Shown here: in pieces, positions 1-64,000 of the stretch
Numbering within the stretch: the first letter of the stretch is position 1
Layout of the letters: every line of letters starts with the position of its first letter
Assembly: GCA_965205685.1 (NCBI GenBank)
Contig: OZ242174.1
Location: 285,231 to 349,230 of the forward strand
Direction of reading: 5' to 3'
Source of the DNA: Gammaproteobacteria bacterium
GTDB taxonomy: Bacteria; Pseudomonadota; Gammaproteobacteria; UBA4575
DNA length: 64,000 nucleotides
Translations under genes and position numbers: made by a program
Notes under the pieces: model-generated
Database searches by the model: none
The model's input: the letters and a program-made list of their open reading frames with translations, nothing else
What the model was told of the DNA's origin: nothing

Positions 1-97
1 TTCTCGTTCCATCCTGCAGCGCCTGCTGGTTCGAAGTTTGAAGCCGACGCAACCCTTCAAGGAAGGGGATGATTTTCCTGCTTTCTCCGGCTATGGC

Positions 98-934
98 TTA
101 CTCGGCAACCTTCCTGCCACCGTATGCGCCAACCAGGCCTTCGGGATGATCGAACACGCCGCCCACTTCCTCATGGCCAGGGCCGAAAAAGGCCCCTGAC
201 AGGCGGTTGTCGTCGGCATGATAACGGCTGAACTCCCCGTCCGTCACGGACATGCCCTCAAAGACCATGTCGGTATATGCCTGCCCGGTTGCGGTATTGG
301 CCAGGCCCGTCAAGCGAACGTCCGCCAGCACCTCGTCGTCGATACGCACGGCTATGCTGGCATCACCGACCACCACGGATTCCAGGTCCTCAGCGATGTT
401 GTGGTCCCTGGCCGTCGCAAAGCCGGTCCAGGTGGCTTCGGTGACGGGATTGGTCATGGTCGCATTGCCGGCGATGGTGCCATACGTCTGGGTCACGCCT
501 TGGTCGGGGTCGATCTCGTGCTTGAAAAGCACGACCGTGGAGGCAAAGAAGCTGTACTCCATCCACCCTGCATAGCTGTGCAGGTCATTGAAAGGGCTGA
601 TGGTCTGCTCGATTCCCGTGTTGATTCCGTTAGTGTCTGCAAGGATCGTGATCTCTTCGGGCACCAGGCTGTACACCTTGTTTGCGCGGATGAACGCCGA
701 GTAGCCCACCGAGCAGTACAGGCCCTTGCATTCCACGGAAACCCGTTCCGGCTCGATTCGTCCTGGGACCCAATTGATCCGGTCCGTGGAAAGCAGGAGG
801 TTGGCGCTCCCGGCAATCCGCTCGTAGTCCTGGATCGCATGGTATTCCGGGGTGTCCGGTGGCTTGTGCCGGGGACTGCCGCCACAGCCTGCGATCAGCA
901 GGCCCAGTACAGCGATGGCCAGTGTAATTCTCAT
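98..934 (-). CDS. surface lipoprotein with TbpB-like C-terminal beta-barrel domain
   Basis: ORF 98..1096 was trimmed to the internal Met that gives the MRITLAIAVLGLLIAGCGG lipobox signal peptide. The C-terminus GAFFGPGHEEVGGVFDHPEGLVGAYGG resembles the transferrin-binding-protein-B-like (Slam-dependent) lipoprotein handle domain. Confidence 0.5.
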   Translation of the reverse strand: MRITLAIAVLGLLIAGCGGSPRHKPPDTPEYHAIQDYERIAGSANLLLSTDRINWVPGRIEPERVSVECKGLYCSVGYSAFIRANKVYSLVPEEITILADTNGINTGIEQTISPFNDLHSYAGWMEYSFFASTVVLFKHEIDPDQGVTQTYGTIAGNATMTNPVTEATWTGFATARDHNIAEDLESVVVGDASIAVRIDDEVLADVRLTGLANTATGQAYTDMVFEGMSVTDGEFSRYHADDNRLSGAFFGPGHEEVGGVFDHPEGLVGAYGGRKVAE

Positions 935-1234
935 TATGCCTGCTGCCTCTTCCTTGATTTCATCCATCTCATTTGAGGTGGAGAATGTATCGGATTCACA
1001 GTCAAAATGCACCTGTCTCAATTCATGCAGCGCGTCCCCCACATCCCCATCTGGAAAGAGCCTTGGGCAGTCATCCTTGTAAATTTGAAGTAACACTTCA
1101 ATTTTGCAAGGTTACAGGCGCTGTGCATGCATGGGCCCCACAGGGACTGCAATGCGATACCCCAGCTGGTTTCGCTGCCGCATGGACAGGGACTGGCTCC
1201 CCAGTCACGGGTTTGGAAGGGCTTTCGATGGGGG

Positions 1235-2509
1235 CTAGCAGCCCAGTCCCCGGGCCATCTGGTCGTAGCTGGTAAGCGGCACCGCGCACATGCGCGCCCA
1301 GTCTGCCTCACTGAGGTCCGGGCGCTTCAGGATCTCGAGCATCTCGTTGAACTGGGCCAGCGCCTTGCAGTCCACCGCCTCGGGAGCCGCGGCTGTGCTG
1401 TGCGACGGCCAGACGTGATCTTTGGCGTGCTGCCAGAAGGGGCTGTCAAACTTCGAGCCGCAGGAATAGTGCCAGCCGACGAACAGCCCGTAACAGAGCA
1501 TGTTGTTGACCAGAAACCGGTTGACCGCATCGGCATCGCCGTCGGCATATTCGCCCGGGCGATTGAGGCGCATGTGCAGGATCATGCCGATCTGGATCTG
1601 CGCGGAGACGATGGCGGTGGCCTCGAGCGGCTCCATGAAGGCCGCCGCATTGCCGATGCGCGCGATCGCGCCATCGTAGATCCTGCGATTCACGAAGTTG
1701 GGAAAAGGGATGACCGAGCGCGGCTCGAACTCGCCCACACCGTCACTCTCGAGGAAGGCATCGAAATCCGCCTGCACTTCGTCGAGCTCGCTGAGGTCGC
1801 GGTTGAAGATGTAGCCGTAGGAGGTGTGCACCGTGAGCGGGATCACGAAAATCCAGCCGTGCGGACGTGCCACGGCCCGGGTGTAGGTGTGTTGCAGCAC
1901 CGGACCGTCGCCCTTGGCATCGAAAAGTGTCGGGCAGCGGCGGATGCAGGCGGTGTTGGTCGGGATGAACGAGATGTTGATGTGGTGTTCGGGATTCAGT
2001 TCCCTAGGGAAGCCGCGGGCATCGAAGACCAGATCGTAACGCTCAGGCTCACGGCCCTCGAAGGTGACCTCGGCCCCGCCGTCTATGCGCGTGATGTCCA
2101 GGACCTTCGCATCGATGTGCTGCGCGCGTGTGCGCTCGTACAGGAGTTCGGCAAGATAATCGGCCGACAGGTGGTAGGCGTAGGCAACATCCTTCGGCGA
2201 GAAGAAATGCGTGAAGTCCTGGTCGCATCGGCCCCATCCCTCGAAGGCCACGCCGTACTTGCGCGTGCCCCGCAAGTGCTGCTGGACGTCGTCGTTCGGA
2301 AGGTCCGTGAGTTGCTGCAGGTGTTCGACCAACGCCGGCCAGCTGCCCTCGCCCACGCCGATCACCGGGATGCGCGAGTCATAGATGTGGTGCAGTTCAT
2401 AGTCGTCCCCTGGGTGCAGGCGGGTGATGCTTGCAGCCGCCAGAGAACCCGCAGTGCCTCGCCCGACCACCGCGACCTTGCGCAAGGATTGGCTACCTGG
2501 CTGGATCAT
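1235..2509 (-). CDS. flavin-dependent (tryptophan-type) halogenase
   Basis: N-terminal FAD fold VAVVGRGTAGSLAA. It has the GWIFVIPL motif, the analogue of the GWxWxIP motif of flavin-dependent halogenases. Length 424 aa. Confidence 0.7.
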   Translation of the reverse strand: MIQPGSQSLRKVAVVGRGTAGSLAAASITRLHPGDDYELHHIYDSRIPVIGVGEGSWPALVEHLQQLTDLPNDDVQQHLRGTRKYGVAFEGWGRCDQDFTHFFSPKDVAYAYHLSADYLAELLYERTRAQHIDAKVLDITRIDGGAEVTFEGREPERYDLVFDARGFPRELNPEHHINISFIPTNTACIRRCPTLFDAKGDGPVLQHTYTRAVARPHGWIFVIPLTVHTSYGYIFNRDLSELDEVQADFDAFLESDGVGEFEPRSVIPFPNFVNRRIYDGAIARIGNAAAFMEPLEATAIVSAQIQIGMILHMRLNRPGEYADGDADAVNRFLVNNMLCYGLFVGWHYSCGSKFDSPFWQHAKDHVWPSHSTAAAPEAVDCKALAQFNEMLEILKRPDLSEADWARMCAVPLTSYDQMARGLGC

Positions 2510-2615
2510 CCTTCATGACCTCCACTGAGGTTGAAGCAGTCGACATCGACAAGGGTTCGCATTCCTGACTGCCAAAAAAAGCAAGGGCCTCCGAAGAGAC
2601 CCTGCGCCCTGCAGT

Positions 2616-2813
2616 CTAAACTGCAAGGGGTGTTGCCAAAATACTAGCCATCCTCACACCCTGGATCAAGTTTTCCACCGTACCGATTTCTAGGACTTCC
2701 TCTTCTTTCCCATGCATCATCACGATCACTGTCAGCTCACGGTTTTGTACATGCAAGGGAAGCTGTGCAAATTCTGGTTGTATGGTGTCAAGTGCTGAAC
2801 GATACCAGTCCAT
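2616..2813 (-). CDS. small hypothetical ORF (65 aa) in a lower-GC spacer
   Basis: Only the ORF track and local drop in GC support this; no recognisable similarity. Confidence 0.15.
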   Translation of the reverse strand: MDWYRSALDTIQPEFAQLPLHVQNRELTVIVMMHGKEEEVLEIGTVENLIQGVRMASILATPLAV

Positions 2814-2828
2814 GTCTGCTTGGTGTGA

Positions 2829-4058
2829 TTAGAAGCTGAAGATGAGTTCCGCACCCGCGAAACTGTCGCGCCTGCCATCGTAGGTCAGGTCCTTGCGGTC
2901 TGAGCCCAAGTTGGCGAAGGTCTCAAGTCGCATCGACCAGCTGCCCGCGAGGCGGCGTTTGAATTCCAGGTTCAGGGTACGCGTGTTGTAGCGAAGATCG
3001 GCAAGCAGGCCAGCGATAAGCTCCGTGCCCTGCACGTCGTTGAAGGCGAGAAAGCCGGTGAGGTACATATCGTTTTGCCAGGCGCTGGTGGCCCGGCTGC
3101 CGCGTTCATCGTAGAGCCACTCGCCCAGCAGGGTCAGGTCGTACGGGGAATCAAAGAGCGCATAGAGCGTGCGCTCCACGCCAACGATGAAGGCACCGTA
3201 ATCTTCCCCCTCACCGAGCAGGTTTTGCGCGCCGTGCCGGCGGATGGCTTCCAGCTTGTACAGCACAGGCTCGGTGGTGAGCTGCGCTTCGAGCCCGAAC
3301 TGGCGGATCTGCTCGTAGAACGGCAGTAAGGGAGCACCCATGCCCGGTATGCTCCCGGCATCCGGATCCACCACGAACCGGGGTTCGCGGTTGGTGCCGG
3401 AAAACGCGCTCAGCGCGATGTCGAGCACGCCCACGGCGTGGCTGTAGCGAAACGCGACATCGACGTGGCGCTCCTCGGCGCCGCTCTCGTAGGCGGCATC
3501 GTCCTCGATCAGGCGGCCTGCACGCAGCCGCCCGGAACGCCCCGGAAAGGTCTGCCTGCGGTGGTAGGGCAGTACGAAGGTCTCGGCCAGGCCCCAGTCC
3601 CCGGAGACCGCCAGGTGAAGCATCGGCTGCCCCAGCTTGGGCCGGTCGCGCGGGTGCTCGACGAGGTCGATCTGGTTGACGATGTCGACCAGGTTGTGCA
3701 CCTCTGCCACGCCCCAGAAAACGCGGTCCACGCCCGCTCGCAGCTGCCAGGAATGCCCGCCCCACTCGCCGTACCTCAGCAGGTAGGCCTCGCGCACATC
3801 CGCGTGCGTGCGCCTGGAATCGGCGGTATCAAAGCGGTACAGCGGGGTGAAGGTGAAGCTGGTGGTGGGAGTGAGTTCACCGTGCAGCGTCGGCTCGAGC
3901 ACCCAGCCCACGGTGGACGAGCGCTGCCCCGCATGCGCGGGCGACTCCGGGTAGCCGCGGGTCTGCAGGCTGAGATCACCCGAGAGATCCAGCGCCCGAG
4001 CCTCGATGCCCGCACCGGCCAGGAACACGAGGGACGCTATGGCGCCAGAGAATCGCAT
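2829..4058 (-). CDS. outer-membrane beta-barrel protein (DUF1302-like partner of RND exporters)
   Basis: Signal peptide MRFSGAIASLVFLAGAGIEARA. The C-terminus ends with an aromatic residue (…ELIFSF), typical of OM barrels. The start overlaps the stop of the upstream LolA-like gene. Confidence 0.55.
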   Translation of the reverse strand: MRFSGAIASLVFLAGAGIEARALDLSGDLSLQTRGYPESPAHAGQRSSTVGWVLEPTLHGELTPTTSFTFTPLYRFDTADSRRTHADVREAYLLRYGEWGGHSWQLRAGVDRVFWGVAEVHNLVDIVNQIDLVEHPRDRPKLGQPMLHLAVSGDWGLAETFVLPYHRRQTFPGRSGRLRAGRLIEDDAAYESGAEERHVDVAFRYSHAVGVLDIALSAFSGTNREPRFVVDPDAGSIPGMGAPLLPFYEQIRQFGLEAQLTTEPVLYKLEAIRRHGAQNLLGEGEDYGAFIVGVERTLYALFDSPYDLTLLGEWLYDERGSRATSAWQNDMYLTGFLAFNDVQGTELIAGLLADLRYNTRTLNLEFKRRLAGSWSMRLETFANLGSDRKDLTYDGRRDSFAGAELIFSF

Positions 4059-4924
4059 CAGCGCACGCGTCGCAGTGCCAGTTTGTTGAATTCGCTGTCG
4101 TCGAGGTTGGTGCGAAACCTGAAGTCGGTCCAGTGCAGCACCGTGCTGGCCTTGGTCAGGTGGTTCACCATGGTCTGTTCCCCGGCCCGCCAGAACTGGT
4201 CCAGGTATTGCCGGTAGTTCGCAAACGTGAGTGTCTTCAGGTGCGAGTCCTTGCGGTCGTACAGTTCCATCTTCCAGACCCGAAGCTCACCGGTGTCCTG
4301 CCAGACGATCTTGCGGCTGTATCCGGAATTCTTGTCCAGCGGCACCTGCTCGGTCACCGTACAGCTGAGCACGCCACAGGACTCGTCGCGAAGGTACTTG
4401 TAGGTGTATTCCTCCACTTCCGGTGTGCTCATGTCCTCGTAGGAGAACTCGCTGCCCATGAAGGACCCGGAACGCTTCGAGGCGTTGATGCGCTTCACCC
4501 GCTTCAGGGCCGGCAGGTACAGCCACTGGTCGTCCTGGGTGTTGATGTGGGCATGGGTCAGCAAGGCGGTGCCCTGCACGTCGCGCGGCTGGTCGAACAC
4601 GAACAGGCTCTTGTCCCCGTCGCCTGCCACCTCCAGCACCTTGAAGCGCATCTGGCGGATGCTCTCGCGCCCGTACCGATCGCGCAGCACCATCGTCATG
4701 CCCGCAGTGAAATCCCCGAAGCCGTCGTTGCGGGCCTCGGCCTCCAGCGCGATCCTCAGCCCCTTCTCCTGCGCCGTCTCCGCCTGGACCGGTGCCTGCG
4801 CGAGGCCCAGGACCGCGAGGACCAGGGCCAGGGTCCCGAGCCATCCCTTGCGGGGGCGTAGGAAAGCCTTCGTCGGGTCTTTTGGACCCCATCGGTTTCG
4901 GGCGGTTTCGTGATCAGGAAACAT
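4058..4924 (-). CDS. LolA-like outer-membrane lipoprotein-sorting family protein
   Basis: The signal peptide WLGTLALVLAVLGLAQAPVQA is followed by motifs typical of the LolA-like family that accompanies COG1033 RND exporters. The start was chosen at an internal Met (ORF extends to 5038) and is uncertain. Confidence 0.55.
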   Translation of the reverse strand: MFPDHETARNRWGPKDPTKAFLRPRKGWLGTLALVLAVLGLAQAPVQAETAQEKGLRIALEAEARNDGFGDFTAGMTMVLRDRYGRESIRQMRFKVLEVAGDGDKSLFVFDQPRDVQGTALLTHAHINTQDDQWLYLPALKRVKRINASKRSGSFMGSEFSYEDMSTPEVEEYTYKYLRDESCGVLSCTVTEQVPLDKNSGYSRKIVWQDTGELRVWKMELYDRKDSHLKTLTFANYRQYLDQFWRAGEQTMVNHLTKASTVLHWTDFRFRTNLDDSEFNKLALRRVR

Positions 4925-5140
4925 CTGGACAGGCGTGTGATGGACGTGTGACATTGTACCTTGAGTGCCCGGAACAGGTGAAGTCACCGGCGTGCGAAGC
5001 CCCGGGCCGGGGCGGCACCATGGCGAGAATTTAGTCATTCCCGGTCGAGATTGCTTATAATCGCTAAAAGTTTCAACACCATCCTGAACGGGATGGCCCC
5101 GGGACTTTGCTTGGTCCAGGTGAGGAGGCTGCTCTAGGTC

Positions 5141-5692
5141 GTGTTCAACAATCCATTCGAGTCATTTCACAACATGGTCGCCGAGGCCAAGGAAGAACGT
5201 GAGCAGCTGGACCGGCTGCTGACCATTTCTACCCCCAATGAGCGTGCGCTGGTGGCTGCCATCGCCGGGGTGCTGGTGGTGCTTTTGGTCTGGCTGGTGT
5301 TTGGCAGCGTGGCCCGCAGCCTGACGTTCGACGGGGTCCTGGCCGGTCCCGGTGAGAGCACGCTGACAGGCGAGCACAACCTGCAGGCGATGGTGTGGAT
5401 CAAGCGTGATGCCGCGGCACAGATCGAGGCCGGTCAGCCTGCGAGGATCGAGTTCAGTGGAGCCGACGGGCACCTCCACACCCTGGCAGGGGAAGTGACA
5501 GGCATTTCCGCACTGCCCCTGACCGAGTTCCTGGCGATGTTCGAGGGCCGTGCACCGCTGTCGGTGCACCGCCTGCACATCCGACTCGATGAACGCCCCG
5601 AGGGCGCTGTGCCTGCACGCAAGGAATGTGAAGTCACCATCGAAGTGGGCAGACAGTCGCCGATCGCACGCCTTCGGATGAGGCCCTCCTGA
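5141..5692 (+). CDS. truncated HlyD-like membrane-fusion protein of an NHLP-type bacteriocin export system
   Basis: A single TM segment (LVAAIAGVLVVLLVWLVF) is followed by a beta-barrel/lipoyl-like segment. It is only 183 aa and lacks the alpha-helical hairpin. Its stop lies 1 nt before the C39 ABC exporter start. Confidence 0.5.
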   Translation: MFNNPFESFHNMVAEAKEEREQLDRLLTISTPNERALVAAIAGVLVVLLVWLVFGSVARSLTFDGVLAGPGESTLTGEHNLQAMVWIKRDAAAQIEAGQPARIEFSGADGHLHTLAGEVTGISALPLTEFLAMFEGRAPLSVHRLHIRLDERPEGAVPARKECEVTIEVGRQSPIARLRMRPS

Positions 5693-5693
5693 G

Positions 5694-7904
5694 ATGGCAC
5701 CGAGTGCCTCCAAGGGCACCGGGGATCAGGCCACCTCGGATTCCGTCAAGCACCGGATCGCCACACCCGTGATGCTGCAGATGCACGCCTCCGAATGCGG
5801 GGCGGCGAGCCTCGGCAGCGTACTGGGCTTTTTCGGGCGCTGGGTGCCGCTGACCGAGTTGCGCGAGAAGTGCGAGGTCAGCCGCGACGGCAGCAGCGCG
5901 GCGAGCCTGCTGCGGGCCTCCCGCCACTACGGGCTGGAATGCAGTGGCCTGAGCGTACGTTCCGAGTCGCTGAAAAAACTGGAGTTGCCGCTGATCCTGT
6001 TCTGGCAGTTCAGTCATTTCCTGGTCCTCGAAGGCTTCGACGAGCGGTACTTCTACCTCAACGACCCGTCCACCGGGCGGCGCAAGGTCAGCGCCGAGGA
6101 GTTCGAAAAGAGCTACAGCGGGATCGCCTTGCGCTTCAAGCGCGGCAAGGATTTCAAGGCCGGCGGCGAGGCTCCCGGCCTGTTCACACAACTTGGCACC
6201 CTGCTGGCCGGCTCCTGGACGGTGCTTGCCGGAGTGGCGGCCACCGCCCTCATGGTGACGTTGCTGGCCCTGGTCGTGCCCGCGGTGCTCAGCATCTTCG
6301 TTGACGACGTGCTGGAAAACCACGGCGCCTGGGGCGGGCTGGTGGGCGCGCTGCTGGGTGCCGGGGTGCTGGTCTACCTGCTTTCCCTGCTCAAGCACCG
6401 GTTTTTGAAGCGACTGGCGGTGCGGATTTCGGTGATTGGATACAACCGCAACCTGACGCGCCTGCTGCGCCTGCCAGTGGAATTTTTCGAGCACCGCCTG
6501 ACCGGTGACCTGACCGACCGGGTGTCCTCCATCGACCGCATCGCGAAAAATCTCACTGACCAGTTCCTGGTGCTGCTCGTCGACATGGTCATGAGCGCGG
6601 TGCTGCTGATCGTGATGCTGGTGTACGAACCCCTGCTGAGCCTGATCGTGGTGTTACTCGCCGTCCTTCACGGCATGGTCGTGCACTTTTTGAATTCGCT
6701 TCGCACGGTGCGCATCCAGTCGATGCGCCGCGAACAGGGATTGCTGATCGGCGTGGGCATGCAGATGCTGAGCCATGCGGACACCCTTCGCATGACCGGT
6801 GCGGACGACCGGTTCTTCTCGCGCTGGAGCGGCCAGCAGGCGCGCGAACTGGAGGCGCGCCAGCACTACTTTGAACTCAGCGCATTCAACACCGCGCTGC
6901 CGGGGCTGGTGGCCATTCTCCGGGCCGCCGTGATCCTCGGCATCGGCGGAAGCCTGGTGCTGGCCGGGGAAATGAGCCTGGGTGCCTTGGTCGGGTTCTA
7001 CATCCTGGCGGAGATGTTCCTGTCGCCCATCGGGCAGTTCCTGGAGTTCGCCGACAGGCGCCAGGCCCTGGAGACCGACCTGCAGCGACTCGAGGACATC
7101 TCGCGGGCCGCTGAAGATCCCGTGATCCGCCGCCGAAGCCCGGAATCGGAGTCCATCCCGACGTTCAACGGGCGCCTGCAGCTGACCGGGCAACTCGAAC
7201 TGCGCGACGTCACCTTCGGATTCAACAGGAGCCGCCCGCCCCTGCTCAAGGAGTTCAACCTGACGATCCAGTCCGGGCAGCGCGTTGCCGTGGTGGGCCC
7301 GAGCGGTTCCGGCAAGTCGACCCTGGCGCGCCTGGTGTCCGGGGTGTACCAGCCCTGGTCCGGCGAAATCCTGTTCGACGGGCACCTGCGCGATGAGATC
7401 CCGGAGGAAGTCCTGCGCCAGTCCATCTCCATGGTGGACCAGGAGGTCGTGCTGTTTTCCGCGTCGCTGCGCGACAATATCACCTTGTGGAATTCGGCCA
7501 TCCCGGATGAGGCCATCTTCGCCGCCACGCGCGATGCCTGGATCCACGACGAGATCCTGCTTCGCCCGCAAGGCTATGCGACCGAGGTCGAGGAAGGTGG
7601 GGTAAACTTCAGCGGCGGCCAGCGCCAGCGCCTGGAAATCGCCCGCGCGCTGGTCGGCAACCCGACCGTACTCATCCTGGACGAGGCCACCAGCGCGCTC
7701 GATGCGGCGACCGAGGAGCATGTCGATGATGCCTTGCGCCGTCGCGGCGTGACCTGCCTGATCGTGGCACACCGCCTGAGCACGGTGCGCGACTGCGACG
7801 AAATCATCGTGCTCGATCAGGGGACCGTGGTGCAGCGCGGCACGCACGATGACCTGATTGCAGATCGCGATGGCACCTATTACAAGCTGGTCAAGTCGGG
7901 ATAA
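5694..7904 (+). CDS. NHLP/bacteriocin-family ABC exporter with N-terminal C39 peptidase domain
   Basis: C39 active-site context QMHASECGAASLGSV. Six TM helices. Walker [10 protein letters not shown], signature FSGGQRQRLEIAR, Walker B LILDEATSALD. Confidence 0.9.
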   Translation: MAPSASKGTGDQATSDSVKHRIATPVMLQMHASECGAASLGSVLGFFGRWVPLTELREKCEVSRDGSSAASLLRASRHYGLECSGLSVRSESLKKLELPLILFWQFSHFLVLEGFDERYFYLNDPSTGRRKVSAEEFEKSYSGIALRFKRGKDFKAGGEAPGLFTQLGTLLAGSWTVLAGVAATALMVTLLALVVPAVLSIFVDDVLENHGAWGGLVGALLGAGVLVYLLSLLKHRFLKRLAVRISVIGYNRNLTRLLRLPVEFFEHRLTGDLTDRVSSIDRIAKNLTDQFLVLLVDMVMSAVLLIVMLVYEPLLSLIVVLLAVLHGMVVHFLNSLRTVRIQSMRREQGLLIGVGMQMLSHADTLRMTGADDRFFSRWSGQQARELEARQHYFELSAFNTALPGLVAILRAAVILGIGGSLVLAGEMSLGALVGFYILAEMFLSPIGQFLEFADRRQALETDLQRLEDISRAAEDPVIRRRSPESESIPTFNGRLQLTGQLELRDVTFGFNRSRPPLLKEFNLTIQSGQRVAVVGPSGSGKSTLARLVSGVYQPWSGEILFDGHLRDEIPEEVLRQSISMVDQEVVLFSASLRDNITLWNSAIPDEAIFAATRDAWIHDEILLRPQGYATEVEEGGVNFSGGQRQRLEIARALVGNPTVLILDEATSALDAATEEHVDDALRRRGVTCLIVAHRLSTVRDCDEIIVLDQGTVVQRGTHDDLIADRDGTYYKLVKSG

Positions 7905-10846
7905 TGCAGGACACCCAGCCCGCCTACTCCTCGATCGCCGAACTCGCGGCCCGCCTGGGGACTGACGTGCCCTGTGCCGGTAACCTGCCGGTGAAGCTCG
8001 ACGATGCGGACAGCATCTGGCTCATTGACCGGGGCACCGTCAACCTGTTTTTAGTCGAGCTCAAGGACGGTGTGGAGCAGTCGTCTCCACAGCATCTGCT
8101 GCGCCGCGAGGCGGGCTGGTTCCTGCCAGGGGTTCCTGCGCGCGAACCTGATGCGCAGGATGGAACCACGCTGAGCCTGGTAGCCAAGGGTCTGCCCTGC
8201 ACCTTGCTGAAACGCTTGCCGGTCTCCCTGCTGTCCAAGGTGCACCCGGGCGAGCTTGCCGAGCAGACCGATGCCTGGCTGAGCGAGATGACCGACACGC
8301 TGTCGCGCTTCGCCACGCCCGCACCGCGCCCGACGGCCCTGGCCGAGGCCGGTGCGATACAGGTCCCGGCGCATAGCACGCTGTCGGTGCAGCGCAAGGT
8401 GGTGTGGGCGTCCCCGCACCCGGGCAGTGCGCTGCTGTTCATGGACATCGTCGATCCGATGGAGTTGGCCGAGGCCAGCGGCGCAGGGGATGCGGTTCTG
8501 CCGCTGACCCGCACCAGCTGGCTGACCACGCTGGAGGAGACCACGCTGGAGTGCGTGAGCACGCAAACCCTGGCCGAGCAGGGCCGCCTGCAGGGCGCAC
8601 TGTCGTATTTTCATGAGGTCGCCTTCACCCTGGAGCGCCTGAACCGCCGCCTAGCCGTGGTCGACGATGTGAACCTCGAACGTGCCCGCACAACGAGCCG
8701 GCGCACGGCCGAGAAGGCGGCCCGCGCGCGCCTGTTCAACCTCTACGACCAGCCGGTGGGCCGCTATGCCGGCCTTGAGGACACCACCTTGGTCGATGCC
8801 CTGCAGGTCATTGGCCGCCACGAGGGTATCGATTTTAAGATTCCCGTACGTTCCGGGCCTTCGCAGGCTTCGCTCGGCTTGGTCGACGTGCTGGATGCCT
8901 CCGGAGTGCGCGCAAGGCGCGTGCGGCTCAAGGACGAGGACCGGTGGTGGCGCACCGACAGCCACGCGATGCTGGGATTTCGTGCCAAGGACGGCCAGCC
9001 CGTGGCCCTGCTGCCGGGTGTGTTCGGCGGCTACCGCGAAATCGACCCGGTCAGCAAGCGCACGGTTCGCGTCAGCCAGGAACGCGCAGATGCACTGCGT
9101 GAGGACGCGTGGATGTTCTACCGCCCCTTGCCTGCAGACGAGGTGAAACCGGCGGACCTGCTGGGCCTGGCTCTGCAGGGATCGGGACCGGACATTGCCC
9201 GGCTGGTGCTCGCAGGACTTCCCTACGGGCTGATCCAGTTGTTGCCGGCCATCGCGCTTGGCTTTGTCGCCCATGAAATCGCCGCAGGCGGCACTGCCGG
9301 TGCGATCTACGCCGTGGCCTGGGTGTTGGCCGGGTTCGGCCTTCTCGGGGCACTGCTGCACCTCGCGCAAAGTACGGCGATGATGCGTCTTGAGGGGCGC
9401 TCGGCCTCGCGCGCAGAAGCGGCCTTCTGGGACCGCCTCATGCGATTGCCGCCGGCCATCCTGCACCGCCATCCGTCAGGCGACCTGGCGATGTCGGGCA
9501 TGACCTTCCAGAACCTTCGAGACGGCCTGCAGGGAGTGGTCGCCGACAGCTTCCTGTCAGTCATCTTCCTGGCCCCGGTGTTTGCCGTCATCTTCTTCTA
9601 CGATGCCGCCCTCGGCAGTCTCGCCCTGGCCTTCAGCCTGGGGTCGCTGCTCATTACAGGGATGCTCGGTGTCCTGCAGATTGCCCCGTACGGGCGCATG
9701 ATTCGTGCGTCACGGCGTGTCGCCGGGCGCCTGTTCCAGATCGTTGGCGGCTTTGCCAAGCTGCGCGTGGAAAATGCCGAAGGCTCCGCGTTTGCCATGT
9801 GGGCCGAGGACTACCGCGAGCAAAAACGCGCGGAACTCGATTTGAGCGTGCTGGAGGGGCATTCGCGGGCGTTTTCCGCAGCATTGCCGTTTCTCGCGGG
9901 AGCCTTCTTGCTGCTGGCCGCAGTGACCGTCGGCGAGCGCATCATGCCGGTCGGTGATTTTCTGGTCGTCTACCTGGTCTTCATCGCCTTCCAGAGCGCG
10001 ATCGCACGCCTTGGCGAGTCTCTGGGGACCGTTGCGGCCCTGTTGCCGGCGTTCAAGCAGATGCGCCCGCTGCTGGCTGCAGATCCAGAAACCGAGACCG
10101 AAGGCGAGCCGGTGGAATACCTGGGCGGGGACCTCCTGTTCGACCGCATCTCGTTTCGCTACGACCCGGACGGCCCGCTGATTCTCGACGATGTCACGAT
10201 CCACGCACGCGCAGGCGAGTTCATCGCCATCGCCGGCGAGTCCGGCACCGGCAAGAGCACCCTGTTTCGCCTCGCACTCGGCATCGACCGGCCCACGGCG
10301 GGCGCGGTGTACTACGACGGGCGCGATGTGCGCCACCTGAACCTGCGCCAGCTGCGCCGCAAGGTTGGTGCGGTGCCGCAAGCCGTGGGACTTCACCCCC
10401 TGGATATCTGGGACAACCTGGTCAGCCATCATGACGGGATCACCACCGAAGAGGTCTGGGAGGCGGTGCGAACCGCCGAAGTCGAGAAAGAGATCAAGGC
10501 CATGCCCATGGGCATGATGACCATGGTCGGCGCTAGCGGCTCGGTGCTGTCTGGTGGCGAGAGCCAGCGCGTCACCATCGCCCGCTCGGTGATCGGCAAG
10601 CCGCGGATCATGTTGTTCGACGAGGCGACCAACTGGCTGGATAACGAAAACCAGGCCCGGGTCATGGACAACCTGACCGACCTGACCTCTACCCGGCTGG
10701 TCATCGCCCACCGCCTGTCCACGCTCGAGCAGGCGGATCGCATCTACGTGCTGTCCGGCGGCAAGGTGGTGCAGCACGGCAGCTTCGAGGAACTCATGGA
10801 AGAGGACGGGGTGTTCAAGGAACTGGTCAAAAGGCAGATCGCCTGA
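7904..10846 (+). CDS. second ABC exporter of the NHLP bacteriocin system (long N-terminal extension, permease and ATPase)
   Basis: A ~430-aa N-terminal domain precedes the TM domain. Walker A GESGTGKST, signature LSGGESQRVTIAR, Walker B MLFDEATNWLD. ATG overlaps the preceding stop (TAATG). Confidence 0.85.
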   Translation: MQDTQPAYSSIAELAARLGTDVPCAGNLPVKLDDADSIWLIDRGTVNLFLVELKDGVEQSSPQHLLRREAGWFLPGVPAREPDAQDGTTLSLVAKGLPCTLLKRLPVSLLSKVHPGELAEQTDAWLSEMTDTLSRFATPAPRPTALAEAGAIQVPAHSTLSVQRKVVWASPHPGSALLFMDIVDPMELAEASGAGDAVLPLTRTSWLTTLEETTLECVSTQTLAEQGRLQGALSYFHEVAFTLERLNRRLAVVDDVNLERARTTSRRTAEKAARARLFNLYDQPVGRYAGLEDTTLVDALQVIGRHEGIDFKIPVRSGPSQASLGLVDVLDASGVRARRVRLKDEDRWWRTDSHAMLGFRAKDGQPVALLPGVFGGYREIDPVSKRTVRVSQERADALREDAWMFYRPLPADEVKPADLLGLALQGSGPDIARLVLAGLPYGLIQLLPAIALGFVAHEIAAGGTAGAIYAVAWVLAGFGLLGALLHLAQSTAMMRLEGRSASRAEAAFWDRLMRLPPAILHRHPSGDLAMSGMTFQNLRDGLQGVVADSFLSVIFLAPVFAVIFFYDAALGSLALAFSLGSLLITGMLGVLQIAPYGRMIRASRRVAGRLFQIVGGFAKLRVENAEGSAFAMWAEDYREQKRAELDLSVLEGHSRAFSAALPFLAGAFLLLAAVTVGERIMPVGDFLVVYLVFIAFQSAIARLGESLGTVAALLPAFKQMRPLLAADPETETEGEPVEYLGGDLLFDRISFRYDPDGPLILDDVTIHARAGEFIAIAGESGTGKSTLFRLALGIDRPTAGAVYYDGRDVRHLNLRQLRRKVGAVPQAVGLHPLDIWDNLVSHHDGITTEEVWEAVRTAEVEKEIKAMPMGMMTMVGASGSVLSGGESQRVTIARSVIGKPRIMLFDEATNWLDNENQARVMDNLTDLTSTRLVIAHRLSTLEQADRIYVLSGGKVVQHGSFEELMEEDGVFKELVKRQIA

Positions 10847-10900
10847 TCCGAACCCGAACGGTCCACTTCGACTCCACAGCAGGCTTGTGAAAACACTCCC

Positions 10901-12196
10901 ATGAACCCTCCCATCGATGGTGCAGGCCAGCTCATTTTGCGTGCGGGCCGGGACGAAGGCTTTCGACAACGCCTCATCGATAATCCCAGGCAGGCCATCG
11001 AGGAGGCCCTCGGCGTGAAGATCTCCGCAGACCAGCAGGTGTTCGTGCACGAGTCGAATGAAACCGAAGCCCACCTTGTGCTGCCGCCGGTGAGCACGCG
11101 CACGCCAGCCGAACGCGAGGCCGCGAGAACCGGCGTGGCCTCCCTGGAGTTTCTTCGCAAGACGCTGCACGACCCGGCCCCGCCGATGCGCACTCCCGCA
11201 CCGGCCCGGGCAGTGGACCCCGGGGCGGGCGCCGAGGACCTGGCGTCGGCCGCGCGCAACAGTATCGGTCGTGGCCTCGAATTCCTGCAATCCAGCATCA
11301 CCGATGACGGTGCCTGGCACTGCATTCGCTTCAACATTGCCGATCCCGAGGTGCCCCGGCATTTCGAGCGGCCTGCATTCGTGACGGCATTTTGCGTACT
11401 GGCCCTGCAAGGCTGCGGAGATGTGCGCGCGAAGGCCCTGTACGAGACGAGCCGGGCGTACCTGATGGACACCATGGAATATCCCGGCATGTGGCGCTAC
11501 TACCGCCACCTGCCCCAGGATCTGGACAGCACGACCCTGTGCTCGCTGATCCTTGGTTCGCATCCGTGGATCGCGCTCGGGCGAAACGTGGCAAAGATCC
11601 TGTCGAACCGCGATGCACAGGGCCGTTTCCTGACTTGGGTGCTGGGCGAGGACGAGCCCGATGTCGTGTCAAAATTTCGCATCGAGGCCGACCCGGTGGT
11701 GAATGCGAACGTCATCGCCTACCTCGGCGATCACCCGCAGACCCGTCCCGCGCAGCGCTGGCTCGAAGAGCTGGTACGCGAGGACCGCGTACAGGGCACC
11801 TCGAAATGGTATCCCGATACGATAGCGATCTACTACGCCATCACGCGCACAATGGTGCGCGCTCGCCCCGCGCTCGAGTCGCTTCGCCCGATCCTGGCAG
11901 ACCGTATCCTCGGTCTTCGCGACCCCGAGGGCGGGTTTGGCAACCTACTGCAAAGCGCCCAGGCAGTCTCGGCGCTCGACAACGTGCAGTGCCTGGGCCG
12001 TATCGACATGAAAGTCGAGCTGGCCCGCCTGCTGGGTGCACAGCACGAGGACGGAAGCTGGCCGGAGCTGCTCGCTTTCGGCGACCAGACGCTCAAGTGG
12101 GGGGTGGTCGGTCAGTTCGGACACGCCTCGGAGCCCGTGACCACGGCCTTCTGCATCGAGGCGCTGGGACGCCTCGCACAAGCGCTGAGCAGCTGA
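10901..12196 (+). CDS. NHLP leader-peptide domain fused to a prenyltransferase/squalene-cyclase-repeat (alpha/alpha-toroid) domain
   Basis: Residues ~18-63 (GFRQRLIDNPRQAIEEALGVKISADQQVFVHESNETEAHLVLPP) are paralogous to the leader of the precursor at 13475..13726. After a Pro/Ala-rich linker there are QW-type repeats (RGLEFLQSSITDDGAWH, DAQGRF, DPEGGFGN, HEDGSWP). Confidence 0.7.
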   Translation: MNPPIDGAGQLILRAGRDEGFRQRLIDNPRQAIEEALGVKISADQQVFVHESNETEAHLVLPPVSTRTPAEREAARTGVASLEFLRKTLHDPAPPMRTPAPARAVDPGAGAEDLASAARNSIGRGLEFLQSSITDDGAWHCIRFNIADPEVPRHFERPAFVTAFCVLALQGCGDVRAKALYETSRAYLMDTMEYPGMWRYYRHLPQDLDSTTLCSLILGSHPWIALGRNVAKILSNRDAQGRFLTWVLGEDEPDVVSKFRIEADPVVNANVIAYLGDHPQTRPAQRWLEELVREDRVQGTSKWYPDTIAIYYAITRTMVRARPALESLRPILADRILGLRDPEGGFGNLLQSAQAVSALDNVQCLGRIDMKVELARLLGAQHEDGSWPELLAFGDQTLKWGVVGQFGHASEPVTTAFCIEALGRLAQALSS

Positions 12197-12207
12197 GGAA
12201 GTAAGGT

Positions 12208-13347
12208 ATGGCATCTGCCCCAGAGGACATCAGCATCGACGAGGCCATCCTGCTGACCCAGGAGCGCCTAGACGATGAAGGCGACAGCATGGCCGACTTG
12301 CTCGAGCACTTTCGCGAGCGAATCTCGCCGGTGCTGATCGGCGACTCCCAATGGACCCGAGTACTCGATTGCGTCGCCAAGCTTCCGATCACCATGGCGG
12401 CCCTTCCCTTCGGTTTCGAACTGCCCCTGCATGAGACAGCACCGCTGGCGGATTTTGGCGCCTCGCTGGCTGCCGGCACGCGATCGGCCGAACCATTCCT
12501 TGCCCGTGCGAAGGCGGACCCCGGCGATGCACTGGCGTGCGCGATCGCCCGCCTGTTCCGCCAGATGGAGGCCGAGCCCTCGCCGCTTCGCGAGGTGGTC
12601 GGGCGAAAGCTCATGCTCGAATATGACATCGGTTCGGCCGGGCCGGGCAAGCCGCCCTTCCCTGGCATGTTTTTGCGCCCCGGCGAGCGCCCGATACTCG
12701 GGGCCTGCGAGCAGCACGACGAGGTTGCCCTGGTGGCGGATGCGCTGGTGTCCTGTCTTGGCTGGTCGATGGATGAGGCCCATCGCGGGCACATTGAACG
12801 CAGCTACCGGATGCAGCCCGAGGATACGCGCATGGACTCGTTCGGTGTGTTTCCCTCACGCTCGCAAGCCATACGCCTGGCGGTCATGGGCTTTCGCTCG
12901 AGCGCACAGCTTGGCGAGTATCTTGAGAACACCGGCTGGCCCGGGGACATTGCAGCCGTCGATGCGGTGCTCAAGCGATTCGCTGAGCGCGCGGACATCG
13001 TTCGCACCGGCATCAATATCGACGTCCAGGAGCAGGGCCTGGGTCCGACGCTGGGCCTGACGCTGATCGTCAAGCAGCGCTATACGAAAGATTCCCGCTA
13101 CTGGCTCGATGGCCTGACCGACTGGGAGCCGTTCCTTGAGGCGCTGGGCCAGGAGGCGCTGGTGGACCGGGACAAGCTGGCCGAGCTGGCCACGTGGGTG
13201 AGCAAGCCGACGACGCTGTTTGCGAAGTCCGGGCGCTTTGTGCTGCTGCGTGGCATCCACCACATCAAGCTGGTGATCTCCGAGAATGAACTGCGAAAAG
13301 CCAAGGCCTACGTGTTCATGGTGCTGTCCGGTGCGGTCAGTTTCTGA
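12208..13347 (+). CDS. hypothetical protein, co-transcribed with the leader-toroid fusion
   Basis: Clean 379-aa ORF, 11 nt after the upstream stop. No recognisable family. Confidence 0.45.
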   Translation: MASAPEDISIDEAILLTQERLDDEGDSMADLLEHFRERISPVLIGDSQWTRVLDCVAKLPITMAALPFGFELPLHETAPLADFGASLAAGTRSAEPFLARAKADPGDALACAIARLFRQMEAEPSPLREVVGRKLMLEYDIGSAGPGKPPFPGMFLRPGERPILGACEQHDEVALVADALVSCLGWSMDEAHRGHIERSYRMQPEDTRMDSFGVFPSRSQAIRLAVMGFRSSAQLGEYLENTGWPGDIAAVDAVLKRFAERADIVRTGINIDVQEQGLGPTLGLTLIVKQRYTKDSRYWLDGLTDWEPFLEALGQEALVDRDKLAELATWVSKPTTLFAKSGRFVLLRGIHHIKLVISENELRKAKAYVFMVLSGAVSF

Positions 13348-13372
13348 ATTCGTCCCGGGTAAGCGGACGAAA

Positions 13373-13467
13373 CCCTCCGTCCCGGTGCGGGACGGAGGGT
13401 CAGTCTAGATAAAAGCAGATCGACGCAGGCGCGGATGGCCTGCGTCTGGACCGGCTAGTAGCCGGTC
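13373..13467. terminator. cluster of three stem-loops between convergent genes (bidirectional terminator region)
   Basis: CCCTCCGTCCC-ggtgc-GGGACGGAGGG, GACGCAGG-n9-CCTGCGTC and GACCGGCT-agt-AGCCGGTC. The last lies ~8 nt past the precursor stop. Confidence 0.45.
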
Positions 13468-13474
13468 ATCGGTG

Positions 13475-13726
13475 TTACCAGCAGCAGCAAAGCCCGGCGG
13501 AAATCGCTTCGAGCTGCTCTTCGCTGATGTTCGGGTCCGGTGGCAGGGCAAGATGCACCGTCTGCATGTCGCTCTCATGGACCACAACGTTCATCGACTC
13601 GGGCATGGTAATGCCCAACTCTGCGCTGATGGTAGATTTCGGGTCATCGAGAAGCTGTTGCCTGAATTCTGTGTCCAGGGCAGACTTCTCAACAATCTGC
13701 TTAAGCATGTCATCGCCGCTTCTCAT
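13475..13726 (-). CDS. NHLP-family RiPP precursor peptide, predicted core LCCCW
   Basis: Leader motif FRQQLLDDPKSTISAELGITMPESMNVVVHESDMQTVHLALPPDP. A double-glycine-type site QLEAISAG (L-7, I-4, AG-2/-1) is followed by the C-terminal LCCCW. AAGGAGG lies 6 nt before the ATG. Confidence 0.75.
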   Translation of the reverse strand: MRSGDDMLKQIVEKSALDTEFRQQLLDDPKSTISAELGITMPESMNVVVHESDMQTVHLALPPDPNISEEQLEAISAGLCCCW

Positions 13727-13891
13727 GGCAATCCTCCTTAGTAATACATCGAATACCGTGTTGTTGTTGGATTCATGCTAGCGCGTTCACCTGCACCACT
13801 CAAGATTTTTAAGTAGTTAGGGGCTTGATGGGTTTTTGCCCGATCACGGGAATCCGGTCAGGACAACGCAATCCGTTGCACGGCCGTGCGC

Positions 13892-14329
13892 CTACTTGAA
13901 CGTCTCGTCCCCCTCGAAGATGCCCTGCAGGCGGATCTTGCTCTTCTTGTTGGCCATTTCAGTGCGGATCCGCTGCTCCATGAACCATGCCGTTTTCTGG
14001 TTCAGGATCAGACTGCGGGCCAGCCGGTAGCTGGACAGGTTTTTCCCGGCATGGACGATCAGGCCGACCGCCAGAAACCATTTTTGCAGCGGGATGCGGG
14101 TCTTCTCGAACAGCGTGCCCGAAAGGACGTTGAAGCTGGACCTGCATCCATGGCAGTTCCAGCGCCCGACGCGACCCGAGTCTATCTTTCTGGCCACGCG
14201 GACACTTCCACAATGCGGGCAACGGGGCTGATCCCCCCAGCGGAGCCCTTCAAGGTGCCCAATGCAGGCCGCCTGGTCCGGGAAGCGGTGGAAGATCCGC
14301 AGGATGTCGATGGCTCGAGCTTTGGCCAT
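13892..14329 (-). mobile_element. IS1595-family transposase N-terminal fragment (remnant)
   Basis: Zinc-ribbon CPHCGS…CHGC and IS1595-type N-terminus. It is only 145 aa, the DDE domain is absent, and no inverted repeats were identified. Confidence 0.55.
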
Positions 14330-14439
14330 GGTAGCGAACAGTCTAGGTCAGCGAACCCTGAAAGTTAAGCCCCTGATGGCTTGGCCGCTGCAGTAAGGCG
14401 GTTCGGGTCTCCCGGCATTCGCCCCGACAAAAGGGCGGA

Positions 14440-16773
14440 TCAGGGTGAGGCCGCGGAGGACTTTCCGGGCATTCGGTCCACCAGCATCAACAGCGCCGGC
14501 AAGAGGGTCAGGTCGGCCACCAGCGCAAAGCCGATGATCAACGCGGTCAGCACGCCCACCTGCGCGGTGGGCACGAACGGCGAGAACACGAAGATCAGGA
14601 AGCCCGCGACCAGCACGAGCGTGGTGGTGAGCAGCGCGCGCCCAGCCGTATCGAAGGCATAATGAATGGCCTGCTCGGGCGCCTGGCCGTATTCGCGGCG
14701 CGCCCTCTGGTACTTGCTTAGAAAATGCACCGTGTCGTCGACGACGATGCCGACGGTCATGGCGACCACGACCGAGAGCGAAAGCCCCACCTGCCCGACC
14801 GTCAACCCCCAGACCCCGAAGCCCAGCGCCGCCGGCACCAGGTTGGGCACGATGCTGATCAGGCCCAGGCGAATCGACTGCAGGGCGATCAGCAGGATGG
14901 CGGAAATTGCCACCAGCACCAGCACGGTGCCAATCAGCATGGCGCGGATGTTGCGCTGTCCGATATAGGCGAACAGGGCCGCCGGCCCGGTGCTGTTGAT
15001 CTCGGTAATGTCCGATGCGTTCTCGGCCAGCCAGGCGTTGGCGTGCGAATTCAGCTCCAGCACCTCCCGCGAGGACAGCGTCTCGGCCGAGACCGAGACG
15101 CGCGTCGCCGACCTCGAGCGGTCGATCTGGTTGTTCATGTCCAGGCCCTGCGGCAGCGACAGCTCGTACAGCAGCAGGTACTGCGCCGCGAGCTCCTGGC
15201 TTTCCGGGAGCCGGTAGGCCGCGGGATCATCGCCATGCATGCTCATGTTGAGTTGCTGGAAGGTGTCTGTGATGACCGCGACGTGGCGCACCGGGGGCTG
15301 TTCACGGTACCACTCGGCAAACCGGGCGATCTCGGTCAGGAAATCCGGGTGGGTGGCCCCGCCTTCCTCGGGAGCGTGCAGCGAGTACTCCAGCAGGGTG
15401 TTGCCGCTCAGGTGCTCGTCCATGAAATCGGTGTCCTGGCGAAACTCCGTGCCCTCGTCGAAAAAGTGCACCAGCACGTCGCTGAGCTCGTTGCGGGGAA
15501 TGGCCGTGAGCATGACCGGAACGATCACCAGCCAGGTGACGAACAGCGCAGTCCTGTAGCGCAGCACGGTGTTGGCGAGGCGCTCGATGGTGACCGCACC
15601 CAGCTTTCGCTCTGGGCGCGCACGAAACGGCAACAGCGAGATCAGGGCCGGCAGGAAGGTCACCGAGAGCGTGAAGGAGGCGACGATGCCGATGGCGATG
15701 AAGTTGCCGAGATGACGGTAGGGCGGCACCTCGGAGAAATTCATGCTCAAAAACCCGAGCGCGGTGGTCAGGCTCGCCAGAAACACCGGGTGCAGGTTGT
15801 ATCTGAGCGACTCGACGATGGCCTCATTCTTGGAATCGCCCGCGCGAAGCCGCTGCTGCAGGGCCACCAGCAGGTGCACGCAGTTGGCCACGACGATCAT
15901 CAGCACGATGGTCGGAGCCGGCGAGATGGGCGGCGAGAACGGCAGGCCAAGCCACACGCCACCGCCAAGGGATACGAGGATGGAAAAGACGATCACCAGG
16001 CCGGTCGCGGCCACACCCGTCCAGCTGCGGACGAGCAGGCCGAGAATCACGGCCATGAGCACGAGGCTGGCCGGCAGGAAAATCTTCTGGCTGTCGACCG
16101 AGGCCTCGACAAAGGTCTGGCTGACCATGACCGTGCCGACGATGCGAAGGTCAATGCCCGGGAAGCGCTGCTCGCCCTCGCCAGCCACCTTGCGGGCGTA
16201 CCCGGTCACTTCTGCCACGGCCTCGAGCAGCCCCTCCTCCGGCGGCTCCAGGGTGACGTTGACGACACTGACATCGCCGCCGCGCCCGAGGATGCTGCCG
16301 GCGATCCTGGGGTCGGACAGCGCAATGGCCCGGATCTGCTTGCGAACCTCGGCATCGTCCAGTGTTTGCGGGTCGATGAGGTCGCGCACGTACAGGTCAT
16401 CGCCGTCGGCGGTGGTGTACTGGAAGTTGGCGAGCGAGTCCACGCGTCGCGAATAGGGCGTTCGCCAGGCGGCCTCGGTCAGCCAGACGGTGGCCGAAAG
16501 CGCGTTTTGCGAGGTGGCGTCACCGTCGTCGGGGACGATCAGGAACGCGAGGTTCTCGTTCTTGCCGTAGGTTTTCTCAAGCGCCTCCAGATCCAGCAGC
16601 TGCGGGTTGTCTCCATCGAAGAAGATGCGGTAGTTGGCGGAGAACTCAAATCGCGCGATGCCGCTTGCAGCGAGGGCCACCAGCACCAGCGAGGCGACAA
16701 TGATTGGCCAGCGCCAGGCGATCACCCACTCGCCAAAGCGCATCGCAAACGGTGGATGTCCGGGTGTATTCAC
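14440..16773 (-). CDS. RND-superfamily exporter (COG1033 / MMPL/HpnN-like)
   Basis: 777 aa with twelve predicted TM segments in two blocks separated by large periplasmic loops. The N-terminus MRFGEWVIAWRWPIIVASLVLVALAASG is typical of this family. Confidence 0.85.
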   Translation of the reverse strand: MNTPGHPPFAMRFGEWVIAWRWPIIVASLVLVALAASGIARFEFSANYRIFFDGDNPQLLDLEALEKTYGKNENLAFLIVPDDGDATSQNALSATVWLTEAAWRTPYSRRVDSLANFQYTTADGDDLYVRDLIDPQTLDDAEVRKQIRAIALSDPRIAGSILGRGGDVSVVNVTLEPPEEGLLEAVAEVTGYARKVAGEGEQRFPGIDLRIVGTVMVSQTFVEASVDSQKIFLPASLVLMAVILGLLVRSWTGVAATGLVIVFSILVSLGGGVWLGLPFSPPISPAPTIVLMIVVANCVHLLVALQQRLRAGDSKNEAIVESLRYNLHPVFLASLTTALGFLSMNFSEVPPYRHLGNFIAIGIVASFTLSVTFLPALISLLPFRARPERKLGAVTIERLANTVLRYRTALFVTWLVIVPVMLTAIPRNELSDVLVHFFDEGTEFRQDTDFMDEHLSGNTLLEYSLHAPEEGGATHPDFLTEIARFAEWYREQPPVRHVAVITDTFQQLNMSMHGDDPAAYRLPESQELAAQYLLLYELSLPQGLDMNNQIDRSRSATRVSVSAETLSSREVLELNSHANAWLAENASDITEINSTGPAALFAYIGQRNIRAMLIGTVLVLVAISAILLIALQSIRLGLISIVPNLVPAALGFGVWGLTVGQVGLSLSVVVAMTVGIVVDDTVHFLSKYQRARREYGQAPEQAIHYAFDTAGRALLTTTLVLVAGFLIFVFSPFVPTAQVGVLTALIIGFALVADLTLLPALLMLVDRMPGKSSAASP

Positions 16774-16784
16774 GCTGCGGTGCC

Positions 16785-19184
16785 TCAGGCGATGACCGCC
16801 ACGGGGTTGAGGTCAGCCTCGGCCAGCGGTGCCGTGCGCCTGCCCACCTGCACCGGCACCTCGTACAGGCGCCCCGGGGCAAAGCGCTCCCAGAAGTGGC
16901 GCATGCCCGGCACGATGACCCGTGCCACCGGCATGCCGATATCGGGCCGGGTCTGCTCGAGCACCAGCATCTCCAGGCCCTTGTCGGCCACCAGGGTACA
17001 GCAGCGCTCGACGTCCTCCTTGATGTCGGCAGTCTCGGGCAGCGGGTAGTCCGTCCGTCCCCGCGCGGGTACCCCGGGGTCCGGAGCCAGGTAGGGATGA
17101 TCCTCGAGCCTCGCGTTCTGCCACCAGGCGAGGCACATCGGGTCATCGACCCCGTATCCGGTGTGCCCGGCCTGCGGGCGCGGAACCCAGGTCAGGCACT
17201 GGTTCATCTCGCACACTGCCCGCAAGGCGGCGATGCGCGCATCGGTGTGTGCTCCGGCCCCGTACAGGATGTCTTCGGACTGCGCATCGGTCCTGCGCGA
17301 CAGGGCCACGAAGGCCGGGATGGGAAAATCGGCGCTGACGTCGAGCAGCCACATGTCGCGCTCGAGCGTTCGGTAGTAGTCCGGTGCACCGGCCAGGTAG
17401 TCGTCGTTGAAACTCTCAAGCTCGACGCGCGGACAGCGCAGGCGGTTGTACCACCAGATAGAGAAGGCATCGCGCTCCACCAGCTCGAGAAAGCCCTGCA
17501 GGATGGCCTCCTCCAGCGTGTTGCCGGCCGCGCACCCGTTCGAGTCCGCCCAAAGATCCCGCGGGCCGCGCTGCTCGGGGGTCATGCCGTAGAGTATCGA
17601 GGTCGGCAGGTAGCAGTGGCGCGCGCGGGTGAGCGAGTACACCGGCGACCAGTCGACCTCGGCTTCCACATTAAAGCGCGGGGGAATGATGTTGTAGGGG
17701 TGCGCGCGGGCATTAATATCATCGGCGTGCTCGAGCTGGTGGTCGCTGAACAGCTGCACCTCGTTCGGATGGATGGCCTGCCCGTCTTCGCCCTGGCCTT
17801 CGAACTCCGAATAGCGCTTGCGGGTGCGGATCTCATCGCCGTGGAAGGCGCCCGAATAGCGCTCGATGGCCTCGCAAAGCGCGCTCGCCTGCGACTGCTC
17901 GGGCGTGCTTCCCTTGCCCGCGCTCTTGCTTCGAAGGCTGCGCCGCAGCGAACTCAGGCTCTTGATGCGAAGCGCCAGGTTGGAGCCTGCCCAGTGCACG
18001 TGCAGCCAGGAGTCGCTGACCTCCGTGGTGCGTTCCAGCCAGCTGACCACGCCGCTGACCGGGCTGATCAGGTGGCGGTAGCGGGCCAGGGTCTGCTCCG
18101 GATGGACCGCGCGAAGCCCGCCGCTGTTTTGCACATCCTTCGGGCTGGGCTTGAGCTGCACTGCCCGTGGCGGGCGATCCGCCCGGTAGTGCGTTTCCTC
18201 GCCACACACGGGACACTGCGGGCGCCTGCACACGGGATGGCTCTGCGTTTTCAGAGGACCAAGTTCGAGCGTGATGGCATTCGAGTGGATCGGGGCACGC
18301 TCGGTGAAGACCAGCCACTTGGCGATCTCGGCCGCGATCAGTGCGTGCACGGCGCCCAGCAGCCCGGGCTCGGCGGCGAAGGCACGAAAAGCGCCTGCCT
18401 CGCCCTCGCGGTTGCGCACGAAGGTGTGGACCTCTTGGTGGTTTTGCAGGCGGTAGGCGAGACAGTTCCAGCACGGCCCGCCCGTGCCCGGTCGAAACAC
18501 CGGACCGATGAGCGGGCTGGTCCCCTTGGGACGGGCCAGCATCCAGGGGCGGCCCGAGGCCAGGTGCCCGCGGTTGAGGCCGGCGTGCTGCGCATCGAGA
18601 TAGTCCTCGCAGACCACCACGTCAAGTGCCTCACCCTGTGGGCTCACGGCCACCCCGAGCGACTCCAGCGCACCCGTGAGGGCACATTCCTCGTCCCCGG
18701 CCACGCTCACACCCGTGCTCTCCAGGCGCTCCTCGACGAACCGCGGGGAGGCCCCGAGCGAGGACCACCAGGCTGCGCGCTCGCGCGCCATGCGGTATTC
18801 ACCTGAAACGATGTAGCCTCGCGAGGTGAGGGATTTGAGCCAGGCGTTGGGGTCTTGGCCAACCCACTGTGCCCCCAGGGTAGCGGTGATCTCGTCGTGG
18901 CTGTTCGTGCCATCCAGCAGCGCCAGCAGCGGTCCGTAGAATGGACCGTGCAGCAGCGTGTTGAAGGATTCGGAGACGAGCAGCACGCGCTCCTCATCGA
19001 GGATCCGGTACTCGAGATGCGGGGCCAGCACGGGCATTTCGATAACGCCGGTATCGGCCGCACTCACCTTGTGCAACAGGCCTTGCGGGGCAGTCGCATT
19101 CGGCCCTGTGCCCGCCGCGTGCGGGCTGTGTGGTCCTGGCATACCCGAATCCGCAACCATGCTCCGTAGCATAAAGGGGATCAC
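16785..19184 (-). CDS. TOMM-type cyclodehydratase: E1-like (ThiF-like) docking domain fused to YcaO
   Basis: The N-terminal domain has a CxxC…CxxC zinc tetrad (CWNC…CPVC). The C-terminal YcaO region includes SGGLRAVHPEQTLARY and ALCEAIERYSG. This architecture co-occurs with NHLP/Nif11 precursors. Confidence 0.85.
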   Translation of the reverse strand: MIPFMLRSMVADSGMPGPHSPHAAGTGPNATAPQGLLHKVSAADTGVIEMPVLAPHLEYRILDEERVLLVSESFNTLLHGPFYGPLLALLDGTNSHDEITATLGAQWVGQDPNAWLKSLTSRGYIVSGEYRMARERAAWWSSLGASPRFVEERLESTGVSVAGDEECALTGALESLGVAVSPQGEALDVVVCEDYLDAQHAGLNRGHLASGRPWMLARPKGTSPLIGPVFRPGTGGPCWNCLAYRLQNHQEVHTFVRNREGEAGAFRAFAAEPGLLGAVHALIAAEIAKWLVFTERAPIHSNAITLELGPLKTQSHPVCRRPQCPVCGEETHYRADRPPRAVQLKPSPKDVQNSGGLRAVHPEQTLARYRHLISPVSGVVSWLERTTEVSDSWLHVHWAGSNLALRIKSLSSLRRSLRSKSAGKGSTPEQSQASALCEAIERYSGAFHGDEIRTRKRYSEFEGQGEDGQAIHPNEVQLFSDHQLEHADDINARAHPYNIIPPRFNVEAEVDWSPVYSLTRARHCYLPTSILYGMTPEQRGPRDLWADSNGCAAGNTLEEAILQGFLELVERDAFSIWWYNRLRCPRVELESFNDDYLAGAPDYYRTLERDMWLLDVSADFPIPAFVALSRRTDAQSEDILYGAGAHTDARIAALRAVCEMNQCLTWVPRPQAGHTGYGVDDPMCLAWWQNARLEDHPYLAPDPGVPARGRTDYPLPETADIKEDVERCCTLVADKGLEMLVLEQTRPDIGMPVARVIVPGMRHFWERFAPGRLYEVPVQVGRRTAPLAEADLNPVAVIA

Positions 19185-19294
19185 AGGCGCTGACCAGCGT
19201 GAAATGCGCCAGTCCGGCGCCTTGACATGCCAATCCCGATGCGGACAATGAATTTCAATGATGAATACATTCCAGCGCTTGGCTGGAGGTTGTT

Positions 19295-21763
19295 ATGGCG
19301 ATAGGTAATGTAGAGCCGGGTGGTGTGGGTGCCGGTGCCGGCCCTCGAGGCGGCATCATCGAGCCGACGATCTGGGCGGCCCTTCCGTATTTCATCTCGC
19401 TGATGGTCTTCCCCTTGATGCTGCTGGCCGCCACCTTCGGGGGCTGGTGGCTGCTTGGTCCGGCCTTCTATTTCATGCTGGCGGGCTGGTTCGACAAGCT
19501 GTTCGGCACGGAAACGCGCAACATGGACCCGGAGGCCACCCTGGAGAGCCAGCTGGTCCTGTACAAGCTGGCAATCTGGGCCTGGGCACTTCTGTGGCTG
19601 GTGACGTTCGTCTATGCGCTCTGGCAGATCCTGGTTGTGGGCCAGCTGGCGCTGTGGGAGAGCCTGCTGCTGGCCGTCCTGCTGGCCCTGGTGGGACAGG
19701 CGGTGTTCATCGCCGGACATGAGCTGATCCATCAACGTGCCCTGTGGGAGCGTCGCCTGGGCGAGCTTTTGCTGGCGTCCGTGTCGTACCCGATCTACGC
19801 CACCGAACACATCTACGTGCACCATGCCCTGGTGTGCACGCCGGCCGATCACGGCACGGCGATCAAGGGTCAGAGCTTCTGGCAGTACCTGCCGAAGGAT
19901 CTTGCCGCAAGCCTGCGCGAGTCCTGGCGTTTTGAGTGCAGCCGGCTGTCGAGGCGGCACCTGCCGGTGTGGCATTACAGCAACCCGTTCTGGCGCTATG
20001 GCCTGACGATGGCCGGATGGTATCTGCTGGTCTACTGGATGGGCGGGATCTGGGCGGTGCTGGTGTTTGCGCTGTTTTGCTCGGGCATCATCCTGTCCAT
20101 GAAAATCATCAACTACGTGCAGCACTACGGGTTGCAGCGCATCCGCTTGCCCAATGGCCGCTTCGAGCGTGTCGCGCCCCGCCATTCCTGGAGTGCGGCC
20201 AGCAAGTTCACCAACTGGATCTACTACAACATGCAGCGCCATGCCGACCATCACATCGAGGCCACCCGCTACTATCCGCTGCTGCAGCATCACGGCGAGG
20301 AGGAATCCCCGCAGCTGCCCAGGAACTATTCCGAGATGGCCGGGCTCGCCGTGGCCCCCAAACGCTGGTTCGAGGTCATGGATCCGATGGTGGACCGCTG
20401 GCGCGCGCGCTTCTATCCGCATATCAGTGACTGGAGCGCCTACGACAGTGCGGCCTTCGTAGCCCGCCCGGAATCGATCGAGCGCATCCAGGAAATCCTC
20501 GGAGCCTCGCCGCGCCTGACCGAGTGGATCAACGCCGCCCCGGAACTGCTGGACTGCCTCGAGGAGCGCGAGTTCACCGACCTGGACTTGCCCGACGGCT
20601 TCGGCCCGGACACGGGCTTTGAGACGATCGCGCGCAAGGGGCTTGCGCGGTTGTACTGGACGCATGAATTCGGCGTGGTAGAGATGACCGAGCAGCTGTC
20701 CGAGCTGCCGGCACAGGGCGAGCGCGAGAAAGTCGAGACCGTGCGCAACTGGCTCAACGACAAGGTCTTCCAGGTGAGCGTGCACGTGATGCGCGGCAAC
20801 CTCTCGCCGGTGGAGGCAGGACCCGTGTTCACGAACCTTGCACAGGCCTCGATCTCCGTGCTGCTGGCCGCCGTCGAGGACGAGTACCGCTCCACTTCGA
20901 GGCGTGCACGACGTTCCCGCGGCGCACTGGCCGCAGTCCTGCTCGGCGATGCGGCGAGCGGCGAAGCCGTTCCCGGTTGCGAACTCGAGGTTGCGTTCGT
21001 GTACCAGGGCACTCCGCCCGAGTACTACCGGGCCCTGGGGACACGCCTTTACAATGCACTGCGCGCGTTCTCCCATGAGAACCTGCTGTTCATCGAGGTC
21101 CCGCGCACCCGGGAAGCCCCGCGGGTACGCTCCCTGGAGGAATTTTCCGAGCACTACAGGACTGAGGGCACGGCCAGCGAGCTGCACGCGCTGATGCAGG
21201 CGCGTTGCGTGTTTGCACCGGTCGACTCCAGCCTGGACGTTCAGTTCGACAAGGTACGCTGCGAGGTGCTGACGCACGGGGCTGCTCGTCTTGAACTGCT
21301 GGACAAGCTCTCGGAGGCGTGTGGCGATGCCCCCCAGCCGGGGCTTGCCTCCATCGAGGACATGCACGGCGGCCAGGATGAACTCGAACGTGCGGCGCGC
21401 TGGGTGCAGTTGACCCATGCCGAGGATGCCCTGACCCTGCTGGTACCCGATACCGCCTCCGTGTTCGAAACGGCCGGCGGCTGCGGGCTGATGGATGAAC
21501 AAGCGGCCACGCGCCTGGCCGAGGCCACCCGCCTGTGGAGAAATATCCAAGGCGCCCTGCAGATGGTGGTGGGCTATCCCCTGGACGGGGAGGCGCTGGA
21601 CCCCAAGGTCAAGGCGGCCATTGCGCGTGCCTGCGCACAGGATGATTTTGATGAACTGGCCGAGCTCATTCGCGAGACCGCATCGCGCGCCGGCCTCGAT
21701 CTTGGTGCCCTGGAGGGTTTGCGGGAGAGTGATTCGGACCCCTTGCAGGATGCGCCCGGATAG
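19295..21763 (+). CDS. AlkB-like integral-membrane di-iron hydroxylase/desaturase fused to a GlnE/GlnD-like nucleotidyltransferase-type C-terminal domain
   Basis: His boxes HELIH, EHIYVHH, NYVQHYGL and RHADHH match the AlkB family. The C-terminal ~470 aa has a GlnE-like helical region and a degenerate NTase motif (GDAASGEAVPGCELEVAFVY). Confidence 0.65.
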   Translation: MAIGNVEPGGVGAGAGPRGGIIEPTIWAALPYFISLMVFPLMLLAATFGGWWLLGPAFYFMLAGWFDKLFGTETRNMDPEATLESQLVLYKLAIWAWALLWLVTFVYALWQILVVGQLALWESLLLAVLLALVGQAVFIAGHELIHQRALWERRLGELLLASVSYPIYATEHIYVHHALVCTPADHGTAIKGQSFWQYLPKDLAASLRESWRFECSRLSRRHLPVWHYSNPFWRYGLTMAGWYLLVYWMGGIWAVLVFALFCSGIILSMKIINYVQHYGLQRIRLPNGRFERVAPRHSWSAASKFTNWIYYNMQRHADHHIEATRYYPLLQHHGEEESPQLPRNYSEMAGLAVAPKRWFEVMDPMVDRWRARFYPHISDWSAYDSAAFVARPESIERIQEILGASPRLTEWINAAPELLDCLEEREFTDLDLPDGFGPDTGFETIARKGLARLYWTHEFGVVEMTEQLSELPAQGEREKVETVRNWLNDKVFQVSVHVMRGNLSPVEAGPVFTNLAQASISVLLAAVEDEYRSTSRRARRSRGALAAVLLGDAASGEAVPGCELEVAFVYQGTPPEYYRALGTRLYNALRAFSHENLLFIEVPRTREAPRVRSLEEFSEHYRTEGTASELHALMQARCVFAPVDSSLDVQFDKVRCEVLTHGAARLELLDKLSEACGDAPQPGLASIEDMHGGQDELERAARWVQLTHAEDALTLLVPDTASVFETAGGCGLMDEQAATRLAEATRLWRNIQGALQMVVGYPLDGEALDPKVKAAIARACAQDDFDELAELIRETASRAGLDLGALEGLRESDSDPLQDAPG

Positions 21764-21877
21764 CACGCCTCATACGAGTTGAATAGCAAGCGCGAGCGCG
21801 CCTGATTTACAATTCCCCTCCACGGTGACCGCAGCCTTGCGGGGGATTACCGAGAGAACCCCCGGACCGGAACCCGT

Positions 21878-24385
21878 TTGAGAACATACATGATGACGCA
21901 CCCTGTCTTTTGCCAGCCTCGCGTGCCGGGTTCATCCGGCGGTCTTGCGGGCAAGGGAACCCTGCGCCTGGCCGGTCTTGTGCTGGTCATGGCCCTCGGT
22001 GCCTGCGGGGGTGGCGGAGGAGGAGGCTCCAGTTCGGATACCCAGCCGCCTGCAACGCCCCCTCAGGGGGGCTCCGACCCGGTAGAAACCCCGGAGCAGC
22101 AAACCCCGGTCGAGATGGCCGCCCCGGCACCGACCCTGACACCACCATCGCTACCGTCATTACCCCCGGACCCCTCCACGCTGTGTATCCAGACGGTCAA
22201 CAAGGGCTGCCTTGGGCTTGCGGAATTCGACAATGAGGTGAGTGGCCGGATGACGGTCTACGAGAACCAGCGCAACTTCAACAACCAGTGGGGCCTGTCC
22301 AGCATCCGTGCGCAACGCGCCTATGCCCACATGGAGTTGCTCACCGGGCTTCCCATTGACCCGGGCGAGGGGGTGACGATCGGCTTCGTGGACTCCGGCA
22401 TCGATCTATCCCACCAGCTGTTTGCCGGTTCGACCATCAACGAGGTCTTCCTGGGCGGGGCCAGCAACGAAACCGGTACCCGGTTCTCCCATGGCACCGC
22501 GGTGGCCAGCGTGGCGGCGGCTCCGCGAATCGTCACGACCGTCAATGCCAGTCACGGTGTCGCCTGGGGTGCAAACATCGCCATGTTCGCCATTCCGACG
22601 GGCCGGGGCCCGGCGGGCTACAACCCGATTACACTGGCCGGCCTGCAGTCCCGCGACAGCTTCTGGACGACCGTCATCAACGGTGCCCTGAACTGGCGAA
22701 GCGGAACGAGGAGGGTGGATTTCCTGAATCTCAGCGTGGGTTCGGAGGGCATCATCAACAGTTACAGCGAGCGCGAGCTGCGCGCTAATTTCAGCAATGC
22801 CATCGCCGCGATGGCCCAGCGCGGCGCAAGCGAGAAGACCGTGCTGGTATGGGCAGCCGGCAACGGCCACGGGGATTCGTGTCAGGCTGGAGAAGACTAC
22901 TGCCGGAACCTGGCGATCAATGCGGCCTCGGTCGAGGTGCTGCCTGGCCTGATGGCCCGCATCCCGGAGCTTCGCGGACATACGGTCGCCGTGACGGCCA
23001 TCGGTGAGGACGGCCTGATTACCGATTTCTCCAACCGTTGCGGTATCGCCGCGAACTGGTGCCTGGCTGCCCCGGGCGAGGATGTCCTGGCGGCCTATTT
23101 CGGGCCGCACGAGGGCCAGGACGGATTCCGGGGCATCGCGACCGTCGATGGCACCTCGTTTGCCGCCCCCATGGTCTCCGGTGGGCTGGCGGTGATGAAG
23201 CAGTTGTTCAGAAACCAGCTCTCCAACACGGCCTTGCTGTCCAGGCTGCTCGACACTGCCAATGACCGCGGGATCTATGCCAACCGCTTGATATACGGTC
23301 ACGGCCTGATGGACCTCGGCGCTGCTACCTCGCCCGTCGGGCTGCTCGAGGTTCCCCGGCAAACTAGCATCGGCACTCCGGGCGTATTGCTGCAGACCAC
23401 GCAGCTGCAGACTGGACCGGCCTTCGGTGACGGCCTCGTGCAATCACTGCGCGGGCACGAGATGGCTGCCTTCGATGCCCTCGGTGCGCCCTTCTGGTTT
23501 GATCTCGGCAGTTTCGCTACATCAGCCTCTGAACCCTCGGTGAACGTGCAGCTGCGGGACTTCCTGTCCGCCGCCCCCGACAGCCGCACCCCGCTGGGCG
23601 AGGACTTCGATTTCAGCTACGTGCAGGAACTGGTCTCGCCCGGGCTTTCTGCCTCACGCTGGAGGCTTGGCTTGCTGGAGATGCCGGGGGTAGGCCAGGC
23701 CGGTCATTTCGCACGTGCCGAGCCGGCCGTGGCACTGAGCGTGTCGGACCCGTCCGGTTTCTCAGCGAGTGCGTTCACGAGCGAAGGCACGACGGATGAA
23801 GCTCCGGCCACCGGTGCGCTGGTGTCCTGGCAGGCTGCGGGCACTGTAGCCCTGCATGCCGGGTGGCTAGGTGAGTCTGATTCCCTGCTTGGTGCCCGTG
23901 CGGAAGGTGCATTTGGCGAGCTGGGCGCGGATGCCGTCTTTTTCGGGCTGTCGATAGATTCGGAGCTTGCCGGCTGGGCCCTTGGGGCGAGTGCCGAGAT
24001 CGGCCGGGTACGTCCCGCGTCCACGCGGGGCCTGATCACCGGGGTCTCCTCGCTTGCAACCAGCACGTTCGCGGTTCGCGCCACCCGGGAAGTCGGTGAG
24101 GCCGGCACGTTTCGCTTGTCGGTGTCACAGCCGCTTCGCATCGAGGGGGGCCACGCCTCCCTCAAAGTCCCCGTTGGGCGCACCCCTGCGGGCATCGTCC
24201 TGCAACGTTCCATGACTGCCCGCCTGGCGCCGAGCGGTCGCCAGGTGGATGTGGCCGCGCACTGGCGCCAGCCCCTGGTCCTGGGCGAATGGCGCCTTGG
24301 CGCGACCTGGTCGCATGAGCCCGAGCACCGTGAAGAAGCGGAAGCCGAATTCACCTTGCTGAGCGGCTGGCTGTACAGCTTCTGA
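21878..24385 (+). CDS. subtilisin-like (S8) serine protease lipoprotein with C-terminal autotransporter-like beta-barrel (NalP-like)
   Basis: Lipobox LGAC followed by a Gly/Ser linker. Catalytic triad contexts FVDSGID, HGTAVAS, GTSFAAPMVSG. The C-terminus ends …LSGWLYSF. Confidence 0.8.
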   Translation: MRTYMMTHPVFCQPRVPGSSGGLAGKGTLRLAGLVLVMALGACGGGGGGGSSSDTQPPATPPQGGSDPVETPEQQTPVEMAAPAPTLTPPSLPSLPPDPSTLCIQTVNKGCLGLAEFDNEVSGRMTVYENQRNFNNQWGLSSIRAQRAYAHMELLTGLPIDPGEGVTIGFVDSGIDLSHQLFAGSTINEVFLGGASNETGTRFSHGTAVASVAAAPRIVTTVNASHGVAWGANIAMFAIPTGRGPAGYNPITLAGLQSRDSFWTTVINGALNWRSGTRRVDFLNLSVGSEGIINSYSERELRANFSNAIAAMAQRGASEKTVLVWAAGNGHGDSCQAGEDYCRNLAINAASVEVLPGLMARIPELRGHTVAVTAIGEDGLITDFSNRCGIAANWCLAAPGEDVLAAYFGPHEGQDGFRGIATVDGTSFAAPMVSGGLAVMKQLFRNQLSNTALLSRLLDTANDRGIYANRLIYGHGLMDLGAATSPVGLLEVPRQTSIGTPGVLLQTTQLQTGPAFGDGLVQSLRGHEMAAFDALGAPFWFDLGSFATSASEPSVNVQLRDFLSAAPDSRTPLGEDFDFSYVQELVSPGLSASRWRLGLLEMPGVGQAGHFARAEPAVALSVSDPSGFSASAFTSEGTTDEAPATGALVSWQAAGTVALHAGWLGESDSLLGARAEGAFGELGADAVFFGLSIDSELAGWALGASAEIGRVRPASTRGLITGVSSLATSTFAVRATREVGEAGTFRLSVSQPLRIEGGHASLKVPVGRTPAGIVLQRSMTARLAPSGRQVDVAAHWRQPLVLGEWRLGATWSHEPEHREEAEAEFTLLSGWLYSF

Positions 24386-24657
24386 GCCCTCGTGCCGGAT
24401 TGCGGGCGTACCGGTTGACCGGAAGCCGCCTGCCGTACCCGGGCGGTCTGGTGATCTGGGGTAATCTGGTCTGGGGTTCGGACGGACGTCCGGATCAGGG
24501 ATGCAGGGGGTTCGGGTCTTGGCCGGACTGCGGCCCAATGTTCACGGCATCAAGTGCCGACCTTCGTTCACGTTTGATCCGGAGACGATGCGATGGGCAA
24601 TGCAGTGTATGGGATCTGCTCTGGCAGACCTGCCCGGCCCGCTTCACTCGGCGTCGA

Positions 24658-24945
24658 TCAGCTTCCGTCTTGCATCACTTGCGCCAGGGCATTCTCCGCG
24701 CTGTCGAACATTTCCTGCAGGATTGACTTGCGTTCCAGCTTGAGCGACTCGACCTGCGCCCACAGCGCCTCTTTGATCTTCGCGGTCGCCTGTTCACGTT
24801 GCTCGACCGAGAGGGTGCAGTCGTTCTTGAATTCGTGCTTTTCGATCACGAAGTCTGCAATCCCGAGGATATTGTCCGTGACAATACTGAAATCGACGGA
24901 ACTCTTGACGTTCTCCAGTATTTCCTGGTCATCATTTTCAGACAT
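24658..24945 (-). CDS. small hypothetical protein (95 aa), AT-richer
   Basis: Start MSENDDQEIL with an AAGGAG RBS 6-8 nt upstream. The region has lower GC than its surroundings. Confidence 0.4.
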   Translation of the reverse strand: MSENDDQEILENVKSSVDFSIVTDNILGIADFVIEKHEFKNDCTLSVEQREQATAKIKEALWAQVESLKLERKSILQEMFDSAENALAQVMQDGS

Positions 24946-25045
24946 GGGGTTCTCCTTAATAAGGAACAAGTATATACAAAGCACCCGGGCATGAGAAGAA
25001 ATACAAGACGTTATGGGCTAGGGTGGAGTGCCCCCTGCACAGGAT

Positions 25046-26176
25046 TCATGAAGTGCCGGGTTCGCGGCTGCTGGCCAGGACTTGGGGCGCCTCCACAGAT
25101 CCCAGTTCGATCATCTGCGAGAACATGTCGGTGATGGCCTGCTCGGTGGCACGGTATTGCATGCCCAGGGATTGCCTGGACTTGGAATTGTCGGCGCGCC
25201 AGGGATGTCTCATGTTCTTGCGAACAACCGGGCGGGTGAAGGCCTTGTCGGCCCGCGGCCCCACCAGCCAGAGGAGCCATTTCGGCAGCACCCGGTGGGG
25301 AAACGGCCGATGATCCTTGAACAGGGCATGCAACAGTGCGGACACGTCGATGAGGCGTTTCACATCGGAGAAGATGATGTGGCGCCCTTGCGCCCCGGGC
25401 AGGAAGCCTGCACGCAGGTGGGCTTCGGCCACGTCACGCACATCCACCATGCCGGTCTCGTAGGGGGGCACGCCCGCTTTCAGGGTGCCGTCTGCGAACT
25501 TCTTGATCAGTGAGAAGGAGTAGGCCTCGGGAATGTAGTCGGTGACACAGGGCCCGAGGACCAGCCCCGGGTTGACAGTCACCAGGCGCCAGCGATCCTG
25601 GGCTTCGGCAATTTCCCAGGCGATGCGTTCCGCCTGCGTCTTCGAGTAGGGATAGGGCTGGTGCTTGGGTGTGGATGTCGTGTTCCAGGCCTCCTCATTG
25701 AGGACCTTGCCCGGCAGCTTCGCGATATCCGCGTTGTCGCCGTAGGTTGCGACCACGGAACTGGTCAGCACCACCCGGCGCACGCTGCCCGTGACGTTGA
25801 CGCTGTCCAGCACGCTGCGGGTGCCGAGCACGGCGGGATCGATCAGCTCGCGCTGCGGGTCGCGAACGGCAAGCTCAAATGGTGAGGCGGTATGAAAGAC
25901 CACGCTGCAGCCCTTCATGGCCCGGGTGTAGCTGCCGCGTTCAAGCAGGTCGGCCTGGAAGAACTGGATGGAGCCCGGCAGTTCACGGCGCATGCGCACG
26001 ATGTGTGTCATCTGGTTGGCGATGCCCGGGTTGCGCACCGCCGCATGCACGCTGAAGCCCTCCTCCAGCAGCCGCCGGGTCAGCCAGCCCGCGACGTAGC
26101 CGGTGGCCCCGGTTACCAGTACCGGCGCCGAGGTATCGTACTCCAGAGCAAGCGGGGATTCCTGAGGCTTCTGCAT
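25046..26176 (-). CDS. NAD-dependent epimerase/dehydratase family (SDR) protein
   Basis: Rossmann motif VLVTGATGYVAGWLTRRLL. It resembles the 3-beta-HSD/dihydroflavonol-reductase-like subfamily. Confidence 0.8.
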   Translation of the reverse strand: MQKPQESPLALEYDTSAPVLVTGATGYVAGWLTRRLLEEGFSVHAAVRNPGIANQMTHIVRMRRELPGSIQFFQADLLERGSYTRAMKGCSVVFHTASPFELAVRDPQRELIDPAVLGTRSVLDSVNVTGSVRRVVLTSSVVATYGDNADIAKLPGKVLNEEAWNTTSTPKHQPYPYSKTQAERIAWEIAEAQDRWRLVTVNPGLVLGPCVTDYIPEAYSFSLIKKFADGTLKAGVPPYETGMVDVRDVAEAHLRAGFLPGAQGRHIIFSDVKRLIDVSALLHALFKDHRPFPHRVLPKWLLWLVGPRADKAFTRPVVRKNMRHPWRADNSKSRQSLGMQYRATEQAITDMFSQMIELGSVEAPQVLASSREPGTS

Positions 26177-26225
26177 TGAGGCAGAATAGGCCAGGACAGG
26201 CGCTTATGGAAGCCCTGGCGTGCCC

Positions 26226-29200
26226 TCAGAACTGCATTCTGGACCACAGTCCGATGCCGTAGCCCGAGGCATCCGCGGTGTCGCCGAGACGCCCGCCTTC
26301 GAGGCTCAGGTGCAGCGAGCGCGCAACCTCGAGACTGCCCCCCAGGCGGATGTCCAGGCCGCCTTCGTCGATCAGCGAGATGTCGGCAAACGGCACCCAG
26401 AGCCCTCGCCCGCCGAGTGCCGGCAGGCCGTATTCAAGCTTGGCATTCAAACTCCCGGTCATCTGCGGGCGTACGCCCTGCTCTCCGGTGCCGGCATCCC
26501 ATGCCCAGAGCCTGTCCAGGGAACTAGACGGCAGGCCCCAGCGCGGCGAGAGGCTGAATGCGAGGCCGTGGCGCCCGGGCGTGGGATCGACCCGGACCTC
26601 GCCCATGAGGCCCCACTCGTCGTAATCATCGTCGTGGTCGATCAGAACACGGGCCCTGCCTTCCATGGCGAGGCGCCGATTCGGATCGCTGTAGCGCACC
26701 CCGGTGCCGAGCTCGATGCCGGAGCCGGTGAGCGCGTCGCCGCGGTCATGGCGAAAGCCCACTTCAAGCGAAGGGATCAGCAGCCGGCCGTCGCTTTTCT
26801 CCAGCACGTGGCTGCCCTCCAGTGCCAGGCGCGCGCGCCTGAAGCCGGCATTCAGGGAAGCGATCTCCTCGCCGCCGCGGGCGCGGATCTTCGTGGCATT
26901 GCCCTCGCCCTTGAGGCGCAGGGTGGAGACCCCGGGGGCGTACAGGTCCTGCATCGAAACCAGCCGGGTGCTGAAGCCGAGCGTCGCGCTCATCATCTGG
27001 GTGTCACTGGAATCCCTCCAGTCCTCGGCATCGATGCGCACTTCGCCCTCGCCGTAGCCCACGGTGGACCAGATGTGCATGTGGTTGTCCGGCGAGGACC
27101 AGCTGAGGTACGGGTGCAGGCTGGTCAGCTCGGCATCGTAATCGCCTTGTACGGCATCCTCGCGGTCATCGAAATCAAAGTCGCCGTCCGAGCGCGACAG
27201 CGCAATGCCGGCCAGCAGGTTGGGCCGCAGCCACGCATCGAGCCCCATGTGGGCGTTGGTCAGGTCGCCGTCCCAGATCACCGGGCGGTCGCGCCCGCCG
27301 CCGATGTCACGGTAGTCGCCGCGCACCCACAGCGAGGCCGCCTCCCAGGGTCCGCTGTCGGCACCGAGCGGCAGCACGAAGGATTTTCCGTCCAGCAGGT
27401 ACTTGAGGTCCACGGACTCGCCGGGCTGCAAATGGGGAATGGAGATCAGGATTTCCTCGATCGAGGTCACATCCTCTTCTGCCTCGGGCTCCTGCGTCTT
27501 GCCCACGCCCCCGGGTGCGGCCATCTCCATGCGCCCGGAGATGGCAGACAGCGTGCTCGACATCATGGCCTGGGTGATGCGCGGCAGCAGCTCGTCATTG
27601 ACCCGCGTGCGCGATCCGGTCGGCTCATCGTCGTCACGCACAACCACGGCCGCGGCGCCCGGCTCGCCGATCGTGTAGGTGGTGGCAGCCCGCAGGCGTG
27701 CCGTGACCACACTGTCCGGCTCGTTGCGCCGGTCTGCGACCGTCGGCACCGACAGCAGGGCGAGCATCTTGCCGGCATCGAAGGATACGTGCGTGGGCGG
27801 GTGTCTCCGCAGCATCCTGCCGGACTCGCTCACCGCGACCTCGACCTTCAGGGCGGTCTCTCTTGGCCCGGTTCTTCGCAGCGTGAAGGCCACCTCCGTG
27901 CCCTCGATCACCGGAGAGGGCCCGGCCAGGATCACAACTTCGGGCAGTACCTTGGCCGGCACATCGGTGGGCGCCTCCCCAGGCCCGCCCTGCGGGTTGC
28001 GCGGATTGATCGTGTTGCCGTTGCTCGTGCCGTCATCATCGCGCACGTCGATCGTCGCGGCAGAAGGCGTACCCACGGTGTAGGCGCTGTCCAAGACCAC
28101 CGTCACCGTAATGCGGCTGTCGGGCTCGTCCACGTCGTCTGCCACGGTATCCAGGGTCAGCTGGATCTGGCTGTCACCGATGCCGAACGTTTCCGTGCTC
28201 GTGCCGTCCTGCGCGGTCATCTCTCCGGTCTCCTGCACGCTCACCATCACACCCAGGGCCGCCGTGGTGTCCCCGGTTCGCGAAAGGGTCAGGGTCGCGC
28301 TTTGGCCTTCTGTCAGGCTCGTTCGATCCGAACGGATGGTCACCACCGGGAGCCCCGGGGTCGTGTCGTCGTCCTCGACGATGACCGAGGCGGTGGAAGG
28401 CGATCCAATCGTGTAGGTTCTGGCACCCCCGGGCCGAATCGTCGCCGTGATCGAGCTGTTGTTTTCATCCACATCGTCGTCACTGATCGGCACCTCGAGC
28501 AGGGTCATGGCGTGATTGGCCGGGAAGGTCACGGTCGTTGGGGGTGTGTAGTTCGAATCCACCATGTCTCCGGACTCCTGCACCTGTACATTGATCACCA
28601 GCTCGCCGTCGATCAGCCCGACGCGCTTGAAGGTGAAGGTTGCGGGTCCGTTCGCCTCGCCGATCGGCGTGGGCCCGGCGACCACGCTCACGCTCGGCCA
28701 GTTGTTGTCCTCGACGGTGACCGAGGCCGAGCCCGGGCTGCCAATCGTGTAGGCGGAGTTCGCGACAAGGGTCGCGGTGACCAGGCTGTCAAGCTCATCG
28801 AGCTCGTCGTCGTCGGTTTGCAGGAAGAGCGGGGCGGTATCATTGCCGGAGGTAAAGGTTACGGTGTGTGACCTCTGCAAGGAGGTCGGGATCATGTCCT
28901 CGCTTTCGGTCACGTGCACGGTGACGGTCAGGCTGGTGGCCGTGTCGCCGGTTCGGGTCAGGGTGAAGTCGGCGGTCTCGCCCTCCTCCACGGTCGAGGC
29001 GTCCGCCGCGATCGTGACTGTCGGCAACTCCACGGTGTTTTCCACGTTTTCTTCCACGCCGTCTGTCTCCGTGCCCTTCGTGTCCGAGCCTTGCTCACTC
29101 ACCAGATTCAGTACCGGGGTGGTGATGACGTTCAGCCCGCGCGGAGTATCGCAGCCCTGCGAATAGTCGGCCACGCCGTCCGAGTCCCAGGAAAAAGTCA

Positions 29201-29684
29201 CTACATCGCCGGGTGCGATCGGCACCAGCATGTCGAATCCGAAGCTGGACGACACATATGCCGTTTCCGAATCGACGTCGGCGCGCGTGCCGTCGGCCTT
29301 GTAGCGGTCGTATCCGTAGCCGCCGCTGGGGCAGTAGGTGTTGCCATTGACGTGCACCTTGATGATGAAGCGGAATGGGGACCCGTGGTAGCCCAGCAGA
29401 TCACTGAACTCCGAATTGCGCAGGCAAGCATTGATCCGGGCCCGGGGGCTCCGCCCCTCCTGGAAGTTCGCGTTGTCGACCACCGCCCAGCTGTCCGTAT
29501 CGGAATTCGGCAACGCGTCCCATTCGGTATGCAGCCTGGTGTTCTTGCACAGGTCGCCGGCCTGGGCTTGCGGGCCCAGAAAGACCAGGACCGCCAGCAC
29601 GAACGCCAGGGACTGCAGGAATCGGGCGAGGGGGTAAGGGCAGGCGATCAAGTCGGCGCCTTGGTCCGGACCGTGCCGGTGCAT
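26226..29684 (-). CDS. autotransporter with Calx-beta repeat passenger
   Basis: At least five ~100-aa repeats fit the Calx-beta pattern (…EGETADFTLTRTGDT…LTVTVHV…). The C-terminal beta-barrel ends …GIGLWSRMQF. Confidence 0.65.
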   Translation of the reverse strand: MHRHGPDQGADLIACPYPLARFLQSLAFVLAVLVFLGPQAQAGDLCKNTRLHTEWDALPNSDTDSWAVVDNANFQEGRSPRARINACLRNSEFSDLLGYHGSPFRFIIKVHVNGNTYCPSGGYGYDRYKADGTRADVDSETAYVSSSFGFDMLVPIAPGDVVTFSWDSDGVADYSQGCDTPRGLNVITTPVLNLVSEQGSDTKGTETDGVEENVENTVELPTVTIAADASTVEEGETADFTLTRTGDTATSLTVTVHVTESEDMIPTSLQRSHTVTFTSGNDTAPLFLQTDDDELDELDSLVTATLVANSAYTIGSPGSASVTVEDNNWPSVSVVAGPTPIGEANGPATFTFKRVGLIDGELVINVQVQESGDMVDSNYTPPTTVTFPANHAMTLLEVPISDDDVDENNSSITATIRPGGARTYTIGSPSTASVIVEDDDTTPGLPVVTIRSDRTSLTEGQSATLTLSRTGDTTAALGVMVSVQETGEMTAQDGTSTETFGIGDSQIQLTLDTVADDVDEPDSRITVTVVLDSAYTVGTPSAATIDVRDDDGTSNGNTINPRNPQGGPGEAPTDVPAKVLPEVVILAGPSPVIEGTEVAFTLRRTGPRETALKVEVAVSESGRMLRRHPPTHVSFDAGKMLALLSVPTVADRRNEPDSVVTARLRAATTYTIGEPGAAAVVVRDDDEPTGSRTRVNDELLPRITQAMMSSTLSAISGRMEMAAPGGVGKTQEPEAEEDVTSIEEILISIPHLQPGESVDLKYLLDGKSFVLPLGADSGPWEAASLWVRGDYRDIGGGRDRPVIWDGDLTNAHMGLDAWLRPNLLAGIALSRSDGDFDFDDREDAVQGDYDAELTSLHPYLSWSSPDNHMHIWSTVGYGEGEVRIDAEDWRDSSDTQMMSATLGFSTRLVSMQDLYAPGVSTLRLKGEGNATKIRARGGEEIASLNAGFRRARLALEGSHVLEKSDGRLLIPSLEVGFRHDRGDALTGSGIELGTGVRYSDPNRRLAMEGRARVLIDHDDDYDEWGLMGEVRVDPTPGRHGLAFSLSPRWGLPSSSLDRLWAWDAGTGEQGVRPQMTGSLNAKLEYGLPALGGRGLWVPFADISLIDEGGLDIRLGGSLEVARSLHLSLEGGRLGDTADASGYGIGLWSRMQF

Positions 29685-30078
29685 GGTGGAACAGTCGCAA
29701 TGTCCTTGTGCAAGTGCCTGGGCCTCCGTGGCGCGGGTCCTGTGTTAGTGCGGCTACATGGTTTCATCATGTAACTGGATGATGAAATCATGAAAATCGC
29801 AGGAATTATATACAATTCCACTACATATAGTATATAGGTAGAAATAGAATAACAATATGTGCGTATCTTCGGTATTTACCTGATTCCGCATAGGAATCCT
29901 GGGGATGAATTCGACGAAACGGGAATGGTTTTGACTGCAGGAAATGCGAGTCGGCACGTGCGAATTTGACATGCACGGATGCGGGTTTCATAGTGCAAGA
30001 AACACTGCCCAGGCCCGGTGGTACGTGGGACACCGGCCATCGAGGCACGTGCGTGAGATCGAATTGCGAGGAGGAAGC

Positions 30079-32598
30079 ATGACGGCCGACAACCCCCCTG
30101 GAATTTCGCGGAGCCTCTGTCGAAATCGGTGCACCTGCAGTCCGGTTGCCACGCTGCTGGTCGCACTGGTGCTGGCTTGTGTGGCCTTGCCGGCCCACAG
30201 CCAGAGTCCGGTGCAGACGCTGAAACCTGTTGCGGTCATTGACCGCATGGCGATCGAGCTGTCGGGCATGACGACCCTGTCGCAGCTTCTTTCAAGCCGC
30301 TCGGCGTTCAACGTGTTCGGAATCAACGGCCTGGCTGCGGCGATCGGCGGCTCCTACTGGGTAGACGGGCGCCCGGTCACGGGACTCGACTTCGGGACCT
30401 TTCCGCTCTCGAGCGTGGAGCGCATCGAACTGATCGAGGAAGGTGCGACCCGTTTTCGCGGGCATATCGGCGATGGCACCATCAACATCGTGCGCCGTCG
30501 CGACTTCCAGGGCACCGAGGTTTCGGCCGGTCTCGGCCGCCCGGATCAGCCCGGCATTGACTCCAATGCCGGCAGCGCCCTGTGGGGTGGGCCCTTGGGC
30601 GGTGGCCATGTCCTGGCCGGAATCGACCATGTGTTCAGCGAGGAGGTGAAAGATTCCCAACGCAGCTACACCCGCACCCGGTTCACCGATTCCCTGGCCG
30701 GTGCCAGGAGTGTGTCGATTGCCGGCAACACGCTGCTTGTCGGCAATGACAGCTATGTCCTCGGCGCCTGCGATCCCCAGGTCTACACCGGCCCTCTCGA
30801 GGGCAGTTCCGGGGAGGTCTGCGGATACCCGTACGGCAATGTCGCGTGGTTCGCCGATTATCCCAGAAGCCAGCGAGAGAGCGTGTTTCTGCATGCCGAC
30901 CATCCCATTGGGGAGCGCGCGGAGGTCTATCTGGATGTGCTCGCTGCCCAGACGCGTACCCGCTACACATGGGCGCCGCCGCCTGGCACCTTTACCTTCG
31001 ATGTCTCACAGGCCAGTTCCGTCCGGGATGCGCTGGAGGCCGCAGTCCCGGGCCTTGTGATTCCTGCGGACGGCAGCGTGACGGTTGCCCACCGCTTCGT
31101 GGGCCACGGCACACGGAACTGGCGCTGGGACTGGGATGATCGCAATATCGTTGCCGGAATTCGCGGAGAGTTGGCCTCGGGCCTGGGCTATGACGCACAC
31201 ATCCGGCATTACCGCGAACGCGGCATCGAAGACGGCAAGACGTTCGTCAGCGAAGAACTGGTGACCGCCGAGATCCTGAGCGGGAACTACGACATCGTGA
31301 ATCCACTCTCGACGGAACCGGCACACCTGGCCGCCATCCACAGGACCTCACTGCACAGCCGTCAGAACCAGGACCAGGAGATCACGGTCGTGCACGTTGC
31401 ACTCGATGGATCCGCCCTGGCACTGCCCGGCGGCCCCATCCGCTGGACGACCGCATTCGAGTTCGAAGACTACTCGTTTCAGGATGTGGTCCATCACCGG
31501 GATTTCGAAAACCGGGAGTACGATGTCACGAAGATCCTCGGCAGCGGCGGCTCACTGGTTGATGCGGACCGTCACGTGATGTCGGCCGAGGCGGCGGCAA
31601 GCCTGCCCGTGCTCCCGGACTGGGAGCTGGTACTGACGGGGCAGCTTCGGGACTATGACGATGTCGGTGGGACACCGGCCTGGCGGGTGTCCAGTTATTA
31701 CCGGGTGAACGATGCATTCAGATTTCGCCTGCATTCCGATTACACGGAGTTCTCACCCGGCATCCGGGATCTGTACGAGTCCGACAGAAACGTTTTTCCG
31801 TACGTGCGCGACTGCAAGGCCTACCTTGACGCTCCGCAGGCATGTGTCGATCACGCGCCCGTGCTTCAGATCAAGACCGAGGATGTCGGGAACCCGAACC
31901 TCGTACCGGCCAAGGCCAAATCGGTCGGTATCGGTGCCACCTTGCGGTTCGCATCGATGTTTCTTACGGCTGATTGGTATCGACAAAAAGTCTGGAACCA
32001 GGCATCCCGACCGAGCCCCCAGCTTCTCGTGAACCTGGAAAACCGTGGCCAGGACTTGCCGGAGGGTGCGCAAGTCTTGCGTGTCGGGGGCAGCGAGACC
32101 GGAACGATCGAAAAGATCGTACGCCCGTTGATGAATGACAGGGACAATGACAGCCGCACGGAAGGCCTGGCCTTGCGCGCCGGTGCGGCCTGGGAGACCG
32201 CCTGGGCCTTGCTGGACCTGGATATCAACTACCTGCGTACCATCGACAGCCAGTCGCGGGTGCAAGGCGTGAAGCTGCCAGGCGATTATCCACGCCACCG
32301 CGCCCATGCCGTGCTGCGGGCCAGCCGGGGGGACCTGACGGCCAGCTGGAATGTGCATAGGATCTCCAGCTATTACAATCCCACAGGCACGGGCCGCTGG
32401 GACAGCTGGACGGGCCATGACCTGGCGCTGCAGTGGCAGGGCGCCTACGGTCTGCAAGGACTCAGGCTCAGTGCCGGGGCACTCAATGTCGACGATCGCA
32501 AGCCGGCCCTGAACCCGGCGAACCCGGACAACCCGGCGTTGAGCTACGATTCCGTCAGGGGCCGCACCTACTTTATCAATGCCAGCCTCGGCTGGTAA
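30079..32598 (+). CDS. TonB-dependent outer-membrane receptor
   Basis: Signal peptide LLVALVLACVALPAHSQ. Plug-domain motifs are present and the C-terminus …YFINASLGW is aromatic. GAGGAGGAAG lies upstream of the internal ATG chosen as start. Confidence 0.8.
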   Translation: MTADNPPGISRSLCRNRCTCSPVATLLVALVLACVALPAHSQSPVQTLKPVAVIDRMAIELSGMTTLSQLLSSRSAFNVFGINGLAAAIGGSYWVDGRPVTGLDFGTFPLSSVERIELIEEGATRFRGHIGDGTINIVRRRDFQGTEVSAGLGRPDQPGIDSNAGSALWGGPLGGGHVLAGIDHVFSEEVKDSQRSYTRTRFTDSLAGARSVSIAGNTLLVGNDSYVLGACDPQVYTGPLEGSSGEVCGYPYGNVAWFADYPRSQRESVFLHADHPIGERAEVYLDVLAAQTRTRYTWAPPPGTFTFDVSQASSVRDALEAAVPGLVIPADGSVTVAHRFVGHGTRNWRWDWDDRNIVAGIRGELASGLGYDAHIRHYRERGIEDGKTFVSEELVTAEILSGNYDIVNPLSTEPAHLAAIHRTSLHSRQNQDQEITVVHVALDGSALALPGGPIRWTTAFEFEDYSFQDVVHHRDFENREYDVTKILGSGGSLVDADRHVMSAEAAASLPVLPDWELVLTGQLRDYDDVGGTPAWRVSSYYRVNDAFRFRLHSDYTEFSPGIRDLYESDRNVFPYVRDCKAYLDAPQACVDHAPVLQIKTEDVGNPNLVPAKAKSVGIGATLRFASMFLTADWYRQKVWNQASRPSPQLLVNLENRGQDLPEGAQVLRVGGSETGTIEKIVRPLMNDRDNDSRTEGLALRAGAAWETAWALLDLDINYLRTIDSQSRVQGVKLPGDYPRHRAHAVLRASRGDLTASWNVHRISSYYNPTGTGRWDSWTGHDLALQWQGAYGLQGLRLSAGALNVDDRKPALNPANPDNPALSYDSVRGRTYFINASLGW

Positions 32599-32651
32599 GG
32601 CGCGCCAGGAATTCAGGCATGGGCCCCGCGCCTTGAGTCGGGAAGTTTGGG

Positions 32652-33431
32652 CTAGGTATGGTCGAGAATCTGGCTTAGAAACAGCTTGGTCCGGTCGTGC
32701 TGCGGGTTGTCGAAGAATTCCTGCGGGCTGTTCTGCTCGATGATCTCCCCGCCGTCCATGAAGATCACGCGGTCGGCCACGGTTTTCGCAAAGCCCATCT
32801 CGTGGGTCACGCACAGCATGGTGATGCCTTCGCCTGCGAGCTCGACCATGACGTCCAGCACCTCCTTGATCATCTCCGGGTCCAGTGCCGAGGTGGGCTC
32901 ATCGAACAGCATGATCCGCGGGCGCTTGCACAGGCTTCTCGCGATGGCCACGCGCTGCTGCTGACCGCCTGAGAGCTGCCCGGGGTACTTGTGCGCCTGC
33001 TCCGGAATCTTGACCCGCTCCAGGTACTTCATGGCGATTTCCTCGGCCTCGGCCTTGGGCATCTTCTTGACCCAGATCGGGGCCAGCGTGCAGTTCTCGA
33101 GCACGGTCAGGTGCGGGAACAGGTTGAAGTGCTGGAACACCATGCCGACTTCGCTCCTGACCTTGTCGATGTGCTTGAGGTCGTTGGTCAGTTCCGTGCC
33201 GTCGACGATGATGTCGCCCTCCTGGTGTTCCTCGAGGCGGTTGATGCAGCGGATCAGCGTCGACTTGCCGGAGCCGGACGGCCCGCAGATGACGATCTTC
33301 TCGCCGCGGGTCACGTTCAGGTTCAGGTTCTTGAGCACATGGAACGGGCCGAACCACTTGTGCACGTTGCGCATGACCACGGCGTACTCGCTGTCTTCGC
33401 GCGGGTGGGAATCGTTCGGGTTTTCGCTCAT
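32652..33431 (-). CDS. aapP: polar amino-acid ABC transporter ATP-binding protein
   Basis: Walker [10 protein letters not shown], signature [13 protein letters not shown], Walker [12 protein letters not shown]. Operon context with two permeases and a substrate-binding protein. Confidence 0.9.
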
Positions 33432-33452
33432 GCGGGTTCCTTGGTGTCCGGA

Positions 33453-34562
33453 TCAGTGATCATGCTCGGTCTGGAGCTTTTTTTCCAGATACAGCGAGTA
33501 GCGCGACATGGAAAAGCAGGAAATGAAGAAGAAGATGGCGACGAACAGGTAGACCTCGTTGTGGAGTCCGGTCCACTTGGTGTCGGCGAGCGAGGAGCGC
33601 CCGATGCCGAGCGGGTCCAGCAGGCCGATGATGATCACCAGGGTGGTGTCCTTGTACAGGCCGATGAAGGTGTTGACGATGCCCGGGATGGAGATCTTCA
33701 GGGCCTGGGGCAGCACCACCAGGCGCATCGACTGCCAGTATTTCATGCCGATCGCCTCGGCCGCCTCGACCTGGCCCTTGGGGATGGCCTGCAGGCCGCC
33801 GCGGATGACCTCGGCCATGTAGGCCGAGGCGAACAGCGTGACCATGATCAGCACGCGCAGCAGCAGGTCGAACACCGTGCCCTTGGGCAGGAAGTAGTTG
33901 AGCATGGTCGAGGCCACGAACAGCAGCGTGATCAGCGGCACACCGCGGATGAACTCGATGAAGCCCACGCATACCAGGCGAATGACGGGCAGCGAGGACT
34001 GGCGACCCATCGCCAGCAGGATGCCGATCGGCAAAGAGAACGCGATGCCGGTCACGCCGATCACCAAGGTCAGCATGAAGCCGCCGAACTGGTCGGTGTC
34101 GACCGGCGCGAGCCCCCAGCCGCCGAGCAGCAGCCAGCCCGCAATCAGCGGGAAGACCATGGAATAGTAGAGTCCGTACTTTCGAAGGGGCAGGCGGTCA
34201 TAGAGCACCGGCACCAGCGCCAGCAACAGCAAAACGAAAGCGAGGTTCACGCGCCAGCGCTCCTCGGCCGGGTAAAAGCCGTAGGTGAACAGGCGAAAGC
34301 GCTCGGCGATGAATGCCCAGCAGGCGCCGCCGGCCTGGGCCCGGCAGGCATCTCTGTTCTCGCCGCTGAAGGCCGCATCGAAGAGCATCCAGTTCAGCAT
34401 GGGCGGTACCAGCTCGAAGAGCAGCCAGACCGAGACCAGGGTCATGACGACGTTGGTGGGCGAGGAGAACAGGTTGTTGCGCACCCAGGCAAGTGGCCCT
34501 GTGACGCTTGCAGGCGGTGGCAGGTCAGGGTGTTCGCCGATCTTGTAGGAGAGGGGTTTCAT
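33453..34562 (-). CDS. aapM: general L-amino-acid ABC transporter permease
   Basis: Polytopic membrane protein with a HisM/GlnP-like EAA loop region (…AEVIRGGLQAIPKGQVEAAEAIG…). Confidence 0.8.
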   Translation of the reverse strand: MKPLSYKIGEHPDLPPPASVTGPLAWVRNNLFSSPTNVVMTLVSVWLLFELVPPMLNWMLFDAAFSGENRDACRAQAGGACWAFIAERFRLFTYGFYPAEERWRVNLAFVLLLLALVPVLYDRLPLRKYGLYYSMVFPLIAGWLLLGGWGLAPVDTDQFGGFMLTLVIGVTGIAFSLPIGILLAMGRQSSLPVIRLVCVGFIEFIRGVPLITLLFVASTMLNYFLPKGTVFDLLLRVLIMVTLFASAYMAEVIRGGLQAIPKGQVEAAEAIGMKYWQSMRLVVLPQALKISIPGIVNTFIGLYKDTTLVIIIGLLDPLGIGRSSLADTKWTGLHNEVYLFVAIFFFISCFSMSRYSLYLEKKLQTEHDH

Positions 34563-34566
34563 TGCG

Positions 34567-35754
34567 TCAGCGCTCCACCAGCTTGATGCGCTTGTTGTAC
34601 CAGTTCATGACCGCCGAGATAGCCAGCGAAAGCAGCAGGTACAGCAGCAGCACGATGAGCATGCATTCCATCTCCCGCCCGGTCTGGTTGAGCGAGATGC
34701 CGCCGATGGTCGCGACGATGTCCATGTAGCCGATGGCGATCGCCAGCGAGGAGTTCTTGGCCAGGTTCAGGTACTGGCTGGTGAGCGGCGGGATGATGGC
34801 CCGCAGCGCCTGCGGGATCACCACCAGGGTGAGGGTTCGCCCTCGTGAGATGCTGAGCGCGTAGGCCGCCTCGGTCTGGCCCCGGTTGACCGCCTGGATG
34901 CCGGCGCGCACGATCTCGCCGATGAAGGCTGCCGTGTACAGGGACAGCGCCAGCCACAGGGCGATGAACTCGGGACGCACCACCATGCCGCCTTCGAAAT
35001 TGAAGCGCTGCAGGCTTGGAACATCCCAGGCGATCGGGGCCCCGAGTGCGAGAAAGGCCAGCACCGGCGCACCCACGACCGCACCGAGCCCGACCCAGAA
35101 CACCGGGTATTGCGCCCCGGTGCGGTCCTGCTCGCGCTTGGCAAACCCCCTGAACCAGGCGAAGAAGGCGATGCCCGCGACAAACACTGCGATCACGCCC
35201 CAGAAGGCGGGCTCGTAGACGGGTTTCGGGACGAAGAAGCCGCGGTTGGTAAGAAAGGCGCCGTCGCCGACACTGATGGCCTGCTTGGGCACCGGCAGCG
35301 TGTTCACGATGATGCCGTGTACCAGCAGGATATGCAGCAGTACCGGCACGTTGCGCACGAACTCGATGTACATGTAGGCGAGCCGGTTGGTGATCCAGTT
35401 CTTCGACAGGCGCAGCACGCCGAGGATGAAGCCCACCACGGTCGACAGCGCGATGCCGCACACGGCCACCAGCAGGGTGTTGAGGATGCCGACCCACATG
35501 GCGGTGAAATGTGTCGACTTGCTGGAGTACTCGATCAGGTGCTGGTTGATGTCGTAGGCGGAGGTCTGGAACAGAAAATCGTAGCTGAAGCCCTTGCCGA
35601 GGGCCTCCAGGTTCACGTAAGCGTTGCGGATGATGTAGGCGAAGAAGGCGAAGAAGGCCAGCGTGGCGATGACCTGGACGACCAGCGAGCGCGTGTCCTT
35701 GTCGTTCCAGAGCCGGCTCAGGAAGTTGCCTTCAAAAGTGCTCAGTGCAGGCAT
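34567..35754 (-). CDS. aapQ: general L-amino-acid ABC transporter permease
   Basis: Polytopic membrane protein. EAA-like region GEIVRAGIQAVNRGQTEAAYALSISRGRT. Confidence 0.8.
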   Translation of the reverse strand: MPALSTFEGNFLSRLWNDKDTRSLVVQVIATLAFFAFFAYIIRNAYVNLEALGKGFSYDFLFQTSAYDINQHLIEYSSKSTHFTAMWVGILNTLLVAVCGIALSTVVGFILGVLRLSKNWITNRLAYMYIEFVRNVPVLLHILLVHGIIVNTLPVPKQAISVGDGAFLTNRGFFVPKPVYEPAFWGVIAVFVAGIAFFAWFRGFAKREQDRTGAQYPVFWVGLGAVVGAPVLAFLALGAPIAWDVPSLQRFNFEGGMVVRPEFIALWLALSLYTAAFIGEIVRAGIQAVNRGQTEAAYALSISRGRTLTLVVIPQALRAIIPPLTSQYLNLAKNSSLAIAIGYMDIVATIGGISLNQTGREMECMLIVLLLYLLLSLAISAVMNWYNKRIKLVER

Positions 35755-35917
35755 CGGGATGACGGGCGGATAGCATCGGTTGGGTCGTTTTGCATGAGCA
35801 TGGACCGCGCCTGCGGGCCTGTCAATAGGCCGCAGTCCTCAACCGTGTCCCGAATTGCGCGGGACGGGACGGGGCCCCGCCTCGCGGGACCCCGTCGGGT
35901 TCATCGTGCCGGTCCAG

Positions 35918-36937
35918 CTAGCGGATCGGCGCTGCGTACAGGATGCCGCCGCTCTTCCAGGACGCGTTCAGGCCACGCTCAAGCGCGAGCGGGGTGTCCG
36001 GACCGATGGTGGCATTGAAGATTTCCGCGTAGTTGCCGGCATTGTCGATTGCACGCACGGCCCACTGCGCATCCAGCCCGATGAAGGCGCCCATGTTGCC
36101 CTCGGTCCCGCACAGGCGGTTGATGCTCGGGTTGTCGCCGGCGGCTGCACAATGATCATGCAGGTTGGCCTTGGTGACACCAAGTTCCTCGGCGATGATC
36201 AGCGCGTTGACCACCCACTTGGCAATGTCCGTCCAGTTGTCATCGCCGTGGCGAACGGCTCCTGCGAGCGGTTCCTTGGAGATGATTTCCGGCAGGATGA
36301 TGTGTGCGGACGGATCCTTCAGGGCCGCACGGGTCGAGGCCAGCGCGGAGGCGTCCGTGGTGTAGGTATCACAGCGGTTCGACGTGTAGTTGGCGATACT
36401 TTCCTCGTTGGTCTCGGAGTTCACCGGCTCGTAGTCCATCTTGTTGGAACTGAAGAAGTCCGCCAGGTTCAGCTCGGTGGTGGTGCCGGTCTGGATACAC
36501 ACGGAAGCCCCGCTCAGGTCCATCGCCGAGGTGATGCCGGAGTCCTTGCGGATCAAAAAGCCCTGTCCGTCGTAGTAGTTGACGGGCAAGAACGTCAGTT
36601 TCAGGTCGGTGTCGCGGCTCATGGTCTCGGTGGTGTTGCGAAACAGGATGTCGCCCTCACCGGAGTTCAGCAGGGTGAAGCGTGTCTTGCCGGTGGATGG
36701 CACGAAGCGGACCTTCTCGCCATCGCCCAGCACCGCGGCAGCCACGGCCCGGCAGAACTCGACATCAAATCCTTCCCAGCGGCCGTTCTCATCCGGGGCC
36801 GCAAAACCGGCCAGCCCGGTGGTCACCACGCAGTTCAGCACGCCGCGGGCCTTGACCTCTTCCAGCGTGCTCGCCTGGGCAACCGCGGAGGCCAGCGCCA
36901 GGACCGCGCCGAGGATCATAAATCTAGTAATTTTCAT
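35918..36937 (-). CDS. aapJ: amino-acid ABC transporter periplasmic substrate-binding protein
   Basis: Start at internal Met MKITRFMILGAVLALASAVAQA (signal peptide) with an AGGAGA RBS. SBP family 3 features are present. Confidence 0.8.
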   Translation of the reverse strand: MKITRFMILGAVLALASAVAQASTLEEVKARGVLNCVVTTGLAGFAAPDENGRWEGFDVEFCRAVAAAVLGDGEKVRFVPSTGKTRFTLLNSGEGDILFRNTTETMSRDTDLKLTFLPVNYYDGQGFLIRKDSGITSAMDLSGASVCIQTGTTTELNLADFFSSNKMDYEPVNSETNEESIANYTSNRCDTYTTDASALASTRAALKDPSAHIILPEIISKEPLAGAVRHGDDNWTDIAKWVVNALIIAEELGVTKANLHDHCAAAGDNPSINRLCGTEGNMGAFIGLDAQWAVRAIDNAGNYAEIFNATIGPDTPLALERGLNASWKSGGILYAAPIR

Positions 36938-37247
36938 TCGGGAATCTCCTTGGGGTGTTCTCGTTCTTGTTAGCTGACGGGAATTATAACCCGGATTCGT
37001 GCCGATCATTAACCGCAAATGGGAGATTATGTGGCTTTCGGCCTGCATAAAGCCCGTGAATGTTTGCCACACAGCGCACACATTGACCCTGCCACAGGTA
37101 CAGGTATAATCCTGCCCGGACTGGGCCGACATTCCGGTGCCAGGTCCGTGGGTGAAGGCGGTCCACTGTCTTCAGTACGCGGTCCGGTCACGGAATACAA
37201 AATATGCTTGTCCACTCCGCGGCATTGGAGGCCGTATTCGCGGACAC

Positions 37248-38663
37248 ATGGAGCATTGTGAAATCATACCCGGAGAGCAGGATGCCTGGGTGCCCGCAGC
37301 ACGTGTGCAGGCCCCGCACCCGCCTTCTGATCCCAGCTCATCATTCATCCGCCGCTCATGGCGCGTTGCAGCTTTTGCATGTGTCGCCGGGCTGGTGCTC
37401 GCACCTGCCTCGGCCCGGTCCGATTCGATCGGGTCACATCTTGAAGGATTCTCGTCACAGGTGGGCGCATGCGAGACCGCGTTCGGCGAGGCACTGTCTG
37501 ACGGGGCTGACTGTCTCATCGGTCAGGGCCTGAATTATCTGCTGAATGAAGGCGCCAGTCAGGTGCGCGAGTACGGCGTGCAGGCTTTTGGCCCCCACTT
37601 CCAGGTGGTCGCGAACCCGGCCGCTTCCATGCTCGGTGATGGCGTGCGCATCGGCGGAGAGCTGGACGTCGTCATCCCGTTCGCCGGCGACACGTCCCTG
37701 GCACTGTCCGAGCCGTCGACCTCCGCACTGTTTGTGCAGCAGGGCATCACCCGCTGGTGGGACGGCGAAGGGCGGTTACACAACGATCTTCGGTTCGGGC
37801 TCGTCTACCGCTTTCGCATGGGCGGACAGGCGGATGCGGATATCCTCGGCGTCTCCCTGTTGCAACAGCATAATGTCGAGTCGCAGCACGAGGTGCTGGT
37901 CTCCGGGATCGACTACCAGGGCCGTCTTGGGAACGGCTCGTTTCGCTATTACAGCCCGACCACGGGCTGGCGCACCAACCGCCTGGCGCAAAAAGAGCGC
38001 GCCCTCGAGGGCGCGGAGTTTGGGACCCGTCTTGACCTGACCACCACCTTGCGCATGCAGGCCACCGGTTATCGCTGGCAGGCCGGGGACGGTTCCGGGC
38101 GCTGGACAGATGGCATGCGCCTCGGCTTCGGACTGCGACCGCATCCGTGGCTGAACCTGACCGGCGAGTACGACCATGCGAGTACGCGAGAAGGCGGGCT
38201 GTCCCTGCATGCCGGGCTGCGGATTCCGTTCGGCCAGCTGCCAAAGCCGCCACGCTGGCAAGGGCTGGGGGTGGCCGAGGACACGTCCACCTCGGACGAA
38301 TCCCAGCTGTGGCGACCGGTCGAGGACACAGGACGCATCCGGGTAGCGACGCTGAGCGAGGTCGCCGGGATCAGCGGCGAAGTGGAGATCTATTTCCTGC
38401 AGGATGAAGCGTCCAGTGGAAGCACGGTGGAACTGGAAGTCGTGCTGGCGTCTGAAGCCCAGGCGGACACCACGCTCGAGGTCCGCCTGGTGCCGGGAAG
38501 CGGTGACAACCCTGCCGTACCCGGCGTGGACTTTGTCGACCAGCCGGTGCAGATGGTGATTTCGCAGGGTGCGACCAGCGGCAGGGTTTCGATCCAGCTG
38601 TTGCAAAACGAAGACCAGCAGGAAAACCGCAGCTTGAGTGCGACAGTATCGGTGCTCACGTGA
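37248..38663 (+). CDS. intimin/invasin-like (inverse-autotransporter-type) outer-membrane beta-barrel protein with C-terminal Calx-beta domain
   Basis: Signal peptide RRSWRVAAFACVAGLVLAPASA. The central beta-rich region contains HNDLRFGLVYRF and GIDYQGRLGNGSFRYYSPTTGWR. The C-terminus has a Calx-beta-like segment. The start is uncertain. Confidence 0.5.
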   Translation: MEHCEIIPGEQDAWVPAARVQAPHPPSDPSSSFIRRSWRVAAFACVAGLVLAPASARSDSIGSHLEGFSSQVGACETAFGEALSDGADCLIGQGLNYLLNEGASQVREYGVQAFGPHFQVVANPAASMLGDGVRIGGELDVVIPFAGDTSLALSEPSTSALFVQQGITRWWDGEGRLHNDLRFGLVYRFRMGGQADADILGVSLLQQHNVESQHEVLVSGIDYQGRLGNGSFRYYSPTTGWRTNRLAQKERALEGAEFGTRLDLTTTLRMQATGYRWQAGDGSGRWTDGMRLGFGLRPHPWLNLTGEYDHASTREGGLSLHAGLRIPFGQLPKPPRWQGLGVAEDTSTSDESQLWRPVEDTGRIRVATLSEVAGISGEVEIYFLQDEASSGSTVELEVVLASEAQADTTLEVRLVPGSGDNPAVPGVDFVDQPVQMVISQGATSGRVSIQLLQNEDQQENRSLSATVSVLT

Positions 38664-39355
38664 GCCCTGCGCTGCAGTCGGAAATTGGCAGAAGGATTCG
38701 GGGAATCGGATGCAAGGACCGCACTGACATCACCGGATATACGCCATCGCGAACGAGCACCCTGACTCTCGCATTTGCCATCCTTGTCCTGTCGGCCTGC
38801 AGCGGCGGCGGTGGTGGCTCATCCGCACCGGATATGGAAAGCAGTGGCCCGCCCGCGCCGAATTCGGGAAATACCGTTGTCTCCACTACCGAGATGACAA
38901 TCACACCGCCCCAGATGCCCGGCCAGAGCCAAAGCCAGACCCCTACACCGCCCCAGACATCCAGTCAGAGCCAGACCTCCACACCGCCCCAGACTCCCGT
39001 CCCGAGTAACAGCAATAGCAACACACCAGGGAACACGCCACCTACTTGCACGGTCGGCCTTACGTTGGATTCCAGCAGGACCAGGTGTTACGGCGAACAA
39101 TTCTCGGAGAGCAGCCAGCCAACGTACACCATTGGTTTGAGCTACTACGAGGGTTCGATGGTGTGGCTCATGAGATATAGCGGAACGAGATCAGTCGGAT
39201 ATTCTTCTGGAGAAGCCTGTCTTTCAATAGCCGGGTTTGTCGCTACAAGAGCAGCGGACGGCGAGACATGGACGATCCAGCAGACTCACTATCCCGATAT
39301 TGATAACAACGTCTTTGGACTCGATTGTGATGGCCACCAGTTAGTATCAAGATAA
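38660..39355 (+). CDS. lipoprotein with S/T/P/Q-rich low-complexity linker
   Basis: Lipobox LVLSAC followed by GGGGGSS and Pro/Gln/Thr-rich repeats. Overlaps the upstream gene by 4 nt. Confidence 0.4.
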   Translation: MSPALQSEIGRRIRGIGCKDRTDITGYTPSRTSTLTLAFAILVLSACSGGGGGSSAPDMESSGPPAPNSGNTVVSTTEMTITPPQMPGQSQSQTPTPPQTSSQSQTSTPPQTPVPSNSNSNTPGNTPPTCTVGLTLDSSRTRCYGEQFSESSQPTYTIGLSYYEGSMVWLMRYSGTRSVGYSSGEACLSIAGFVATRAADGETWTIQQTHYPDIDNNVFGLDCDGHQLVSR

Positions 39356-39814
39356 CCGGAACGCTGCGAACGGGCACCCTGATTCTTGCTTTTGCCATGC
39401 ACATGACTGTCTGCATGTCGCGGCAGCCGTGGCTCATCCGCATCCGAAGTTGCATCCTGCGTGTCCACAAGCACCGTGCCGGCAGACCACGCCTTAGAAC
39501 ACCTGATCACACCGCTTGTAGACCCGGCGCCCCAAAGCGGCGTGTCGACCCCGGCCCAAGACGTGGTGCACCCCCCCGACGCCCCACAAACGACTGCGCG
39601 CAGGGCTGCAACGGCGACGTGGCCTTTACGACCATCGTTTCGCAGAGTAAGAGCCCGGATGCCGAGGAATCCGTTTCGTTCACCTGCCAGTAAACCCCGC
39701 TGCATCCTGCTGTCCGGCTCTTACCCGCTGGCCACACACAAACGGCCCTTGTCCCAGGCTGGCGGAACTGCACGGCAGCTCCGGCAGGTCACGGTGGCTG
39801 TGTATCTCAGGGGG

Positions 39815-40615
39815 ATGATTCTGTCCATGTTGAATTTGGGGTATACATCTTTCATGTTCAGGTTCGTGCTCACGGGTTGGCTGGTATGGGTGATGCCCGC
39901 CCTGGCCTTGGCGGGCATGCAGGCGGATCGCGCTCCGGTTGAACTGGACGGGGTGCTTGCACCTCTCGGTTCAGGGGTGGAGTCCGGCCTGGATGAGGCG
40001 CCCAGTGATACCGATCGATACACTGTAGACCGATACCGTAATGCAGCGGAAGCCGGGCATGCCTGGGCCCAGTTCAGACTGGGTCTCATGTATGCCGAAG
40101 GCGGTGCAGTGGCCCCGGATGCCCGTGTGGCGGTGTTCTGGTTTCGCAAGGCTGCGGCGCAGGAACATGCCGCAGCCCAGTACGCGCTGGGCGTGGTGCA
40201 TGCGTTCGGGCATGGCGTGGCCCGGGATGAGGTGCTGGCCGTGCACTGGTTTCGGGTTGCGGCCGAGCAGGGATACCCCTTGGCCCAGCACGACCTCGGT
40301 CTCATGTACTACAAGGGGATGGGGGTGGAAAAGGACGATGCCGAGGCGGTGCGCTGGTGGATGAAAGCGGCCGAGCAGGGCAATGCCCCGGCCCAGTCCA
40401 AGCTCGGCGCCATGTACATCCGTGGCACCGGAGTGCCGCGCGATCACGTGCAGGCCTACGCCTGGATCAGCATCGCGGCCGCTCGCGGGGATGTCGCGGC
40501 CACGAAGGCCATGGCCATGATCGACGAAATCCTCACGCCAAGTGAGCGCGAGCGCGCCAGGCAATTGTCCGGCGAATACCGCCGCACCTACGGCCCGTTA
40601 CCCCCGCCCCGCTGA
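39815..40615 (+). CDS. Sel1-repeat (TPR-like) exported protein
   Basis: At least five Sel1 repeats (AWAQFRLGLMYAEG, AQYALGVVHAFGHGV, AQHDLGLMYYKGMGV, AQSKLGAMYIRGTGV). Hydrophobic N-terminus. Alternative start at 39854. Confidence 0.7.
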   Translation: MILSMLNLGYTSFMFRFVLTGWLVWVMPALALAGMQADRAPVELDGVLAPLGSGVESGLDEAPSDTDRYTVDRYRNAAEAGHAWAQFRLGLMYAEGGAVAPDARVAVFWFRKAAAQEHAAAQYALGVVHAFGHGVARDEVLAVHWFRVAAEQGYPLAQHDLGLMYYKGMGVEKDDAEAVRWWMKAAEQGNAPAQSKLGAMYIRGTGVPRDHVQAYAWISIAAARGDVAATKAMAMIDEILTPSERERARQLSGEYRRTYGPLPPPR

Positions 40616-40670
40616 GGGCATGGGAGGATCGGGCGCGCACGGGCCGGCACGGATACGTGGATGGGCCTAG

Positions 40671-40952
40671 CTATTCCGCCGCGAGGGCATCGAAGGTGTC
40701 GATATCCAGTGCGGGAGCAGTCTGGAACCTTGCGCCCGTGAGGCGGCTCAGGCCCAGGGAAATCTTCGCCGCCGCTTCGATATCCGGCAGCTCGACAATC
40801 AGTACCAGGTCGGTGGACCCGAGCAGCGTGTAGATCCCGACGGTCTCCCCGCCGGCATCCTGAATCAGTTTTTTTGCCTTCTCGGTGCGTAATGCATCGA
40901 TCCCTTCCAGGGATTCCTTTGAATAGCTTCCAAACATGAAGAACGTGGTCAT
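40671..40952 (-). CDS. GYD-domain protein
   Basis: The start MTTFFMFGSYSKESLEGI is typical of the GYD family. Length 93 aa. Confidence 0.65.
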   Translation of the reverse strand: MTTFFMFGSYSKESLEGIDALRTEKAKKLIQDAGGETVGIYTLLGSTDLVLIVELPDIEAAAKISLGLSRLTGARFQTAPALDIDTFDALAAE

Positions 40953-41022
40953 GGTGTCCTCCTGTGATCGGAATTCATGGAGAGCCCCATGGTACCACGG
41001 CGGCACCAAGCAAGGGCGTGGG

Positions 41023-42315
41023 TTAGCCCGGATCCTGCGCGAAGTACTCCTCGGTGCCCTGTTCGCGAATGGCCCCGACGATGCGCTTGACCCCGTGCAG
41101 GTAGGCTGCAGTTCGAAGGCTCACGTCCTCGTCCCCGGCGGCCTCGAAAATATGGTCGGCTTCACGCTCCATGGTCTTTTTCAGGCGCCGCGTCACCTCG
41201 GCTTCCTCCCAGTACAGCCCGGACCGGTTTTGCAGCCATTCGAAGTAGCTGACCGTCACCCCGCCCGAGTTCACCAGTACGTCGGGCAGCACGGTGATTC
41301 CACGCTGGCCCAGCACTGCATCGCTGCGCGAGTCCACCGGGCCGTTGGCGATCTCCAGCAGGCAGGAAGCCCGGATGCGCCCGACGTTGTCTTCGGTGAC
41401 CTGGTTTTCCAGGGCCGCGAGCGCCAGCACGTCGACGTCGAGCTCCAGCAACTCCTGGTTGGTGATGACCTTGTAGACGTTCGACTCGCACAACGAGGAG
41501 TCGCAGTACAGCATCTGGCTGATCTCGCGGTGCGTGCGTTTCTGGGCCATCAGCAGCTCCGGATCCAGGCCGGCATCGGAATACACCGCACCCCTGGAAT
41601 CGGAGATCGCGACGATGCGGTACCCCGCTTGGTGGGCGAGACAGGCGAAATGCGCCCCGGCATTGCCGAAACCCTGCACGGCGATACGCATTTTACTGGG
41701 ATCCAGCCCGGCGCGCTCGACCCAGCGCTCCAGCACGAACAGGGCGCCCTGGCCGGTGGCAGCCTCGCGCCCCAGCGAGCCGCCCAGGTGCACGGGCTTG
41801 CCGGTGATGACCCCGGGCACGTTCTTGCGTACGATGGTGTAGTACTCGTCCGCCATCCAGCCCATGATGGTGGCATTGGTGTACATGTCCGGGGCCGGGA
41901 TGTCGCGTGTCGGCCCGATGATGTCGGCAATGGCGCGGATGTAGCCTCGCGAGAGACGCTCGAGTTCCAGGCGCGAGAGCGATTTCGCGTCCACGGCAAT
42001 GCCGCCCTTGGCCCCGCCGTAGGGCAGGCCGGCGACCGCGCACTTGATGGTCATCCAGAAGGCCAGCGAGGTGACCTCGTCGGCACTCACCTGCGGATGA
42101 AACCGCACGCCGCCCTTGGTCGGCCCGCGAATGTCGTTGTACTGCACCCGGTAGCCCTGCAGCACGCGAAGGCGCCCGTCATCCATGCGCAACGGAATGT
42201 TGACCTCCAGCATGATCTTGGGGTGCGCGAGGCGCTCATCGACATCATCGGAGGCCTCGATGCGGCTGAACACATCGGCCAAGCGGGCCTTGGCATCCTG
42301 GAAGGTGTTATTCAT
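41023..42315 (-). CDS. gdhA: Glu/Leu/Phe/Val-family glutamate dehydrogenase
   Basis: Catalytic lysine context LPYGGAKGGIAVD. NAD(P) fold GFGNAGAH. Length 430 aa. Confidence 0.85.
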   Translation of the reverse strand: MNNTFQDAKARLADVFSRIEASDDVDERLAHPKIMLEVNIPLRMDDGRLRVLQGYRVQYNDIRGPTKGGVRFHPQVSADEVTSLAFWMTIKCAVAGLPYGGAKGGIAVDAKSLSRLELERLSRGYIRAIADIIGPTRDIPAPDMYTNATIMGWMADEYYTIVRKNVPGVITGKPVHLGGSLGREAATGQGALFVLERWVERAGLDPSKMRIAVQGFGNAGAHFACLAHQAGYRIVAISDSRGAVYSDAGLDPELLMAQKRTHREISQMLYCDSSLCESNVYKVITNQELLELDVDVLALAALENQVTEDNVGRIRASCLLEIANGPVDSRSDAVLGQRGITVLPDVLVNSGGVTVSYFEWLQNRSGLYWEEAEVTRRLKKTMEREADHIFEAAGDEDVSLRTAAYLHGVKRIVGAIREQGTEEYFAQDPG

Positions 42316-42583
42316 CGGGTATTCCTTGGACTATCTCGACGTCCTGCTCATCAGACCGGTAAAAGCATGCAGGGGTTCACAGGAATGTCGTGTATATAAA
42401 AGGCTTTCAGAGCCCCTTGTCGCCGGGTGCCGGGTGCCTTAGTATACCCACAAGGGATTGCTTCATTTCAATGAAACCGGAGTAAGAACAAAAACATACA
42501 ATATCTAGACTGACTGGATTTTACGGCCCCTATATATGGGGTATAATCGTGGAATTCGGAGCGAACCCAAAAGGATCCTACCT

Positions 42584-43777
42584 ATGAAATATCTCAATTT
42601 GATTACATTGCGCAAGGCCATGAAGCCCCTACAGGTCTTCGTGGTTGCGATGGCTATGTTCATGGCGGGCTCTGTACAGGCGGGCGGGAGTGCAGACATG
42701 CACACCCTGGAATCGCTGGTAGAGACCATCAAGGAACAGCAACGCCAGTTGGAGGCACTGCAAAAGCAGGTGGAACATCTCAAGGAGGTGGCCACCGCAG
42801 CAGACAGCCATGCCAAGCATGCGGTAGCGGAGGCACAGAAGAAGCAGGGCGTGGTCCTCTATGGCAGCCTTCGTCCCTCGTTGACCTATAGTGACTTTGG
42901 CGATGACACCAACTATGACGTGACGGACTTTCTCTCCCGTGTGGGCGTAAAGGGCCATGTGGATATCAGCGAGGGCCTGACCGCCTTTTATCGGGGTGAG
43001 TGGGATGTCGACATCGAAAACAACGGTGACTTCGGTGATGCACGCCTGGCCTATGTCGGAGTCACGACCGGGCTTGGCCAGATCGCCATTGGCAAGCAGT
43101 GGGACCCGCATTTCAACATCGTGGCGGAGGTGACTGACATCTTCAACCACCGCGCGAGCCCGTTCGGTTACGATGATGTCGGCCCGTTCCGCACCAACCA
43201 ACTGGTGACCTATAAGGCCCAGATGGGCGGCCTCAACATCCAGGCCGGTGCACGCTTTGACGGCACATCGGACAACAGTGCGGGAGGCGACAACAGCGGT
43301 GCCTCAGAGCCTGACGATGCGGATGCCGGCTCGCTTGGCATCGGTTACCGCATGGGACCCCTGTATGCCGGGGTGTCCTACCTTGAGGTGCACCATGCCG
43401 AAGACCGCGAGCAGACCTTCATGGGGTTTGGCGCCAGCATGGACGTGTCGGAGAACCTGTATCTCGCCGTTACCTACCAGGACATCGATGACGACGACCG
43501 GCTGGTGGACAATGCTGCCATGGATCTGGACCAGTCTACGCTGGACATCGCCGCAGCCATGGGGCTCGGTGGGGGCTACAAGCTCAAGGCCGCCTACTTT
43601 GACTGGGACGGTGATGATGTAGATCGCAGCTTCGACGGTTACAACCTGACGCTGGAGAATCAGATCAACAAAAACTTGCGCGTCTACGCGGAATGGCTGC
43701 AGCGTGACATCGACGACGTCGACGAGCACGATCACATCAGCGTCGGCTTTCGCTACGACTTCGAAGCGGAACTGTAG
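42584..43777 (+). CDS. Gram-negative porin
   Basis: Signal peptide, beta-rich sequence and C-terminus …ISVGFRYDFEAEL. Start at internal Met MKYLNL. Confidence 0.65.
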   Translation: MKYLNLITLRKAMKPLQVFVVAMAMFMAGSVQAGGSADMHTLESLVETIKEQQRQLEALQKQVEHLKEVATAADSHAKHAVAEAQKKQGVVLYGSLRPSLTYSDFGDDTNYDVTDFLSRVGVKGHVDISEGLTAFYRGEWDVDIENNGDFGDARLAYVGVTTGLGQIAIGKQWDPHFNIVAEVTDIFNHRASPFGYDDVGPFRTNQLVTYKAQMGGLNIQAGARFDGTSDNSAGGDNSGASEPDDADAGSLGIGYRMGPLYAGVSYLEVHHAEDREQTFMGFGASMDVSENLYLAVTYQDIDDDDRLVDNAAMDLDQSTLDIAAAMGLGGGYKLKAAYFDWDGDDVDRSFDGYNLTLENQINKNLRVYAEWLQRDIDDVDEHDHISVGFRYDFEAEL

Positions 43778-43889
43778 GAAACGCTTCTATCTACAGCTCT
43801 TCCCGGGTGGCGCACTCGCCACCCGGGGCAGGGCTTCAATTTTGTTCTTGTCTTTGACCTGATTGGCCCCGGCGAAAAGTGCCGGCGGT

Positions 43890-44672
43890 TCAGTCAAACG
43901 GATTCCACCAACGCTTTTTCTTGTCCTTGCGAGCCGGTTCCGGCCGGTCGCTTCGAGGGTCTGCTCCAGCCACACGCGAAAGGGTCTTCAGGGCTGCGGC
44001 GATCTGGCTTGCGGTGTGCCCGCCGCGGATCGCGATGCGGGTTGAATTGCTGCGCTTCTGCCAGTTGAAATGCGGCTTGAGCTTCTGCTGGTATTTTCTC
44101 GGATACTCGGTGAAGTCCTGCTGCGGGAAGCGCTGGATCCTGCCCTCGATGGTGACCGTGGCCTTGCCGAACAGCCCGAATTCGCGGCCGTACTTGCCGA
44201 CTCCCAGGCCTGCACGCATGATGCGAAAATCGACCTCGGGGCATAGCTTGAGATGCTGGGGGAAATCCGGATCCTCTCGCACCTCCAGGCAGGCCTGCTT
44301 GGTGTACTGGAGCGAGTCCTCGTCCACCATCAGCCCGATCACGTCCGCACCGGACACCAGCGTCTCGATCGCGGCGCGCTCTCGCTCCGTGAAGCCGCTG
44401 AGGTCCATGTCGGTCTCCTGCGCACGGGCATCCTGGCCGCGCCCGCTCCGGATCTCGCGCCGGGGTGCGCGCTCGATGACGACCGCCGGCGGCTCGTACG
44501 GGGTGTATTCGGGGATATCGGAGGTGTCAACCGAGCAGATCTTGGTGATCTGTTCCTGGGTGAAGCCCCGGTCGAGGTAGAACTGCACGTCTTCCGGATC
44601 GCAGGCGGCAAAGCCATCGGCTGCCAGCGCAAGCCACAGGCCAACGGGCCATAAGATTCGTCGCATCCGCAT
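43890..44672 (-). CDS. hypothetical exported protein
   Basis: Signal peptide MRMRRILWPVGLWLALAADGFAA. No family recognised. Confidence 0.45.
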   Translation of the reverse strand: MRMRRILWPVGLWLALAADGFAACDPEDVQFYLDRGFTQEQITKICSVDTSDIPEYTPYEPPAVVIERAPRREIRSGRGQDARAQETDMDLSGFTERERAAIETLVSGADVIGLMVDEDSLQYTKQACLEVREDPDFPQHLKLCPEVDFRIMRAGLGVGKYGREFGLFGKATVTIEGRIQRFPQQDFTEYPRKYQQKLKPHFNWQKRSNSTRIAIRGGHTASQIAAALKTLSRVAGADPRSDRPEPARKDKKKRWWNPFD

Positions 44673-44768
44673 CAGTGAGTCGTGGTAAAGGGGAGCCTGT
44701 ATGATTGCTGCGCCATGGTAATCAATGCGCACAGAACAAGCAAATTAGAGACGTGCGAGCCAATGGAT

Positions 44769-44802
44769 GGGAAAAAAACAGGTGCCCGAAGCCGGGCACC
44801 TG
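44769..44802 (-). terminator. Rho-independent terminator (minus strand)
   Basis: Perfect 10-bp stem CAGGTGCCCG-aagc-CGGGCACCTG followed on the minus strand by T7-8. It lies ~380 nt downstream of the SOUL gene stop. Coordinates are approximate to within 2 nt. Confidence 0.5.
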
Positions 44803-45179
44803 TCGTGTGCTTCCCCGCTACGTCCCTGGCTGAAAAGCACCAAAACTGCAGTGGACTTAGGTGTCCAGACCACTGCATAGAAACTCCTCAAATGGATACC
44901 TGCTGGCGGACTCTCCTCTTGATCCGGCAGGCTGAGCTTCCCTCCCCCCTGGCAATTTCAGGCCTGTTCGTGGATGCAAAGTCGGCGTTCCTTGCCGACT
45001 CTACATCACCAGTCGATGCAACGGAGGTCGCATCGGGAATACACACTGCCTTGTATTTCAAGCAAAGTCAAGCACTATATGTAGTATTTTAATGCAAATT
45101 CCTAGTTTGGTGTCCTAACCTCCCTTTTCGACCATCTCCGAAGCCCCCGGTAGCCTGCCTGTACGGGGTTACACGCACG

Positions 45180-45848
45180 TTATGGCAGGCTCACCAGTAC
45201 CTCGTTTCTGCGAAGCGCAGGCAGCGTCCAGGGCGGGTTGTACCCTGCGATCTGCCAGTCGCCCGCATGTTCGAGACCGCGGGCTTCAAGCCATTCTGCC
45301 AGCTCCTTTCGGGCGGTCTCCGCCGAGCTGTCGTTGAGGCGTCCACGAAACACGATGCAGGCGATGCGGTGTGCACCGATGTCGGTGACGGTGATTCGTT
45401 CATCCTGCGGCTGCGGTGCACTGGCCTTGGCATAACCCTGCGGCAGCACGAAGGCAATGCTCCAGGTGTCGATGCCATCACCCACCAGGGTACCCGTTTC
45501 TCCGGATCCGGCTTGCGGTTCGATGAGTACCGGTGCGGCCATCTCGATGACTTCTGGTTGGGGTGTGATCAGCACCGGGGCTGTCATGTCGATGTCGGTC
45601 GTGGTTTGATTGTCCCCTGTGATGTACCCGAACAGTCGGCGAAAGCCGGTGCGGGTGGCTTCCCGGTAGGTAGCGGTGACAGTGGTGCGGGCAATGGCAT
45701 AACCTTCGTATTCGCGCACTTCAATGAGCCCGTCTTTGAGGGTGGCGCGATAGGCGGGTTCTTCCGCTGCCTTGCCTCCCAGCAAGGTGCAGGCGGACAG
45801 GATGAACGGCAGCATGACGGCTAAAAGGATGGGGTACCGGCGCTTCAT
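45180..45848 (-). CDS. SOUL heme-binding-family lipoprotein
   Basis: Start MKRRYPILLAVMLPFILSAC (lipobox). The rest matches SOUL/HBP-family features. Confidence 0.65.
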   Translation of the reverse strand: MKRRYPILLAVMLPFILSACTLLGGKAAEEPAYRATLKDGLIEVREYEGYAIARTTVTATYREATRTGFRRLFGYITGDNQTTTDIDMTAPVLITPQPEVIEMAAPVLIEPQAGSGETGTLVGDGIDTWSIAFVLPQGYAKASAPQPQDERITVTDIGAHRIACIVFRGRLNDSSAETARKELAEWLEARGLEHAGDWQIAGYNPPWTLPALRRNEVLVSLP

Positions 45849-46087
45849 ATATGCCTCCTCAAATAGGATGCTCCAGTTCCTGGTCAGGAAGTCCATGTCT
45901 GGCCCAGGGGTTGTCTGAATTGAAACACCTGCGGACCCTCCGGTTTGAATTATTTTAGGATGATCTATAATAATATATTTATCTATAATTATGATGAGTG
46001 TATATGTATTGTATACAGATCAAGAATTCTGATTTAATCTGTATTAATATATATAATTAATCTTATGATTTATAATAACCTATCGAT

Positions 46088-46684
46088 ATGACCTACACCA
46101 CTGAACATATTACCCAGACACTCAAGCGCGCCCGAGAGGCTCAAGCGCTCAGCCAGCGCACACTCGGCACCCAAGCCGGTGTGCCCCAGGGACATATCTC
46201 GAAAATCGAAAACGGGGCCGTGGACCTGCGTATATCGAGTCTGGTCGAGCTTGCACGCGTGCTGGGTTTGGAGGTCATGCTCGTGCCCCGCAAAAGCGTT
46301 TCAGCCGTGCAGGCCTTGGTGCGAAACACAGGGGGACTTGGCGAGGGACCTGCGCCCAAGGCACCTAGGGAATTAGGTCGATTGCAAGGCAGGATCGCCA
46401 ACCTTGTGCAAAAGCACCCCACTGTGCATGAGGTGGCGCAGCTGCACCGCCAGGCAAACGAATTGGCACATGTTCGTATCCCGCAGGACCACCTTGCAGT
46501 GATCAGGGCGGTGGAGGATCTGGTAGAGGAGTATTCCAGTGACAGCATGCGCACGGTTTCCCTGGTTGAGGCGTTTGAACGGATTCGCCGCCTGCGCAAT
46601 AAACTGGCCCATGGAGTTGAAGCTCAGCAGGATGATCCGCAAGTGCGCCCGGCCTATCGTTTGGACGAGGATGAGGATGGCTGA
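46088..46684 (+). CDS. hipB: HipB-like XRE-family HTH antitoxin with long C-terminal extension
   Basis: HTH LSQRTLGTQAGVPQGHISKIENG. Its stop overlaps the hipA start by 8 nt. Confidence 0.7.
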   Translation: MTYTTEHITQTLKRAREAQALSQRTLGTQAGVPQGHISKIENGAVDLRISSLVELARVLGLEVMLVPRKSVSAVQALVRNTGGLGEGPAPKAPRELGRLQGRIANLVQKHPTVHEVAQLHRQANELAHVRIPQDHLAVIRAVEDLVEEYSSDSMRTVSLVEAFERIRRLRNKLAHGVEAQQDDPQVRPAYRLDEDEDG

Positions 46685-55676: not shown

Positions 55677-56185
55677 TCATCAAATGACAAACAACCCAGC
55701 AACGCTTCCAGTTCCAGAACATTGTGCCTGCGAATCTCCAGAACATCCTTAGGAAAATTTGTCTTGTAGTTGTCTTGAGTCGTCAGTGTGGTTGGAAGCA
55801 AATTGTTCACCCGTGACTTGCACTCTGCACATGTGCTTGGCACCGGCTCATCGAGAATTTTTAGCAACAGTCCTTCGATGCAGGGTGTCGAGCCTATGAT
55901 CCGAATCTTTTTTGATTGGGCACGCTTCTGTATCGCTGCCGATATTTCCAGGTCGGTATCCAGCAAAGCTATAACCCGGTTGTATGCCGCATTCCTGCAT
56001 TGTTTGATGGCGTAGTCCACTACATGAGCCGGCCCTTTACCGTGCGCATTGCGAATCTTGGCACTCACTCCGCACCCGCGACCGACATAGAGAGATTTGA
56101 CGTGACAGAGAAATGCGCACTCGGTTTTACCCTCCCCTACCAGCAGGACGGTATGACGGGCAGCGCGCCATTCGCGTGAAGGCAT
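55673..56185 (-). CDS. RloB-like protein (partner of abortive-infection AAA ATPases)
   Basis: 170 aa with a VLLVGEGKTE start typical of the RloB/DUF4276-like TOPRIM-type family. 11 nt after the ATPase stop. Confidence 0.6.
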   Translation of the reverse strand: MPSREWRAARHTVLLVGEGKTECAFLCHVKSLYVGRGCGVSAKIRNAHGKGPAHVVDYAIKQCRNAAYNRVIALLDTDLEISAAIQKRAQSKKIRIIGSTPCIEGLLLKILDEPVPSTCAECKSRVNNLLPTTLTTQDNYKTNFPKDVLEIRRHNVLELEALLGCLSFDD

Positions 56186-56196
56186 CCGTGATCCCT

Positions 56197-57393
56197 TTAA
56201 AAATCAGGAACAGCGCCGTATGCACCGGCACGGTACTTGGCATACAGATTGTCATCCCGGCGAATACCCTTCATGTCACCGAGTCGCCAGGCCTCACTGT
56301 TGCCGTCTGGATCTTTTTCAATGAGCAGGACTTGGTCCTTTTGCAATTCATTGAGAATCTCGTGTGCATGGCATGTAAATATGATTTGAGCATTCTGCGG
56401 GTTGTGATCGCGATCGATGAAGAGATCAAGCAGCGCAATGATCATGTCTGGGTGCAGGTCCGCCTCAATCTCGTCGATGATGACGATGCCACCATGCTCT
56501 AGGGCTGGCAGGATCCTCTCCAGCAGAACAAATGCCGCCTGCGTGCCACTGGATTCATATTCGAGTGGTAGCTTATGCTCCTGTCCAGCCTTGCGGTGAA
56601 CACCAAAGGGAACATTGACCTCCTCACTCTTGCCGGACTGCCTTTCCACATACTTACGCGATTCAATGATGACTTCGGCAATACCCAAATCCAGACGGCT
56701 CAGGATAGCGGACATTTGCGCACGTAACGCCGGGCGGTCATGGAAGAAATCGGCTACATCGAACACGTCCCGCACATCAAAATGATCTCGACCGCTGTCG
56801 TACACGTTGGAGTAGAATTGCGAAAAATAATTGACCAGTCCCTGTGCGCACGGCACGTTGTATTGCGCCGAAGTCGAGATTAATGATGCGTTCGGGCGGA
56901 CTTTTTCGGCCTCACTGGCCGCAAAACCAAATTTCTGCTGGCGGATGTTGTAGGAAGAATCCGACTCGGACCAGTCCCGACGAAAAATAAAGCTGAAGAA
57001 CTTGCTGGTCTTGAGATACAAGGATTCATGCAGGACCCGCTTCGGGGTGACGGTCAGGTAATAGCGGTAAAACTGTCCCTGGTCCTCGAATTCAATCTCG
57101 AACTCGCTATGGGCCGAGTCGGAGAAAAAATGAGGATGTACCGGGATATCCTCCTCCGGTTTTATGGAAGTGAACGAATCTGCGATGAACCAACTCAGGA
57201 AAGACAGCGGCTTCAGCACGTTGGTCTTGCCGGAAGCATTGGGACCGATGACTGCAAGGACTTTCGACAGACGTGCACCTCCCGGACTCAGGAACACCAG
57301 GTCCGAGTTCGGCACCTGGCGATTGAGTACGAAAGAGACCTCCGTTTTCTCGGCAAACGAGAAAAAGTTCTTGAATCGGTATTTATGCAGCAT
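56197..57393 (-). CDS. AAA-family ATPase (AbiL/RloA-like, AAA_15/21)
   Basis: Walker A GPNASGKTN. Walker B/D-loop IVIIDEIEADLHP. Typical split ABC-type ATPase of two-gene defence modules. Confidence 0.75.
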   Translation of the reverse strand: MLHKYRFKNFFSFAEKTEVSFVLNRQVPNSDLVFLSPGGARLSKVLAVIGPNASGKTNVLKPLSFLSWFIADSFTSIKPEEDIPVHPHFFSDSAHSEFEIEFEDQGQFYRYYLTVTPKRVLHESLYLKTSKFFSFIFRRDWSESDSSYNIRQQKFGFAASEAEKVRPNASLISTSAQYNVPCAQGLVNYFSQFYSNVYDSGRDHFDVRDVFDVADFFHDRPALRAQMSAILSRLDLGIAEVIIESRKYVERQSGKSEEVNVPFGVHRKAGQEHKLPLEYESSGTQAAFVLLERILPALEHGGIVIIDEIEADLHPDMIIALLDLFIDRDHNPQNAQIIFTCHAHEILNELQKDQVLLIEKDPDGNSEAWRLGDMKGIRRDDNLYAKYRAGAYGAVPDF

Positions 57394-57423
57394 GAGCCCA
57401 CCTGGACAGTATAATAAAAGCAA

Positions 57424-57447
57424 TAATTAACATAATTATGTTAATTA
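57424..57447. promoter_or_regulatory. 24-bp perfect palindrome upstream of the ATPase operon
   Basis: TAATTAACAT-aatt-ATGTTAATTA, ~30 nt upstream of the ATPase start codon. Confidence 0.4.
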
Positions 57448-57571
57448 TGGACTTATACAGGATTAAATCAAGGCTTGCTTGCGATTTCGATTGGAATTAA
57501 ATGCCTTGACTGGACACTGCAGATGCCGGAGACCCTCAGCGCCACCTTCATAGGTCAGGTGATTCTGAGAT

Positions 57572-58252
57572 TCAGACCACCATGCCCTTGAACACCACGA
57601 CCCCGCAGATGGTAGCATCCGAATTGATCTCGATGATGCGCTCCGGCCAGGCCGGGTTCAGCGCTCTCAGGTACTGGCGCTCGCCTTCAACGACCAGTTG
57701 CTTGAAGGTTGTCTCGTTGGTGGAGTTGAGCATCACGACTACGTACTTGCCGTGGCTTGCCACCACCTCGGGGTCGACAAAGACGAGGTCCCCCTCGTGG
57801 AAGTCGGGTTCCATGCTGACGCCGCTGACCCGCAGCACGAAGGTGCGGCTTGAACAGCGTACCGGGCAAGGCAGTAGCTCGGTGTCGTAGTCCGGCACGA
57901 ACTCCTGGCACGTCTCGCGCCAGGCACCCGCCTGCACCCAAGAGATCAGCGGGCACAGGGTGTGGGTGCCGCCCTCGCCGTGAAAGCGTACACCGCTGCC
58001 GAATTCGCGGTTCACCGGCTCATGGTGCTCGTCCATCCAGCCCTCGGGCTTGCCCATGCCGGCCTCCAGCATGCCGGCCACCTCATCGCCAAGCCGTCGC
58101 GGCGTGCCGCTGGGGGTGCGGGTCTGGTGGCGTACCTGGCTGAGGTAGGACTTGTTGGTGCCGGCCGCCTTGGCCAGCTCGGCGACCGAGCCCGCCTCGC
58201 GGATCAGGCGCTCGAGATTTTGCAGGCGGATCTGGTCCTGTTTTCGCGTCAT
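57572..58252 (-). CDS. cI/LexA-like repressor (HTH plus S24 peptidase domain)
   Basis: N-terminal HTH, a C-terminal GVSMEP serine and a KQL lysine of the S24 autoproteolytic fold. Confidence 0.75.
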   Translation of the reverse strand: MTRKQDQIRLQNLERLIREAGSVAELAKAAGTNKSYLSQVRHQTRTPSGTPRRLGDEVAGMLEAGMGKPEGWMDEHHEPVNREFGSGVRFHGEGGTHTLCPLISWVQAGAWRETCQEFVPDYDTELLPCPVRCSSRTFVLRVSGVSMEPDFHEGDLVFVDPEVVASHGKYVVVMLNSTNETTFKQLVVEGERQYLRALNPAWPERIIEINSDATICGVVVFKGMVV

Positions 58253-58268
58253 GCCGGGTACTATAGCA

Positions 58269-58322
58269 TATAATTATCTATATGATAATTAATACTTGCC
58301 CATCAGTTATCACTTTGATAAC
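58269..58322. promoter_or_regulatory. divergent promoter region with two TTATC/GATAA-type inverted repeats (candidate operators)
   Basis: ATAATTATC-tatat-GATAATTAa and AGTTATCA-ctt-TGATAACT, between the repressor gene and the ParB-like gene. Coordinates are approximate to within 1-2 nt. Confidence 0.45.
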
Positions 58323-58330
58323 TTAAATGG

Positions 58331-59746
58331 ATGAGCCGTTCCCCGCAAACTGCCCTGCCGGTCGCCCCCGGCGATCCATGGATCCCGGCCGAGGGTCCGC
58401 AGCCGATGCAGGTGGAGGTTGCCCGCATCAGGTGTTACGAGCGCAATCCCCGGCGCCTGGAGAATCCGCAATACGACCGTATCAAGGCCTCGATCCGCAC
58501 TCGCGGCATGGACCAGCCGCTGTACATCACCTGCCGCCCCGGCGAGTCGGACTACATCGTGCAGGCCGGCGGCAACACCCGGCTTCGCATCCTCAAGGAA
58601 CTGCATGCGCACACGGGTGAATCCCGCTATGCGCACGTGCATTGCCTGCTCAGGCCCTGGACCTGCGAGTCCGACGTGCTGCTCGCGCATCTTCGCGAGA
58701 ACGAGCTGCGCGGCAACCTTCCCTTCATCGACAAGGCGCAGGCCGTGCTTGAGACCCGCTCACTGCTCGAGGAGGAGCAGGGAAGTCCTCTTACCCAGCG
58801 CGCGCTCGAGGCGCGGCTTCGCGAGCGCGGCTACAGCATCACCCACGGGCGGATTTCGCTGATGGAGTACGCGGTCACCACGCTGGTGCCCTGGATTCCG
58901 CAGGCGCTGGAAGCCGGTCTCGGCAAGTTGCAGGTGGCGCGCCTTCGGGCTCTTCACCGGGCCGGCGCACGGCTGTGGGAGCGTTATTGCCCGGACTGCG
59001 AGACGGCCTTCGATGCGCTGTTCGCGGTCCTGTGCCGGCGCTACGACGGCCCGGACTGGGACGGGGCCGCCCTGCAGGGAGCCGTGGAGGTTGAAATCGC
59101 CTTGGAGGCCGAACTCGGCCTGCACACCGTTCGAACCGCCCTGGATGCTGAACTGCAGGGCCGCATCGTGACCTTCCCGCCCCCCGAGCCCGAACCGCAG
59201 GATCCGCCCCCCGCTCCCGCACGCGCGCAGGCTGCAAAGACAGAACCCGGCCTCGGGTCCACGGACCTGGTCGACCCCGAGGCCCGCGATCTCCCGTATG
59301 TCTTGGCCGAGCAGGCCCTGGCCGAAGGCCCGGACCTCAACCAGCTGCGTGATCGCATCCGGCAACTGGCCGAGCGCTTGGCCGAACGGGCAGGCTTCGC
59401 TGGGCAGGTTCGCCCGCTGGCGGAACTGGGGTGTGGCTTCGTGCTCGACGGGAATCCGCCCGAGCTGGCCGGGGACTGCAAGGAAGAGGAATTTTGTGCC
59501 CGCATGCTGTGGTGGCAGTTGGCGGCCTGTGCGGAGATGACGCAGGTTCCGGACGATGTACTGGCTAGCGGGCGTTTTGAAGATGCGGCCTTTGGCACGG
59601 CCATCGAGGTTCAGGACCTTGCCCGGCTTTGGCGCAGCCTGCACGAGCAGGACTGGAACGACCTGGTGCGCCTGATGGATGCCTACCGGCGCCTGCATCT
59701 TGGTGCCGAGGCACGTGGGCAGGCGCTGTGGACGGGTATCCCATGA
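58331..59746 (+). CDS. ParB-like nuclease domain protein (ICE/prophage-associated)
   Basis: ParB/Srx motif region with RCYERNPRRL and a long C-terminal extension. 471 aa. Confidence 0.65.
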   Translation: MSRSPQTALPVAPGDPWIPAEGPQPMQVEVARIRCYERNPRRLENPQYDRIKASIRTRGMDQPLYITCRPGESDYIVQAGGNTRLRILKELHAHTGESRYAHVHCLLRPWTCESDVLLAHLRENELRGNLPFIDKAQAVLETRSLLEEEQGSPLTQRALEARLRERGYSITHGRISLMEYAVTTLVPWIPQALEAGLGKLQVARLRALHRAGARLWERYCPDCETAFDALFAVLCRRYDGPDWDGAALQGAVEVEIALEAELGLHTVRTALDAELQGRIVTFPPPEPEPQDPPPAPARAQAAKTEPGLGSTDLVDPEARDLPYVLAEQALAEGPDLNQLRDRIRQLAERLAERAGFAGQVRPLAELGCGFVLDGNPPELAGDCKEEEFCARMLWWQLAACAEMTQVPDDVLASGRFEDAAFGTAIEVQDLARLWRSLHEQDWNDLVRLMDAYRRLHLGAEARGQALWTGIP

Positions 59747-60342
59747 AAGGGACCAAGGAAGCCGAGCTGGTCACCGCGGTGCTCATGTATGCCGTGCGCT
59801 GCCTGGCCGAGGGCGACCTGGCCGCGCTTCGCCTCATGAAATTCGGGGCGCGCGAGATCGAGGCGCTTCGCGAGATGAGCCTGCCGGACTTCTACCGGGT
59901 CGAGGCCTTGCGTGCGCATTGCCTGGAGATCCGCCTGAACCGGCAGGTGTACTGGCCCATGATCGAATACCTGCGTGAGCAGCGCAAATCCGAGGACGTC
60001 ATGCAGGCGCTGGTGGCCGCCGATGCCCCGCGCGAGATGCTGCAGGTGCTGTTTGGCCTGAACTCGAGGGAATACGGGCGGCTTCGTCGCAGCCTGTCGG
60101 TGGACCCTTCGAGCGGGCGCCCGCCGGCCCCGGACGAGGACAGCTCGCACGAGCTGTGGAAAATCTGGTCGGCACGCACCGACCGTGACGCCTCGGGACT
60201 GCTGGCACCCAAGGCCTATCTGGAACTGCAACAGGAAACCGGCTTGTCCATGCGCGCCATCTGGTACCTGACGCGGCGCTGGGTGCAGTACGGAAACCTG
60301 GCCGAGACCTTCGATGAGGCCGTGAGCCGTACCAATCGCTGA
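59743..60342 (+). CDS. ICE-associated conserved hypothetical protein
   Basis: 4-nt overlap with the ParB-like gene. It resembles conserved hypotheticals that follow parB-like genes in pKLC102/PFGI-1-type ICEs. Confidence 0.4.
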   Translation: MKGTKEAELVTAVLMYAVRCLAEGDLAALRLMKFGAREIEALREMSLPDFYRVEALRAHCLEIRLNRQVYWPMIEYLREQRKSEDVMQALVAADAPREMLQVLFGLNSREYGRLRRSLSVDPSSGRPPAPDEDSSHELWKIWSARTDRDASGLLAPKAYLELQQETGLSMRAIWYLTRRWVQYGNLAETFDEAVSRTNR

Positions 60343-60598
60343 ATCGCCCGTACCAGCAAACAGGCACTTACGTCTCGCACCTCATGTCAAGGGTATGGTC
60401 CCCTGGGGACCAAGGCGGGGCATGCCTTGGGCCTTGGCCAATGAGGCAGACCTGATGGAGGGCAAGGTTTGTCCATGTGGCAGTCGGCAATGATTGGTAT
60501 ACGACTGCTCGACTTGCGCTGTCTTTCAACACACTGCTTACCTGGGGGATCGCAGTGCCGCCGGCGTAGCGATCCCATTGACCAGTGAATGTATTCGC

Positions 60599-60631
60599 AT
60601 GCATAATGATTGCATTGCAATCATTATGCAT
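60599..60631. promoter_or_regulatory. 33-bp perfect palindrome upstream of vapB (candidate autoregulatory operator)
   Basis: ATGCATAATGATTGCA-t-TGCAATCATTATGCAT, ~35 nt upstream of the vapB start. Confidence 0.5.
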
Positions 60632-60664
60632 TGGGTTCTCGAACGATCTGGAGGGTGTGCGACC

Positions 60665-60910
60665 ATGGCAAGTATCACGATCCGAAACCTCGACGGTGAT
60701 GTGAAAACGCGCCTGCGTGTACGTGCCGCTGAACACAGCCGTTCGATGGAGGAGGAGGTCCGCATCATCCTACGGGATGCCGTCAGCGACAAGAAGTCTG
60801 AGCTGCGGAATCTAGCAGAATTCACGCGCGAGTGTTTTGGGCCACTTGGTGGCGTGGAATTGGAGCTTCCGCCTCGCAGTCCGATGCGCGAACCTCCGGA
60901 CTTCTCCTGA
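60665..60910 (+). CDS. vapB: VapB/FitA-type ribbon-helix-helix antitoxin
   Basis: The N-terminus MASITIRNLDGDVKTRLRVRAAEHSRSMEEEVRIIL is typical of the RHH family. Confidence 0.75.
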   Translation: MASITIRNLDGDVKTRLRVRAAEHSRSMEEEVRIILRDAVSDKKSELRNLAEFTRECFGPLGGVELELPPRSPMREPPDFS

Positions 60911-60922
60911 AGCTGGTCCCAC

Positions 60923-61345
60923 ATGTACATCATCGACACGAATGTGGCCTCCGAACTGATGCGGCCAGAGCCGGCACCTGCGGTTATGGCATGGATTGCG
61001 AAGCGGGATGTCGGAGATCTTTGCCTGACGGCAATCAGCGAAGCCGAGTTGCGCTACGGAGTCGCAATCGTCCCGGCTGGCAAGCGAAAGAATGATTTGG
61101 AAGCTGCCATGATCCGTTGGCTTGACACGGGCTTTGGTGAGCGGATTCTGCCGTTTGACAGCGCCGCTGCAGTGCATTATGCAGAGGTCGGCTCACGTCG
61201 GCGCCACGTGGGTCGACCTATCGAAGAGGCCGACTGCCAGATTGCCGCCATTTGCCGCTCACGCGGGGCTGTTCTGGTGACCCGCAATGTCCGGGACTTC
61301 ATCGACACCGACATTGAAGTCGTCGACCCCTGGGCGGCAGAATAA
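60923..61345 (+). CDS. vapC: PIN-domain VapC/FitB-type toxin
   Basis: MYIIDTNVASE (Asp of PIN), E…D…TRNVRDF acidic residues. 140 aa. Confidence 0.8.
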   Translation: MYIIDTNVASELMRPEPAPAVMAWIAKRDVGDLCLTAISEAELRYGVAIVPAGKRKNDLEAAMIRWLDTGFGERILPFDSAAAVHYAEVGSRRRHVGRPIEEADCQIAAICRSRGAVLVTRNVRDFIDTDIEVVDPWAAE

Positions 61346-61536
61346 CCCAACAGTTTCACAACACCGGCGGTTCGCGCATCAAGTCGAGTTCTGCGCCGAC
61401 GTGCAGGTTGACTCATTCATCGACGCCCGATACGATCGAAAGGCCCTGCCCAAAACCATGGCCCGTCGACGCCTGGCGAGGCGGTCAGGCAGACAGCAGG
61501 ACTGCACTCCGATTTCTTGAGGATGGAGTTTGATCA

Positions 61537-62073
61537 ATGACGACCCCTGTCACCATGCTTAGGTGGTTTGGCTGGATCAGCGTGTTCGCCATCGCTTCGG
61601 CTTCAGCACTGGCACAGCACCCTCACGCGGCATCGCCGCATGCGCATGCCCAGAGCAGCGAAGTTCCAGGCCTCTCACCCGATGAAGTGCGCGCGCTGCA
61701 AAACGGCGAAGGCATGGGCCTTGCGCTTGCAGCCGAGCTGAACCACCACCCAGGGCCGAAACACGTTCTCGATCTGCGCTCGGAGCTCAAGCTCGACGAC
61801 ACACAGATCGAGCAGATCGAGGCGGTTTACCGGAAGATGAAAACCCATGCCATCACCAAAGGCGAAGACATCCTCCAGGCAGAGACTCGCCTTGCGAACC
61901 TGTTCAGCTCGGGATCGCCGGCAACTGCACAAGTGAATCATGCCACCGAACACCTCGGCGTGTTGCGAGGCCAGCTCCAGGCGATTCACCTGCTCGCGCA
62001 TATGGAGACTGTCTGCATACTGACGCCTGAACAGGTTGACGCGTACGACCTGCACAGGGGCCACCGGCACTGA
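61537..62073 (+). CDS. periplasmic CpxP/Spy-family (LTXXQ) protein
   Basis: Signal peptide, His-rich segment and LTPEQ motif. 178 aa. Confidence 0.6.
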   Translation: MTTPVTMLRWFGWISVFAIASASALAQHPHAASPHAHAQSSEVPGLSPDEVRALQNGEGMGLALAAELNHHPGPKHVLDLRSELKLDDTQIEQIEAVYRKMKTHAITKGEDILQAETRLANLFSSGSPATAQVNHATEHLGVLRGQLQAIHLLAHMETVCILTPEQVDAYDLHRGHRH

Positions 62074-62245
62074 CCGCAGCGGCTCACCGACCCCGGTCAC
62101 AAACCGCCTGACGCACCCGGAAGGCGCACCCGCGGTGCGCAGGGTGTGAACGGCAACACCCGGGGGATCGTTTTCGACTTGCCGCACCCCGTCTCCGCAT
62201 GGGTTCATAGGCGCTCGCACCCAATCCCGGGAGGAGCCCCGTTAC

Positions 62246-62977
62246 ATGGACACCGAAGATTCCGAATCCCTGCAAGATGCCACGCCCAAGTCCGGCCCGG
62301 TCCCGGGCCGTCCCGGGGTGTTGCGCCCCGAGGTCTGGCTGGTCCTGCACACCCGCCAGGCGCAGTTGCTGATCCAGGGGCGACCGGCAGCACACAACAA
62401 GCCGACCATCATAGGGTTGCTCACCTTTGCCGATCGCCTGCGCCTGATCTGGGACGGCTCGCGCGCCGATGATCCCTGGGCCGACTGGTGGCTGGTCAAG
62501 GTCTGCGATGCCCTCGAGGCCACGCGCCAGCTGATCGGCAAGTGGCGGCGCGACATGGACAACCTGTTGGCCCTGCAGGCCCCTGGCATGCAGGTCTCGC
62601 TGGCTCAGTCCAAGCGACCGCACCGCACCCGCCTCGCGTTCGCCAACCCCTACGCCTACCAGGGTGCCGAGCTGCTCTGCGAGTACGATGCGCTGGTCTG
62701 CCGGGCGCTGACCGCAAGCCACATCGGCCGCCTCGACAACGCCACCCGCCATGAACTGCTGGTCGGCTGTTCGCGCAAGCTTCGCGCGGCCTTCATGATC
62801 CCGCAAGGCTACCGCTACACCGGCGTGGACCGCCAGGCCCTGCAGGAGAAAGACGGCAGGATTCGTACCGCCTGCTGGACCATGGGCGAGGTGCCCGAGG
62901 CGATCCTGTCCGGTGAGCTCCAGGCCCCGCAGGTGCCGCGAAAGTCCCAGGCTCCGAAACGCATGGCATTGAATTGA
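62246..62977 (+). CDS. ICE-associated conserved hypothetical protein
   Basis: No enzymatic motif. Position and size are compatible with conserved ICE core proteins of the PFGI-1/pKLC102 family. Confidence 0.35.
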   Translation: MDTEDSESLQDATPKSGPVPGRPGVLRPEVWLVLHTRQAQLLIQGRPAAHNKPTIIGLLTFADRLRLIWDGSRADDPWADWWLVKVCDALEATRQLIGKWRRDMDNLLALQAPGMQVSLAQSKRPHRTRLAFANPYAYQGAELLCEYDALVCRALTASHIGRLDNATRHELLVGCSRKLRAAFMIPQGYRYTGVDRQALQEKDGRIRTACWTMGEVPEAILSGELQAPQVPRKSQAPKRMALN

Positions 62978-63160
62978 TCCGTGGCCACTGCGGTATATCA
63001 GTGGCAAAGAGGCACCGCCCGGACCGTGCAACCGGTGCACCAGCGAACGCTGCGGTCCATTTTCGAGCAGGCAAGCCCGTCTTGCCTGCACCACCCCTGT
63101 CGGGTTGCGACCCGCAGGGGCCGCTTGCCCGGCAGTCTTACCAACTGAAGGAGTAAGCAA

Positions 63161-63559
63161 ATGTCAAAAGACGAAAAGTATTTCGATCTTCAAACCACCG
63201 GCGTCGGCTATCTGAGTCGCGTCCGGGAGGTGACTCCCGAGCAGGGTTCGCCCTTTCTCGCGGTCACCATTGGCGCCCTTCGCGGGCGCACAGGCCAGGT
63301 CCAGTACACTCATTTCGAGTGTTCCGTGGTCGGCAGCAAGGCACAGGCGACTGTGCGCGAGCTGCAATCGGCCGTGGAGGGCCAGTTGAAGGTGCTCATC
63401 GGATTCACGCTCAGCAACCTGAGCGCGGAATCCTTCACCTTCCAAAGCGGCGAGCAGGCCGGCCAGCCCGGCGTGCGCCTGAAGGCGCGACTGCTGCGCA
63501 TCTCGTATGCCAAGGTGGACGGCCAGCCGTTCATCACGGACGCGAAGGCCGCCGCGTAA
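63161..63559 (+). CDS. ICE-associated small conserved protein
   Basis: 132 aa with an AAGGAG RBS upstream. Similar small proteins precede radC-like genes in ICEs. Confidence 0.4.
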   Translation: MSKDEKYFDLQTTGVGYLSRVREVTPEQGSPFLAVTIGALRGRTGQVQYTHFECSVVGSKAQATVRELQSAVEGQLKVLIGFTLSNLSAESFTFQSGEQAGQPGVRLKARLLRISYAKVDGQPFITDAKAAA

Positions 63560-63657
63560 TTCGAGTACGGCCGCCCAGGTTTCCTGGGTGGCCACCTTTC
63601 ACCCACAGGGGAGATCTTCCCTGCGGGACGGGTCTCCCTGTACCTACAAGGAGATCC

Positions 63658-63999
63658 ATGATGAACAACGAGCATGACCGGTTTTCCGGTCTGAAACTGT
63701 CGGAGCTGAATGTCGCAGAGCGGCATTCGGTGGTGAAACTTGCGATCCGTTCGCTGGCGATGAAGCATCGCGCAGGCCAGACCCTGGGCAGCCCGGACGA
63801 GACACGAAACTACTTGTGTCTGCGTCTGGCCGAGTACCGCAACGAGGTGTTCGGTGCCCTGTTCCTGGACAACCTGTGTCGCATCCTCGCCGTGCGCGAG
63901 CTGTTCCAGGGCACGGTCAACAGTGCCTCGGTGCACCCGCGCGTGGTCGTGCAGCAGGCGATGGACGCGAACGCCGCGGCCATCGTCTTTTTTCACAAC
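63658..63999 (+). CDS. RadC-like JAB-domain protein (partial, continues beyond window)
   Basis: MMNNEHDRF…DETRNYLCLRLAEYRNEVFGALFLDNLCRILAVRELFQGTVNSASVHPRVVVQQA matches RadC/UPF0758. No stop before the window end. GGAGA lies upstream of the ATG. Confidence 0.6.
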   Translation, partial: MMNNEHDRFSGLKLSELNVAERHSVVKLAIRSLAMKHRAGQTLGSPDETRNYLCLRLAEYRNEVFGALFLDNLCRILAVRELFQGTVNSASVHPRVVVQQAMDANAAAIVFFHN

Positions 64000-64000
64000 C

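What the first reader, a model, noticed from the sequence alone, without database searches (positions are those of the whole stretch)
1235..2509. Flavin-dependent tryptophan-type halogenase upstream of the locus
GWIFVIPL and the FAD fold indicate a halogenase. The only Trp-containing small peptide encoded nearby is the LCCCW core. Alternatively it may be an orphan.
Basis: inference. Interest (0 to 1): 0.5.

Follow-up and report, generated by a model that had tools for sequence, protein, structure and literature searches.

The report
SrpI peptide tryptophan brominase ortholog

Summary
Window 1235..2509 (minus strand) is an intact 424-aa ORF with a GGAGG ribosome-binding site.

The protein is 73% identical over its full length to the published, biochemically characterised brominase SrpI. 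The peptide at 13475..13726 (minus) is 82% identical to SrpI's published substrate SrpE and has the identical LCCCW core.

A YcaO cyclodehydratase (the SrpC equivalent) and the two NHLP-type export ABC transporters lie between and beside these genes. The halogenase sits with the same gene set in nine related metagenome-assembled genome (MAG) loci, although gene order is shuffled. It is therefore a cluster member, not an orphan.

By homology, it most likely uses FADH2, O2 and bromide to brominate indole C6 of the C-terminal Trp of leader-attached SrpE. The leader is recognised through its I/L(X)4L motif. No flavin reductase is encoded in the window.

This is the published srp ("sponge-derived RiPP proteusin") cluster, so novelty is low. 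What remains open is the cryptic final product and several conserved accessory genes of unknown role.

The parts
1235..2509 (-). srpI ortholog: 424-aa flavin-dependent peptidyl-tryptophan halogenase (brominase by homology)
   Evidence: Pfam Trp_halogenase 148.9 bits. 73% identity and 86% positives over full length to published SrpI. AF2 model pLDDT 93.2; Foldseek TM 0.77-0.81 to PyrH, MibH and PrnA.
2519..2523 (-). GGAGG ribosome-binding site, 9 nt before the ATG
   Evidence: Read directly from the sequence.
2584..2603 (-). Terminator-like GC hairpin followed by a T run, between the upstream outer-membrane-protein gene and srpI
   Evidence: Consensus scan only (5 sites found versus 2.8 expected in the region). 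Weak evidence; it suggests srpI may have its own transcription start here.
2447..2464 (-). GRGTAG, the GxGxxG FAD-binding motif (residues 16-21)
   Evidence: G16, G18 and G21 are invariant in 121 family members.
2258..2260 (-). Lys84, the catalytic lysine
   Evidence: Aligns to the MibH lysine in TWKLGIRFE. The published numbering is SrpI K84 = MibH K102 (PMC10858898 suppl. Fig. 32). Invariant in 121 close and 105 diverse homologues.
2180..2200 (-). Loop 104-110, SPKDVAY. This is the region modelled as the leader-contact loop in SrpI, where it reads TPQQVSY
   Evidence: The window variant is shared by only 4 of 121 family sequences.
1835..1858 (-). GWIFVIPL, a variant (WxFxIP) of the halogenase WxWxIP motif
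   Evidence: W219, F221 and P224 are conserved across the short-halogenase clade. The identical string is present in published SrpI.
1622..1633 (-). E293-PLE, within FMEPLEAT. The conserved glutamate motif of flavin-dependent halogenases
   Evidence: Aligns to the MibH FVEPLESS motif. Invariant in the family.
13475..13726 (-). srpE ortholog: 83-aa NHLP (proteusin) precursor, the inferred substrate
   Evidence: TIGR03793 leader_NHLP 68.1 bits. 82% identical to published SrpE. The exact sequence is found on at least 5 other contigs.
13478..13492 (-). Core peptide LCCCW. The C-terminal Trp (13478..13480) is the predicted bromination site
   Evidence: The core is identical to published SrpE.
13511..13528 (-). 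ISEEQL, the I(X)4L version of the L(X)4L leader motif required for SrpI activity
   Evidence: The motif's role is described in PMC10858898 and PMC11791876. ITEEQL is the common natural variant (loci).
16785..19184 (-). srpC-like YcaO cyclodehydratase with an N-terminal leader-binding domain. Predicted to convert the three Cys to thiazolines
   Evidence: Pfam YcaO 315 bits. TIGR03604 SagD-type 252 bits and TIGR03882 leader-binding 141.7 bits. 60-64% identical orthologs in L004, L008 and L009.
5694..7904 (+). NHLP-family export ABC transporter with a C39 peptidase domain. Predicted to cleave the leader after AG and export the product
   Evidence: TIGR03796 857.7 bits, above the cut-off of 853.3. 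Peptidase_C39 111.6 bits.
7904..10846 (+). Second NHLP export ABC transporter subunit
   Evidence: TIGR03797 656.7 bits. Conserved in all related loci.
5141..5692 (+). 183-aa short HlyD-like secretion protein
   Evidence: Only the N-terminal ~50 aa match TIGR03794. The 183-aa length is conserved in related loci.
2829..5038 (-). LolA-like/TP_0789 protein (4058..5038) and a 409-aa protein that I presume is outer-membrane (2829..4058). Both are conserved srp-cluster neighbours
   Evidence: Pfam LolA_like 197 bits. Co-located with the halogenase in L001, L002, L004, L006, L009 and L010.
14440..16773 (-). MMPL/HAE3-type RND transporter, a conserved srp-cluster gene
   Evidence: Pfam MMPL 118.6 bits. 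TIGR00921. 76-77% identical in L004-L007.
19295..21763 (+). Fatty-acid-desaturase-like domain fused to a GlnE-like nucleotidyltransferase, a conserved srp-cluster gene of unknown role
   Evidence: Adjacent to the YcaO gene in L004, L008, L009 and L011-L013.
10901..13347 (+). Two conserved cluster genes of unknown role: an NHLP-leader-fused alpha/alpha-toroid protein (10901..12196) and a 379-aa protein with no family hit (12208..13347)
   Evidence: Conserved in related loci.

Best explanation
The ORF is the SrpI ortholog of an srp (sponge-derived RiPP proteusin) biosynthetic gene cluster. SrpI is a two-component flavin-dependent halogenase. The steps below are inferred by homology to the characterised enzyme and were not shown here. 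A flavin reductase encoded elsewhere in the genome supplies FADH2. FADH2 and O2 form a flavin hydroperoxide, which oxidises bromide to hypobromous acid. Lys84, with the E293-PLE glutamate, directs this species onto indole C6 of the C-terminal Trp of the precursor SrpE. The enzyme works only while the NHLP leader is attached, and it recognises the leader through the I/L(X)4L motif (ISEEQL here). The YcaO enzyme (SrpC equivalent) converts the three Cys of LCCCW to thiazolines; that modified peptide is the likely physiological substrate, although SrpI also accepts unmodified cores. The C39-peptidase ABC exporter then cleaves after the AG motif and exports a brominated tris-thiazoline pentapeptide.
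For: Enzyme class:
- Pfam Trp_halogenase 148.9 bits.
- A high-confidence AF2 model (pLDDT 93.2) matches PyrH, MibH, PrnA and other halogenases at TM 0.77-0.81.
- GxGxxG, K84, WxFxIP and EPLE are present and invariant in 121 family members.

Identity with characterised proteins:
- 73% identity and 86% positives, end to end, to the SrpI sequence printed in the supplement of PMC10286304. Numbering matches for K84, P105 and V108.
- The precursor is 82% identical to SrpE, with an identical LCCCW core and AG boundary.

Genomic linkage:
- tblastn of the window's genes against L001-L010 places the halogenase with SrpE (LCCCW; LSCCW in L009), the YcaO, both NHLP ABC subunits and the accessory genes, despite shuffled order and orientation.
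- L004 has all 12 genes co-linear on one strand.
- The same arrangement as the window recurs in L011-L013.

Biochemistry, from the literature:
- SrpI brominates indole-6 of the C-terminal Trp of the thiazoline-modified LCCCW core.
- It requires the leader in cis and does not act on free Trp.
- It was reconstituted with the heterologous reductase RebF (PMC10286304).
- It shows no chlorination (PMC12615548).
- Mutating L(X)4L to A(X)4A abolishes activity (PMC11791876).
Against: - No activity was measured for this ortholog. At 73% identity, halide preference and regiochemistry are inferred, not shown.
- The loop modelled as the leader contact differs: SPKDVAY here versus TPQQVSY in SrpI and in 109-117 of 121 relatives.
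- The leader motif is ISEEQL rather than the published NLTEEQL.
- The second Trp of the canonical WxWxIP motif is Phe. The active SrpI has the same substitution.
- No flavin reductase was found among the ORFs of 150 aa or more that I picked as the likely genes, so the electron donor is unidentified.
- A terminator-like hairpin lies just upstream of the gene, so co-transcription with neighbouring cluster genes is not evident.
- The SrpI reference sequence came from a machine-read PDF and appears to contain a few inserted letters (426 versus 424 aa), so 73% is approximate.
Confidence: 0.9

Rival explanations
1. It is an orphan or free-substrate halogenase acting on free tryptophan, indole or another small aromatic, and lies next to the RiPP cluster by chance.
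For: By fold it is as close to free-Trp halogenases (PyrH, SttH, PrnA) as to the peptide halogenase MibH. SrpI can brominate free indole at C3 in vitro (PMC10286304). A terminator-like hairpin separates the gene from its upstream neighbours.
Against: Linkage to SrpE, the YcaO and the exporters survives extensive gene-order shuffling across Gamma- and Alphaproteobacterial MAGs. SrpI does not brominate free Trp. Relative to MibH, the protein lacks about 45 residues after residue 100 and about 60 residues at the C-terminus (query 100/105 aligns to MibH 117/167; query 363-424 to MibH 420-541). No small-molecule pathway genes flank it.
Confidence: 0.03
2. It is an SrpI-family peptide halogenase whose chemistry has diverged in this lineage, for example chlorination, a different indole position, or altered leader recognition.
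For: It is only 73% identical to SrpI. The putative leader-contact loop is SPKDVAY in 4 of 121 sequences versus TPQQVSY in the rest. The leader carries I67/S68 instead of L67/T68. The related MppI brominates C5 rather than C6 (PMC11791876), which shows that regiochemistry varies among peptide brominases.
Against: The core LCCCW and the last 17 leader residues are nearly identical to SrpE. The catalytic motifs are invariant. SrpI tolerates unrelated proteusin leaders (MprE, OspA, DprE2) as long as the motif is kept. I(X)4L is the common natural form.
Confidence: 0.06
3. It is a flavin monooxygenase or an inactive relic, not a halogenase, because the WxWxIP signature is degenerate.
For: The second Trp of WxWxIP is Phe. 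NCBIfam gives only very weak hits to named halogenase and monooxygenase equivalogs.
Against: Published SrpI carries the identical GWIFVIPL string and is an active brominase. K84 and E293 are invariant. The ORF is intact, has an RBS, and is conserved at about 75% identity in more than 100 sequences.
Confidence: 0.01

Closest known systems
SrpI, the peptidyl tryptophan-6-brominase of the srp BGC (Nguyen et al., JACS 2021; PMC10286304; PMC10858898)
   Same: Same length class (424 aa). 73% identical end to end, with the same K84, GWIFVIPL and FMEPLEAT motifs. Same substrate type, SrpE with an LCCCW core. Same cluster partners: the YcaO SrpC and the NHLP exporters.
   Different: About a quarter of residues differ, including loop 104-110 (SPKDVAY versus TPQQVSY) and the cognate leader motif (ISEEQL versus LTEEQL). 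Gene order in this lineage is rearranged. Activity has not been tested.
MppI, a leader-dependent Trp-5 brominase of a Moorena producens lanthipeptide cluster (PMC11791876)
   Same: A short, SrpI-like flavin-dependent halogenase that needs the leader, brominates without chlorinating, and has a catalytic Lys.
   Different: It acts on an internal Trp of a macrocyclised Nif11-type peptide at C5 and contacts the whole leader.
MibH, the lanthipeptide Trp-5 chlorinase of NAI-107 (PDB 5UAO)
   Same: It is the best solved-structure match by sequence (E 5.6e-27). The fold is the same (TM 0.77), the catalytic Lys is superimposable, and the substrate is a peptide.
   Different: MibH is 541 aa, with extra elements where SrpI binds the leader. 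It is a chlorinase and acts only after leader removal. Identity in the structural alignment is about 21%.
Free-tryptophan halogenases PrnA, RebH, PyrH, SttH and Thal
   Same: Same two-component FAD fold and Lys/Glu catalytic apparatus.
   Different: They are about 500-550 aa with a full substrate-binding module, a canonical WxWxIP motif and free L-Trp as substrate. They sit in small-molecule pathways. Identity is about 20-22%.

Membership tests
Flavin-dependent halogenase (Pfam PF04820 Trp_halogenase) | Profile score above the curated cut-off | tested here: met
   148.9 bits versus a cut-off of 21, E 2.7e-43.
Flavin-dependent halogenase (Pfam PF04820 Trp_halogenase) | N-terminal GxGxxG FAD-binding motif | tested here: met
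   G16-R-G18-T-A-G21 at window 2447..2464. Invariant in 121 homologues.
Flavin-dependent halogenase (Pfam PF04820 Trp_halogenase) | Catalytic lysine (PrnA K79 / MibH K102 equivalent) | tested here: met
   K84 aligns with the MibH lysine. Invariant in both alignments. It matches the published SrpI K84.
Flavin-dependent halogenase (Pfam PF04820 Trp_halogenase) | WxWxIP motif | tested here: inconclusive
   Present as W219-I-F221-V-I-P224, with the second Trp replaced by Phe. The same variant occurs in the experimentally active SrpI and across the short-halogenase clade, so the strict motif is not obligatory for activity.
Flavin-dependent halogenase (Pfam PF04820 Trp_halogenase) | Conserved glutamate in the FxEPLES-type motif | tested here: met
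   FMEPLEAT, with E293 and E296 invariant. It aligns to MibH FVEPLESS.
Flavin-dependent halogenase (Pfam PF04820 Trp_halogenase) | Halogenase three-dimensional fold | tested here: met
   AF2 pLDDT 93.2, pTM 0.92. The top 50 Foldseek PDB hits are all flavin-dependent halogenases, most of them Trp halogenases, with TMq 0.73-0.81.
SrpI orthologs / srp BGC | High full-length identity to characterised SrpI | tested here: met
   73% identity, 86% positives, 424 of 424 residues aligned.
SrpI orthologs / srp BGC | NHLP (proteusin) precursor SrpE with an LCCCW core ending in Trp | tested here: met
   13475..13726 (minus): 82% identical to SrpE with an identical core. TIGR03793 68.1 bits.
SrpI orthologs / srp BGC | YcaO cyclodehydratase (SrpC) in the cluster | tested here: met
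   16785..19184 (minus): YcaO 315 bits and a SagD-type domain plus a leader-binding domain. No published SrpC sequence was available for direct comparison.
SrpI orthologs / srp BGC | Conserved co-localisation of halogenase, precursor and YcaO in relatives | tested here: met
   SrpE was found in L004-L009 and the YcaO in L004, L008 and L009. L011-L013 reproduce the window's order.
SrpI orthologs / srp BGC | L(X)4L leader motif needed for SrpI binding | tested here: inconclusive
   Present as I(X)4L (ISEEQL, 13511..13528). This is a conservative variant that is common in nature, but only L-to-A mutants have been assayed.
SrpI orthologs / srp BGC | Bromide-only activity, indole-C6 regiochemistry and leader dependence | not testable with these tools
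   Known for SrpI from PMC10286304 and PMC12615548. This ortholog needs an enzyme assay.
SrpI orthologs / srp BGC | Origin in a marine-sponge microbiome | tested here: inconclusive
   The window's provenance is not given. Its nearest relative (95.7% nt identity over 10 kb) is MAG SB0662_bin_53. In PMC7883664, bins of that series are listed among Entoporibacteria, a group that paper describes as symbiotic. This is suggestive only.
Free-tryptophan halogenases (PrnA/RebH/PyrH type) | Protein of about 500-550 aa with a complete substrate-binding module | tested here: not met
   The protein is 424 aa. The alignment to MibH skips MibH residues 117-167 and leaves about 60 fewer C-terminal residues. 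TM normalised to the target is only 0.60-0.70.
Free-tryptophan halogenases (PrnA/RebH/PyrH type) | Neighbourhood encoding a small-molecule (indole alkaloid, NRPS or similar) pathway | tested here: not met
   The neighbours are RiPP precursor, YcaO, NHLP exporter and RND/LolA-like genes.

The most novel reading that the evidence does not exclude
The enzyme itself is ordinary, but the srp product is still cryptic and may be more than a brominated tris-thiazoline pentapeptide. Seven further genes travel with srpI, srpE and the YcaO gene through every rearrangement seen. They are an RND/MMPL transporter, a LolA-like protein, a putative outer-membrane protein, a desaturase-GlnE fusion, an NHLP-leader-fused alpha/alpha-toroid protein, a 379-aa protein with no family match and a truncated HlyD. 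They could add an undescribed modification or a dedicated envelope-export route. In addition, this lineage's altered leader-contact loop (SPKDVAY) and ISEEQL leader could represent co-evolved recognition.
Probability: 0.15. Interest if true: 0.5.

Novelty: already known. Interest (0 to 1): 0.2.

Why it matters
This assigns a confident function to the gene and to the surrounding ~24 kb: it is an srp cluster copy in a small-genome proteobacterial lineage. The related MAG chromosome OZ244850.1, which carries the identical SrpE, is 1.97 Mb. SrpI is used as a biocatalyst for site-specific peptide and protein bromination followed by cross-coupling. Natural variants with a different leader-contact loop could therefore be useful for engineering. 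Biologically, nothing new is revealed about the halogenase. The open questions concern the natural product, its role in the sponge, and the conserved accessory genes.

Tried and rejected
- A first AlphaFold run used 36 close homologues and gave pLDDT 43. I discarded it. A second run with 105 diverse sequences gave pLDDT 93.
By sequence, MibH is only marginally the best hit.
- The primary srp paper (JACS 2021, PMC8780398) and the mpr paper (PMC9746716) are not held. I could therefore not check the published gene names and boundaries of the srp BGC, nor the SrpC sequence.
- An exact-sequence look-up of the halogenase found nothing. The exact SrpE was found on at least 5 contigs.
- I looked for a flavin reductase by scanning the ORFs of 150 aa or more that I picked as likely genes against Pfam. 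None was found. ORFs under 150 aa, and opposite-strand ORFs I judged spurious, were not scanned.
- The S8 peptidase (21878..24385) and the TbpB-like lipoprotein (98..1096) were considered as cluster members and rejected. The first has no counterpart in L001-L010. The second is found only in the closest lineage.
- The long minus-strand ORF 19181..21766, opposite the desaturase-GlnE gene, and the plus-strand ORF 1127..2518, opposite srpI, are most likely high-GC shadow ORFs. The first has no family hit. The second was not scanned.

Full report
**1. The observation**

Window 1235..2509 holds a 424-aa ORF on the minus strand, running from ATG at 2509 to the stop at 1235..1237. A GGAGG sits 9 nt upstream of the ATG. 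A GxGxxG dinucleotide-binding motif, GRGTAG, is residues 16-21.

Pfam assigns the protein to Trp_halogenase PF04820 with 148.9 bits against a cut-off of 21. Thirty-one solved halogenase structures match by sequence. The best is MibH (5uao, E 5.6e-27), followed by 9luq (deposited as 'Tryptophan halogenase') and then PrnA, PyrH, SttH and RebH.

**2. What it is**

The 5.8-billion-protein search returned more than 1,100 relatives. The best 120 are all about 424 aa and 73-94% identical. This is an unusually tight family, spread over contigs annotated as Gamma- and Alphaproteobacteria and Rhodospirillales.

The only Trp-terminated small peptide in the window is an 83-aa NHLP-leader precursor at 13475..13726 (minus). 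It ends ...PPDPNISEEQLEAISAG-LCCCW.

The literature identifies this combination exactly. SrpI is a flavin-dependent brominase found in marine-sponge microbiomes. It brominates the C-terminal Trp of the proteusin SrpE, whose core is LCCCW, after the YcaO enzyme SrpC has converted the three Cys to thiazolines (PMC10858898; PMC10286304).

I recovered the published SrpI and SrpE sequences from the supplement of PMC10286304 and compared them directly.
- The window protein is 73% identical (86% positives) to SrpI over its whole length.
- The window peptide is 82% identical to SrpE, with an identical core and AG boundary.
- The SrpI text was machine-read and seems to carry a few spurious letters, so 73% is approximate.
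- Residue numbering agrees with the published description (catalytic K84; P105 and V108 in the loop modelled as the leader contact).

**3. Surroundings and comparative context**

Between and beside the two genes lie the following.
- A fused leader-binding/YcaO cyclodehydratase at 16785..19184 (minus): YcaO 315 bits, TIGR03604 and TIGR03882.
- The two NHLP-bacteriocin export ABC subunits: 5694..7904, which carries a C39 peptidase domain (TIGR03796, 857.7 bits), and 7904..10846.
- A 183-aa HlyD-like protein, an MMPL/HAE3 RND transporter, a LolA-like protein and a 409-aa protein that I presume is outer-membrane.
- A desaturase-GlnE fusion, an NHLP-leader-fused alpha/alpha-toroid protein and a 379-aa protein with no family hit.

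I ran tblastn with all of these against the ten genome loci retrieved with the halogenase. The same set accompanies the halogenase wherever the flanks reach.
- SrpE was found in L004-L009. The core is LCCCW, except in L009, where it is LSCCW.
- In L004 all twelve genes are co-linear on one strand, with the halogenase in the middle.
- In L008 and L009 the order and orientation differ again.
- The window's own arrangement recurs in L011-L013, which carry the identical SrpE. One of them is a 1.97-Mb MAG chromosome.

Linkage that survives this much rearrangement argues that the halogenase is a functional cluster member and not an orphan.

The window is 95.7% identical at the nucleotide level over 10 kb to MAG SB0662_bin_53. 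In one paper, bins of that series are listed among Entoporibacteria, a group it describes as symbiotic. This suggests a sponge-microbiome origin for the window but does not prove it.

**4. Anatomy of the enzyme**

In 121 close family members, G16/G18/G21, K84, W219/F221/I223, E293-P-L-E296 and most of the surrounding residues are invariant.

In a 105-sequence alignment reaching down to about 25% identity, K84, W219 and P294 remain invariant. F221, P224 and E293 are at least 90% conserved. The WxFxIP form of the classical WxWxIP motif is therefore a trait of this whole clade of short halogenases (about 380-450 aa). It is shared with the active SrpI.

An AlphaFold model built on the diverse alignment is confident (pLDDT 93.2, pTM 0.92). 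It matches PyrH, MibH, SttH, PrnA, BrvH and others at TM 0.77-0.81 normalised to the query, but only 0.60-0.70 normalised to the targets.

The lower target-normalised score reflects missing segments. The sequence alignment to MibH skips MibH residues 117-167 and leaves about 60 fewer C-terminal residues. This agrees with the published remark that elements present in MibH are absent where SrpI binds the leader.

One local difference stands out. Loop 104-110 is SPKDVAY here and in only 3 other sequences, against TPQQVSY in SrpI and nearly all relatives.

**5. Mechanism**

What is shown here is membership of the enzyme class, orthology to SrpI, and the presence and linkage of substrate, cyclodehydratase and exporter.

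What is inferred from the characterised ortholog and from general flavin-dependent-halogenase chemistry is the following.
- FADH2 comes from a reductase encoded elsewhere. None was found among the ORFs of 150 aa or more that I picked as likely genes, and SrpI was reconstituted with the foreign reductase RebF.
- FADH2 reacts with O2, the flavin hydroperoxide oxidises bromide, and Lys84/Glu293 deliver the electrophile to indole C6 of the terminal Trp.
- The reaction occurs only on leader-attached peptide. It depends on the L(X)4L motif and does not occur on free Trp.
- No chlorination occurs.
- The leader here has I(X)4L (ISEEQL). ITEEQL is the common natural form, so recognition is probably retained.
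- Leader removal after the AG motif, and export, fall to the C39-ABC transporter.

A terminator-like hairpin lies 75 nt upstream of the start codon. It hints that srpI is transcribed on its own here, but this rests on a consensus match only.

**6. Comparison with known systems, and novelty**

The closest known system is SrpI and the srp BGC itself. MppI, MibH and the free-Trp halogenases are progressively more distant (see the table of closest known systems). Every defining feature that could be tested computationally is met, or met in a conservative variant form. Halide specificity, regiochemistry and leader dependence need experiments.

The system has been published and studied since 2021. 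Near-identical MAG sequences (93-98% protein identity) are already public. The finding is therefore already known.

**7. Verdict**

The orphan alternative is rejected.

Interest is low for the halogenase as such. Residual interest lies in the still-cryptic natural product, in the conserved accessory genes of unknown role, and in the lineage-specific variation of the loop and the leader.

Noticed in passing
window 10901..12196 (+): A 431-aa protein. Its first ~79 residues are an NHLP leader, 34% identical to the SrpE leader and ending ...AARTG where SrpE has ...AISAG. It lacks the L(X)4L motif. The leader is fused to a ~350-aa squalene-hopene-cyclase-like alpha/alpha-toroid domain (PDB 8paj, E 2.7e-6). 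The protein is conserved at 60-95% identity in srp loci. It may be a protein-sized cargo of the NHLP exporter, or a leader-mimicking accessory protein.
   Followed up: partly
window 19295..21763 (+): An 822-aa fusion of a fatty-acid-desaturase-like membrane domain with a GlnE-like nucleotidyltransferase. In L004, L008 and L009 it lies immediately upstream of the YcaO gene and runs in the same direction. Here and in L011-L013 it is divergent from the YcaO gene. Its role in the srp pathway is unknown.
   Followed up: partly
window 12208..13347 (+): A 379-aa protein with no Pfam or NCBIfam hit. It is conserved in srp loci (59-63% identity in L008 and L009; also present in L011-L013).
   Followed up: partly
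window 5141..5692 (+): A 183-aa protein that matches only the first ~50 residues of the 421-aa NHLP-system HlyD model. The short length is conserved in all related loci, so it is a genuine truncated adaptor rather than a fragment.
   Followed up: partly
window 13892..14329 (-): A 145-aa protein comprising only the zinc-ribbon/N-terminal part of an IS1595-family transposase. It sits at the same position, between the MMPL gene and srpE, at 141-145 aa in L011-L015. It may be a domesticated DNA-binding remnant rather than a recent insertion.
   Followed up: partly
window 2829..5038 (-) and 14440..16773 (-): A LolA-like/TP_0789 protein, a 409-aa protein with no family hit (presumed outer-membrane) and an MMPL/HAE3 RND transporter travel with the srp genes in most related loci. 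This suggests a dedicated envelope-export or lipid-handling module.
   Followed up: partly
window ~46000..58300: A low-GC island (46-54% GC versus ~63% elsewhere) packed with toxin-antitoxin and defence genes: HTH/HipA, HipA_2, AbiEi/AbiEii, Fic, HEPN-RES, RloB plus an AAA_21 ATPase, and an S24 peptidase repressor.
   Followed up: no
window 26226..29684 (-) and 29944..32598 (+): A 1,152-aa Calx-beta/autotransporter protein and a TonB-dependent receptor lie downstream of the cluster. I saw no link to the srp genes.
   Followed up: no
L009 4182..4517 (+): One related locus encodes an SrpE with core LSCCW instead of LCCCW. This is a natural core variant (Ser would give an oxazoline) next to a 64%-identical halogenase.
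   Followed up: no

What the first reader, a model, noticed from the sequence alone, without database searches (positions are those of the whole stretch)
2829..16773. RND accessory pair (LolA-like and OM barrel) is separated from its RND pump by the inserted ABC exporter block, with an IS1595 remnant nearby
DUF1302-like barrel and LolA-like genes (2829-5038, minus) normally sit beside a COG1033 RND gene. Here ~9 kb of plus-strand NHLP export genes lie between them and the RND gene (14440-16773, minus). A truncated IS1595 transposase (13892-14329) sits between the RND gene and the precursor. This suggests the RiPP module was assembled by insertion into an RND locus and may have co-opted it.
Basis: inference. 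Interest (0 to 1): 0.55.

Follow-up and report, generated by a model that had tools for sequence, protein, structure and literature searches.

The report
RND export trio inside sponge srp cluster
The region is one more copy of the known sponge-symbiont "srp" peptide gene cluster, in which an RND pump, a LolA-like carrier and an outer-membrane barrel are conserved but reshuffled members rather than a host pump locus recently split by an insertion.

Summary
The event it inferred is not supported. The window carries an srp-type proteusin cluster: an NHLP precursor ending LCCCW, a fused YcaO, a Trp halogenase and the NHLP-type ABC exporters. Among 70 species-level srp loci found with the LolA-like protein, and 22 metagenome loci found with the RND protein, the RND, LolA-like and barrel genes travel with the peptide genes in several different orders. 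The RND touches the pair in only one short contig. The window's order recurs at 80-91% RND identity in related small-genome Gammaproteobacteria. GC and GC3 are flat across the block. The premise does hold for the nearest relatives outside srp (RND 38-48% identity). Seven such loci read RND>LolA-like>barrel contiguously with no peptide genes, so an old co-option of that trio is plausible. The "IS1595 remnant" is truly the N-terminal half of a transposase. It lies between the RND gene and srpE, not at either edge of the ABC block. It keeps exactly 145 codons in several lineages with dN/dS 0.11-0.18, so it looks retained under selection. Inferred mechanism: the ABC pair, with only a 183-aa mini adaptor, delivers the hydrophobic core to the periplasm, and the trio carries it to or across the outer membrane.

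The parts
1235..2509 (-). SrpI-like flavin-dependent tryptophan halogenase, last gene of the LolA-like/barrel/halogenase string
   Evidence: PF04820 E 3e-43. A Lol>Bar>Hal or Lol>Hal string is present in 63 of 70 srp loci. SrpI brominates the C-terminal Trp of SrpE (PMC10858898).
2829..4058 (-). Outer-membrane beta-barrel of about 18 strands, weakly DUF1302-like, with a signal peptide
4058..5038 (-). Periplasmic LolA-like protein (probable true start at 4924); its stop overlaps the barrel start
   Evidence: PF17131 E 2e-58; PDB 3BK5 E 4e-84. Homologues align from residue ~36, and the L001 orthologue is called at 288 aa.
5141..5692 (+). 183-aa mini membrane-fusion (adaptor) protein: N-terminal helix, TM helix and one beta domain, with no alpha-hairpin
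5694..7904 (+). NHLP-type ABC exporter subunit 1 with a C39 peptidase domain (PCAT)
   Evidence: TIGR03796 857.7 bits, above the 853.3 cut-off; Peptidase_C39 E 3e-32.
7904..10846 (+). NHLP-type ABC exporter subunit 2 with a ~290-aa N-terminal extension
   Evidence: TIGR03797 656.7 bits, just under the 709.4 cut-off, matching residues 294-979.
10901..12196 (+). 431-aa protein: NHLP-leader-like N-terminus fused to a squalene-hopene-cyclase-like alpha/alpha-toroid domain
   Evidence: TIGR03793 E 1e-11; SQHop_cyclase_C E 1e-4; PDB 8paj E 3e-6. Present in 39 of 70 srp loci.
12208..13347 (+). 379-aa conserved srp protein of unknown family
   Evidence: No Pfam or NCBIfam hit. Present in 51 of 70 srp loci, usually convergent with srpE.
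13372..13446 (.). Terminator-like hairpins between the convergent units: a perfect 13-bp inverted repeat at 13372-13400 and a minus-strand hairpin at 13422-13446 after srpE
13475..13726 (-). srpE precursor: 83 aa, NHLP leader, core LCCCW after ...AISAG
   Evidence: Read from sequence; NHase_alpha E 1e-7. The same ...SAGLCCCW tail occurs in 64 precursor copies from related loci. The LCCCW core is stated in PMC10858898.
13892..14329 (-). 145-aa N-terminal half of an IS1595-family transposase (Zn ribbon plus the start of the DDE domain). It is flanked by an 8-bp inverted repeat, AGGGGCTT at 13819-13826 and AAGCCCCT at 14367-14374
   Evidence: The nearest representatives are ~290-300-aa transposases, 59-65% identical over their residues 2-137. 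The 145-codon ORF is intact in window, L001, L007, L009 and L002, with dN/dS 0.11-0.18; L092 also carries the ORF by tblastn. The inverted repeat is conserved in L001 and L009.
14440..16773 (-). HAE3/MMPL-type RND transporter, 11 nt downstream of the YcaO gene
   Evidence: MMPL E 4e-34, TIGR00921 E 2.5e-43. Every RND at 63% identity or more that was examined lies among srp genes.
16785..19184 (-). SrpC-like fused YcaO cyclodehydratase
   Evidence: PF02624 E 8e-94. SrpC makes three thiazolines in SrpE (PMC10858898, PMC10286304).
19295..21763 (+). 822-aa FA_desaturase + GlnE-like protein. The overlapping 861-aa minus-strand ORF is spurious
   Evidence: PF00487 E 1e-24, PF03710 E 2e-9. This strand is the one called in L001, L002 and L004.
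21878..24385 (+). S8 subtilase, linked to the cluster only in the window's own lineage
   Evidence: PF00082 E 1e-33. Seen only in L001, L002 and L092.

Best explanation
The interval lies within a complete srp-type (sponge-derived RiPP proteusin) gene cluster carried by a small-genome gammaproteobacterial sponge symbiont.

The HAE3 RND pump, the LolA-like periplasmic protein and the ~18-strand barrel are conserved cargo of this horizontally spread cluster. They most likely descend from a generic contiguous RND>LolA-like>barrel module for hydrophobic molecules. That module was recruited long ago and has since been shuffled among the peptide genes. In this lineage the RND gene rides in the YcaO-RND-(IS fragment)-srpE unit, and the LolA-like/barrel pair rides with the brominase.

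Proposed mechanism:
1. SrpE is cyclodehydrated and brominated (shown in the literature).
2. The C39-ABC1/ABC2 pair cuts after ...SAG and moves the very hydrophobic pentapeptide across the inner membrane (inferred). Its adaptor is only a 183-aa stub without the hairpin that normally reaches an outer-membrane duct.
3. The RND, LolA-like carrier and barrel then take the product from the inner membrane or periplasm to or through the outer membrane (inferred).

The IS1595 piece is a later, lineage-specific insertion upstream of srpE. It has been kept under purifying selection, possibly as a DNA-binding protein (inferred).
For: Identity as srp:
- Precursor core LCCCW, YcaO and Trp halogenase match the description in PMC10858898 and PMC10286304.
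- All 80 genome loci found with the LolA-like protein are metagenome-assembled genomes (MAGs) assigned to many taxa; several isolate and family names point to sponges.

Conserved membership of the trio:
- In 70 srp loci the LolA-like gene is followed by the barrel in 49 and directly by the halogenase in 19.
- In the 29 of these loci where an RND is within reach, its neighbours are ABC2/SrpE (15), Hal/s183 (5) or other srp genes, never Lol or Bar.
- All 22 metagenome loci with RND at 63% identity or more are srp loci.
- Seven RND-centred look-ups agree.
- Mantel r: RND-Bar 0.91, RND-ABC1 0.93, Lol-Bar 0.66, RND-Lol 0.35, all p 0.001.

No sign of a recent insertion:
- GC 0.63-0.66 and GC3 0.76-0.87 across Lol, Bar, the ABC genes and RND.

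Generic ancestor module:
- RND>Lol>Bar is contiguous without srp genes in 7 loci.

Hydrophobe-export analogy:
- AmeABCD (PMC6394551), and DUF1302/DUF1329/COG1033 cofitness that persists even when the genes are split (bioRxiv 10.1101/072470).
- Paralogous modules sit beside sterol-synthesis genes.

Mini adaptor.
IS fragment under selection.
Against: - No experiment links the trio to the peptide. Co-conservation shows shared selection, not the substrate.
- The barrel is absent next to the LolA-like gene in 19 of 70 loci. The RND was within 10 kb of it in only 29 of 70, so the parts may be dispensable or serve another role.
- RND-Lol distance correlation is weak (r 0.35). LolA-like paralogues 67-69% identical sit beside a different RND (36% identity) in sterol-gene loci, so the three parts may not have been recruited together.
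- The s183 model is only moderately confident (pLDDT 67).
- The original srp paper could not be read, so its view of these genes is unknown to me.
Confidence: 0.72

Rival explanations
1. One reading: a resident RND-LolA-like-barrel locus of this genome was split by a recent insertion of the NHLP export/peptide block. The IS1595 remnant is the scar of that event.
For: The generic trio is contiguous in outgroup loci. A transposase fragment is present.
Against: - The same order occurs in at least five other lineages at 80-91% RND identity.
- L011 and L019 share the order without the IS ORF.
- The IS ORF is not at either edge of the ABC block.
- There is no GC or GC3 step.
- The RND is tied to srp genes in every arrangement.
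- RND and ABC1 distances co-vary, r 0.93.
Confidence: 0.04
2. The trio is in the cluster for something other than exporting the peptide. One option is self-protection against re-entering product. Another is trafficking a lipid, for example one made or modified by the desaturase/GlnE protein and the cyclase-like N431, or sterol-like lipids from the host.
For: - HAE3 pumps with known substrates move lipids or hydrophobes: HpnN and AmeD (PMC6394551), BstA (PMC10942540).
- Paralogous Lol-Bar and RND-Lol modules sit next to a squalene epoxidase-cyclase fusion and an ERG24-type reductase in five loci.
- The cluster already has a dedicated ABC exporter.
- The barrel is missing next to the LolA-like gene in 19 of 70 loci.
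Against: - Tight co-directional linkage of Lol-Bar with the brominase, and of RND with srpE, in most loci.
- The ABC exporter's adaptor lacks an outer-membrane-reaching part, which leaves an outer-membrane step unassigned.
- No lipid-synthesis pathway is evident in the cluster.
Confidence: 0.2
3. The 145-aa IS1595 ORF is a neutral leftover with no function, and its conservation only reflects recent common ancestry.
For: It is confined to one clade. It lacks two of the three catalytic residues' region. L002 and L092 tolerate an extra ~1.9-kb insert between RND and this ORF.
Against: dS between copies reaches 0.77-0.97, yet there is no frameshift or premature stop, the length is identical at 145 codons, and dN/dS is 0.11-0.18 in all ten pairs. 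Its protein identity to the window (78-91%) is like that of the neighbouring RND (80-90%).
Confidence: 0.1

Closest known systems
srp (sponge-derived RiPP proteusin) gene clusters, Nguyen et al. J Am Chem Soc 2021 (doi 10.1021/jacs.1c03474); SrpE/SrpC/SrpI biochemistry in PMC10858898 and PMC10286304
   Same: 83-aa NHLP precursor with core LCCCW, a YcaO cyclodehydratase, a Trp brominase-type halogenase and two ABC transporter genes. Relatives are spread over many bacterial taxa in sponge microbiomes. The 252-bp precursor gene size matches bioRxiv 10.1101/2023.06.09.544420.
   Different: Nothing essential; this is another member. [quoted passage not shown] I found no treatment of the RND/LolA-like/barrel set, the mini adaptor or the IS1595-derived ORF, but the founding paper was not available to me.
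AmeABCD of Castellaniella defragrans and the DUF1302/DUF1329/COG4447/COG1033 cassette (PMC6394551; bioRxiv 10.1101/072470)
   Same: An HAE3-type RND, a LolA-superfamily periplasmic protein and an outer-membrane beta-barrel that occur together and are implicated in moving hydrophobic compounds outward. The cassette can be split in the genome and still act together (P. stutzeri cofitness).
   Different: The LolA-like protein here is the shorter PF17131 type (~290 aa against 451 aa). The barrel is 409 aa against ~600 aa and only marginally matches DUF1302. No COG4447/BNR protein is present. Generic order here is RND>Lol>Bar, whereas ameABC lie upstream of ameD. Here the module is embedded in a peptide cluster.
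NHLP/Nif11 bacteriocin export system (TIGR03794 HlyD, TIGR03796 ABC1, TIGR03797 ABC2; Haft et al. 2010, cited in PMC10286304)
   Same: ABC1 with a C39 peptidase scores above the equivalog cut-off, ABC2 scores close to it, and both lie next to an NHLP precursor.
   Different: The HlyD-type adaptor is replaced by a conserved 183-aa protein that keeps only the membrane anchor and one beta domain.
IS1595-family insertion sequences
   Same: The N-terminal Zn-ribbon and the first ~70 positions of the transposase domain are 59-65% identical to full-length ~290-300-aa transposases.
   Different: Truncated just after the first catalytic-motif region. There is no second half and no long terminal repeats. 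It is fixed at one site in a clade and under purifying selection.

Membership tests
srp proteusin cluster | NHLP-leader precursor with C-terminal core LCCCW | tested here: met
   Translation of 13475-13726(-) ends AISAGLCCCW. NHase_alpha hit E 1e-7. The core is quoted in PMC10858898.
srp proteusin cluster | YcaO cyclodehydratase (SrpC) in the cluster | tested here: met
   PF02624 E 8e-94 for 16785-19184(-).
srp proteusin cluster | Flavin-dependent Trp halogenase (SrpI) in the cluster | tested here: met
   PF04820 E 3e-43 for 1235-2509(-). Direct identity to the published SrpI was not measured because that sequence is not held.
srp proteusin cluster | Origin in marine sponge microbiomes, spread over many bacterial taxa | tested here: inconclusive
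   The 80 related loci are MAGs assigned to Gamma- and Alphaproteobacteria, Binatia, Thermodesulfobacteriota and others, and several carry sponge-related names such as Poriferihabitaceae. The window's own source is not stated.
AmeABCD-type HAE3 RND cassette | HAE3/COG1033 RND inner-membrane pump | tested here: met
   MMPL 118.6 bits, above cut-off. TIGR00921 E 2.5e-43 but below its subfamily cut-off.
AmeABCD-type HAE3 RND cassette | DUF1302 outer-membrane protein | tested here: inconclusive
   PF06980 15 bits against a cut-off of 23.2. Many homologues carry a precomputed PF06980 hit. The fold is an ~18-strand barrel.
AmeABCD-type HAE3 RND cassette | DUF1329 LolA-superfamily periplasmic protein | tested here: inconclusive
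   The best family is PF17131 (197 bits). PF07044 gives 34.6 bits over only 60 residues. It belongs to the LolA superfamily by PDB 3BK5, 4Z48 and 3BUU.
AmeABCD-type HAE3 RND cassette | COG4447/BNR (Ycf48-like) second periplasmic protein | tested here: not met
   No such domain in any gene from 1 to 24385.
AmeABCD-type HAE3 RND cassette | Genes contiguous in one cassette | tested here: not met
   The RND is 9.4 kb from the LolA-like gene and in another transcription unit. The genes are contiguous only in outgroup loci.
NHLP bacteriocin export system | ABC1 with C39 peptidase (TIGR03796) | tested here: met
   857.7 bits against a cut-off of 853.3.
NHLP bacteriocin export system | ABC2 (TIGR03797) | tested here: inconclusive
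   656.7 bits against a cut-off of 709.4, full-length match.
NHLP bacteriocin export system | HlyD-family secretion protein (TIGR03794, ~421 aa) | tested here: not met
   22.9 bits against a cut-off of 156.2. Only 52 residues match and the protein is 183 aa. The model has no alpha-hairpin.
IS1595 insertion sequence | Complete DDE transposase | tested here: not met
   Only positions 1-70 of 215 in NF033547 are matched. Full-length relatives are ~290-300 aa.
IS1595 insertion sequence | Terminal inverted repeats | tested here: inconclusive
   Only an 8-bp perfect inverted repeat flanks the ORF, though it is conserved in L001 and L009.

The most novel reading that the evidence does not exclude
A lipid-type envelope route (HAE3 RND, LolA-like carrier, 18-strand barrel) has been captured by a ribosomal-peptide cluster as its outer-membrane delivery leg, paired with an ABC exporter whose adaptor has shrunk to a stub. 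Its nearest paralogues in sponge symbionts serve sterol-synthesis loci. If so, this protein family would be a previously unrecognised system for placing very hydrophobic metabolites (sterols, thiazoline/bromo-Trp peptides) in or beyond the outer membrane. The truncated IS1595 protein would be a domesticated regulator of the highly expressed precursor gene.
Probability: 0.3. Interest if true: 0.6.

Novelty: new member of a known kind. Interest (0 to 1): 0.33.

Why it matters
The srp clusters are among the most widespread and most highly transcribed peptide clusters in sponge microbiomes. Their final product and role are still unknown (bioRxiv 10.1101/2023.06.09.544420). If an RND/LolA-like/barrel set really is a conserved part of the cluster, the product may be handled like a membrane lipid. 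That would tell chemists where to look for it (cell envelope or vesicles rather than supernatant) and which genes to include in heterologous expression. For genome annotation, the case shows that a split 'accessory pair' and a nearby transposase fragment need not mark a recent insertion.

Tried and rejected
It gives no support for separate origin and has little power, since the whole cluster is probably mobile.
- Exact-sequence look-up of the window's own RND protein: not on record.
- The founding srp paper (PMC8780398) is not held. Supplements of PMC10858898 give only a figure legend. I could not check how the authors labelled the RND, LolA-like and barrel genes.
- Profile search for LolA-like or barrel genes next to the most distant RND relatives (40-42% identity; L111-L116, L118-L120): none found. 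The contiguous trio is therefore a property of the 38-48% identity group only.
- L019 as a clean 'no-IS' comparator: its srpE is frameshifted, so L011 was added as a second case.
- A promoter scan gave counts no higher than shuffles and is used only as a weak hint for the LolA-like start.
- The 861-aa minus-strand ORF at 19181-21766 was rejected in favour of the plus-strand desaturase-like gene.
Full report
**1. What is in the sequence**

ORF listing and profile searches give this map.

| Coordinates | Strand | Gene |
|---|---|---|
| 1235-2509 | - | Trp halogenase |
| 2829-4058 | - | 409-aa protein with signal peptide (barrel) |
| 4058-5038 | - | LolA_like protein (PF17131, E 2e-58) |
| 5141-5692 | + | 183-aa protein, only residues 21-72 resemble the NHLP HlyD model |
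| 5694-7904 | + | C39-ABC exporter, TIGR03796 above cut-off |
| 7904-10846 | + | second ABC subunit, TIGR03797 |
| 10901-12196 | + | 431-aa protein, NHLP-leader-like start plus cyclase-like domain |
| 12208-13347 | + | 379-aa protein of no known family |
| 13475-13726 | - | 83-aa NHLP precursor ending AISAGLCCCW |
| 13892-14329 | - | 145-aa IS1595-type ORF |
| 14440-16773 | - | HAE3/MMPL RND pump |
| 16785-19184 | - | fused YcaO |
| 19295-21763 | + | desaturase/GlnE-like protein |
| 21878-24385 | + | S8 protease |

- The barrel has no significant Pfam match; DUF1302 reaches only E 0.013. Many of its homologues carry a precomputed DUF1302 hit.
- The LolA-like protein matches PDB 3BK5 at E 4e-84.
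- The barrel start overlaps the LolA-like stop at 4058.
- The RND start lies 11 nt after the YcaO stop.

**2. What the cluster is**

- The precursor core LCCCW, the YcaO and the halogenase are the signature of the srp clusters of sponge microbiomes. In these, SrpC turns the three Cys into thiazolines and SrpI brominates the C-terminal Trp (PMC10858898, PMC10286304).
- The 252-bp precursor gene and its spread across phyla are described in bioRxiv 10.1101/2023.06.09.544420, PMC9426513 and PMC11832590.
- A scan of one genome per species with the LolA-like protein returned 80 loci. All are metagenome-assembled genomes. They are assigned to Gamma- and Alphaproteobacteria, Binatia, Thermodesulfobacteriota, Poriferihabitaceae and others, at 55-92% protein identity.
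- The RND, barrel and 183-aa proteins each have hundreds of homologues at about 55-80% identity.

**3. Test of the insertion idea by synteny**

I ran tblastn with sixteen window proteins against all fetched loci.

In the 70 LolA-centred srp loci:
- The LolA-like gene is followed by the barrel in 49 and directly by the halogenase in 19.
- Its upstream neighbour is the divergent 183-aa/ABC operon in 28, or srpE in 30.
- Where an RND is within 10 kb (29 loci), it lies between ABC2 and srpE (15), between the halogenase and the 183-aa gene (5), or beside srpE. It is never next to the LolA-like or barrel gene.

In the 37 RND-centred metagenome loci:
- All 22 with RND at 63% identity or more are srp loci.
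- Only one short contig (L103) shows RND next to a barrel gene.

The window's own order:
- It recurs, with the IS-like ORF, in L001/L008 (90% RND identity), L007, L009, L002/L068 (81%) and L092.
- L011 and L019, from similar ~2-Mb Gammaproteobacteria, have the same order with RND directly followed by srpE. The L019 srpE is frameshifted.

Other evidence:
- GC (0.63-0.66) and GC3 (0.76-0.87) show no step between the pair, the ABC block and the RND.
- Pairwise protein distances co-vary across loci: RND-ABC1 r 0.93, RND-barrel 0.91, Lol-barrel 0.66, RND-Lol 0.35, all p 0.001.

The layout is therefore an inherited variant of a mobile cluster, not a local insertion into a host pump locus.

**4.

- The nearest relatives outside srp (RND 38-48% identity) in L079, L080, L109, L110, L117, L122 and L123 read RND>LolA-like>barrel. 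They are contiguous and co-directional, with no peptide genes.
- This fits published work. AmeABCD couples an HAE3 pump with a DUF1302 outer-membrane protein and a DUF1329 LolA-superfamily protein for monoterpene efflux (PMC6394551).
- The DUF1302/DUF1329/BNR/COG1033 genes are cofit even where the set is split into two places (bioRxiv 10.1101/072470).
- An ancient recruitment of such a trio into the peptide cluster is therefore plausible. Physical separation does not argue against joint action.

**5. The IS1595 fragment**

- The nearest representatives in a 1.8-billion-protein library are ~290-300-aa transposases. They are 59-65% identical over their residues 2-137, so the ORF is a true N-terminal half.
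- Five orthologous copies (window, L001, L007, L009, L002) all keep exactly 145 codons and the same stop. dS ranges from 0.32 to 0.97 and dN/dS from 0.11 to 0.18 in every pair.
- That is purifying selection after the truncation.
- The ORF is flanked by a conserved 8-bp inverted repeat, AGGGGCTT at 13819-13826 and AAGCCCCT at 14367-14374.
- It sits upstream of the conserved srpE leader region.
- It does not border the ABC block.

**6. How it most likely works**

Shown in the literature:
- Cyclodehydration and bromination of SrpE.

Inferred here:
- ABC1/ABC2 cleave after ...SAG and export the five-residue, very hydrophobic product.
- The usual HlyD-type adaptor is replaced by a protein that is 183 aa in nearly all of the 120 listed homologues.
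- That leaves the outer-membrane step to the RND, the LolA-like carrier and the barrel.

The rival is that the trio moves a lipid or protects the producer. Evidence for the rival:
- Paralogous Lol-barrel or RND-Lol modules lie beside a squalene epoxidase-cyclase fusion and an ERG24-type reductase in L069, L071 and L081-L083.
- Known sterol and hopanoid routes use HAE3-like pumps (PMC10942540, PMC6394551).

**7. Verdict**

- Observation: confirmed.
- Interpretation: partly supported. Co-option is likely; IS-linked insertion is not supported.
- The object is another member of a published cluster family.
- Three details are apparently undescribed: the conserved but reshuffled RND/LolA-like/barrel set, the stub adaptor and the selected transposase fragment.
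- Their novelty could not be checked, because the founding paper was unavailable.

Noticed in passing
L081:3828-12027; L082; L083; L069:2010-10879; L071:1202-10879: LolA-like paralogues outside srp (55-69% identical to the window's) lie next to a 1279-aa squalene epoxidase/oxidosqualene-cyclase fusion. In L081-L083 there is also an ERG24-type sterol reductase. In L081 the order is cyclase fusion > LolA-like > barrel. L069 is in the same genome (OZ241971.1) as srp locus L054. This suggests a sterol-trafficking role for this LolA-like/barrel family in sponge symbionts.
   Followed up: partly
window 10901-12196 (+): A 431-aa protein whose first ~65 residues look like an NHLP leader, fused to a squalene-hopene-cyclase-like alpha/alpha-toroid domain (PDB 8paj E 3e-6). 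It is present in 39 of 70 srp loci. Its function is unknown; it could be an enzyme carrying its own leader-like docking domain.
   Followed up: partly
window 13892-14329 (-), inverted repeats at 13819-13826 and 14367-14374: The truncated IS1595 transposase half is kept at exactly 145 codons with dN/dS 0.11-0.18 across five lineages, immediately upstream of the precursor gene. It is a candidate domesticated DNA-binding protein.
   Followed up: yes
window 5141-5692 (+): The adaptor of the NHLP ABC exporter is a conserved 183-aa stub (membrane anchor plus one MacA/EmrA-like beta domain) instead of the ~420-aa HlyD-type protein.
   Followed up: yes
L096-L108: A diverged srp sub-family: precursor core LCCCGI (no terminal Trp), RND 63-69% identical, srpE directly upstream of RND, often two tandem copies of the 183-aa gene, and no halogenase seen in the loci.
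   Followed up: partly
window 19181-21766: The long minus-strand ORF (861 aa) has no family hit. The real gene is the plus-strand 822-aa FA_desaturase + GlnE-like protein at 19295-21763, divergent from the YcaO gene and present in 33 of 70 srp loci.
   Followed up: yes
L002:12547-14186; L092: In the 81%-identity relatives, an amine-oxidase gene (479 aa, opposite strand) and a 48-aa ORF are inserted between the RND gene and the IS1595-like ORF. This intergenic spot has been hit more than once.
   Followed up: no
L019:1157-1430: The srpE copy in this 2.1-Mb gammaproteobacterial MAG is split into two frames. This is either a decaying precursor gene or an assembly error.
   Followed up: no
window 98-1096 (-) and 26226-29684 (-): The cluster is flanked by a weak TbpB-like lipoprotein gene, conserved next to the halogenase only in L008, L009 and L068. 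Beyond the S8 protease and an epimerase/3-beta-HSD-like gene, there is a 1152-aa Calx-beta autotransporter. These mark the host-lineage context rather than the mobile cluster.
   Followed up: partly
window 2616-2813 (-): A 65-aa ORF between the barrel and the halogenase is 95% conserved in L007 and 57% in L009. A terminator-like hairpin (2584-2603) follows it. It is unclear whether this is a real small gene.
   Followed up: no

What the first reader, a model, noticed from the sequence alone, without database searches (positions are those of the whole stretch)
5141..21763. Composite NHLP-type RiPP locus: C39 ABC exporter, second ABC exporter, mini-HlyD, E1-like/YcaO cyclodehydratase, precursor and unusual accessory fusions
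The three export components match the nitrile-hydratase-leader-peptide (NHLP) microcin export trio. The precursor carries the NHLP leader, and an E1-like/YcaO fusion is the cyclodehydratase expected for such precursors. The arrangement is split into a plus-strand export/accessory unit (5141-13347) and a minus-strand unit (19184 down to 13475). In the minus-strand unit the cyclodehydratase is followed by a housekeeping-type COG1033 RND exporter, an IS1595 remnant and then the precursor. Several components have non-canonical architectures, listed separately.
Basis: partly seen in the sequence, partly recalled or inferred. Interest (0 to 1): 0.85.

Follow-up and report, generated by a model that had tools for sequence, protein, structure and literature searches.

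The report
Sponge-symbiont srp brominated thiazoline peptide cluster
This is a complete copy of the already published "srp" gene cluster, which sponge-associated bacteria of many phyla share and which makes a tiny brominated, thiazoline-rich peptide from the precursor core LCCCW; the new result is that three of its uncharacterised genes look like a prenyltransferase, a terpene cyclase and an alkane-type hydroxylase.

Summary
The 83-aa precursor passes the NHLP model, the 799-aa protein is an RRE/E1-like/YcaO cyclodehydratase, and the 736-aa protein is a C39 ABC exporter.

The locus is not a new composite. It belongs to the published srp (sponge-derived RiPP proteusin) family. The precursor is a 252-bp gene ending in AG|LCCCW, with NISEEQL at residues 66-72.

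A flavin-dependent Trp halogenase lies at 1235-2509(-), outside the flagged range, so the cluster spans about 1235-21763.

The "housekeeping" RND pump, a LolA-like protein and an outer-membrane protein recur next to srp loci of other lineages (29, 17 and 17 of 80). The "IS1595 remnant" is a lineage-specific insertion. It has stayed intact under purifying selection (dN/dS 0.11-0.18).

Relatives occur in 298 species-level genomes from at least seven phyla-level lineages, at about 65% identity, with a nearly invariant core.

New inference, from structure prediction:
- The 431-aa protein is an NHLP domain fused to a class II terpene-cyclase fold with an invariant DxDST motif.
- The 822-aa protein starts with an AlkB hydroxylase with intact His boxes.

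The still unknown end product may therefore be a peptide-terpenoid hybrid.

The parts
1235..2509 (-). SrpI-like flavin-dependent peptidyl-tryptophan halogenase (424 aa). Lies outside the flagged range.
   Evidence: PF04820 Trp_halogenase, 148.9 bits. Best solved relative is the lanthipeptide Trp halogenase MibH, 5uao, E 5.6e-27. It is 66% identical to the halogenase of a Gemmatimonadota srp locus, L008. Present in 52 of 80 loci. Motifs GRGTAG at 16 and GWIFVIP at 218.
2829..4058 (-). Outer-membrane-like protein (409 aa), probable outer-membrane partner of the RND/LolA-like module.
   Evidence: The predicted protein ends in the aromatic residue F. Only a sub-threshold DUF1302 match, E 0.013. 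Homologues at 58-71% identity lie next to srp genes in 17 of 80 loci.
4058..5038 (-). LolA-like / DUF1329-like periplasmic carrier (326 aa).
   Evidence: PF17131 LolA_like, 197.4 bits. Found next to srp genes in 17 of 80 loci.
5141..5692 (+). Short membrane-anchored adaptor ('mini-HlyD', 183 aa).
   Evidence: Only residues 21-72 match TIGR03794, at 22.9 bits. One TM helix at 36-55. The same 183-190-aa size is conserved in 53 of 80 loci at 46-58% identity. dN/dS 0.12-0.16.
5694..7904 (+). C39 peptidase / ABC exporter (736 aa), the predicted leader protease and exporter.
   Evidence: TIGR03796, 857.7 bits, above the cut-off. PF03412, PF00664 and PF00005. C35, H108 and D124 present.
7904..10846 (+). 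Second ABC exporter (980 aa) with a 290-aa N-terminal extension of unknown fold.
   Evidence: TIGR03797, 656.7 bits, below the 709.4 cut-off, over residues 294-979. No family match for residues 1-293. Full-length homologues in 59 of 80 loci.
10901..12196 (+). NHLP-like domain fused to a class II terpene-cyclase-like alpha/alpha toroid (431 aa).
   Evidence: TIGR03793, 44.6 bits, on residues 9-63. Gap-free 33% identity to the precursor over 76 residues, E 1e-15. Model pLDDT 75, pTM 0.79. Foldseek top hits are drimenol synthase, small SHC-like cyclases and MstE, E 1e-9 to 1e-8. phmmer to 8paj, E 1.2e-6, aligns its DADST motif with the invariant D207-L-D209-S-T. Found in 298 species-level genomes.
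12208..13347 (+). Unannotated 379-aa protein with a predicted ABBA (PT-barrel) aromatic prenyltransferase fold.
13422..13446 (-). Terminator-like hairpin just downstream of the precursor gene.
   Evidence: 9-bp stem with 7 GC pairs, followed by a T-rich tail.
13475..13726 (-). Precursor SrpE (83 aa): NHLP leader, AG cleavage site, core LCCCW.
   Evidence: TIGR03793, 68.1 bits. Sequence ...NISEEQLEAISAG|LCCCW. AGGAGG ribosome-binding site. 100% amino-acid identity at dS 0.66. The tail GLCCCW is found in 68 of 70 precursor copies recovered from the other 90 fetched loci (L001-L090). Matches published SrpE.
13892..14329 (-). IS1595-derived 145-aa zinc-ribbon protein: a lineage-specific insertion between the RND gene and the precursor gene.
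   Evidence: PF12760, 42.9 bits. NF033547, 52.6 bits, below the cut-off of 75, covering positions 1-70 of 215. The spacer is 701-735 nt here against 146-379 nt in other lineages. The ORF is intact with the same stop codon in 6 related loci. dN/dS 0.11-0.18 at dS up to 0.53. Seen only in this lineage, 2 of 80 loci.
14440..16773 (-). HAE3/MMPL-type RND transporter (777 aa), a cluster-associated exporter.
   Evidence: PF03176, 118.6 bits. Matches to TIGR00921 and HpnN are below their cut-offs. Homologues at 72-80% identity sit inside srp loci of Gamma-, Alpha- and Deltaproteobacteria, Binatia and Thermodesulfobacteriota, 29 of 80 loci.
16785..19184 (-). SrpC-like cyclodehydratase (799 aa): winged-helix RRE, E1-like domain and YcaO.
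   Evidence: PF21084, TIGR03882 (141.7 bits), TIGR03604 (252 bits) and PF02624 (315 bits). Present in 72 of 80 loci.
19295..21763 (+). AlkB-type membrane di-iron hydroxylase/desaturase fused to a GlnE-like domain (822 aa).
   Evidence: Alkane 1-monooxygenase 8f6t, E 1.1e-54. PF00487 and PF03710. The His boxes HELIH, EHIYVHH, NYVQHYGL and RHADHH are at least 95% conserved in 70 orthologues, apart from a few spacer positions and one Ala, while the nucleotidyltransferase core of the GlnE-like part is poorly conserved. Present in 63 of 80 loci.

Best explanation
Window 1235-21763 is a complete, selectively maintained copy of the srp (sponge-derived RiPP proteusin) biosynthetic gene cluster in a Thiotrichales-like gammaproteobacterium.

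Steps shown for homologues in the literature:
- The 83-aa precursor SrpE is made from its own small gene.
- The RRE/E1-like/YcaO enzyme (SrpC) converts the three cysteines of the core LCCCW to thiazolines.
[quoted passage not shown] This step depends on the leader.

Steps inferred here:
- The C39 ABC exporter cuts after Ala-Gly and exports the pentapeptide, together with the second ABC protein and a short adaptor.
- In this and other proteobacterial versions, an RND pump, a LolA-like carrier and an outer-membrane protein carry the hydrophobic product onwards.
- Before export, the 379-aa ABBA-fold protein probably prenylates the peptide, most likely on Trp.
- The NHLP-tethered class II cyclase-like protein may then cyclise the prenyl chain.
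- The AlkB-like enzyme may oxidise the product.

The order of genes here is a lineage-specific rearrangement. The IS1595-derived gene is a lineage-specific addition.
For: Identity with srp:
- The core is LCCCW, NISEEQL sits at residues 66-72, and the gene is 252 bp.
- YcaO and the E1-like domain score above their curated cut-offs.
- The halogenase is present.

Maintenance:
- Five near-identical syntenic contigs were found.
- dN/dS is 0.05-0.3 for nearly all gene-locus comparisons. The exceptions are a zero and about 0.33 in the nearly identical L002 pairs, where dS is below 0.02. The precursor is 100% identical at dS 0.66.

Family-wide gene content:
- Relatives occur in 298 species-level genomes. 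In the best 80 loci, YcaO is present in 72, the PT-like protein in 71, AlkB-GlnE in 63, the precursor in 61, ABC2 in 59, ABC1 in 53, the adaptor in 53, the halogenase in 52 and the RND pump in 29.

Fold assignments.

Link of the PT-like family to NHLP RiPPs with Trp cores:
- All 5 distant homologues examined lie in NHLP clusters, and all 7 cores contain Trp. The chance of that is about 2e-6.
- A leader-dependent ABBA prenyltransferase acting on Trp is known for a Nif11-leader lanthipeptide (MppC; PMC12715784).

The AlkB His boxes are conserved.
Against: - No biochemistry was done here. The activities of SrpC and SrpI are taken from papers on homologues whose sequences I could not align directly, because JACS 2021 is not held.
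- The prenyltransferase and cyclase assignments rest on AlphaFold models of moderate confidence (pLDDT 75-77) and on 7-19% identity to solved enzymes.
- ABBA-fold proteins without activity exist. This is my own recollection of PatF.
- No prenyl-diphosphate synthase, rubredoxin or flavin reductase is conserved in the loci.
- The second ABC protein and the adaptor fall below the curated NHLM cut-offs.
- The held literature reports no prenylated srp product.
Confidence: 0.85

Rival explanations
1. One reading: a generic NHLP/TOMM microcin locus assembled by chance next to unrelated genes (a housekeeping RND pump, a dead IS element, unrelated fusion proteins). In this view the unusual neighbours say nothing about the pathway.
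For: - The gene order here is split over four transcription directions.
- The IS1595-type gene is truncated.
- The RND, LolA-like and outer-membrane genes are missing from many srp loci of other phyla.
Against: - The same RND (72-80% identity), LolA-like, outer-membrane, AlkB-GlnE, PT-like and NHLP-cyclase genes travel with LCCCW precursors in unrelated phyla, in many different gene orders.
- No other gene family recurs in more than 9 of 80 loci.
- All these genes are under purifying selection.
Confidence: 0.03
2. The product is only the brominated tris-thiazol(in)e pentapeptide. The 379-aa and 431-aa proteins do not act as a prenyltransferase and a cyclase. They would instead be scaffolds, chaperones that bind the leader, regulators of the YcaO enzyme, or immunity proteins. 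The AlkB-like protein would act on membrane lipids or serve in self-protection.
For: - The held literature describes only cyclodehydration and bromination, and calls the remaining genes 'of unknown function'.
- Identity to real prenyltransferases and cyclases is very low.
- No isoprenoid supply genes are found in the loci.
- The NHLP domain on the 431-aa protein could simply compete with, or co-assemble with, the precursor.
- Recombinant SrpC alone works poorly, which fits a missing partner protein.
Against: - The acid motif DxDST is invariant and aligns with the DADST motif of a solved class II cyclase.
- Across the whole PT-like family the near-invariant residues include Arg, Lys, Tyr, His and Glu, as expected for a diphosphate site.
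- In two distant clusters (L094/L095, L097) the PT-like protein is the only candidate tailoring enzyme next to a precursor and its exporters.
- All associated cores contain Trp.
Confidence: 0.4
3. The AlkB-like di-iron enzyme is the missing azoline oxidase. It would desaturate thiazolines to thiazoles in place of the FMN-dependent SagB/McbC-type dehydrogenase, which srp clusters lack.
For: - No SagB-type dehydrogenase was found in the window cluster or among the recurrent genes of the 80 loci.
- The enzyme belongs to the FA_desaturase superfamily, has intact His boxes and is present in 63 of 80 loci.
- The literature writes 'azole' for the product.
Against: - The closest solved relatives are alkane terminal hydroxylases, E 1e-54, not desaturases.
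- I know of no precedent for a membrane di-iron azoline oxidase.
- The enzyme is absent from some loci that keep YcaO. Those loci are cut at 10 kb, so this point is weak.
Confidence: 0.15
4. The copy in this genome is a decaying, non-functional cluster, disrupted by rearrangement and by an IS insertion between the RND gene and the precursor gene.
For: - The gene order differs from the commonest order elsewhere.
- IS-derived DNA lies directly upstream of the precursor.
Against: - All ORFs are intact.
- dN/dS is 0.05-0.3 against relatives diverged to dS 0.3-0.66.
- The same rearranged order is kept in L011 and L012, and, without the IS gene, in L021 and L036.
- The precursor keeps a strong ribosome-binding site and a terminator.
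Confidence: 0.04

Closest known systems
srp BGCs (sponge-derived RiPP proteusins; SrpE, SrpC, SrpI; Nguyen et al., JACS 2021, as described in PMC10858898, PMC10286304 and bioRxiv 10.1101/2023.06.09.544420)
   Same: An 83-aa NHLP precursor from a 252-bp gene, the core LCCCW, the N-x-x-EEQL motif at residues 66-72, a YcaO cyclodehydratase, a Trp halogenase, ABC transporters, and a distribution across many bacterial phyla of sponge microbiomes.
   Different: - Leader residues 67-68 are I-S here. The published SrpE has L-T and Waterworth et al. report I-T.
- The gene order is rearranged.
- An IS1595-derived gene is inserted upstream of the precursor.
- An RND/LolA-like/outer-membrane module is embedded in the cluster.
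- The held papers give no function for the 379-aa, 431-aa and 822-aa proteins.
mpr cluster of a methanotroph (MprE1-10, YcaO MprC, FMN oxidase MprD; PMC12455567)
   Same: NHLP precursors processed by an RRE-containing YcaO enzyme. The precursor here matches the solved MprE7 leader, 8tb1, at E 1e-9.
   Different: mpr has an FMN-dependent azoline oxidase and many variable cores. The locus here has no such oxidase, a single invariant core, and a halogenase.
NHLP/TOMM systems with the NHLM export trio (Haft, Basu and Mitchell 2010; PMC2887384)
   Same: An NHLP leader, a fused cyclodehydratase-docking protein (TIGR03882/TIGR03604), and a C39 ABC exporter (TIGR03796).
   Different: The adaptor has only 183 aa and matches just the first ~50 positions of TIGR03794. 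The second ABC protein is below the TIGR03797 cut-off and carries 290 extra residues.
MppC, a leader-dependent ABBA prenyltransferase of a Nif11-leader lanthipeptide (PMC12715784), and the cyanobactin prenyltransferases (PagF, KgpF)
   Same: A predicted ABBA fold, an association with long structured leaders, and Trp in the core.
   Different: - No detectable sequence similarity to any annotated prenyltransferase family.
- The activity, the donor and the acceptor atom are untested.
MstE and other single-domain class II terpene cyclases (6sbb, 8paj/8pak, the beta domain of drimenol synthase 9mhs)
   Same: The predicted alpha/alpha toroid and the DxD(S/T)T acid motif. MstE cyclises a prenyl chain that is already attached to an aromatic ring, which is the logic proposed here.
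   Different: The domain here is fused to an NHLP leader-like domain and encoded in a RiPP cluster. Its substrate is unknown.
AlkB alkane 1-monooxygenase (8f6t, 8sbb)
   Same: All four His-box motifs are present, with E 1e-54 over residues 26-369.
   Different: It is fused to a GlnE-like domain whose catalytic core is not conserved, instead of to rubredoxin. No rubredoxin gene was found among the recurrent genes.

Membership tests
srp (sponge-derived RiPP proteusin) BGC family | NHLP precursor of 83 aa ending in the core LCCCW, with the L(X)4L-type motif N-x-x-E-E-Q-L at residues 66-72 | tested here: met
   The sequence is ...PDPNISEEQLEAISAGLCCCW and the gene is 252 bp. It was compared with the published descriptions.
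srp (sponge-derived RiPP proteusin) BGC family | YcaO cyclodehydratase (SrpC) encoded with the precursor | tested here: met
   The 799-aa protein scores PF02624 315 bits, TIGR03604 252 bits and TIGR03882 141.7 bits.
srp (sponge-derived RiPP proteusin) BGC family | Flavin-dependent peptidyl-Trp halogenase (SrpI) in the cluster | tested here: met
   1235-2509(-): PF04820 148.9 bits. It is 66-77% identical to halogenases of other LCCCW loci.
srp (sponge-derived RiPP proteusin) BGC family | Occurrence in sponge microbiomes across bacterial phyla | tested here: inconclusive
   The source of the window is not given. The relatives are MAGs, one titled Spongia_Bin9 (L057), and they span at least 7 phyla-level lineages. 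That these MAG series come from sponges is my own recollection.
srp (sponge-derived RiPP proteusin) BGC family | [quoted passage not shown] | not testable with these tools
   Known for homologues only.
NHLP leader family (TIGR03793) | Score above the curated cut-off of 50.9 bits | tested here: met
   The 83-aa precursor scores 68.1 bits. The N-terminus of the 431-aa protein scores only 44.6 bits, which is not met.
NHLM export trio (TIGR03794, TIGR03796, TIGR03797) | All three proteins above their curated cut-offs | tested here: not met
   TIGR03796 scores 857.7 against 853.3 (met). TIGR03797 scores 656.7 against 709.4 (not met). TIGR03794 scores 22.9 against 156.2 (not met).
TOMM / azole-forming systems | FMN-dependent SagB/McbC-type dehydrogenase that oxidises azolines | tested here: not met
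   No such domain was found in any cluster protein or among the recurrent genes of the 80 loci.
ABBA (PT-barrel) aromatic prenyltransferases | Barrel of repeated alpha-alpha-beta-beta units | tested here: met
ABBA (PT-barrel) aromatic prenyltransferases | Sequence membership in an annotated prenyltransferase family | tested here: not met
   No Pfam, NCBIfam or PDB sequence hit for the protein or for 10 distant homologues.
ABBA (PT-barrel) aromatic prenyltransferases | Transfer of a prenyl group from a prenyl diphosphate to an aromatic acceptor | not testable with these tools
   Indirect evidence only: near-invariant R218, R223, K323, H352, K354, K366, Y368 and E71, and Trp in all 7 associated cores.
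Class II terpene cyclases | Alpha/alpha toroid with the general-acid motif DxDD or DxD(T/S)T | tested here: met
   Foldseek E 8e-10 to drimenol synthase, SHC-like cyclases and MstE. The invariant D207-L-D209-S-T aligns with DADST of 8paj. Pfam SQHop_cyclase_C scores 21.7 bits, below the cut-off of 26.1.
AlkB / FA_desaturase membrane di-iron enzymes | Conserved histidine boxes | tested here: met
   HELIH at 142, EHIYVHH at 171, NYVQHYGL at 273 and RHADHH at 315. These are at least 95% conserved in 70 orthologues, apart from a few spacer positions and one Ala. Match to 8f6t, E 1e-54.
GlnE adenylyltransferase | Conserved nucleotidyltransferase catalytic core | tested here: not met
   PF03710 is matched at 37.6-40 bits. 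However, residues about 545-600 and the C-terminus are poorly conserved among 70 orthologues, and no conserved acidic pair is present.
IS1595 transposase | Zinc ribbon plus a complete DDE transposase domain | tested here: not met
   The zinc ribbon is present (PF12760, 42.9 bits). Only positions 1-70 of 215 of NF033547 are matched, at 52.6 bits against a cut-off of 75. The ORF ends at 145 aa.

The most novel reading that the evidence does not exclude
The long-cryptic end product of the srp clusters is not a bare brominated thiazoline pentapeptide. It is a peptide-terpenoid hybrid.

The proposed route:
- An unannotated family of ABBA-fold enzymes prenylates Trp. This family also serves other NHLP RiPP clusters with Trp-containing cores, in two of them as the only candidate tailoring enzyme.
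- A class II terpene cyclase carrying its own NHLP leader-like docking domain cyclises the prenyl chain.
- An AlkB-type oxidase decorates the product.
- A lipid-type RND/LolA-like/outer-membrane route exports it.

The NHLP-enzyme fusion would be a natural case of a RiPP leader domain used in cis on a tailoring enzyme.
Probability: 0.35. Interest if true: 0.75.

Novelty: new member of a known kind. Interest (0 to 1): 0.42.

Why it matters
The srp clusters are among the most widespread and most highly transcribed biosynthetic loci in sponge microbiomes. Their natural product and their ecological role are still unknown.

As a locus, this window adds only one more, rearranged, member of the family.

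The useful outcome is a set of concrete, testable assignments for the three conserved 'unknown' genes: a prenyltransferase fold, an NHLP-tethered class II cyclase fold and an AlkB hydroxylase. A second outcome is the finding that the prenyltransferase-like family recurs in other NHLP clusters with Trp-containing cores.

These assignments tell chemists which masses to look for: [M+H]+ 651.09 for the known intermediate, and 719.15, 787.21, 855.28 or 923.34 if it is prenylated. They also tell them which genes to co-express.

Tried and rejected
- My own greedy longest-ORF caller chose a spurious plus-strand ORF (1127-2518) over the real halogenase gene. Pfam on that ORF gave nothing. The gene surfaced only through tblastn with the halogenase of locus L008.
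- Exact-sequence look-ups of the YcaO, 431-aa and 379-aa proteins found nothing. Only the precursor was on record.
- The founding srp paper (PMC8780398 / 10.1021/jacs.1c03474) and the mpr paper (PMC9746716) are not held. I could not check how their authors annotated srpA-I, and I could not align the published SrpC and SrpI sequences.
- Relaxed Pfam searches gave nothing for the adaptor, the N-terminal 293 residues of ABC2 or the 379-aa protein. The 409-aa protein gave only a sub-threshold DUF1302 hit.
- I considered the S8 subtilase autotransporter (21878-24385) as a leader protease. I rejected it as a cluster part because it is absent from all 80 loci.
- I looked for further recurrent genes (SagB-type oxidase, prenyl-diphosphate synthase, rubredoxin, flavin reductase). 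None was found. The next most frequent family is an AcrB-type efflux set, seen in 9 loci, one of them a Nitrospirales locus.
- I considered that the 431-aa protein is itself an exported, C39-cleaved cargo. Its leader-like part aligns gap-free up to an invariant Gly at the -1 position. I rated this less likely than a docking role, because the second Leu of the L(X)4L motif, which C39 domains and SrpI use, is replaced by an invariant Arg.
- A search for papers combining NHLP leaders with class II cyclases or prenylated RiPPs found nothing.

Full report

Yes.
- The 83-aa product of 13475-13726(-) passes the NHLP leader model (TIGR03793, 68.1 bits, cut-off 50.9).
- The 799-aa product of 16785-19184(-) combines a winged-helix domain, the E1-like TOMM domain (TIGR03882, 141.7 bits) and YcaO (PF02624, 315 bits; TIGR03604, 252 bits).
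- The 736-aa protein passes TIGR03796 (857.7 against 853.3). It keeps the C39 residues C35, H108 and D124.

- The 980-aa protein is closest to TIGR03797 but falls below its cut-off (656.7 against 709.4). It also has 290 unassigned N-terminal residues.
- The 183-aa 'mini-HlyD' resembles TIGR03794 only over about 50 residues (22.9 bits against 156.2).

**2. What is it?**

The precursor reads MRSGDDMLKQIVEKSALDTEFRQQLLDDPKSTISAELGITMPESMNVVVHESDMQTVHLALPPDPNISEEQLEAISAG|LCCCW. The published srp family (sponge-derived RiPP proteusins) has the same signature: a 252-bp gene, an NHLP leader, the motif N-x-x-EEQL at residues 66-72 and the core LCCCW.

The papers I could read describe three steps for that family.
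- The YcaO enzyme SrpC turns the three Cys into thiazolines.
- The flavin-dependent enzyme SrpI brominates the C-terminal Trp at C6, and this requires the leader (PMC10858898; PMC10286304).
- The clusters occur, and are highly transcribed, in many bacterial phyla of sponge microbiomes (bioRxiv 10.1101/2023.06.09.544420; PMC9426513; PMC11832590).

The founding JACS 2021 paper is not held.

**3. The missed signature enzyme and the true borders**

My first ORF pass also missed the halogenase. A tblastn search with the halogenase of a Gemmatimonadota srp locus found it at 1235-2509(-), at 66% identity over 420 residues. Three further results confirm it.
- PF04820 scores 148.9 bits.
- The best solved relative is the lanthipeptide halogenase MibH.
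- The motifs GRGTAG and GWIFVIP are present.

A LolA-like protein (PF17131, 197 bits) and a 409-aa outer-membrane-like protein lie between the halogenase and the flagged region. The cluster therefore spans about 1235-21763. The S8 autotransporter to its right is not part of it (0 of 80 loci).

**4. Comparative evidence**

The precursor is encoded, identical in amino-acid sequence, on five metagenome or MAG contigs. These are syntenic with the window at 85-97% nucleotide identity. Almost every gene-locus comparison gives dN/dS of 0.05-0.3; the exceptions are a zero and about 0.33 in the nearly identical L002 pairs, where dS is below 0.02. The precursor has no amino-acid change at dS 0.66.

The 431-aa protein has more than 1000 homologues at about 65% identity. 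It has relatives in 298 species-representative genomes. The closest, at 94-95%, are a Thiotrichales MAG and a 'Proteobacteria bacterium' MAG. The others are labelled Pseudomonadales, Alphaproteobacteria, Nitrospira and Nitrospirales, Binatia, Thermodesulfobacteriota, Bryobacterales, Vicinamibacterales, Terriglobia, Longimicrobiales and Palauibacter, and Nitrospinota.

Within 10 kb of the gene in the best 80 loci I found:

| Gene | Loci of 80 |
|---|---|
| YcaO | 72 |
| 379-aa protein | 71 |
| AlkB-GlnE fusion | 63 |
| Precursor | 61 |
| ABC2 | 59 |
| ABC1 | 53 |
| Short adaptor | 53 |
| Halogenase | 52 |
| RND | 29 |
| LolA-like protein | 17 |
| 409-aa protein | 17 |
| IS1595-type gene | 2 |

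Of the 70 precursor tails recovered from the other 90 fetched loci (L001-L090), 68 end in GLCCCW. The other two end in LSCCW and LCCSW. No other gene family recurs in more than 9 loci. About 65% identity across phyla, together with many different gene orders, indicates repeated horizontal transfer of a modular cluster.

**5.

- *The RND pump is not a housekeeping intruder.* Homologues at 72-80% identity sit inside srp loci of Gamma-, Alpha- and Deltaproteobacteria, Binatia and Thermodesulfobacteriota. They often occur together with the LolA-like and outer-membrane proteins. At least one Nitrospirales locus (L043) instead carries an AcrB-type set next to the cluster.
- *The arrangement is a lineage-specific rearrangement.* The commonest order elsewhere is [RND] adaptor-ABC1-ABC2-NHLP/cyclase-[AlkB]-YcaO-PT, with the precursor convergent on the other strand. 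The window's order is shared only with L011 and L012 and, without the IS gene, with L021 and L036.
- *The IS1595 piece is truncated but not decaying.* It has a zinc ribbon and 70 of the 215 transposase positions, and it lacks the rest of the transposase domain. It lies in a spacer of 701-735 nt, against 146-379 nt in other lineages. It is intact with the same stop codon in six related loci. Its dN/dS is 0.11-0.18 at dS up to 0.53, and its four zinc-ribbon Cys are kept. A domesticated DNA-binding role upstream of the precursor is possible but untested.

The precursor itself has an AGGAGG ribosome-binding site and a hairpin terminator. This fits the reported very high transcription of that single gene.

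**6. The conserved genes 'of unknown function'**

*The 379-aa protein (12208-13347).* It has no Pfam, NCBIfam or PDB sequence match. An AlphaFold model (pLDDT 77, pTM 0.79) shows repeated alpha-alpha-beta-beta units.
- A profile search of 1.8 billion representative proteins finds 706 clusters of relatives, and none of the ten I tested is annotated.
- All five distant members I could place lie in other clusters made of an NHLP-like precursor, a C39 ABC exporter, an ABC2 of about 980 aa and an adaptor. In two of those clusters the protein is the only candidate tailoring enzyme.
- All seven associated cores contain Trp: SNDQWTDYSNW, EDAACQGDWDDSHLECRNAE, EECETLIERTWSRDCSI, NEESDTNDPPTWHP, AGAENCEWGHDHHDEYHVPLGGP, GNQVFCSGWL and LCCCW. 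The chance of this is about 2e-6 at a Trp frequency of 1.3%, treating the cores as independent.
- Family-wide near-invariant residues include E71, R218, R223, K323, H352, K354, K366 and Y368, which is the kind of set a diphosphate site needs.
- A leader-dependent ABBA prenyltransferase that geranylates Trp in a long-leader RiPP is known (MppC; PMC12715784).

*The 431-aa protein (10901-12196).* Residues 6-81 align without gaps to the precursor (33% identity, E 1e-15). The alignment runs up to an invariant Gly78 opposite the precursor's -1 Gly. The linker that follows is predicted to be disordered yet is almost invariant.
- The C-terminal 330 residues model as an alpha/alpha toroid. The best matches are single-domain class II terpene cyclases: the drimenol synthase beta domain, small SHC-like cyclases 8pak and 8paj, and MstE (E 1e-9 to 1e-8).
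- phmmer finds 8paj at E 1.2e-6 and aligns its DADST motif with the invariant D207-L-D209-S-T.
- The second Leu of the L(X)4L motif, which SrpI and C39 domains recognise, is an invariant Arg here. I therefore favour a docking or assembly role for the NHLP domain over cleavage and export. This is inference.

*The 822-aa protein (19295-21763).* It starts with a true AlkB-type domain (8f6t, E 1e-54). Its four His-box motifs are at least 95% conserved in 70 orthologues, apart from a few spacer positions and one Ala. The GlnE-like part keeps its helical N-terminal piece but not a nucleotidyltransferase core. It is probably not an adenylyltransferase.

**7. Most likely mechanism**

*Shown for homologues:* SrpE is made, three thiazolines are installed by the YcaO enzyme, and Trp C6 is brominated in a leader-dependent step.

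*Inferred from family knowledge:* the C39 domain cuts after A-G. Export runs through ABC1 and ABC2 with a minimal adaptor. In diderm proteobacterial versions, the RND/LolA-like/outer-membrane route carries a hydrophobic product onwards.

*Inferred here from folds, motifs and co-occurrence (about 35-40% likely as a whole):* Trp is prenylated by the ABBA-fold enzyme. The prenyl chain is then cyclised by proton-initiated chemistry in the NHLP-tethered class II cyclase; the analogy is MstE acting on a prenylated arene. Oxidation by the AlkB-like enzyme follows.

A rival role for AlkB is thiazoline-to-thiazole desaturation, because no SagB-type oxidase is present.

**8. Comparison with what is known, and novelty**

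The locus meets every sequence-level criterion of the srp family that I could test (see the membership table). It is a new, rearranged member of a known kind.

I could not find the following in the held literature: the fold-level assignments of the three conserved unknowns, the NHLP-enzyme fusion, and the wider NHLP-associated ABBA-like family with Trp-containing cores. The founding paper could not be read, so priority cannot be excluded.

**9. Caveats**

- The models have moderate confidence, and identities to solved enzymes are 7-19%.
- A fold is not an activity.
- Loci were cut at 10 kb on each side, so absences are lower bounds on presence.
- MAG taxonomy labels are as deposited. One 'Bifidobacteriaceae' label looks like a binning error.
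- The sponge origin of most MAG series is my recollection. Only L057 says so in its title.

Noticed in passing
window 46000-57500: GC falls from about 0.63 to 0.46-0.54. The genes here are toxin-antitoxin or defence-like: HipA (46539-47915), HipA_2 (48106-48918), an AbiEii/AbiEi pair (50345-51945), Fic (52069-53562), HEPN/RES (54447-55676) and AAA_21 (56197-57423). This is probably a horizontally acquired island.
   Followed up: no
window 21878-24385 (+): An 835-aa S8 subtilase whose predicted protein ends in ...LLSGWLYSF sits directly beside the cluster. It is absent from all 80 srp loci of other species, so it is probably unrelated to the pathway.
   Followed up: partly
window 13892-14329 (-), and L001, L002, L003, L005, L011, L012: A truncated IS1595 N-terminal protein (145 aa, zinc ribbon) has been kept intact under purifying selection (dN/dS 0.11-0.18) directly upstream of the very conserved precursor gene. 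It is a candidate domesticated regulator.
   Followed up: partly
L091 2185-3633 (-), 8001-9095 (+); L094 5002-6534; L097 924-2562: Other NHLP-type clusters consist only of a Trp-containing precursor, a member of the same unannotated ABBA-fold family and the export proteins. L091 also encodes a 482-aa protein that looks like a tandem duplication of the C-terminal part of that family.
   Followed up: partly
L043 2288-8345 and other loci of the same gene cluster: Nine srp loci carry an AcrB-type RND pump, and seven carry the matching membrane-fusion and outer-membrane-factor proteins. The example, L043, is a Nitrospirales locus where the set lies next to the cluster. The Nitrospira and Nitrospirales loci lack the ABC/adaptor genes within 10 kb. 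This suggests that export modules are swapped between lineages.
   Followed up: no
L065 and L066 (contig CBDBZU010000004.1): One MAG contig carries two separate srp loci about 2 Mb apart.
   Followed up: no
window 7904-8782 (+): The second ABC exporter has a 290-residue N-terminal extension that is conserved in all orthologues but matches no Pfam family.
   Followed up: partly
window 26226-29684 (-): A 1152-aa protein with a Calx-beta domain and an autotransporter beta-domain. A Sel1-repeat protein lies at 39461-40615. Both are typical of host-associated bacteria.
   Followed up: no

What the first reader, a model, noticed from the sequence alone, without database searches (positions are those of the whole stretch)
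5141..5692. Minimal HlyD-like protein lacking the alpha-helical hairpin
Membrane-fusion proteins that couple C39 ABC exporters to TolC-like channels in Gram-negatives are ~400 aa with a long coiled-coil. This 183-aa version retains only the TM anchor and a beta-barrel/lipoyl-like segment. It could still gate the ABC exporter but could not span the periplasm in the usual way. It may be a degenerate copy, or export may use another route (the adjacent RND/LolA-like/OM-barrel set).
Basis: partly seen in the sequence, partly recalled or inferred. Interest (0 to 1): 0.5.

Follow-up and report, generated by a model that had tools for sequence, protein, structure and literature searches.

The report
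Minimal HlyD-type adaptor of RiPP exporter
The 183-residue gene is a real, conserved and selected mini version of the HlyD secretion adaptor that has lost the two domains needed to reach the outer membrane, so the peptide exporter it serves in sponge-symbiont bacteria probably delivers its product only as far as the periplasm.

Summary
The ORF 5141-5692 (+) exists exactly as described. It is the first gene of a three-gene cassette: mini-HlyD, then a C39-peptidase ABC transporter (TIGR03796), then a second ABC transporter (TIGR03797). The cassette lies inside an srp (sponge-derived RiPP proteusin) cluster with an LCCCW precursor, a Trp halogenase and a YcaO enzyme.

It is not a frameshift or a decaying copy:
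- More than 780 homologues, nearly all 183 aa, occur in 262 species-level genomes of many diderm phyla.
- It sits immediately upstream of ABC1 in 76 of 80 genome loci.
- dN/dS is 0.09-0.17.

Profile comparison (probability 100%, E 3e-46) links it to a ~296-aa sister family. That family carries HlyD_3 and lipoyl signatures and matches E. coli HlyD. The short form differs by one clean ~115-aa deletion that removes the lipoyl domain and the α-hairpin. What remains:
- a near-invariant cytoplasmic helix;
- one TM helix;
- a six-strand β-barrel, whose closest folds are EmrA, MacA and BesA.

The same module was lost independently at least four more times.

Best reading: a functional inner-membrane assembly or regulatory subunit that cannot dock to TolC. 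Any outer-membrane step is separate. The neighbouring MMPL, LolA-like and DUF1302-like set is present in only about half of loci.

This is a new variant of a known kind, of moderate interest.

The parts
5032..5061 (+). sigma-70-like promoter candidate (TAGTCA-18-TATAAT) for the mini-HlyD/ABC1/ABC2 operon
   Evidence: Consensus scan, 10 of 12 matches; 2 sites found against 0.1 expected. Pattern match only.
5141..5692 (+). mini-HlyD gene, 183 aa, GTG start, TGA stop
   Evidence: ORF list and sequence. 780 homologues. dN/dS 0.09-0.17. hhalign to the ~296-aa HlyD-type family gives probability 100%, E 3.3e-46.
5141..5233 (+). cytoplasmic N-terminal segment (aa 1-31) with a predicted helix at aa 7-29; the most conserved part of the protein
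   Evidence: AF2 secondary structure. 90% identity to distant family members against 49% for the periplasmic part. dN = 0 against L005 and L006. Part of the stretch (aa 21-72) that matches TIGR03794.
5234..5302 (+). single transmembrane helix (aa 32-54)
   Evidence: Hydrophobic stretch PNERALVAAIAGVLVVLLVWLVF. AF2 helix 32-54 with pLDDT about 82-96.
5303..5689 (+). periplasmic six-strand beta-barrel domain (aa 55-183), homologous to the C-terminal beta-barrel of HlyD-type adaptors
5351..5377 (+). deletion scar (aa 71-79, loop GESTLTGEH), the site where relatives carry lipoyl N-half, hairpin and lipoyl C-half (~115 aa)
   Evidence: A single block indel in MAFFT and hhalign alignments. Locally lower pLDDT, block mean 69.
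5694..7904 (+). ABC1: C39 peptidase, permease and ATPase (TIGR03796, 857.7 bits, above cut-off)
   Evidence: Starts 1 nt after the mini-HlyD stop. The same 1-nt spacer occurs in 55 of 80 genome loci.
7904..10846 (+). ABC2: permease and ATPase (TIGR03797, 656.7 bits, below the 709.4 cut-off) with an unassigned ~290-aa N-terminal extension
   Evidence: Present downstream in 53 of 53 fully flanked loci.
13475..13726 (-). NHLP (proteusin) precursor, the cargo: leader ...EAISAG then core LCCCW
   Evidence: TIGR03793 at 68.1 bits. LCCCW is the srp core described in bioRxiv 10.1101/2023.06.09.544420.
4058..5038 (-). LolA-like periplasmic protein (PF17131), divergent neighbour; candidate second-step carrier
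   Evidence: Pfam E 2.2e-58. Present in 24 of 53 fully flanked loci. The role is inferred only.
2829..4058 (-). 409-aa secreted protein, possibly a DUF1302-like outer-membrane barrel
   Evidence: Signal-peptide-like N-terminus and C-terminal ...IFSF. Sub-threshold DUF1302 hit, E 0.013. No PDB sequence match. Present in 15 of 53 loci.
14440..16773 (-). MMPL/HAE3-type RND transporter; candidate second-step or immunity pump
   Evidence: Pfam MMPL at 3.6e-34 and TIGR00921. Present in 23 of 53 short-form loci and in 4 long-form loci.
1235..2509 (-). flavin-dependent Trp halogenase (SrpI-like) of the same cluster
   Evidence: PF04820 at 2.7e-43. Present in 40 of 53 loci.
16785..19184 (-). YcaO cyclodehydratase of the same cluster
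   Evidence: PF02624 at 8e-94.

Best explanation
The gene encodes a functional, streamlined member of the HlyD (type I secretion / NHLM 'Trans-Fuse') adaptor lineage. It is the third subunit of the ABC1/ABC2 leader-cleaving exporter of an srp proteusin cluster.

Shown:
- It derives from a ~296-aa HlyD-type adaptor by clean excision of the nested lipoyl and alpha-hairpin module.
- It keeps an almost invariant cytoplasmic helix, one TM helix and the six-strand beta-barrel.
- It is under purifying selection and is fixed in position directly upstream of ABC1 and ABC2.
- The same module has been lost several times independently in this lineage.

Inferred:
- The cytoplasmic helix and TM helix do what they do in HlyD. 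They bind between and under the ABC transporter units, and they assemble them and tune their ATPase or substrate engagement.
- The barrel forms a low ring on the periplasmic face.
- With no lipoyl domain or hairpin, the protein cannot dock to a TolC-type duct.
- The exporter would therefore cleave the NHLP leader after ...SAG and release the small hydrophobic brominated, azoline-containing LCCCW product into the periplasm or the outer leaflet of the inner membrane.
- Any passage across the outer membrane would be a separate step. It could be diffusion or, in this window, possibly the neighbouring MMPL, LolA-like and DUF1302-like set.
For: - Reality and conservation: 780 homologues, nearly all 183 aa. 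262 species genomes from Proteobacteria, Binatia, Gemmatimonadota, Acidobacteriota, Nitrospinota and Ca. Synechococcus spongiarum.
- Operon: ABC1 follows in all loci and ABC2 wherever the contig allows. The spacer is exactly 1 nt in 55 of 80 loci and within 60 nt in 76 of 80.
- Selection: dN/dS is 0.09, 0.14 and 0.17 against the closest orthologues, with no non-synonymous change in aa 1-56 against two of them.
- Homology chain, first link: short profile against ~296-aa profile gives probability 100%, E 3.3e-46, with one ~115-column gap.
- Homology chain, second link: the long forms hit HlyD_3, HlyD_D23, Biotin_lipoyl and TIGR03794. Their profile hits E. coli HlyD 8dck/7sgr at E 5e-13, and also LipC, EmrA and MacA.
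- Recurrent loss: in NJ bootstraps the short/long sister pairs P0196/P0198, P0251/P0267 and P0208/P0232 score 100% and P0180/P0230 scores 82%. All short forms formed one group in 0 of 100 replicates. Deletion boundaries differ between events.
- One independent short form sits in an intact short-ABC1-ABC2 operon.
- The cytoplasmic segment is 90% identical across the family against 49% for the periplasmic domain.
- Literature: deleting HlyD's N-terminal cytoplasmic helix abolishes TolC recruitment and HlyB activation (PMC4446572). The TIGR03794/6/7 cassette was defined by Haft 2010 (PMC2887384).
Against: - No experiment or complex model was possible, so stoichiometry, ring formation and lack of OMF contact are all inferred.
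- BesA shows that a hairpin-less adaptor can still work in a tripartite pump (PMC3807786, PMC8277102). Absence of a hairpin alone therefore does not prove independence from an OMF.
- The sister long form has only a short hairpin (~55 aa by alignment). The whole lineage may already have been TolC-independent.
- The phylogeny is distance-based on 178 columns, not maximum likelihood.
Confidence: 0.65

Rival explanations
1. Degenerate remnant: a HlyD gene decaying after loss of function, tolerated because export no longer needs it.
For: It fails the TIGR03794 cut-off (22.9 against 156.2 bits) and has no Pfam hit. About 60% of the ancestral periplasmic region is gone.
Against: - Length is fixed at 183 aa in hundreds of genomes across phyla.
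- dN/dS is 0.09-0.17.
- The N-terminus is near-invariant.
- The 1-nt junction to ABC1 is conserved.
- The remaining domain gives a confident folded model.
Confidence: 0.03
2. Assembly or sequencing artefact: a frameshifted or mis-assembled full-length HlyD.
For: None beyond the unusual length.
Against: - An in-frame stop lies 3 nt upstream of the start, and ABC1 begins 1 nt after the stop.
- No similarity to the missing module exists in any frame of the window.
- The same architecture appears in independent assemblies, including closed long-read MAG chromosomes.
Confidence: 0.01
3. It still forms a trans-envelope conduit, by an unconventional contact. The barrel ring would engage an outer-membrane or periplasmic partner directly, for example the LolA-like protein or the DUF1302-like barrel encoded next door, or an OMF with a long periplasmic reach. 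This would resemble the hairpin-less adaptor BesA working with BesC.
For: - BesA is a precedent for a hairpin-less adaptor.
- LolA-like, 409-aa and MMPL genes flank the cassette here and in related Gammaproteobacteria and Binatia.
- Gemmatimonadota carry a LolA-like gene with a MacB/FtsX ABC set instead.
Against: - Only 30 of 53 fully flanked loci have an MMPL or LolA-like gene nearby, and only 15 have the 409-aa gene.
- MMPL also accompanies the hairpin-bearing long form, so the association is not specific to hairpin loss.
- BesA retains lipoyl, barrel and membrane-proximal domains, whereas this protein has only the barrel.
- No OMF gene lies within 10 kb in the six annotated loci.
Confidence: 0.15
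4. Its essential role is on the cytoplasmic side rather than in export geometry. The invariant N-terminal helix would recognise the NHLP leader or the C39 and C39-like domains and license cleavage and transport. The periplasmic barrel would be a mere stabilising plug.
For: - The cytoplasmic 31 residues are the most constrained part, at 90% against 49% identity.
- The N-terminal region (aa 21-72: distal cytoplasmic helix, TM helix and first strand) is the only part still recognised by TIGR03794.
- The HlyD N-terminus is implicated in substrate-dependent signalling (PMC4446572).
Against: - The periplasmic domain is also under purifying selection; dN/dS is about 0.12-0.2 for aa 57-183.
- Every independent deletion event retained the barrel.
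- This rival overlaps with, rather than excludes, the best explanation.
Confidence: 0.15

Closest known systems
TIGR03794 NHLM_micro_HlyD ('Trans-Fuse') of the NHLP/Nif11 three-gene export cassette (Haft et al. 2010, PMC2887384)
   Same: Same operon role and position, upstream of the TIGR03796 and TIGR03797 transporters next to NHLP precursors. The region from the distal cytoplasmic helix through the TM helix (aa 21-72) is homologous to profile positions 6-57.
   Different: The profile has 421 positions, and this protein matches only the first ~57. It scores 22.9 bits against a 156.2 cut-off. The lipoyl and hairpin domains are absent.
~296-aa HlyD-family adaptors of sister proteusin clusters (e.g. 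P0149, P0160, P0277; annotated 'HlyD family efflux transporter periplasmic adaptor subunit')
   Same: Collinear and clearly homologous over the cytoplasmic helix, TM helix, first strand and whole beta-barrel (E 3e-46, 45% identity in hhalign). Followed by the same ABC1 and ABC2 genes, in NHLP/YcaO clusters.
   Different: They retain the lipoyl halves and a short hairpin of about 55 aa. Their clusters carry methyltransferases and an FAD-binding enzyme rather than the halogenase.
E. coli HlyD, S. marcescens LipC (T1SS adaptors; PDB 8dck/7sgr, 5c21, 5nen)
   Same: Same family by transitive profile search. N-in single TM anchor, cytoplasmic helix and C-terminal beta-barrel. Weak direct hit to the LipC barrel.
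   Different: HlyD has 478 aa and a very long hairpin that contacts TolC. Here both the hairpin and the lipoyl domain are missing.
BesA of Borrelia burgdorferi (PDB 4kks; the known hairpin-less adaptor)
   Different: BesA keeps the lipoyl, beta-barrel and membrane-proximal domains, is an RND partner and belongs to a tripartite pump (PMC3807786). The present protein has only the barrel and serves an ABC exporter.
MlaD / LptC-type accessory subunits (single TM helix plus a small periplasmic beta domain on an ABC transporter)
   Same: Overall architecture and size (from my own knowledge). Functional analogy only.
   Different: No sequence or fold evidence of relatedness was found. The barrel here is of the adaptor type.
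srp (sponge-derived RiPP proteusin) gene clusters (Nguyen et al. 2021, cited; SrpI/SrpE work in PMC10858898)
   Same: The window carries the hallmark LCCCW NHLP precursor, Trp halogenase and YcaO. Its distribution across sponge-symbiont phyla is the same.
   Different: The papers I could read do not discuss the transport genes or this 183-aa protein. The original JACS paper was not available.

Membership tests
HlyD / membrane-fusion (periplasmic adaptor) superfamily | Demonstrable sequence homology to bona fide members | tested here: met
   Short profile against ~296-aa profile: probability 100%, E 3.3e-46. That profile against E. coli HlyD: E 5e-13; it also hits LipC, EmrA and MacA. The long forms hit PF13437, PF16576 and TIGR01843.
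HlyD / membrane-fusion (periplasmic adaptor) superfamily | Beta-barrel domain (six strands plus a short helix) | tested here: met
HlyD / membrane-fusion (periplasmic adaptor) superfamily | Lipoyl (barrel-sandwich hybrid) domain | tested here: not met
   No Biotin_lipoyl, HlyD_D23 or BSH hit even at E<=10. Both lipoyl halves of the long forms (about residues 73-100 and 155-186) fall inside the deletion.
HlyD / membrane-fusion (periplasmic adaptor) superfamily | Alpha-helical coiled-coil hairpin | tested here: not met
   The model has no periplasmic helix longer than 7 residues. The hairpin segment of relatives lies inside the deletion. No remnant exists in any frame.
HlyD / membrane-fusion (periplasmic adaptor) superfamily | Genetic linkage to an inner-membrane transporter | tested here: met
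   Directly upstream of ABC1 and ABC2 in the window and in all 84 loci first examined.
HlyD / membrane-fusion (periplasmic adaptor) superfamily | Physical coupling to an outer-membrane factor (TolC family) | not testable with these tools
   No OMF gene lies within 10 kb in six annotated loci. OMF genes are often unlinked, so this is uninformative. Biochemistry or a complex structure is needed.
TIGR03794 NHLM_micro_HlyD (equivalog) | Whole-protein score at or above the curated cut-off (156.2 bits) over the 421-position model | tested here: not met
   22.9 bits; only profile positions 6-57 match.
TIGR03794 NHLM_micro_HlyD (equivalog) | Member of the three-gene cassette with TIGR03796 and TIGR03797 next to NHLP/Nif11 precursors | tested here: met
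   ABC1 scores 857.7 bits, above the cut-off. ABC2 scores 656.7 bits, the best family but below the 709.4 cut-off. An NHLP precursor is present at 68.1 bits. Cassette definition in PMC2887384.
srp proteusin biosynthetic gene cluster | NHLP precursor with LCCCW core, Trp halogenase (SrpI-like), YcaO cyclodehydratase | tested here: met
   The precursor ends ...AISAGLCCCW (TIGR03793). PF04820 halogenase. PF02624 YcaO. Description of srp clusters.
MCE / MlaD-like or PulM-like proteins (considered because of the TM-plus-small-beta-domain architecture and one JGI label 'PulM') | Sequence or fold match to MCE or GspM families | tested here: not met

The most novel reading that the evidence does not exclude
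HlyD-type adaptors have a minimal functional core of cytoplasmic helix, TM helix and beta-barrel. That core is enough to assemble and regulate a two-ABC, leader-cleaving exporter. In diderm sponge symbionts the TolC-docking module has been discarded repeatedly because these highly expressed srp and other proteusin products leave the cell by a two-step route: an ABC step to the periplasm, then a separate lipid-carrier-like system (MMPL, or MacB with a LolA-like protein and a DUF1302-like barrel) or simple partitioning. This would be a natural, recurrent conversion of a type I secretion apparatus into an inner-membrane-only exporter.
Probability: 0.3. Interest if true: 0.65.

Novelty: new variant of a known kind. 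Interest (0 to 1): 0.5.

Why it matters
Periplasmic adaptors are defined by their ability to bridge an inner-membrane pump to an outer-membrane duct. The hairpin and lipoyl domains are central to every assembly model.

Here a large, conserved and selected family keeps only the cytoplasmic helix, the TM helix and the beta-barrel, and it arose several times. That isolates the part of HlyD that matters for the transporter itself: assembly, ATPase control and substrate licensing. It gives a natural minimal construct for structural and biochemical work on PCAT and type I secretion systems.

It also bears on where the product of the srp clusters ends up, and hence on what it is for. These clusters are among the most widespread and highly transcribed RiPP clusters of sponge microbiomes. 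A periplasm-directed exporter suggests an envelope-associated or two-step-secreted metabolite.

In practical terms, the family has no Pfam or NCBIfam model and is annotated 'hypothetical'. Genome-mining tools therefore miss the third subunit of these exporters.

Tried and rejected
- Frameshift or hidden continuation: tblastn of eight long relatives against all six frames of the window found only the ORF itself, in one frame. Rejected.
- A second, full-length HlyD elsewhere in the window: the best other hit was E 0.46 near 60.4-61.1 kb, where no long ORF exists. Rejected.
- First AF2 run with 36 close homologues gave pLDDT 56.9, too poor to use. I repeated it with 75 diverse sequences and obtained pLDDT 80.4.
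- Direct profile search of the short family against PDB sequences gave only a marginal LipC hit, E 0.17. Homology had to be established through the ~296-aa intermediates.
- AFDB50 fold search: the library was not available.
A narrower alignment returned only 16 loci, too few for a statistical contrast of neighbourhoods between short and long forms.
- The original srp paper (PMC8780398) is not held. Other srp papers do not mention the transport genes.
- The 409-aa neighbour: no PDB sequence match and only a sub-threshold DUF1302 hit. 'Outer-membrane barrel' remains unproven.
- The terminator-like hairpin at 5260-5281 lies inside the TM-coding region and is taken as chance.
- The MlaD, LptC or PulM-like idea has no supporting hit.

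Full report
**Observation**

The ORF at 5141-5692 (+) is real: GTG start, 183 codons, TGA stop. An in-frame TAG three bases upstream fixes the N-terminus. One base after the stop begins a 736-aa protein that matches TIGR03796 (NHLP-family peptidase/permease/ATPase) at 857.7 bits from profile position 2. A 980-aa TIGR03797-like ABC protein follows. No coding space is left for a longer adaptor.

The only curated family that recognises the 183-aa product is TIGR03794, the HlyD-like member of the NHLP export cassette. The match covers only residues 21-72 (profile positions 6-57 of 421) and scores 22.9 bits against a cut-off of 156.2. Pfam finds nothing even at E<=10.

**Context**

The cassette lies in a RiPP cluster with these parts:
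- an NHLP precursor ending ...EAISAG-LCCCW (13475-13726, minus strand);
- a flavin-dependent Trp halogenase (1235-2509);
- a YcaO cyclodehydratase (16785-19184);
- an NHLP-leader/terpene-cyclase-like fusion (10901-12196);
- a LolA-like protein (4058-5038);
- a 409-aa secreted protein (2829-4058);
- an MMPL-type RND transporter (14440-16773).

The LCCCW core, the brominase and the YcaO enzyme identify it as an srp (sponge-derived RiPP proteusin) cluster. These are described as ubiquitous and highly transcribed across sponge-symbiont phyla (bioRxiv 10.1101/2023.06.09.544420; PMC9426513). The three-gene transport cassette was defined by Haft et al. 2010 (PMC2887384).

**Not an artefact or a relic**

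- A search of 5.8 billion proteins returned 780 hits at E<=1e-3. The best 120 are almost all exactly 183 aa and mostly 54-61% identical (a few close relatives reach 81-99%).
- A scan of one genome per species found relatives in 262 genomes. All listed records are MAGs. They come from Gammaproteobacteria, Alphaproteobacteria, Binatia, Gemmatimonadota, Acidobacteriota, Nitrospinota, Deltaproteobacteria and Ca. Synechococcus spongiarum. The closest, at 94%, is an uncultured Thiotrichales MAG.
- In every locus the gene is followed by ABC1, and by ABC2 where the contig extends. The inferred spacer to ABC1 is exactly 1 nt in 55 of 80 genome loci and within 60 nt in 76 of 80.
- Nei-Gojobori dN/dS against the three closest orthologues is 0.09, 0.14 and 0.17. 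There are no non-synonymous changes in residues 1-56 against two of them.
- tblastn of eight longer relatives against the window found no trace of the missing region in any frame.

**What was lost**

An exhaustive profile search of 1.84 billion cluster representatives gave 507 hits in two length classes, ~170-195 aa and ~290-305 aa. The long class carries PF13437 (HlyD_3), PF16576 (barrel-sandwich) and Biotin_lipoyl signatures. It scores 55-93 bits on TIGR03794.

HMM, MAFFT and hhalign alignments agree on the correspondence (hhalign probability 100%, E 3.3e-46):
- short residues 1-~73 equal long residues 1-~70;
- short residues ~74-182 equal long residues ~187-295;
- one block of ~115 residues is absent.

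By the Pfam coordinates that block is the lipoyl N-half, a ~55-aa hairpin and the lipoyl C-half. The long-family profile in turn hits E. coli HlyD (8dck_C, E 5e-13), with the TM helix and lipoyl N-half on HlyD 58-152 and the C-terminal part on HlyD 270-463. It also hits LipC, EmrA, MacA and BesA. This establishes membership of the HlyD lineage by a transitive chain.

**Structure**

With 75 diverse family members, AlphaFold2 gave mean pLDDT 80.4. The elements are:
- helix 7-29;
- TM helix 32-54;
- six strands with a short helix, at pLDDT about 90 or more over most of the strands.

**Recurrent loss**

In an NJ tree of 66 short and 40 long representatives built on the 178 shared columns, 55 short forms, including the window's protein, form one group. 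Others sit beside particular long forms.

| Short/long pair | Bootstrap | Note |
|---|---|---|
| P0196 / P0198 | 100% | 65.5% identity |
| P0251 / P0267 | 100% | |
| P0208 / P0232 | 100% | |
| P0180 / P0230 | 82% | |

All short forms fell into a single group in 0 of 100 replicates. The deletion end-points differ between events. One independent short form (P0196) lies in an intact short-ABC1-ABC2 operon of a different, halogenase-less NHLP/YcaO cluster. The lipoyl-hairpin module is a nested insertion whose two ends meet at the barrel. That geometry explains why clean excision is tolerated. Its repeated loss argues that it is dispensable, or costly, in these exporters.

**Mechanism (inferred)**

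The cytoplasmic 31 residues are the most constrained part: 90% identity between the window and distant members, against 57% for the TM helix and 49% for the periplasmic domain.

In HlyD, deletion of the N-terminal cytoplasmic helix abolishes TolC recruitment and activation of HlyB (summarised in PMC4446572). I therefore propose the following:
- The retained helix and TM helix assemble and regulate ABC1/ABC2. ABC1 has the catalytic-type Cys in its C39 domain, and both proteins have Walker motifs, read from the sequences.
- The barrel forms a low periplasmic collar.
- Without lipoyl and hairpin domains the protein cannot reach a TolC-type duct. This follows from established adaptor geometry.
- The leader would be cut after ...SAG and the small hydrophobic product released into the periplasm or the outer leaflet of the inner membrane.

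**The suggested alternative route**

- Among 53 loci with at least 8 kb on both sides, MMPL occurs in 23, the LolA-like gene in 24, the 409-aa gene in 15, and either MMPL or LolA-like in 30.
- Gemmatimonadota carry a LolA-like gene with a MacB/FtsX ABC set instead.
- MMPL also neighbours the hairpin-bearing long forms.
- The 409-aa protein has only a sub-threshold DUF1302 hit and no PDB sequence match.

**Comparison with known systems**

Hairpin-less adaptors are known. BesA is described as an aberrant adaptor that lacks the hairpin altogether (PMC3807786; PMC8277102; PMC4446572). BesA keeps the lipoyl, barrel and membrane-proximal domains, however.

I found no description of an adaptor reduced to the barrel alone, and none of this 183-aa family, in the searchable literature.

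The protein fails two defining features of the adaptor family, the lipoyl domain and the hairpin, and it fails the TIGR03794 cut-off. It is nevertheless homologous to that family and occupies the same operon position. It is best filed as a new, reduced variant of the HlyD/NHLM adaptor, not as a canonical member.

**Verdict**

The feature is real and functional, and it represents a recurrently evolved minimal adaptor. Interest is moderate (0.5). Specialists in type I secretion and tripartite pumps would find the barrel-only architecture and its repeated origin notable and experimentally useful. The mechanism remains inferred.

Noticed in passing
window 10901-12196 (+): A 431-aa protein whose N-terminal ~60 residues match the NHLP leader family (TIGR03793, 44.6 bits). 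The rest weakly resembles a squalene-hopene-cyclase/prenyltransferase alpha-toroid. A leader-like domain fused to a putative enzyme. Hit in all 53 fully flanked srp loci, although its NHLP-leader N-terminus cross-hits the precursor query at identical coordinates in many loci, so this count may be inflated.
   Followed up: partly
window 7904-8785 (+), N-terminus of ABC2: ABC2 carries a ~290-aa N-terminal extension ahead of the region covered by TIGR03797. It has no Pfam or PDB sequence match. ABC2 also scores below the TIGR03797 cut-off (656.7 against 709.4 bits).
   Followed up: partly
window 2829-5038 (-) and 14440-16773 (-); L002 2004-6097: LolA-like (PF17131), 409-aa DUF1302-like and MMPL/HAE3 RND genes flank the cassette in Gammaproteobacteria and Binatia. 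Gemmatimonadota srp loci instead have a LolA-like gene plus two MacB/FtsX permeases and an ABC ATPase. Two different lipid-carrier-style sets are thus attached to the same RiPP cluster.
   Followed up: partly
window 13892-14329 (-): A 145-aa ORF with an IS1595-type transposase zinc-ribbon lies between the precursor gene and the MMPL gene. It may be a mobile-element remnant inside the cluster.
   Followed up: no
window 19181-21766 (-): An 861-aa ORF next to YcaO has no Pfam hit even at E<=10. In related loci the comparable position holds a ~800-aa FA_desaturase/GlnE-like protein.
   Followed up: no
window 12208-13347 (+): A 379-aa protein with no family match, conserved in 39 of 53 srp loci and also next to YcaO in long-form clusters (372-377 aa, no Pfam hit). 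An uncharacterised conserved cluster component.
   Followed up: no
window 21878-24385 (+): An 835-aa subtilase (Peptidase_S8) lies adjacent to the cluster. It could be a second leader- or product-processing protease.
   Followed up: no
window 54447-57423 (-): HEPN/RES-domain protein and AAA_21 (AbiEii-like) ATPase genes, a toxin- or defence-like pair unrelated to the finding.
   Followed up: no
L042 and L043 (both from contig OY762925.1, Arenicellales MAG): One genome carries two copies of the mini-HlyD/ABC1/ABC2 cassette, about 190 kb apart across the start of the record, with equal similarity to the query. The srp locus is duplicated.
   Followed up: no
L018 10001-12114; L053 10001-11017: In these two loci the spacer between the mini-HlyD and ABC1 is 1.5 kb and 0.45 kb instead of 1 nt, which suggests an insertion in the otherwise rigid junction.
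   Followed up: no
window 26226-32598: An autotransporter with a Calx-beta domain and a TonB-dependent receptor. These are diderm envelope markers for the host genome.
   Followed up: no
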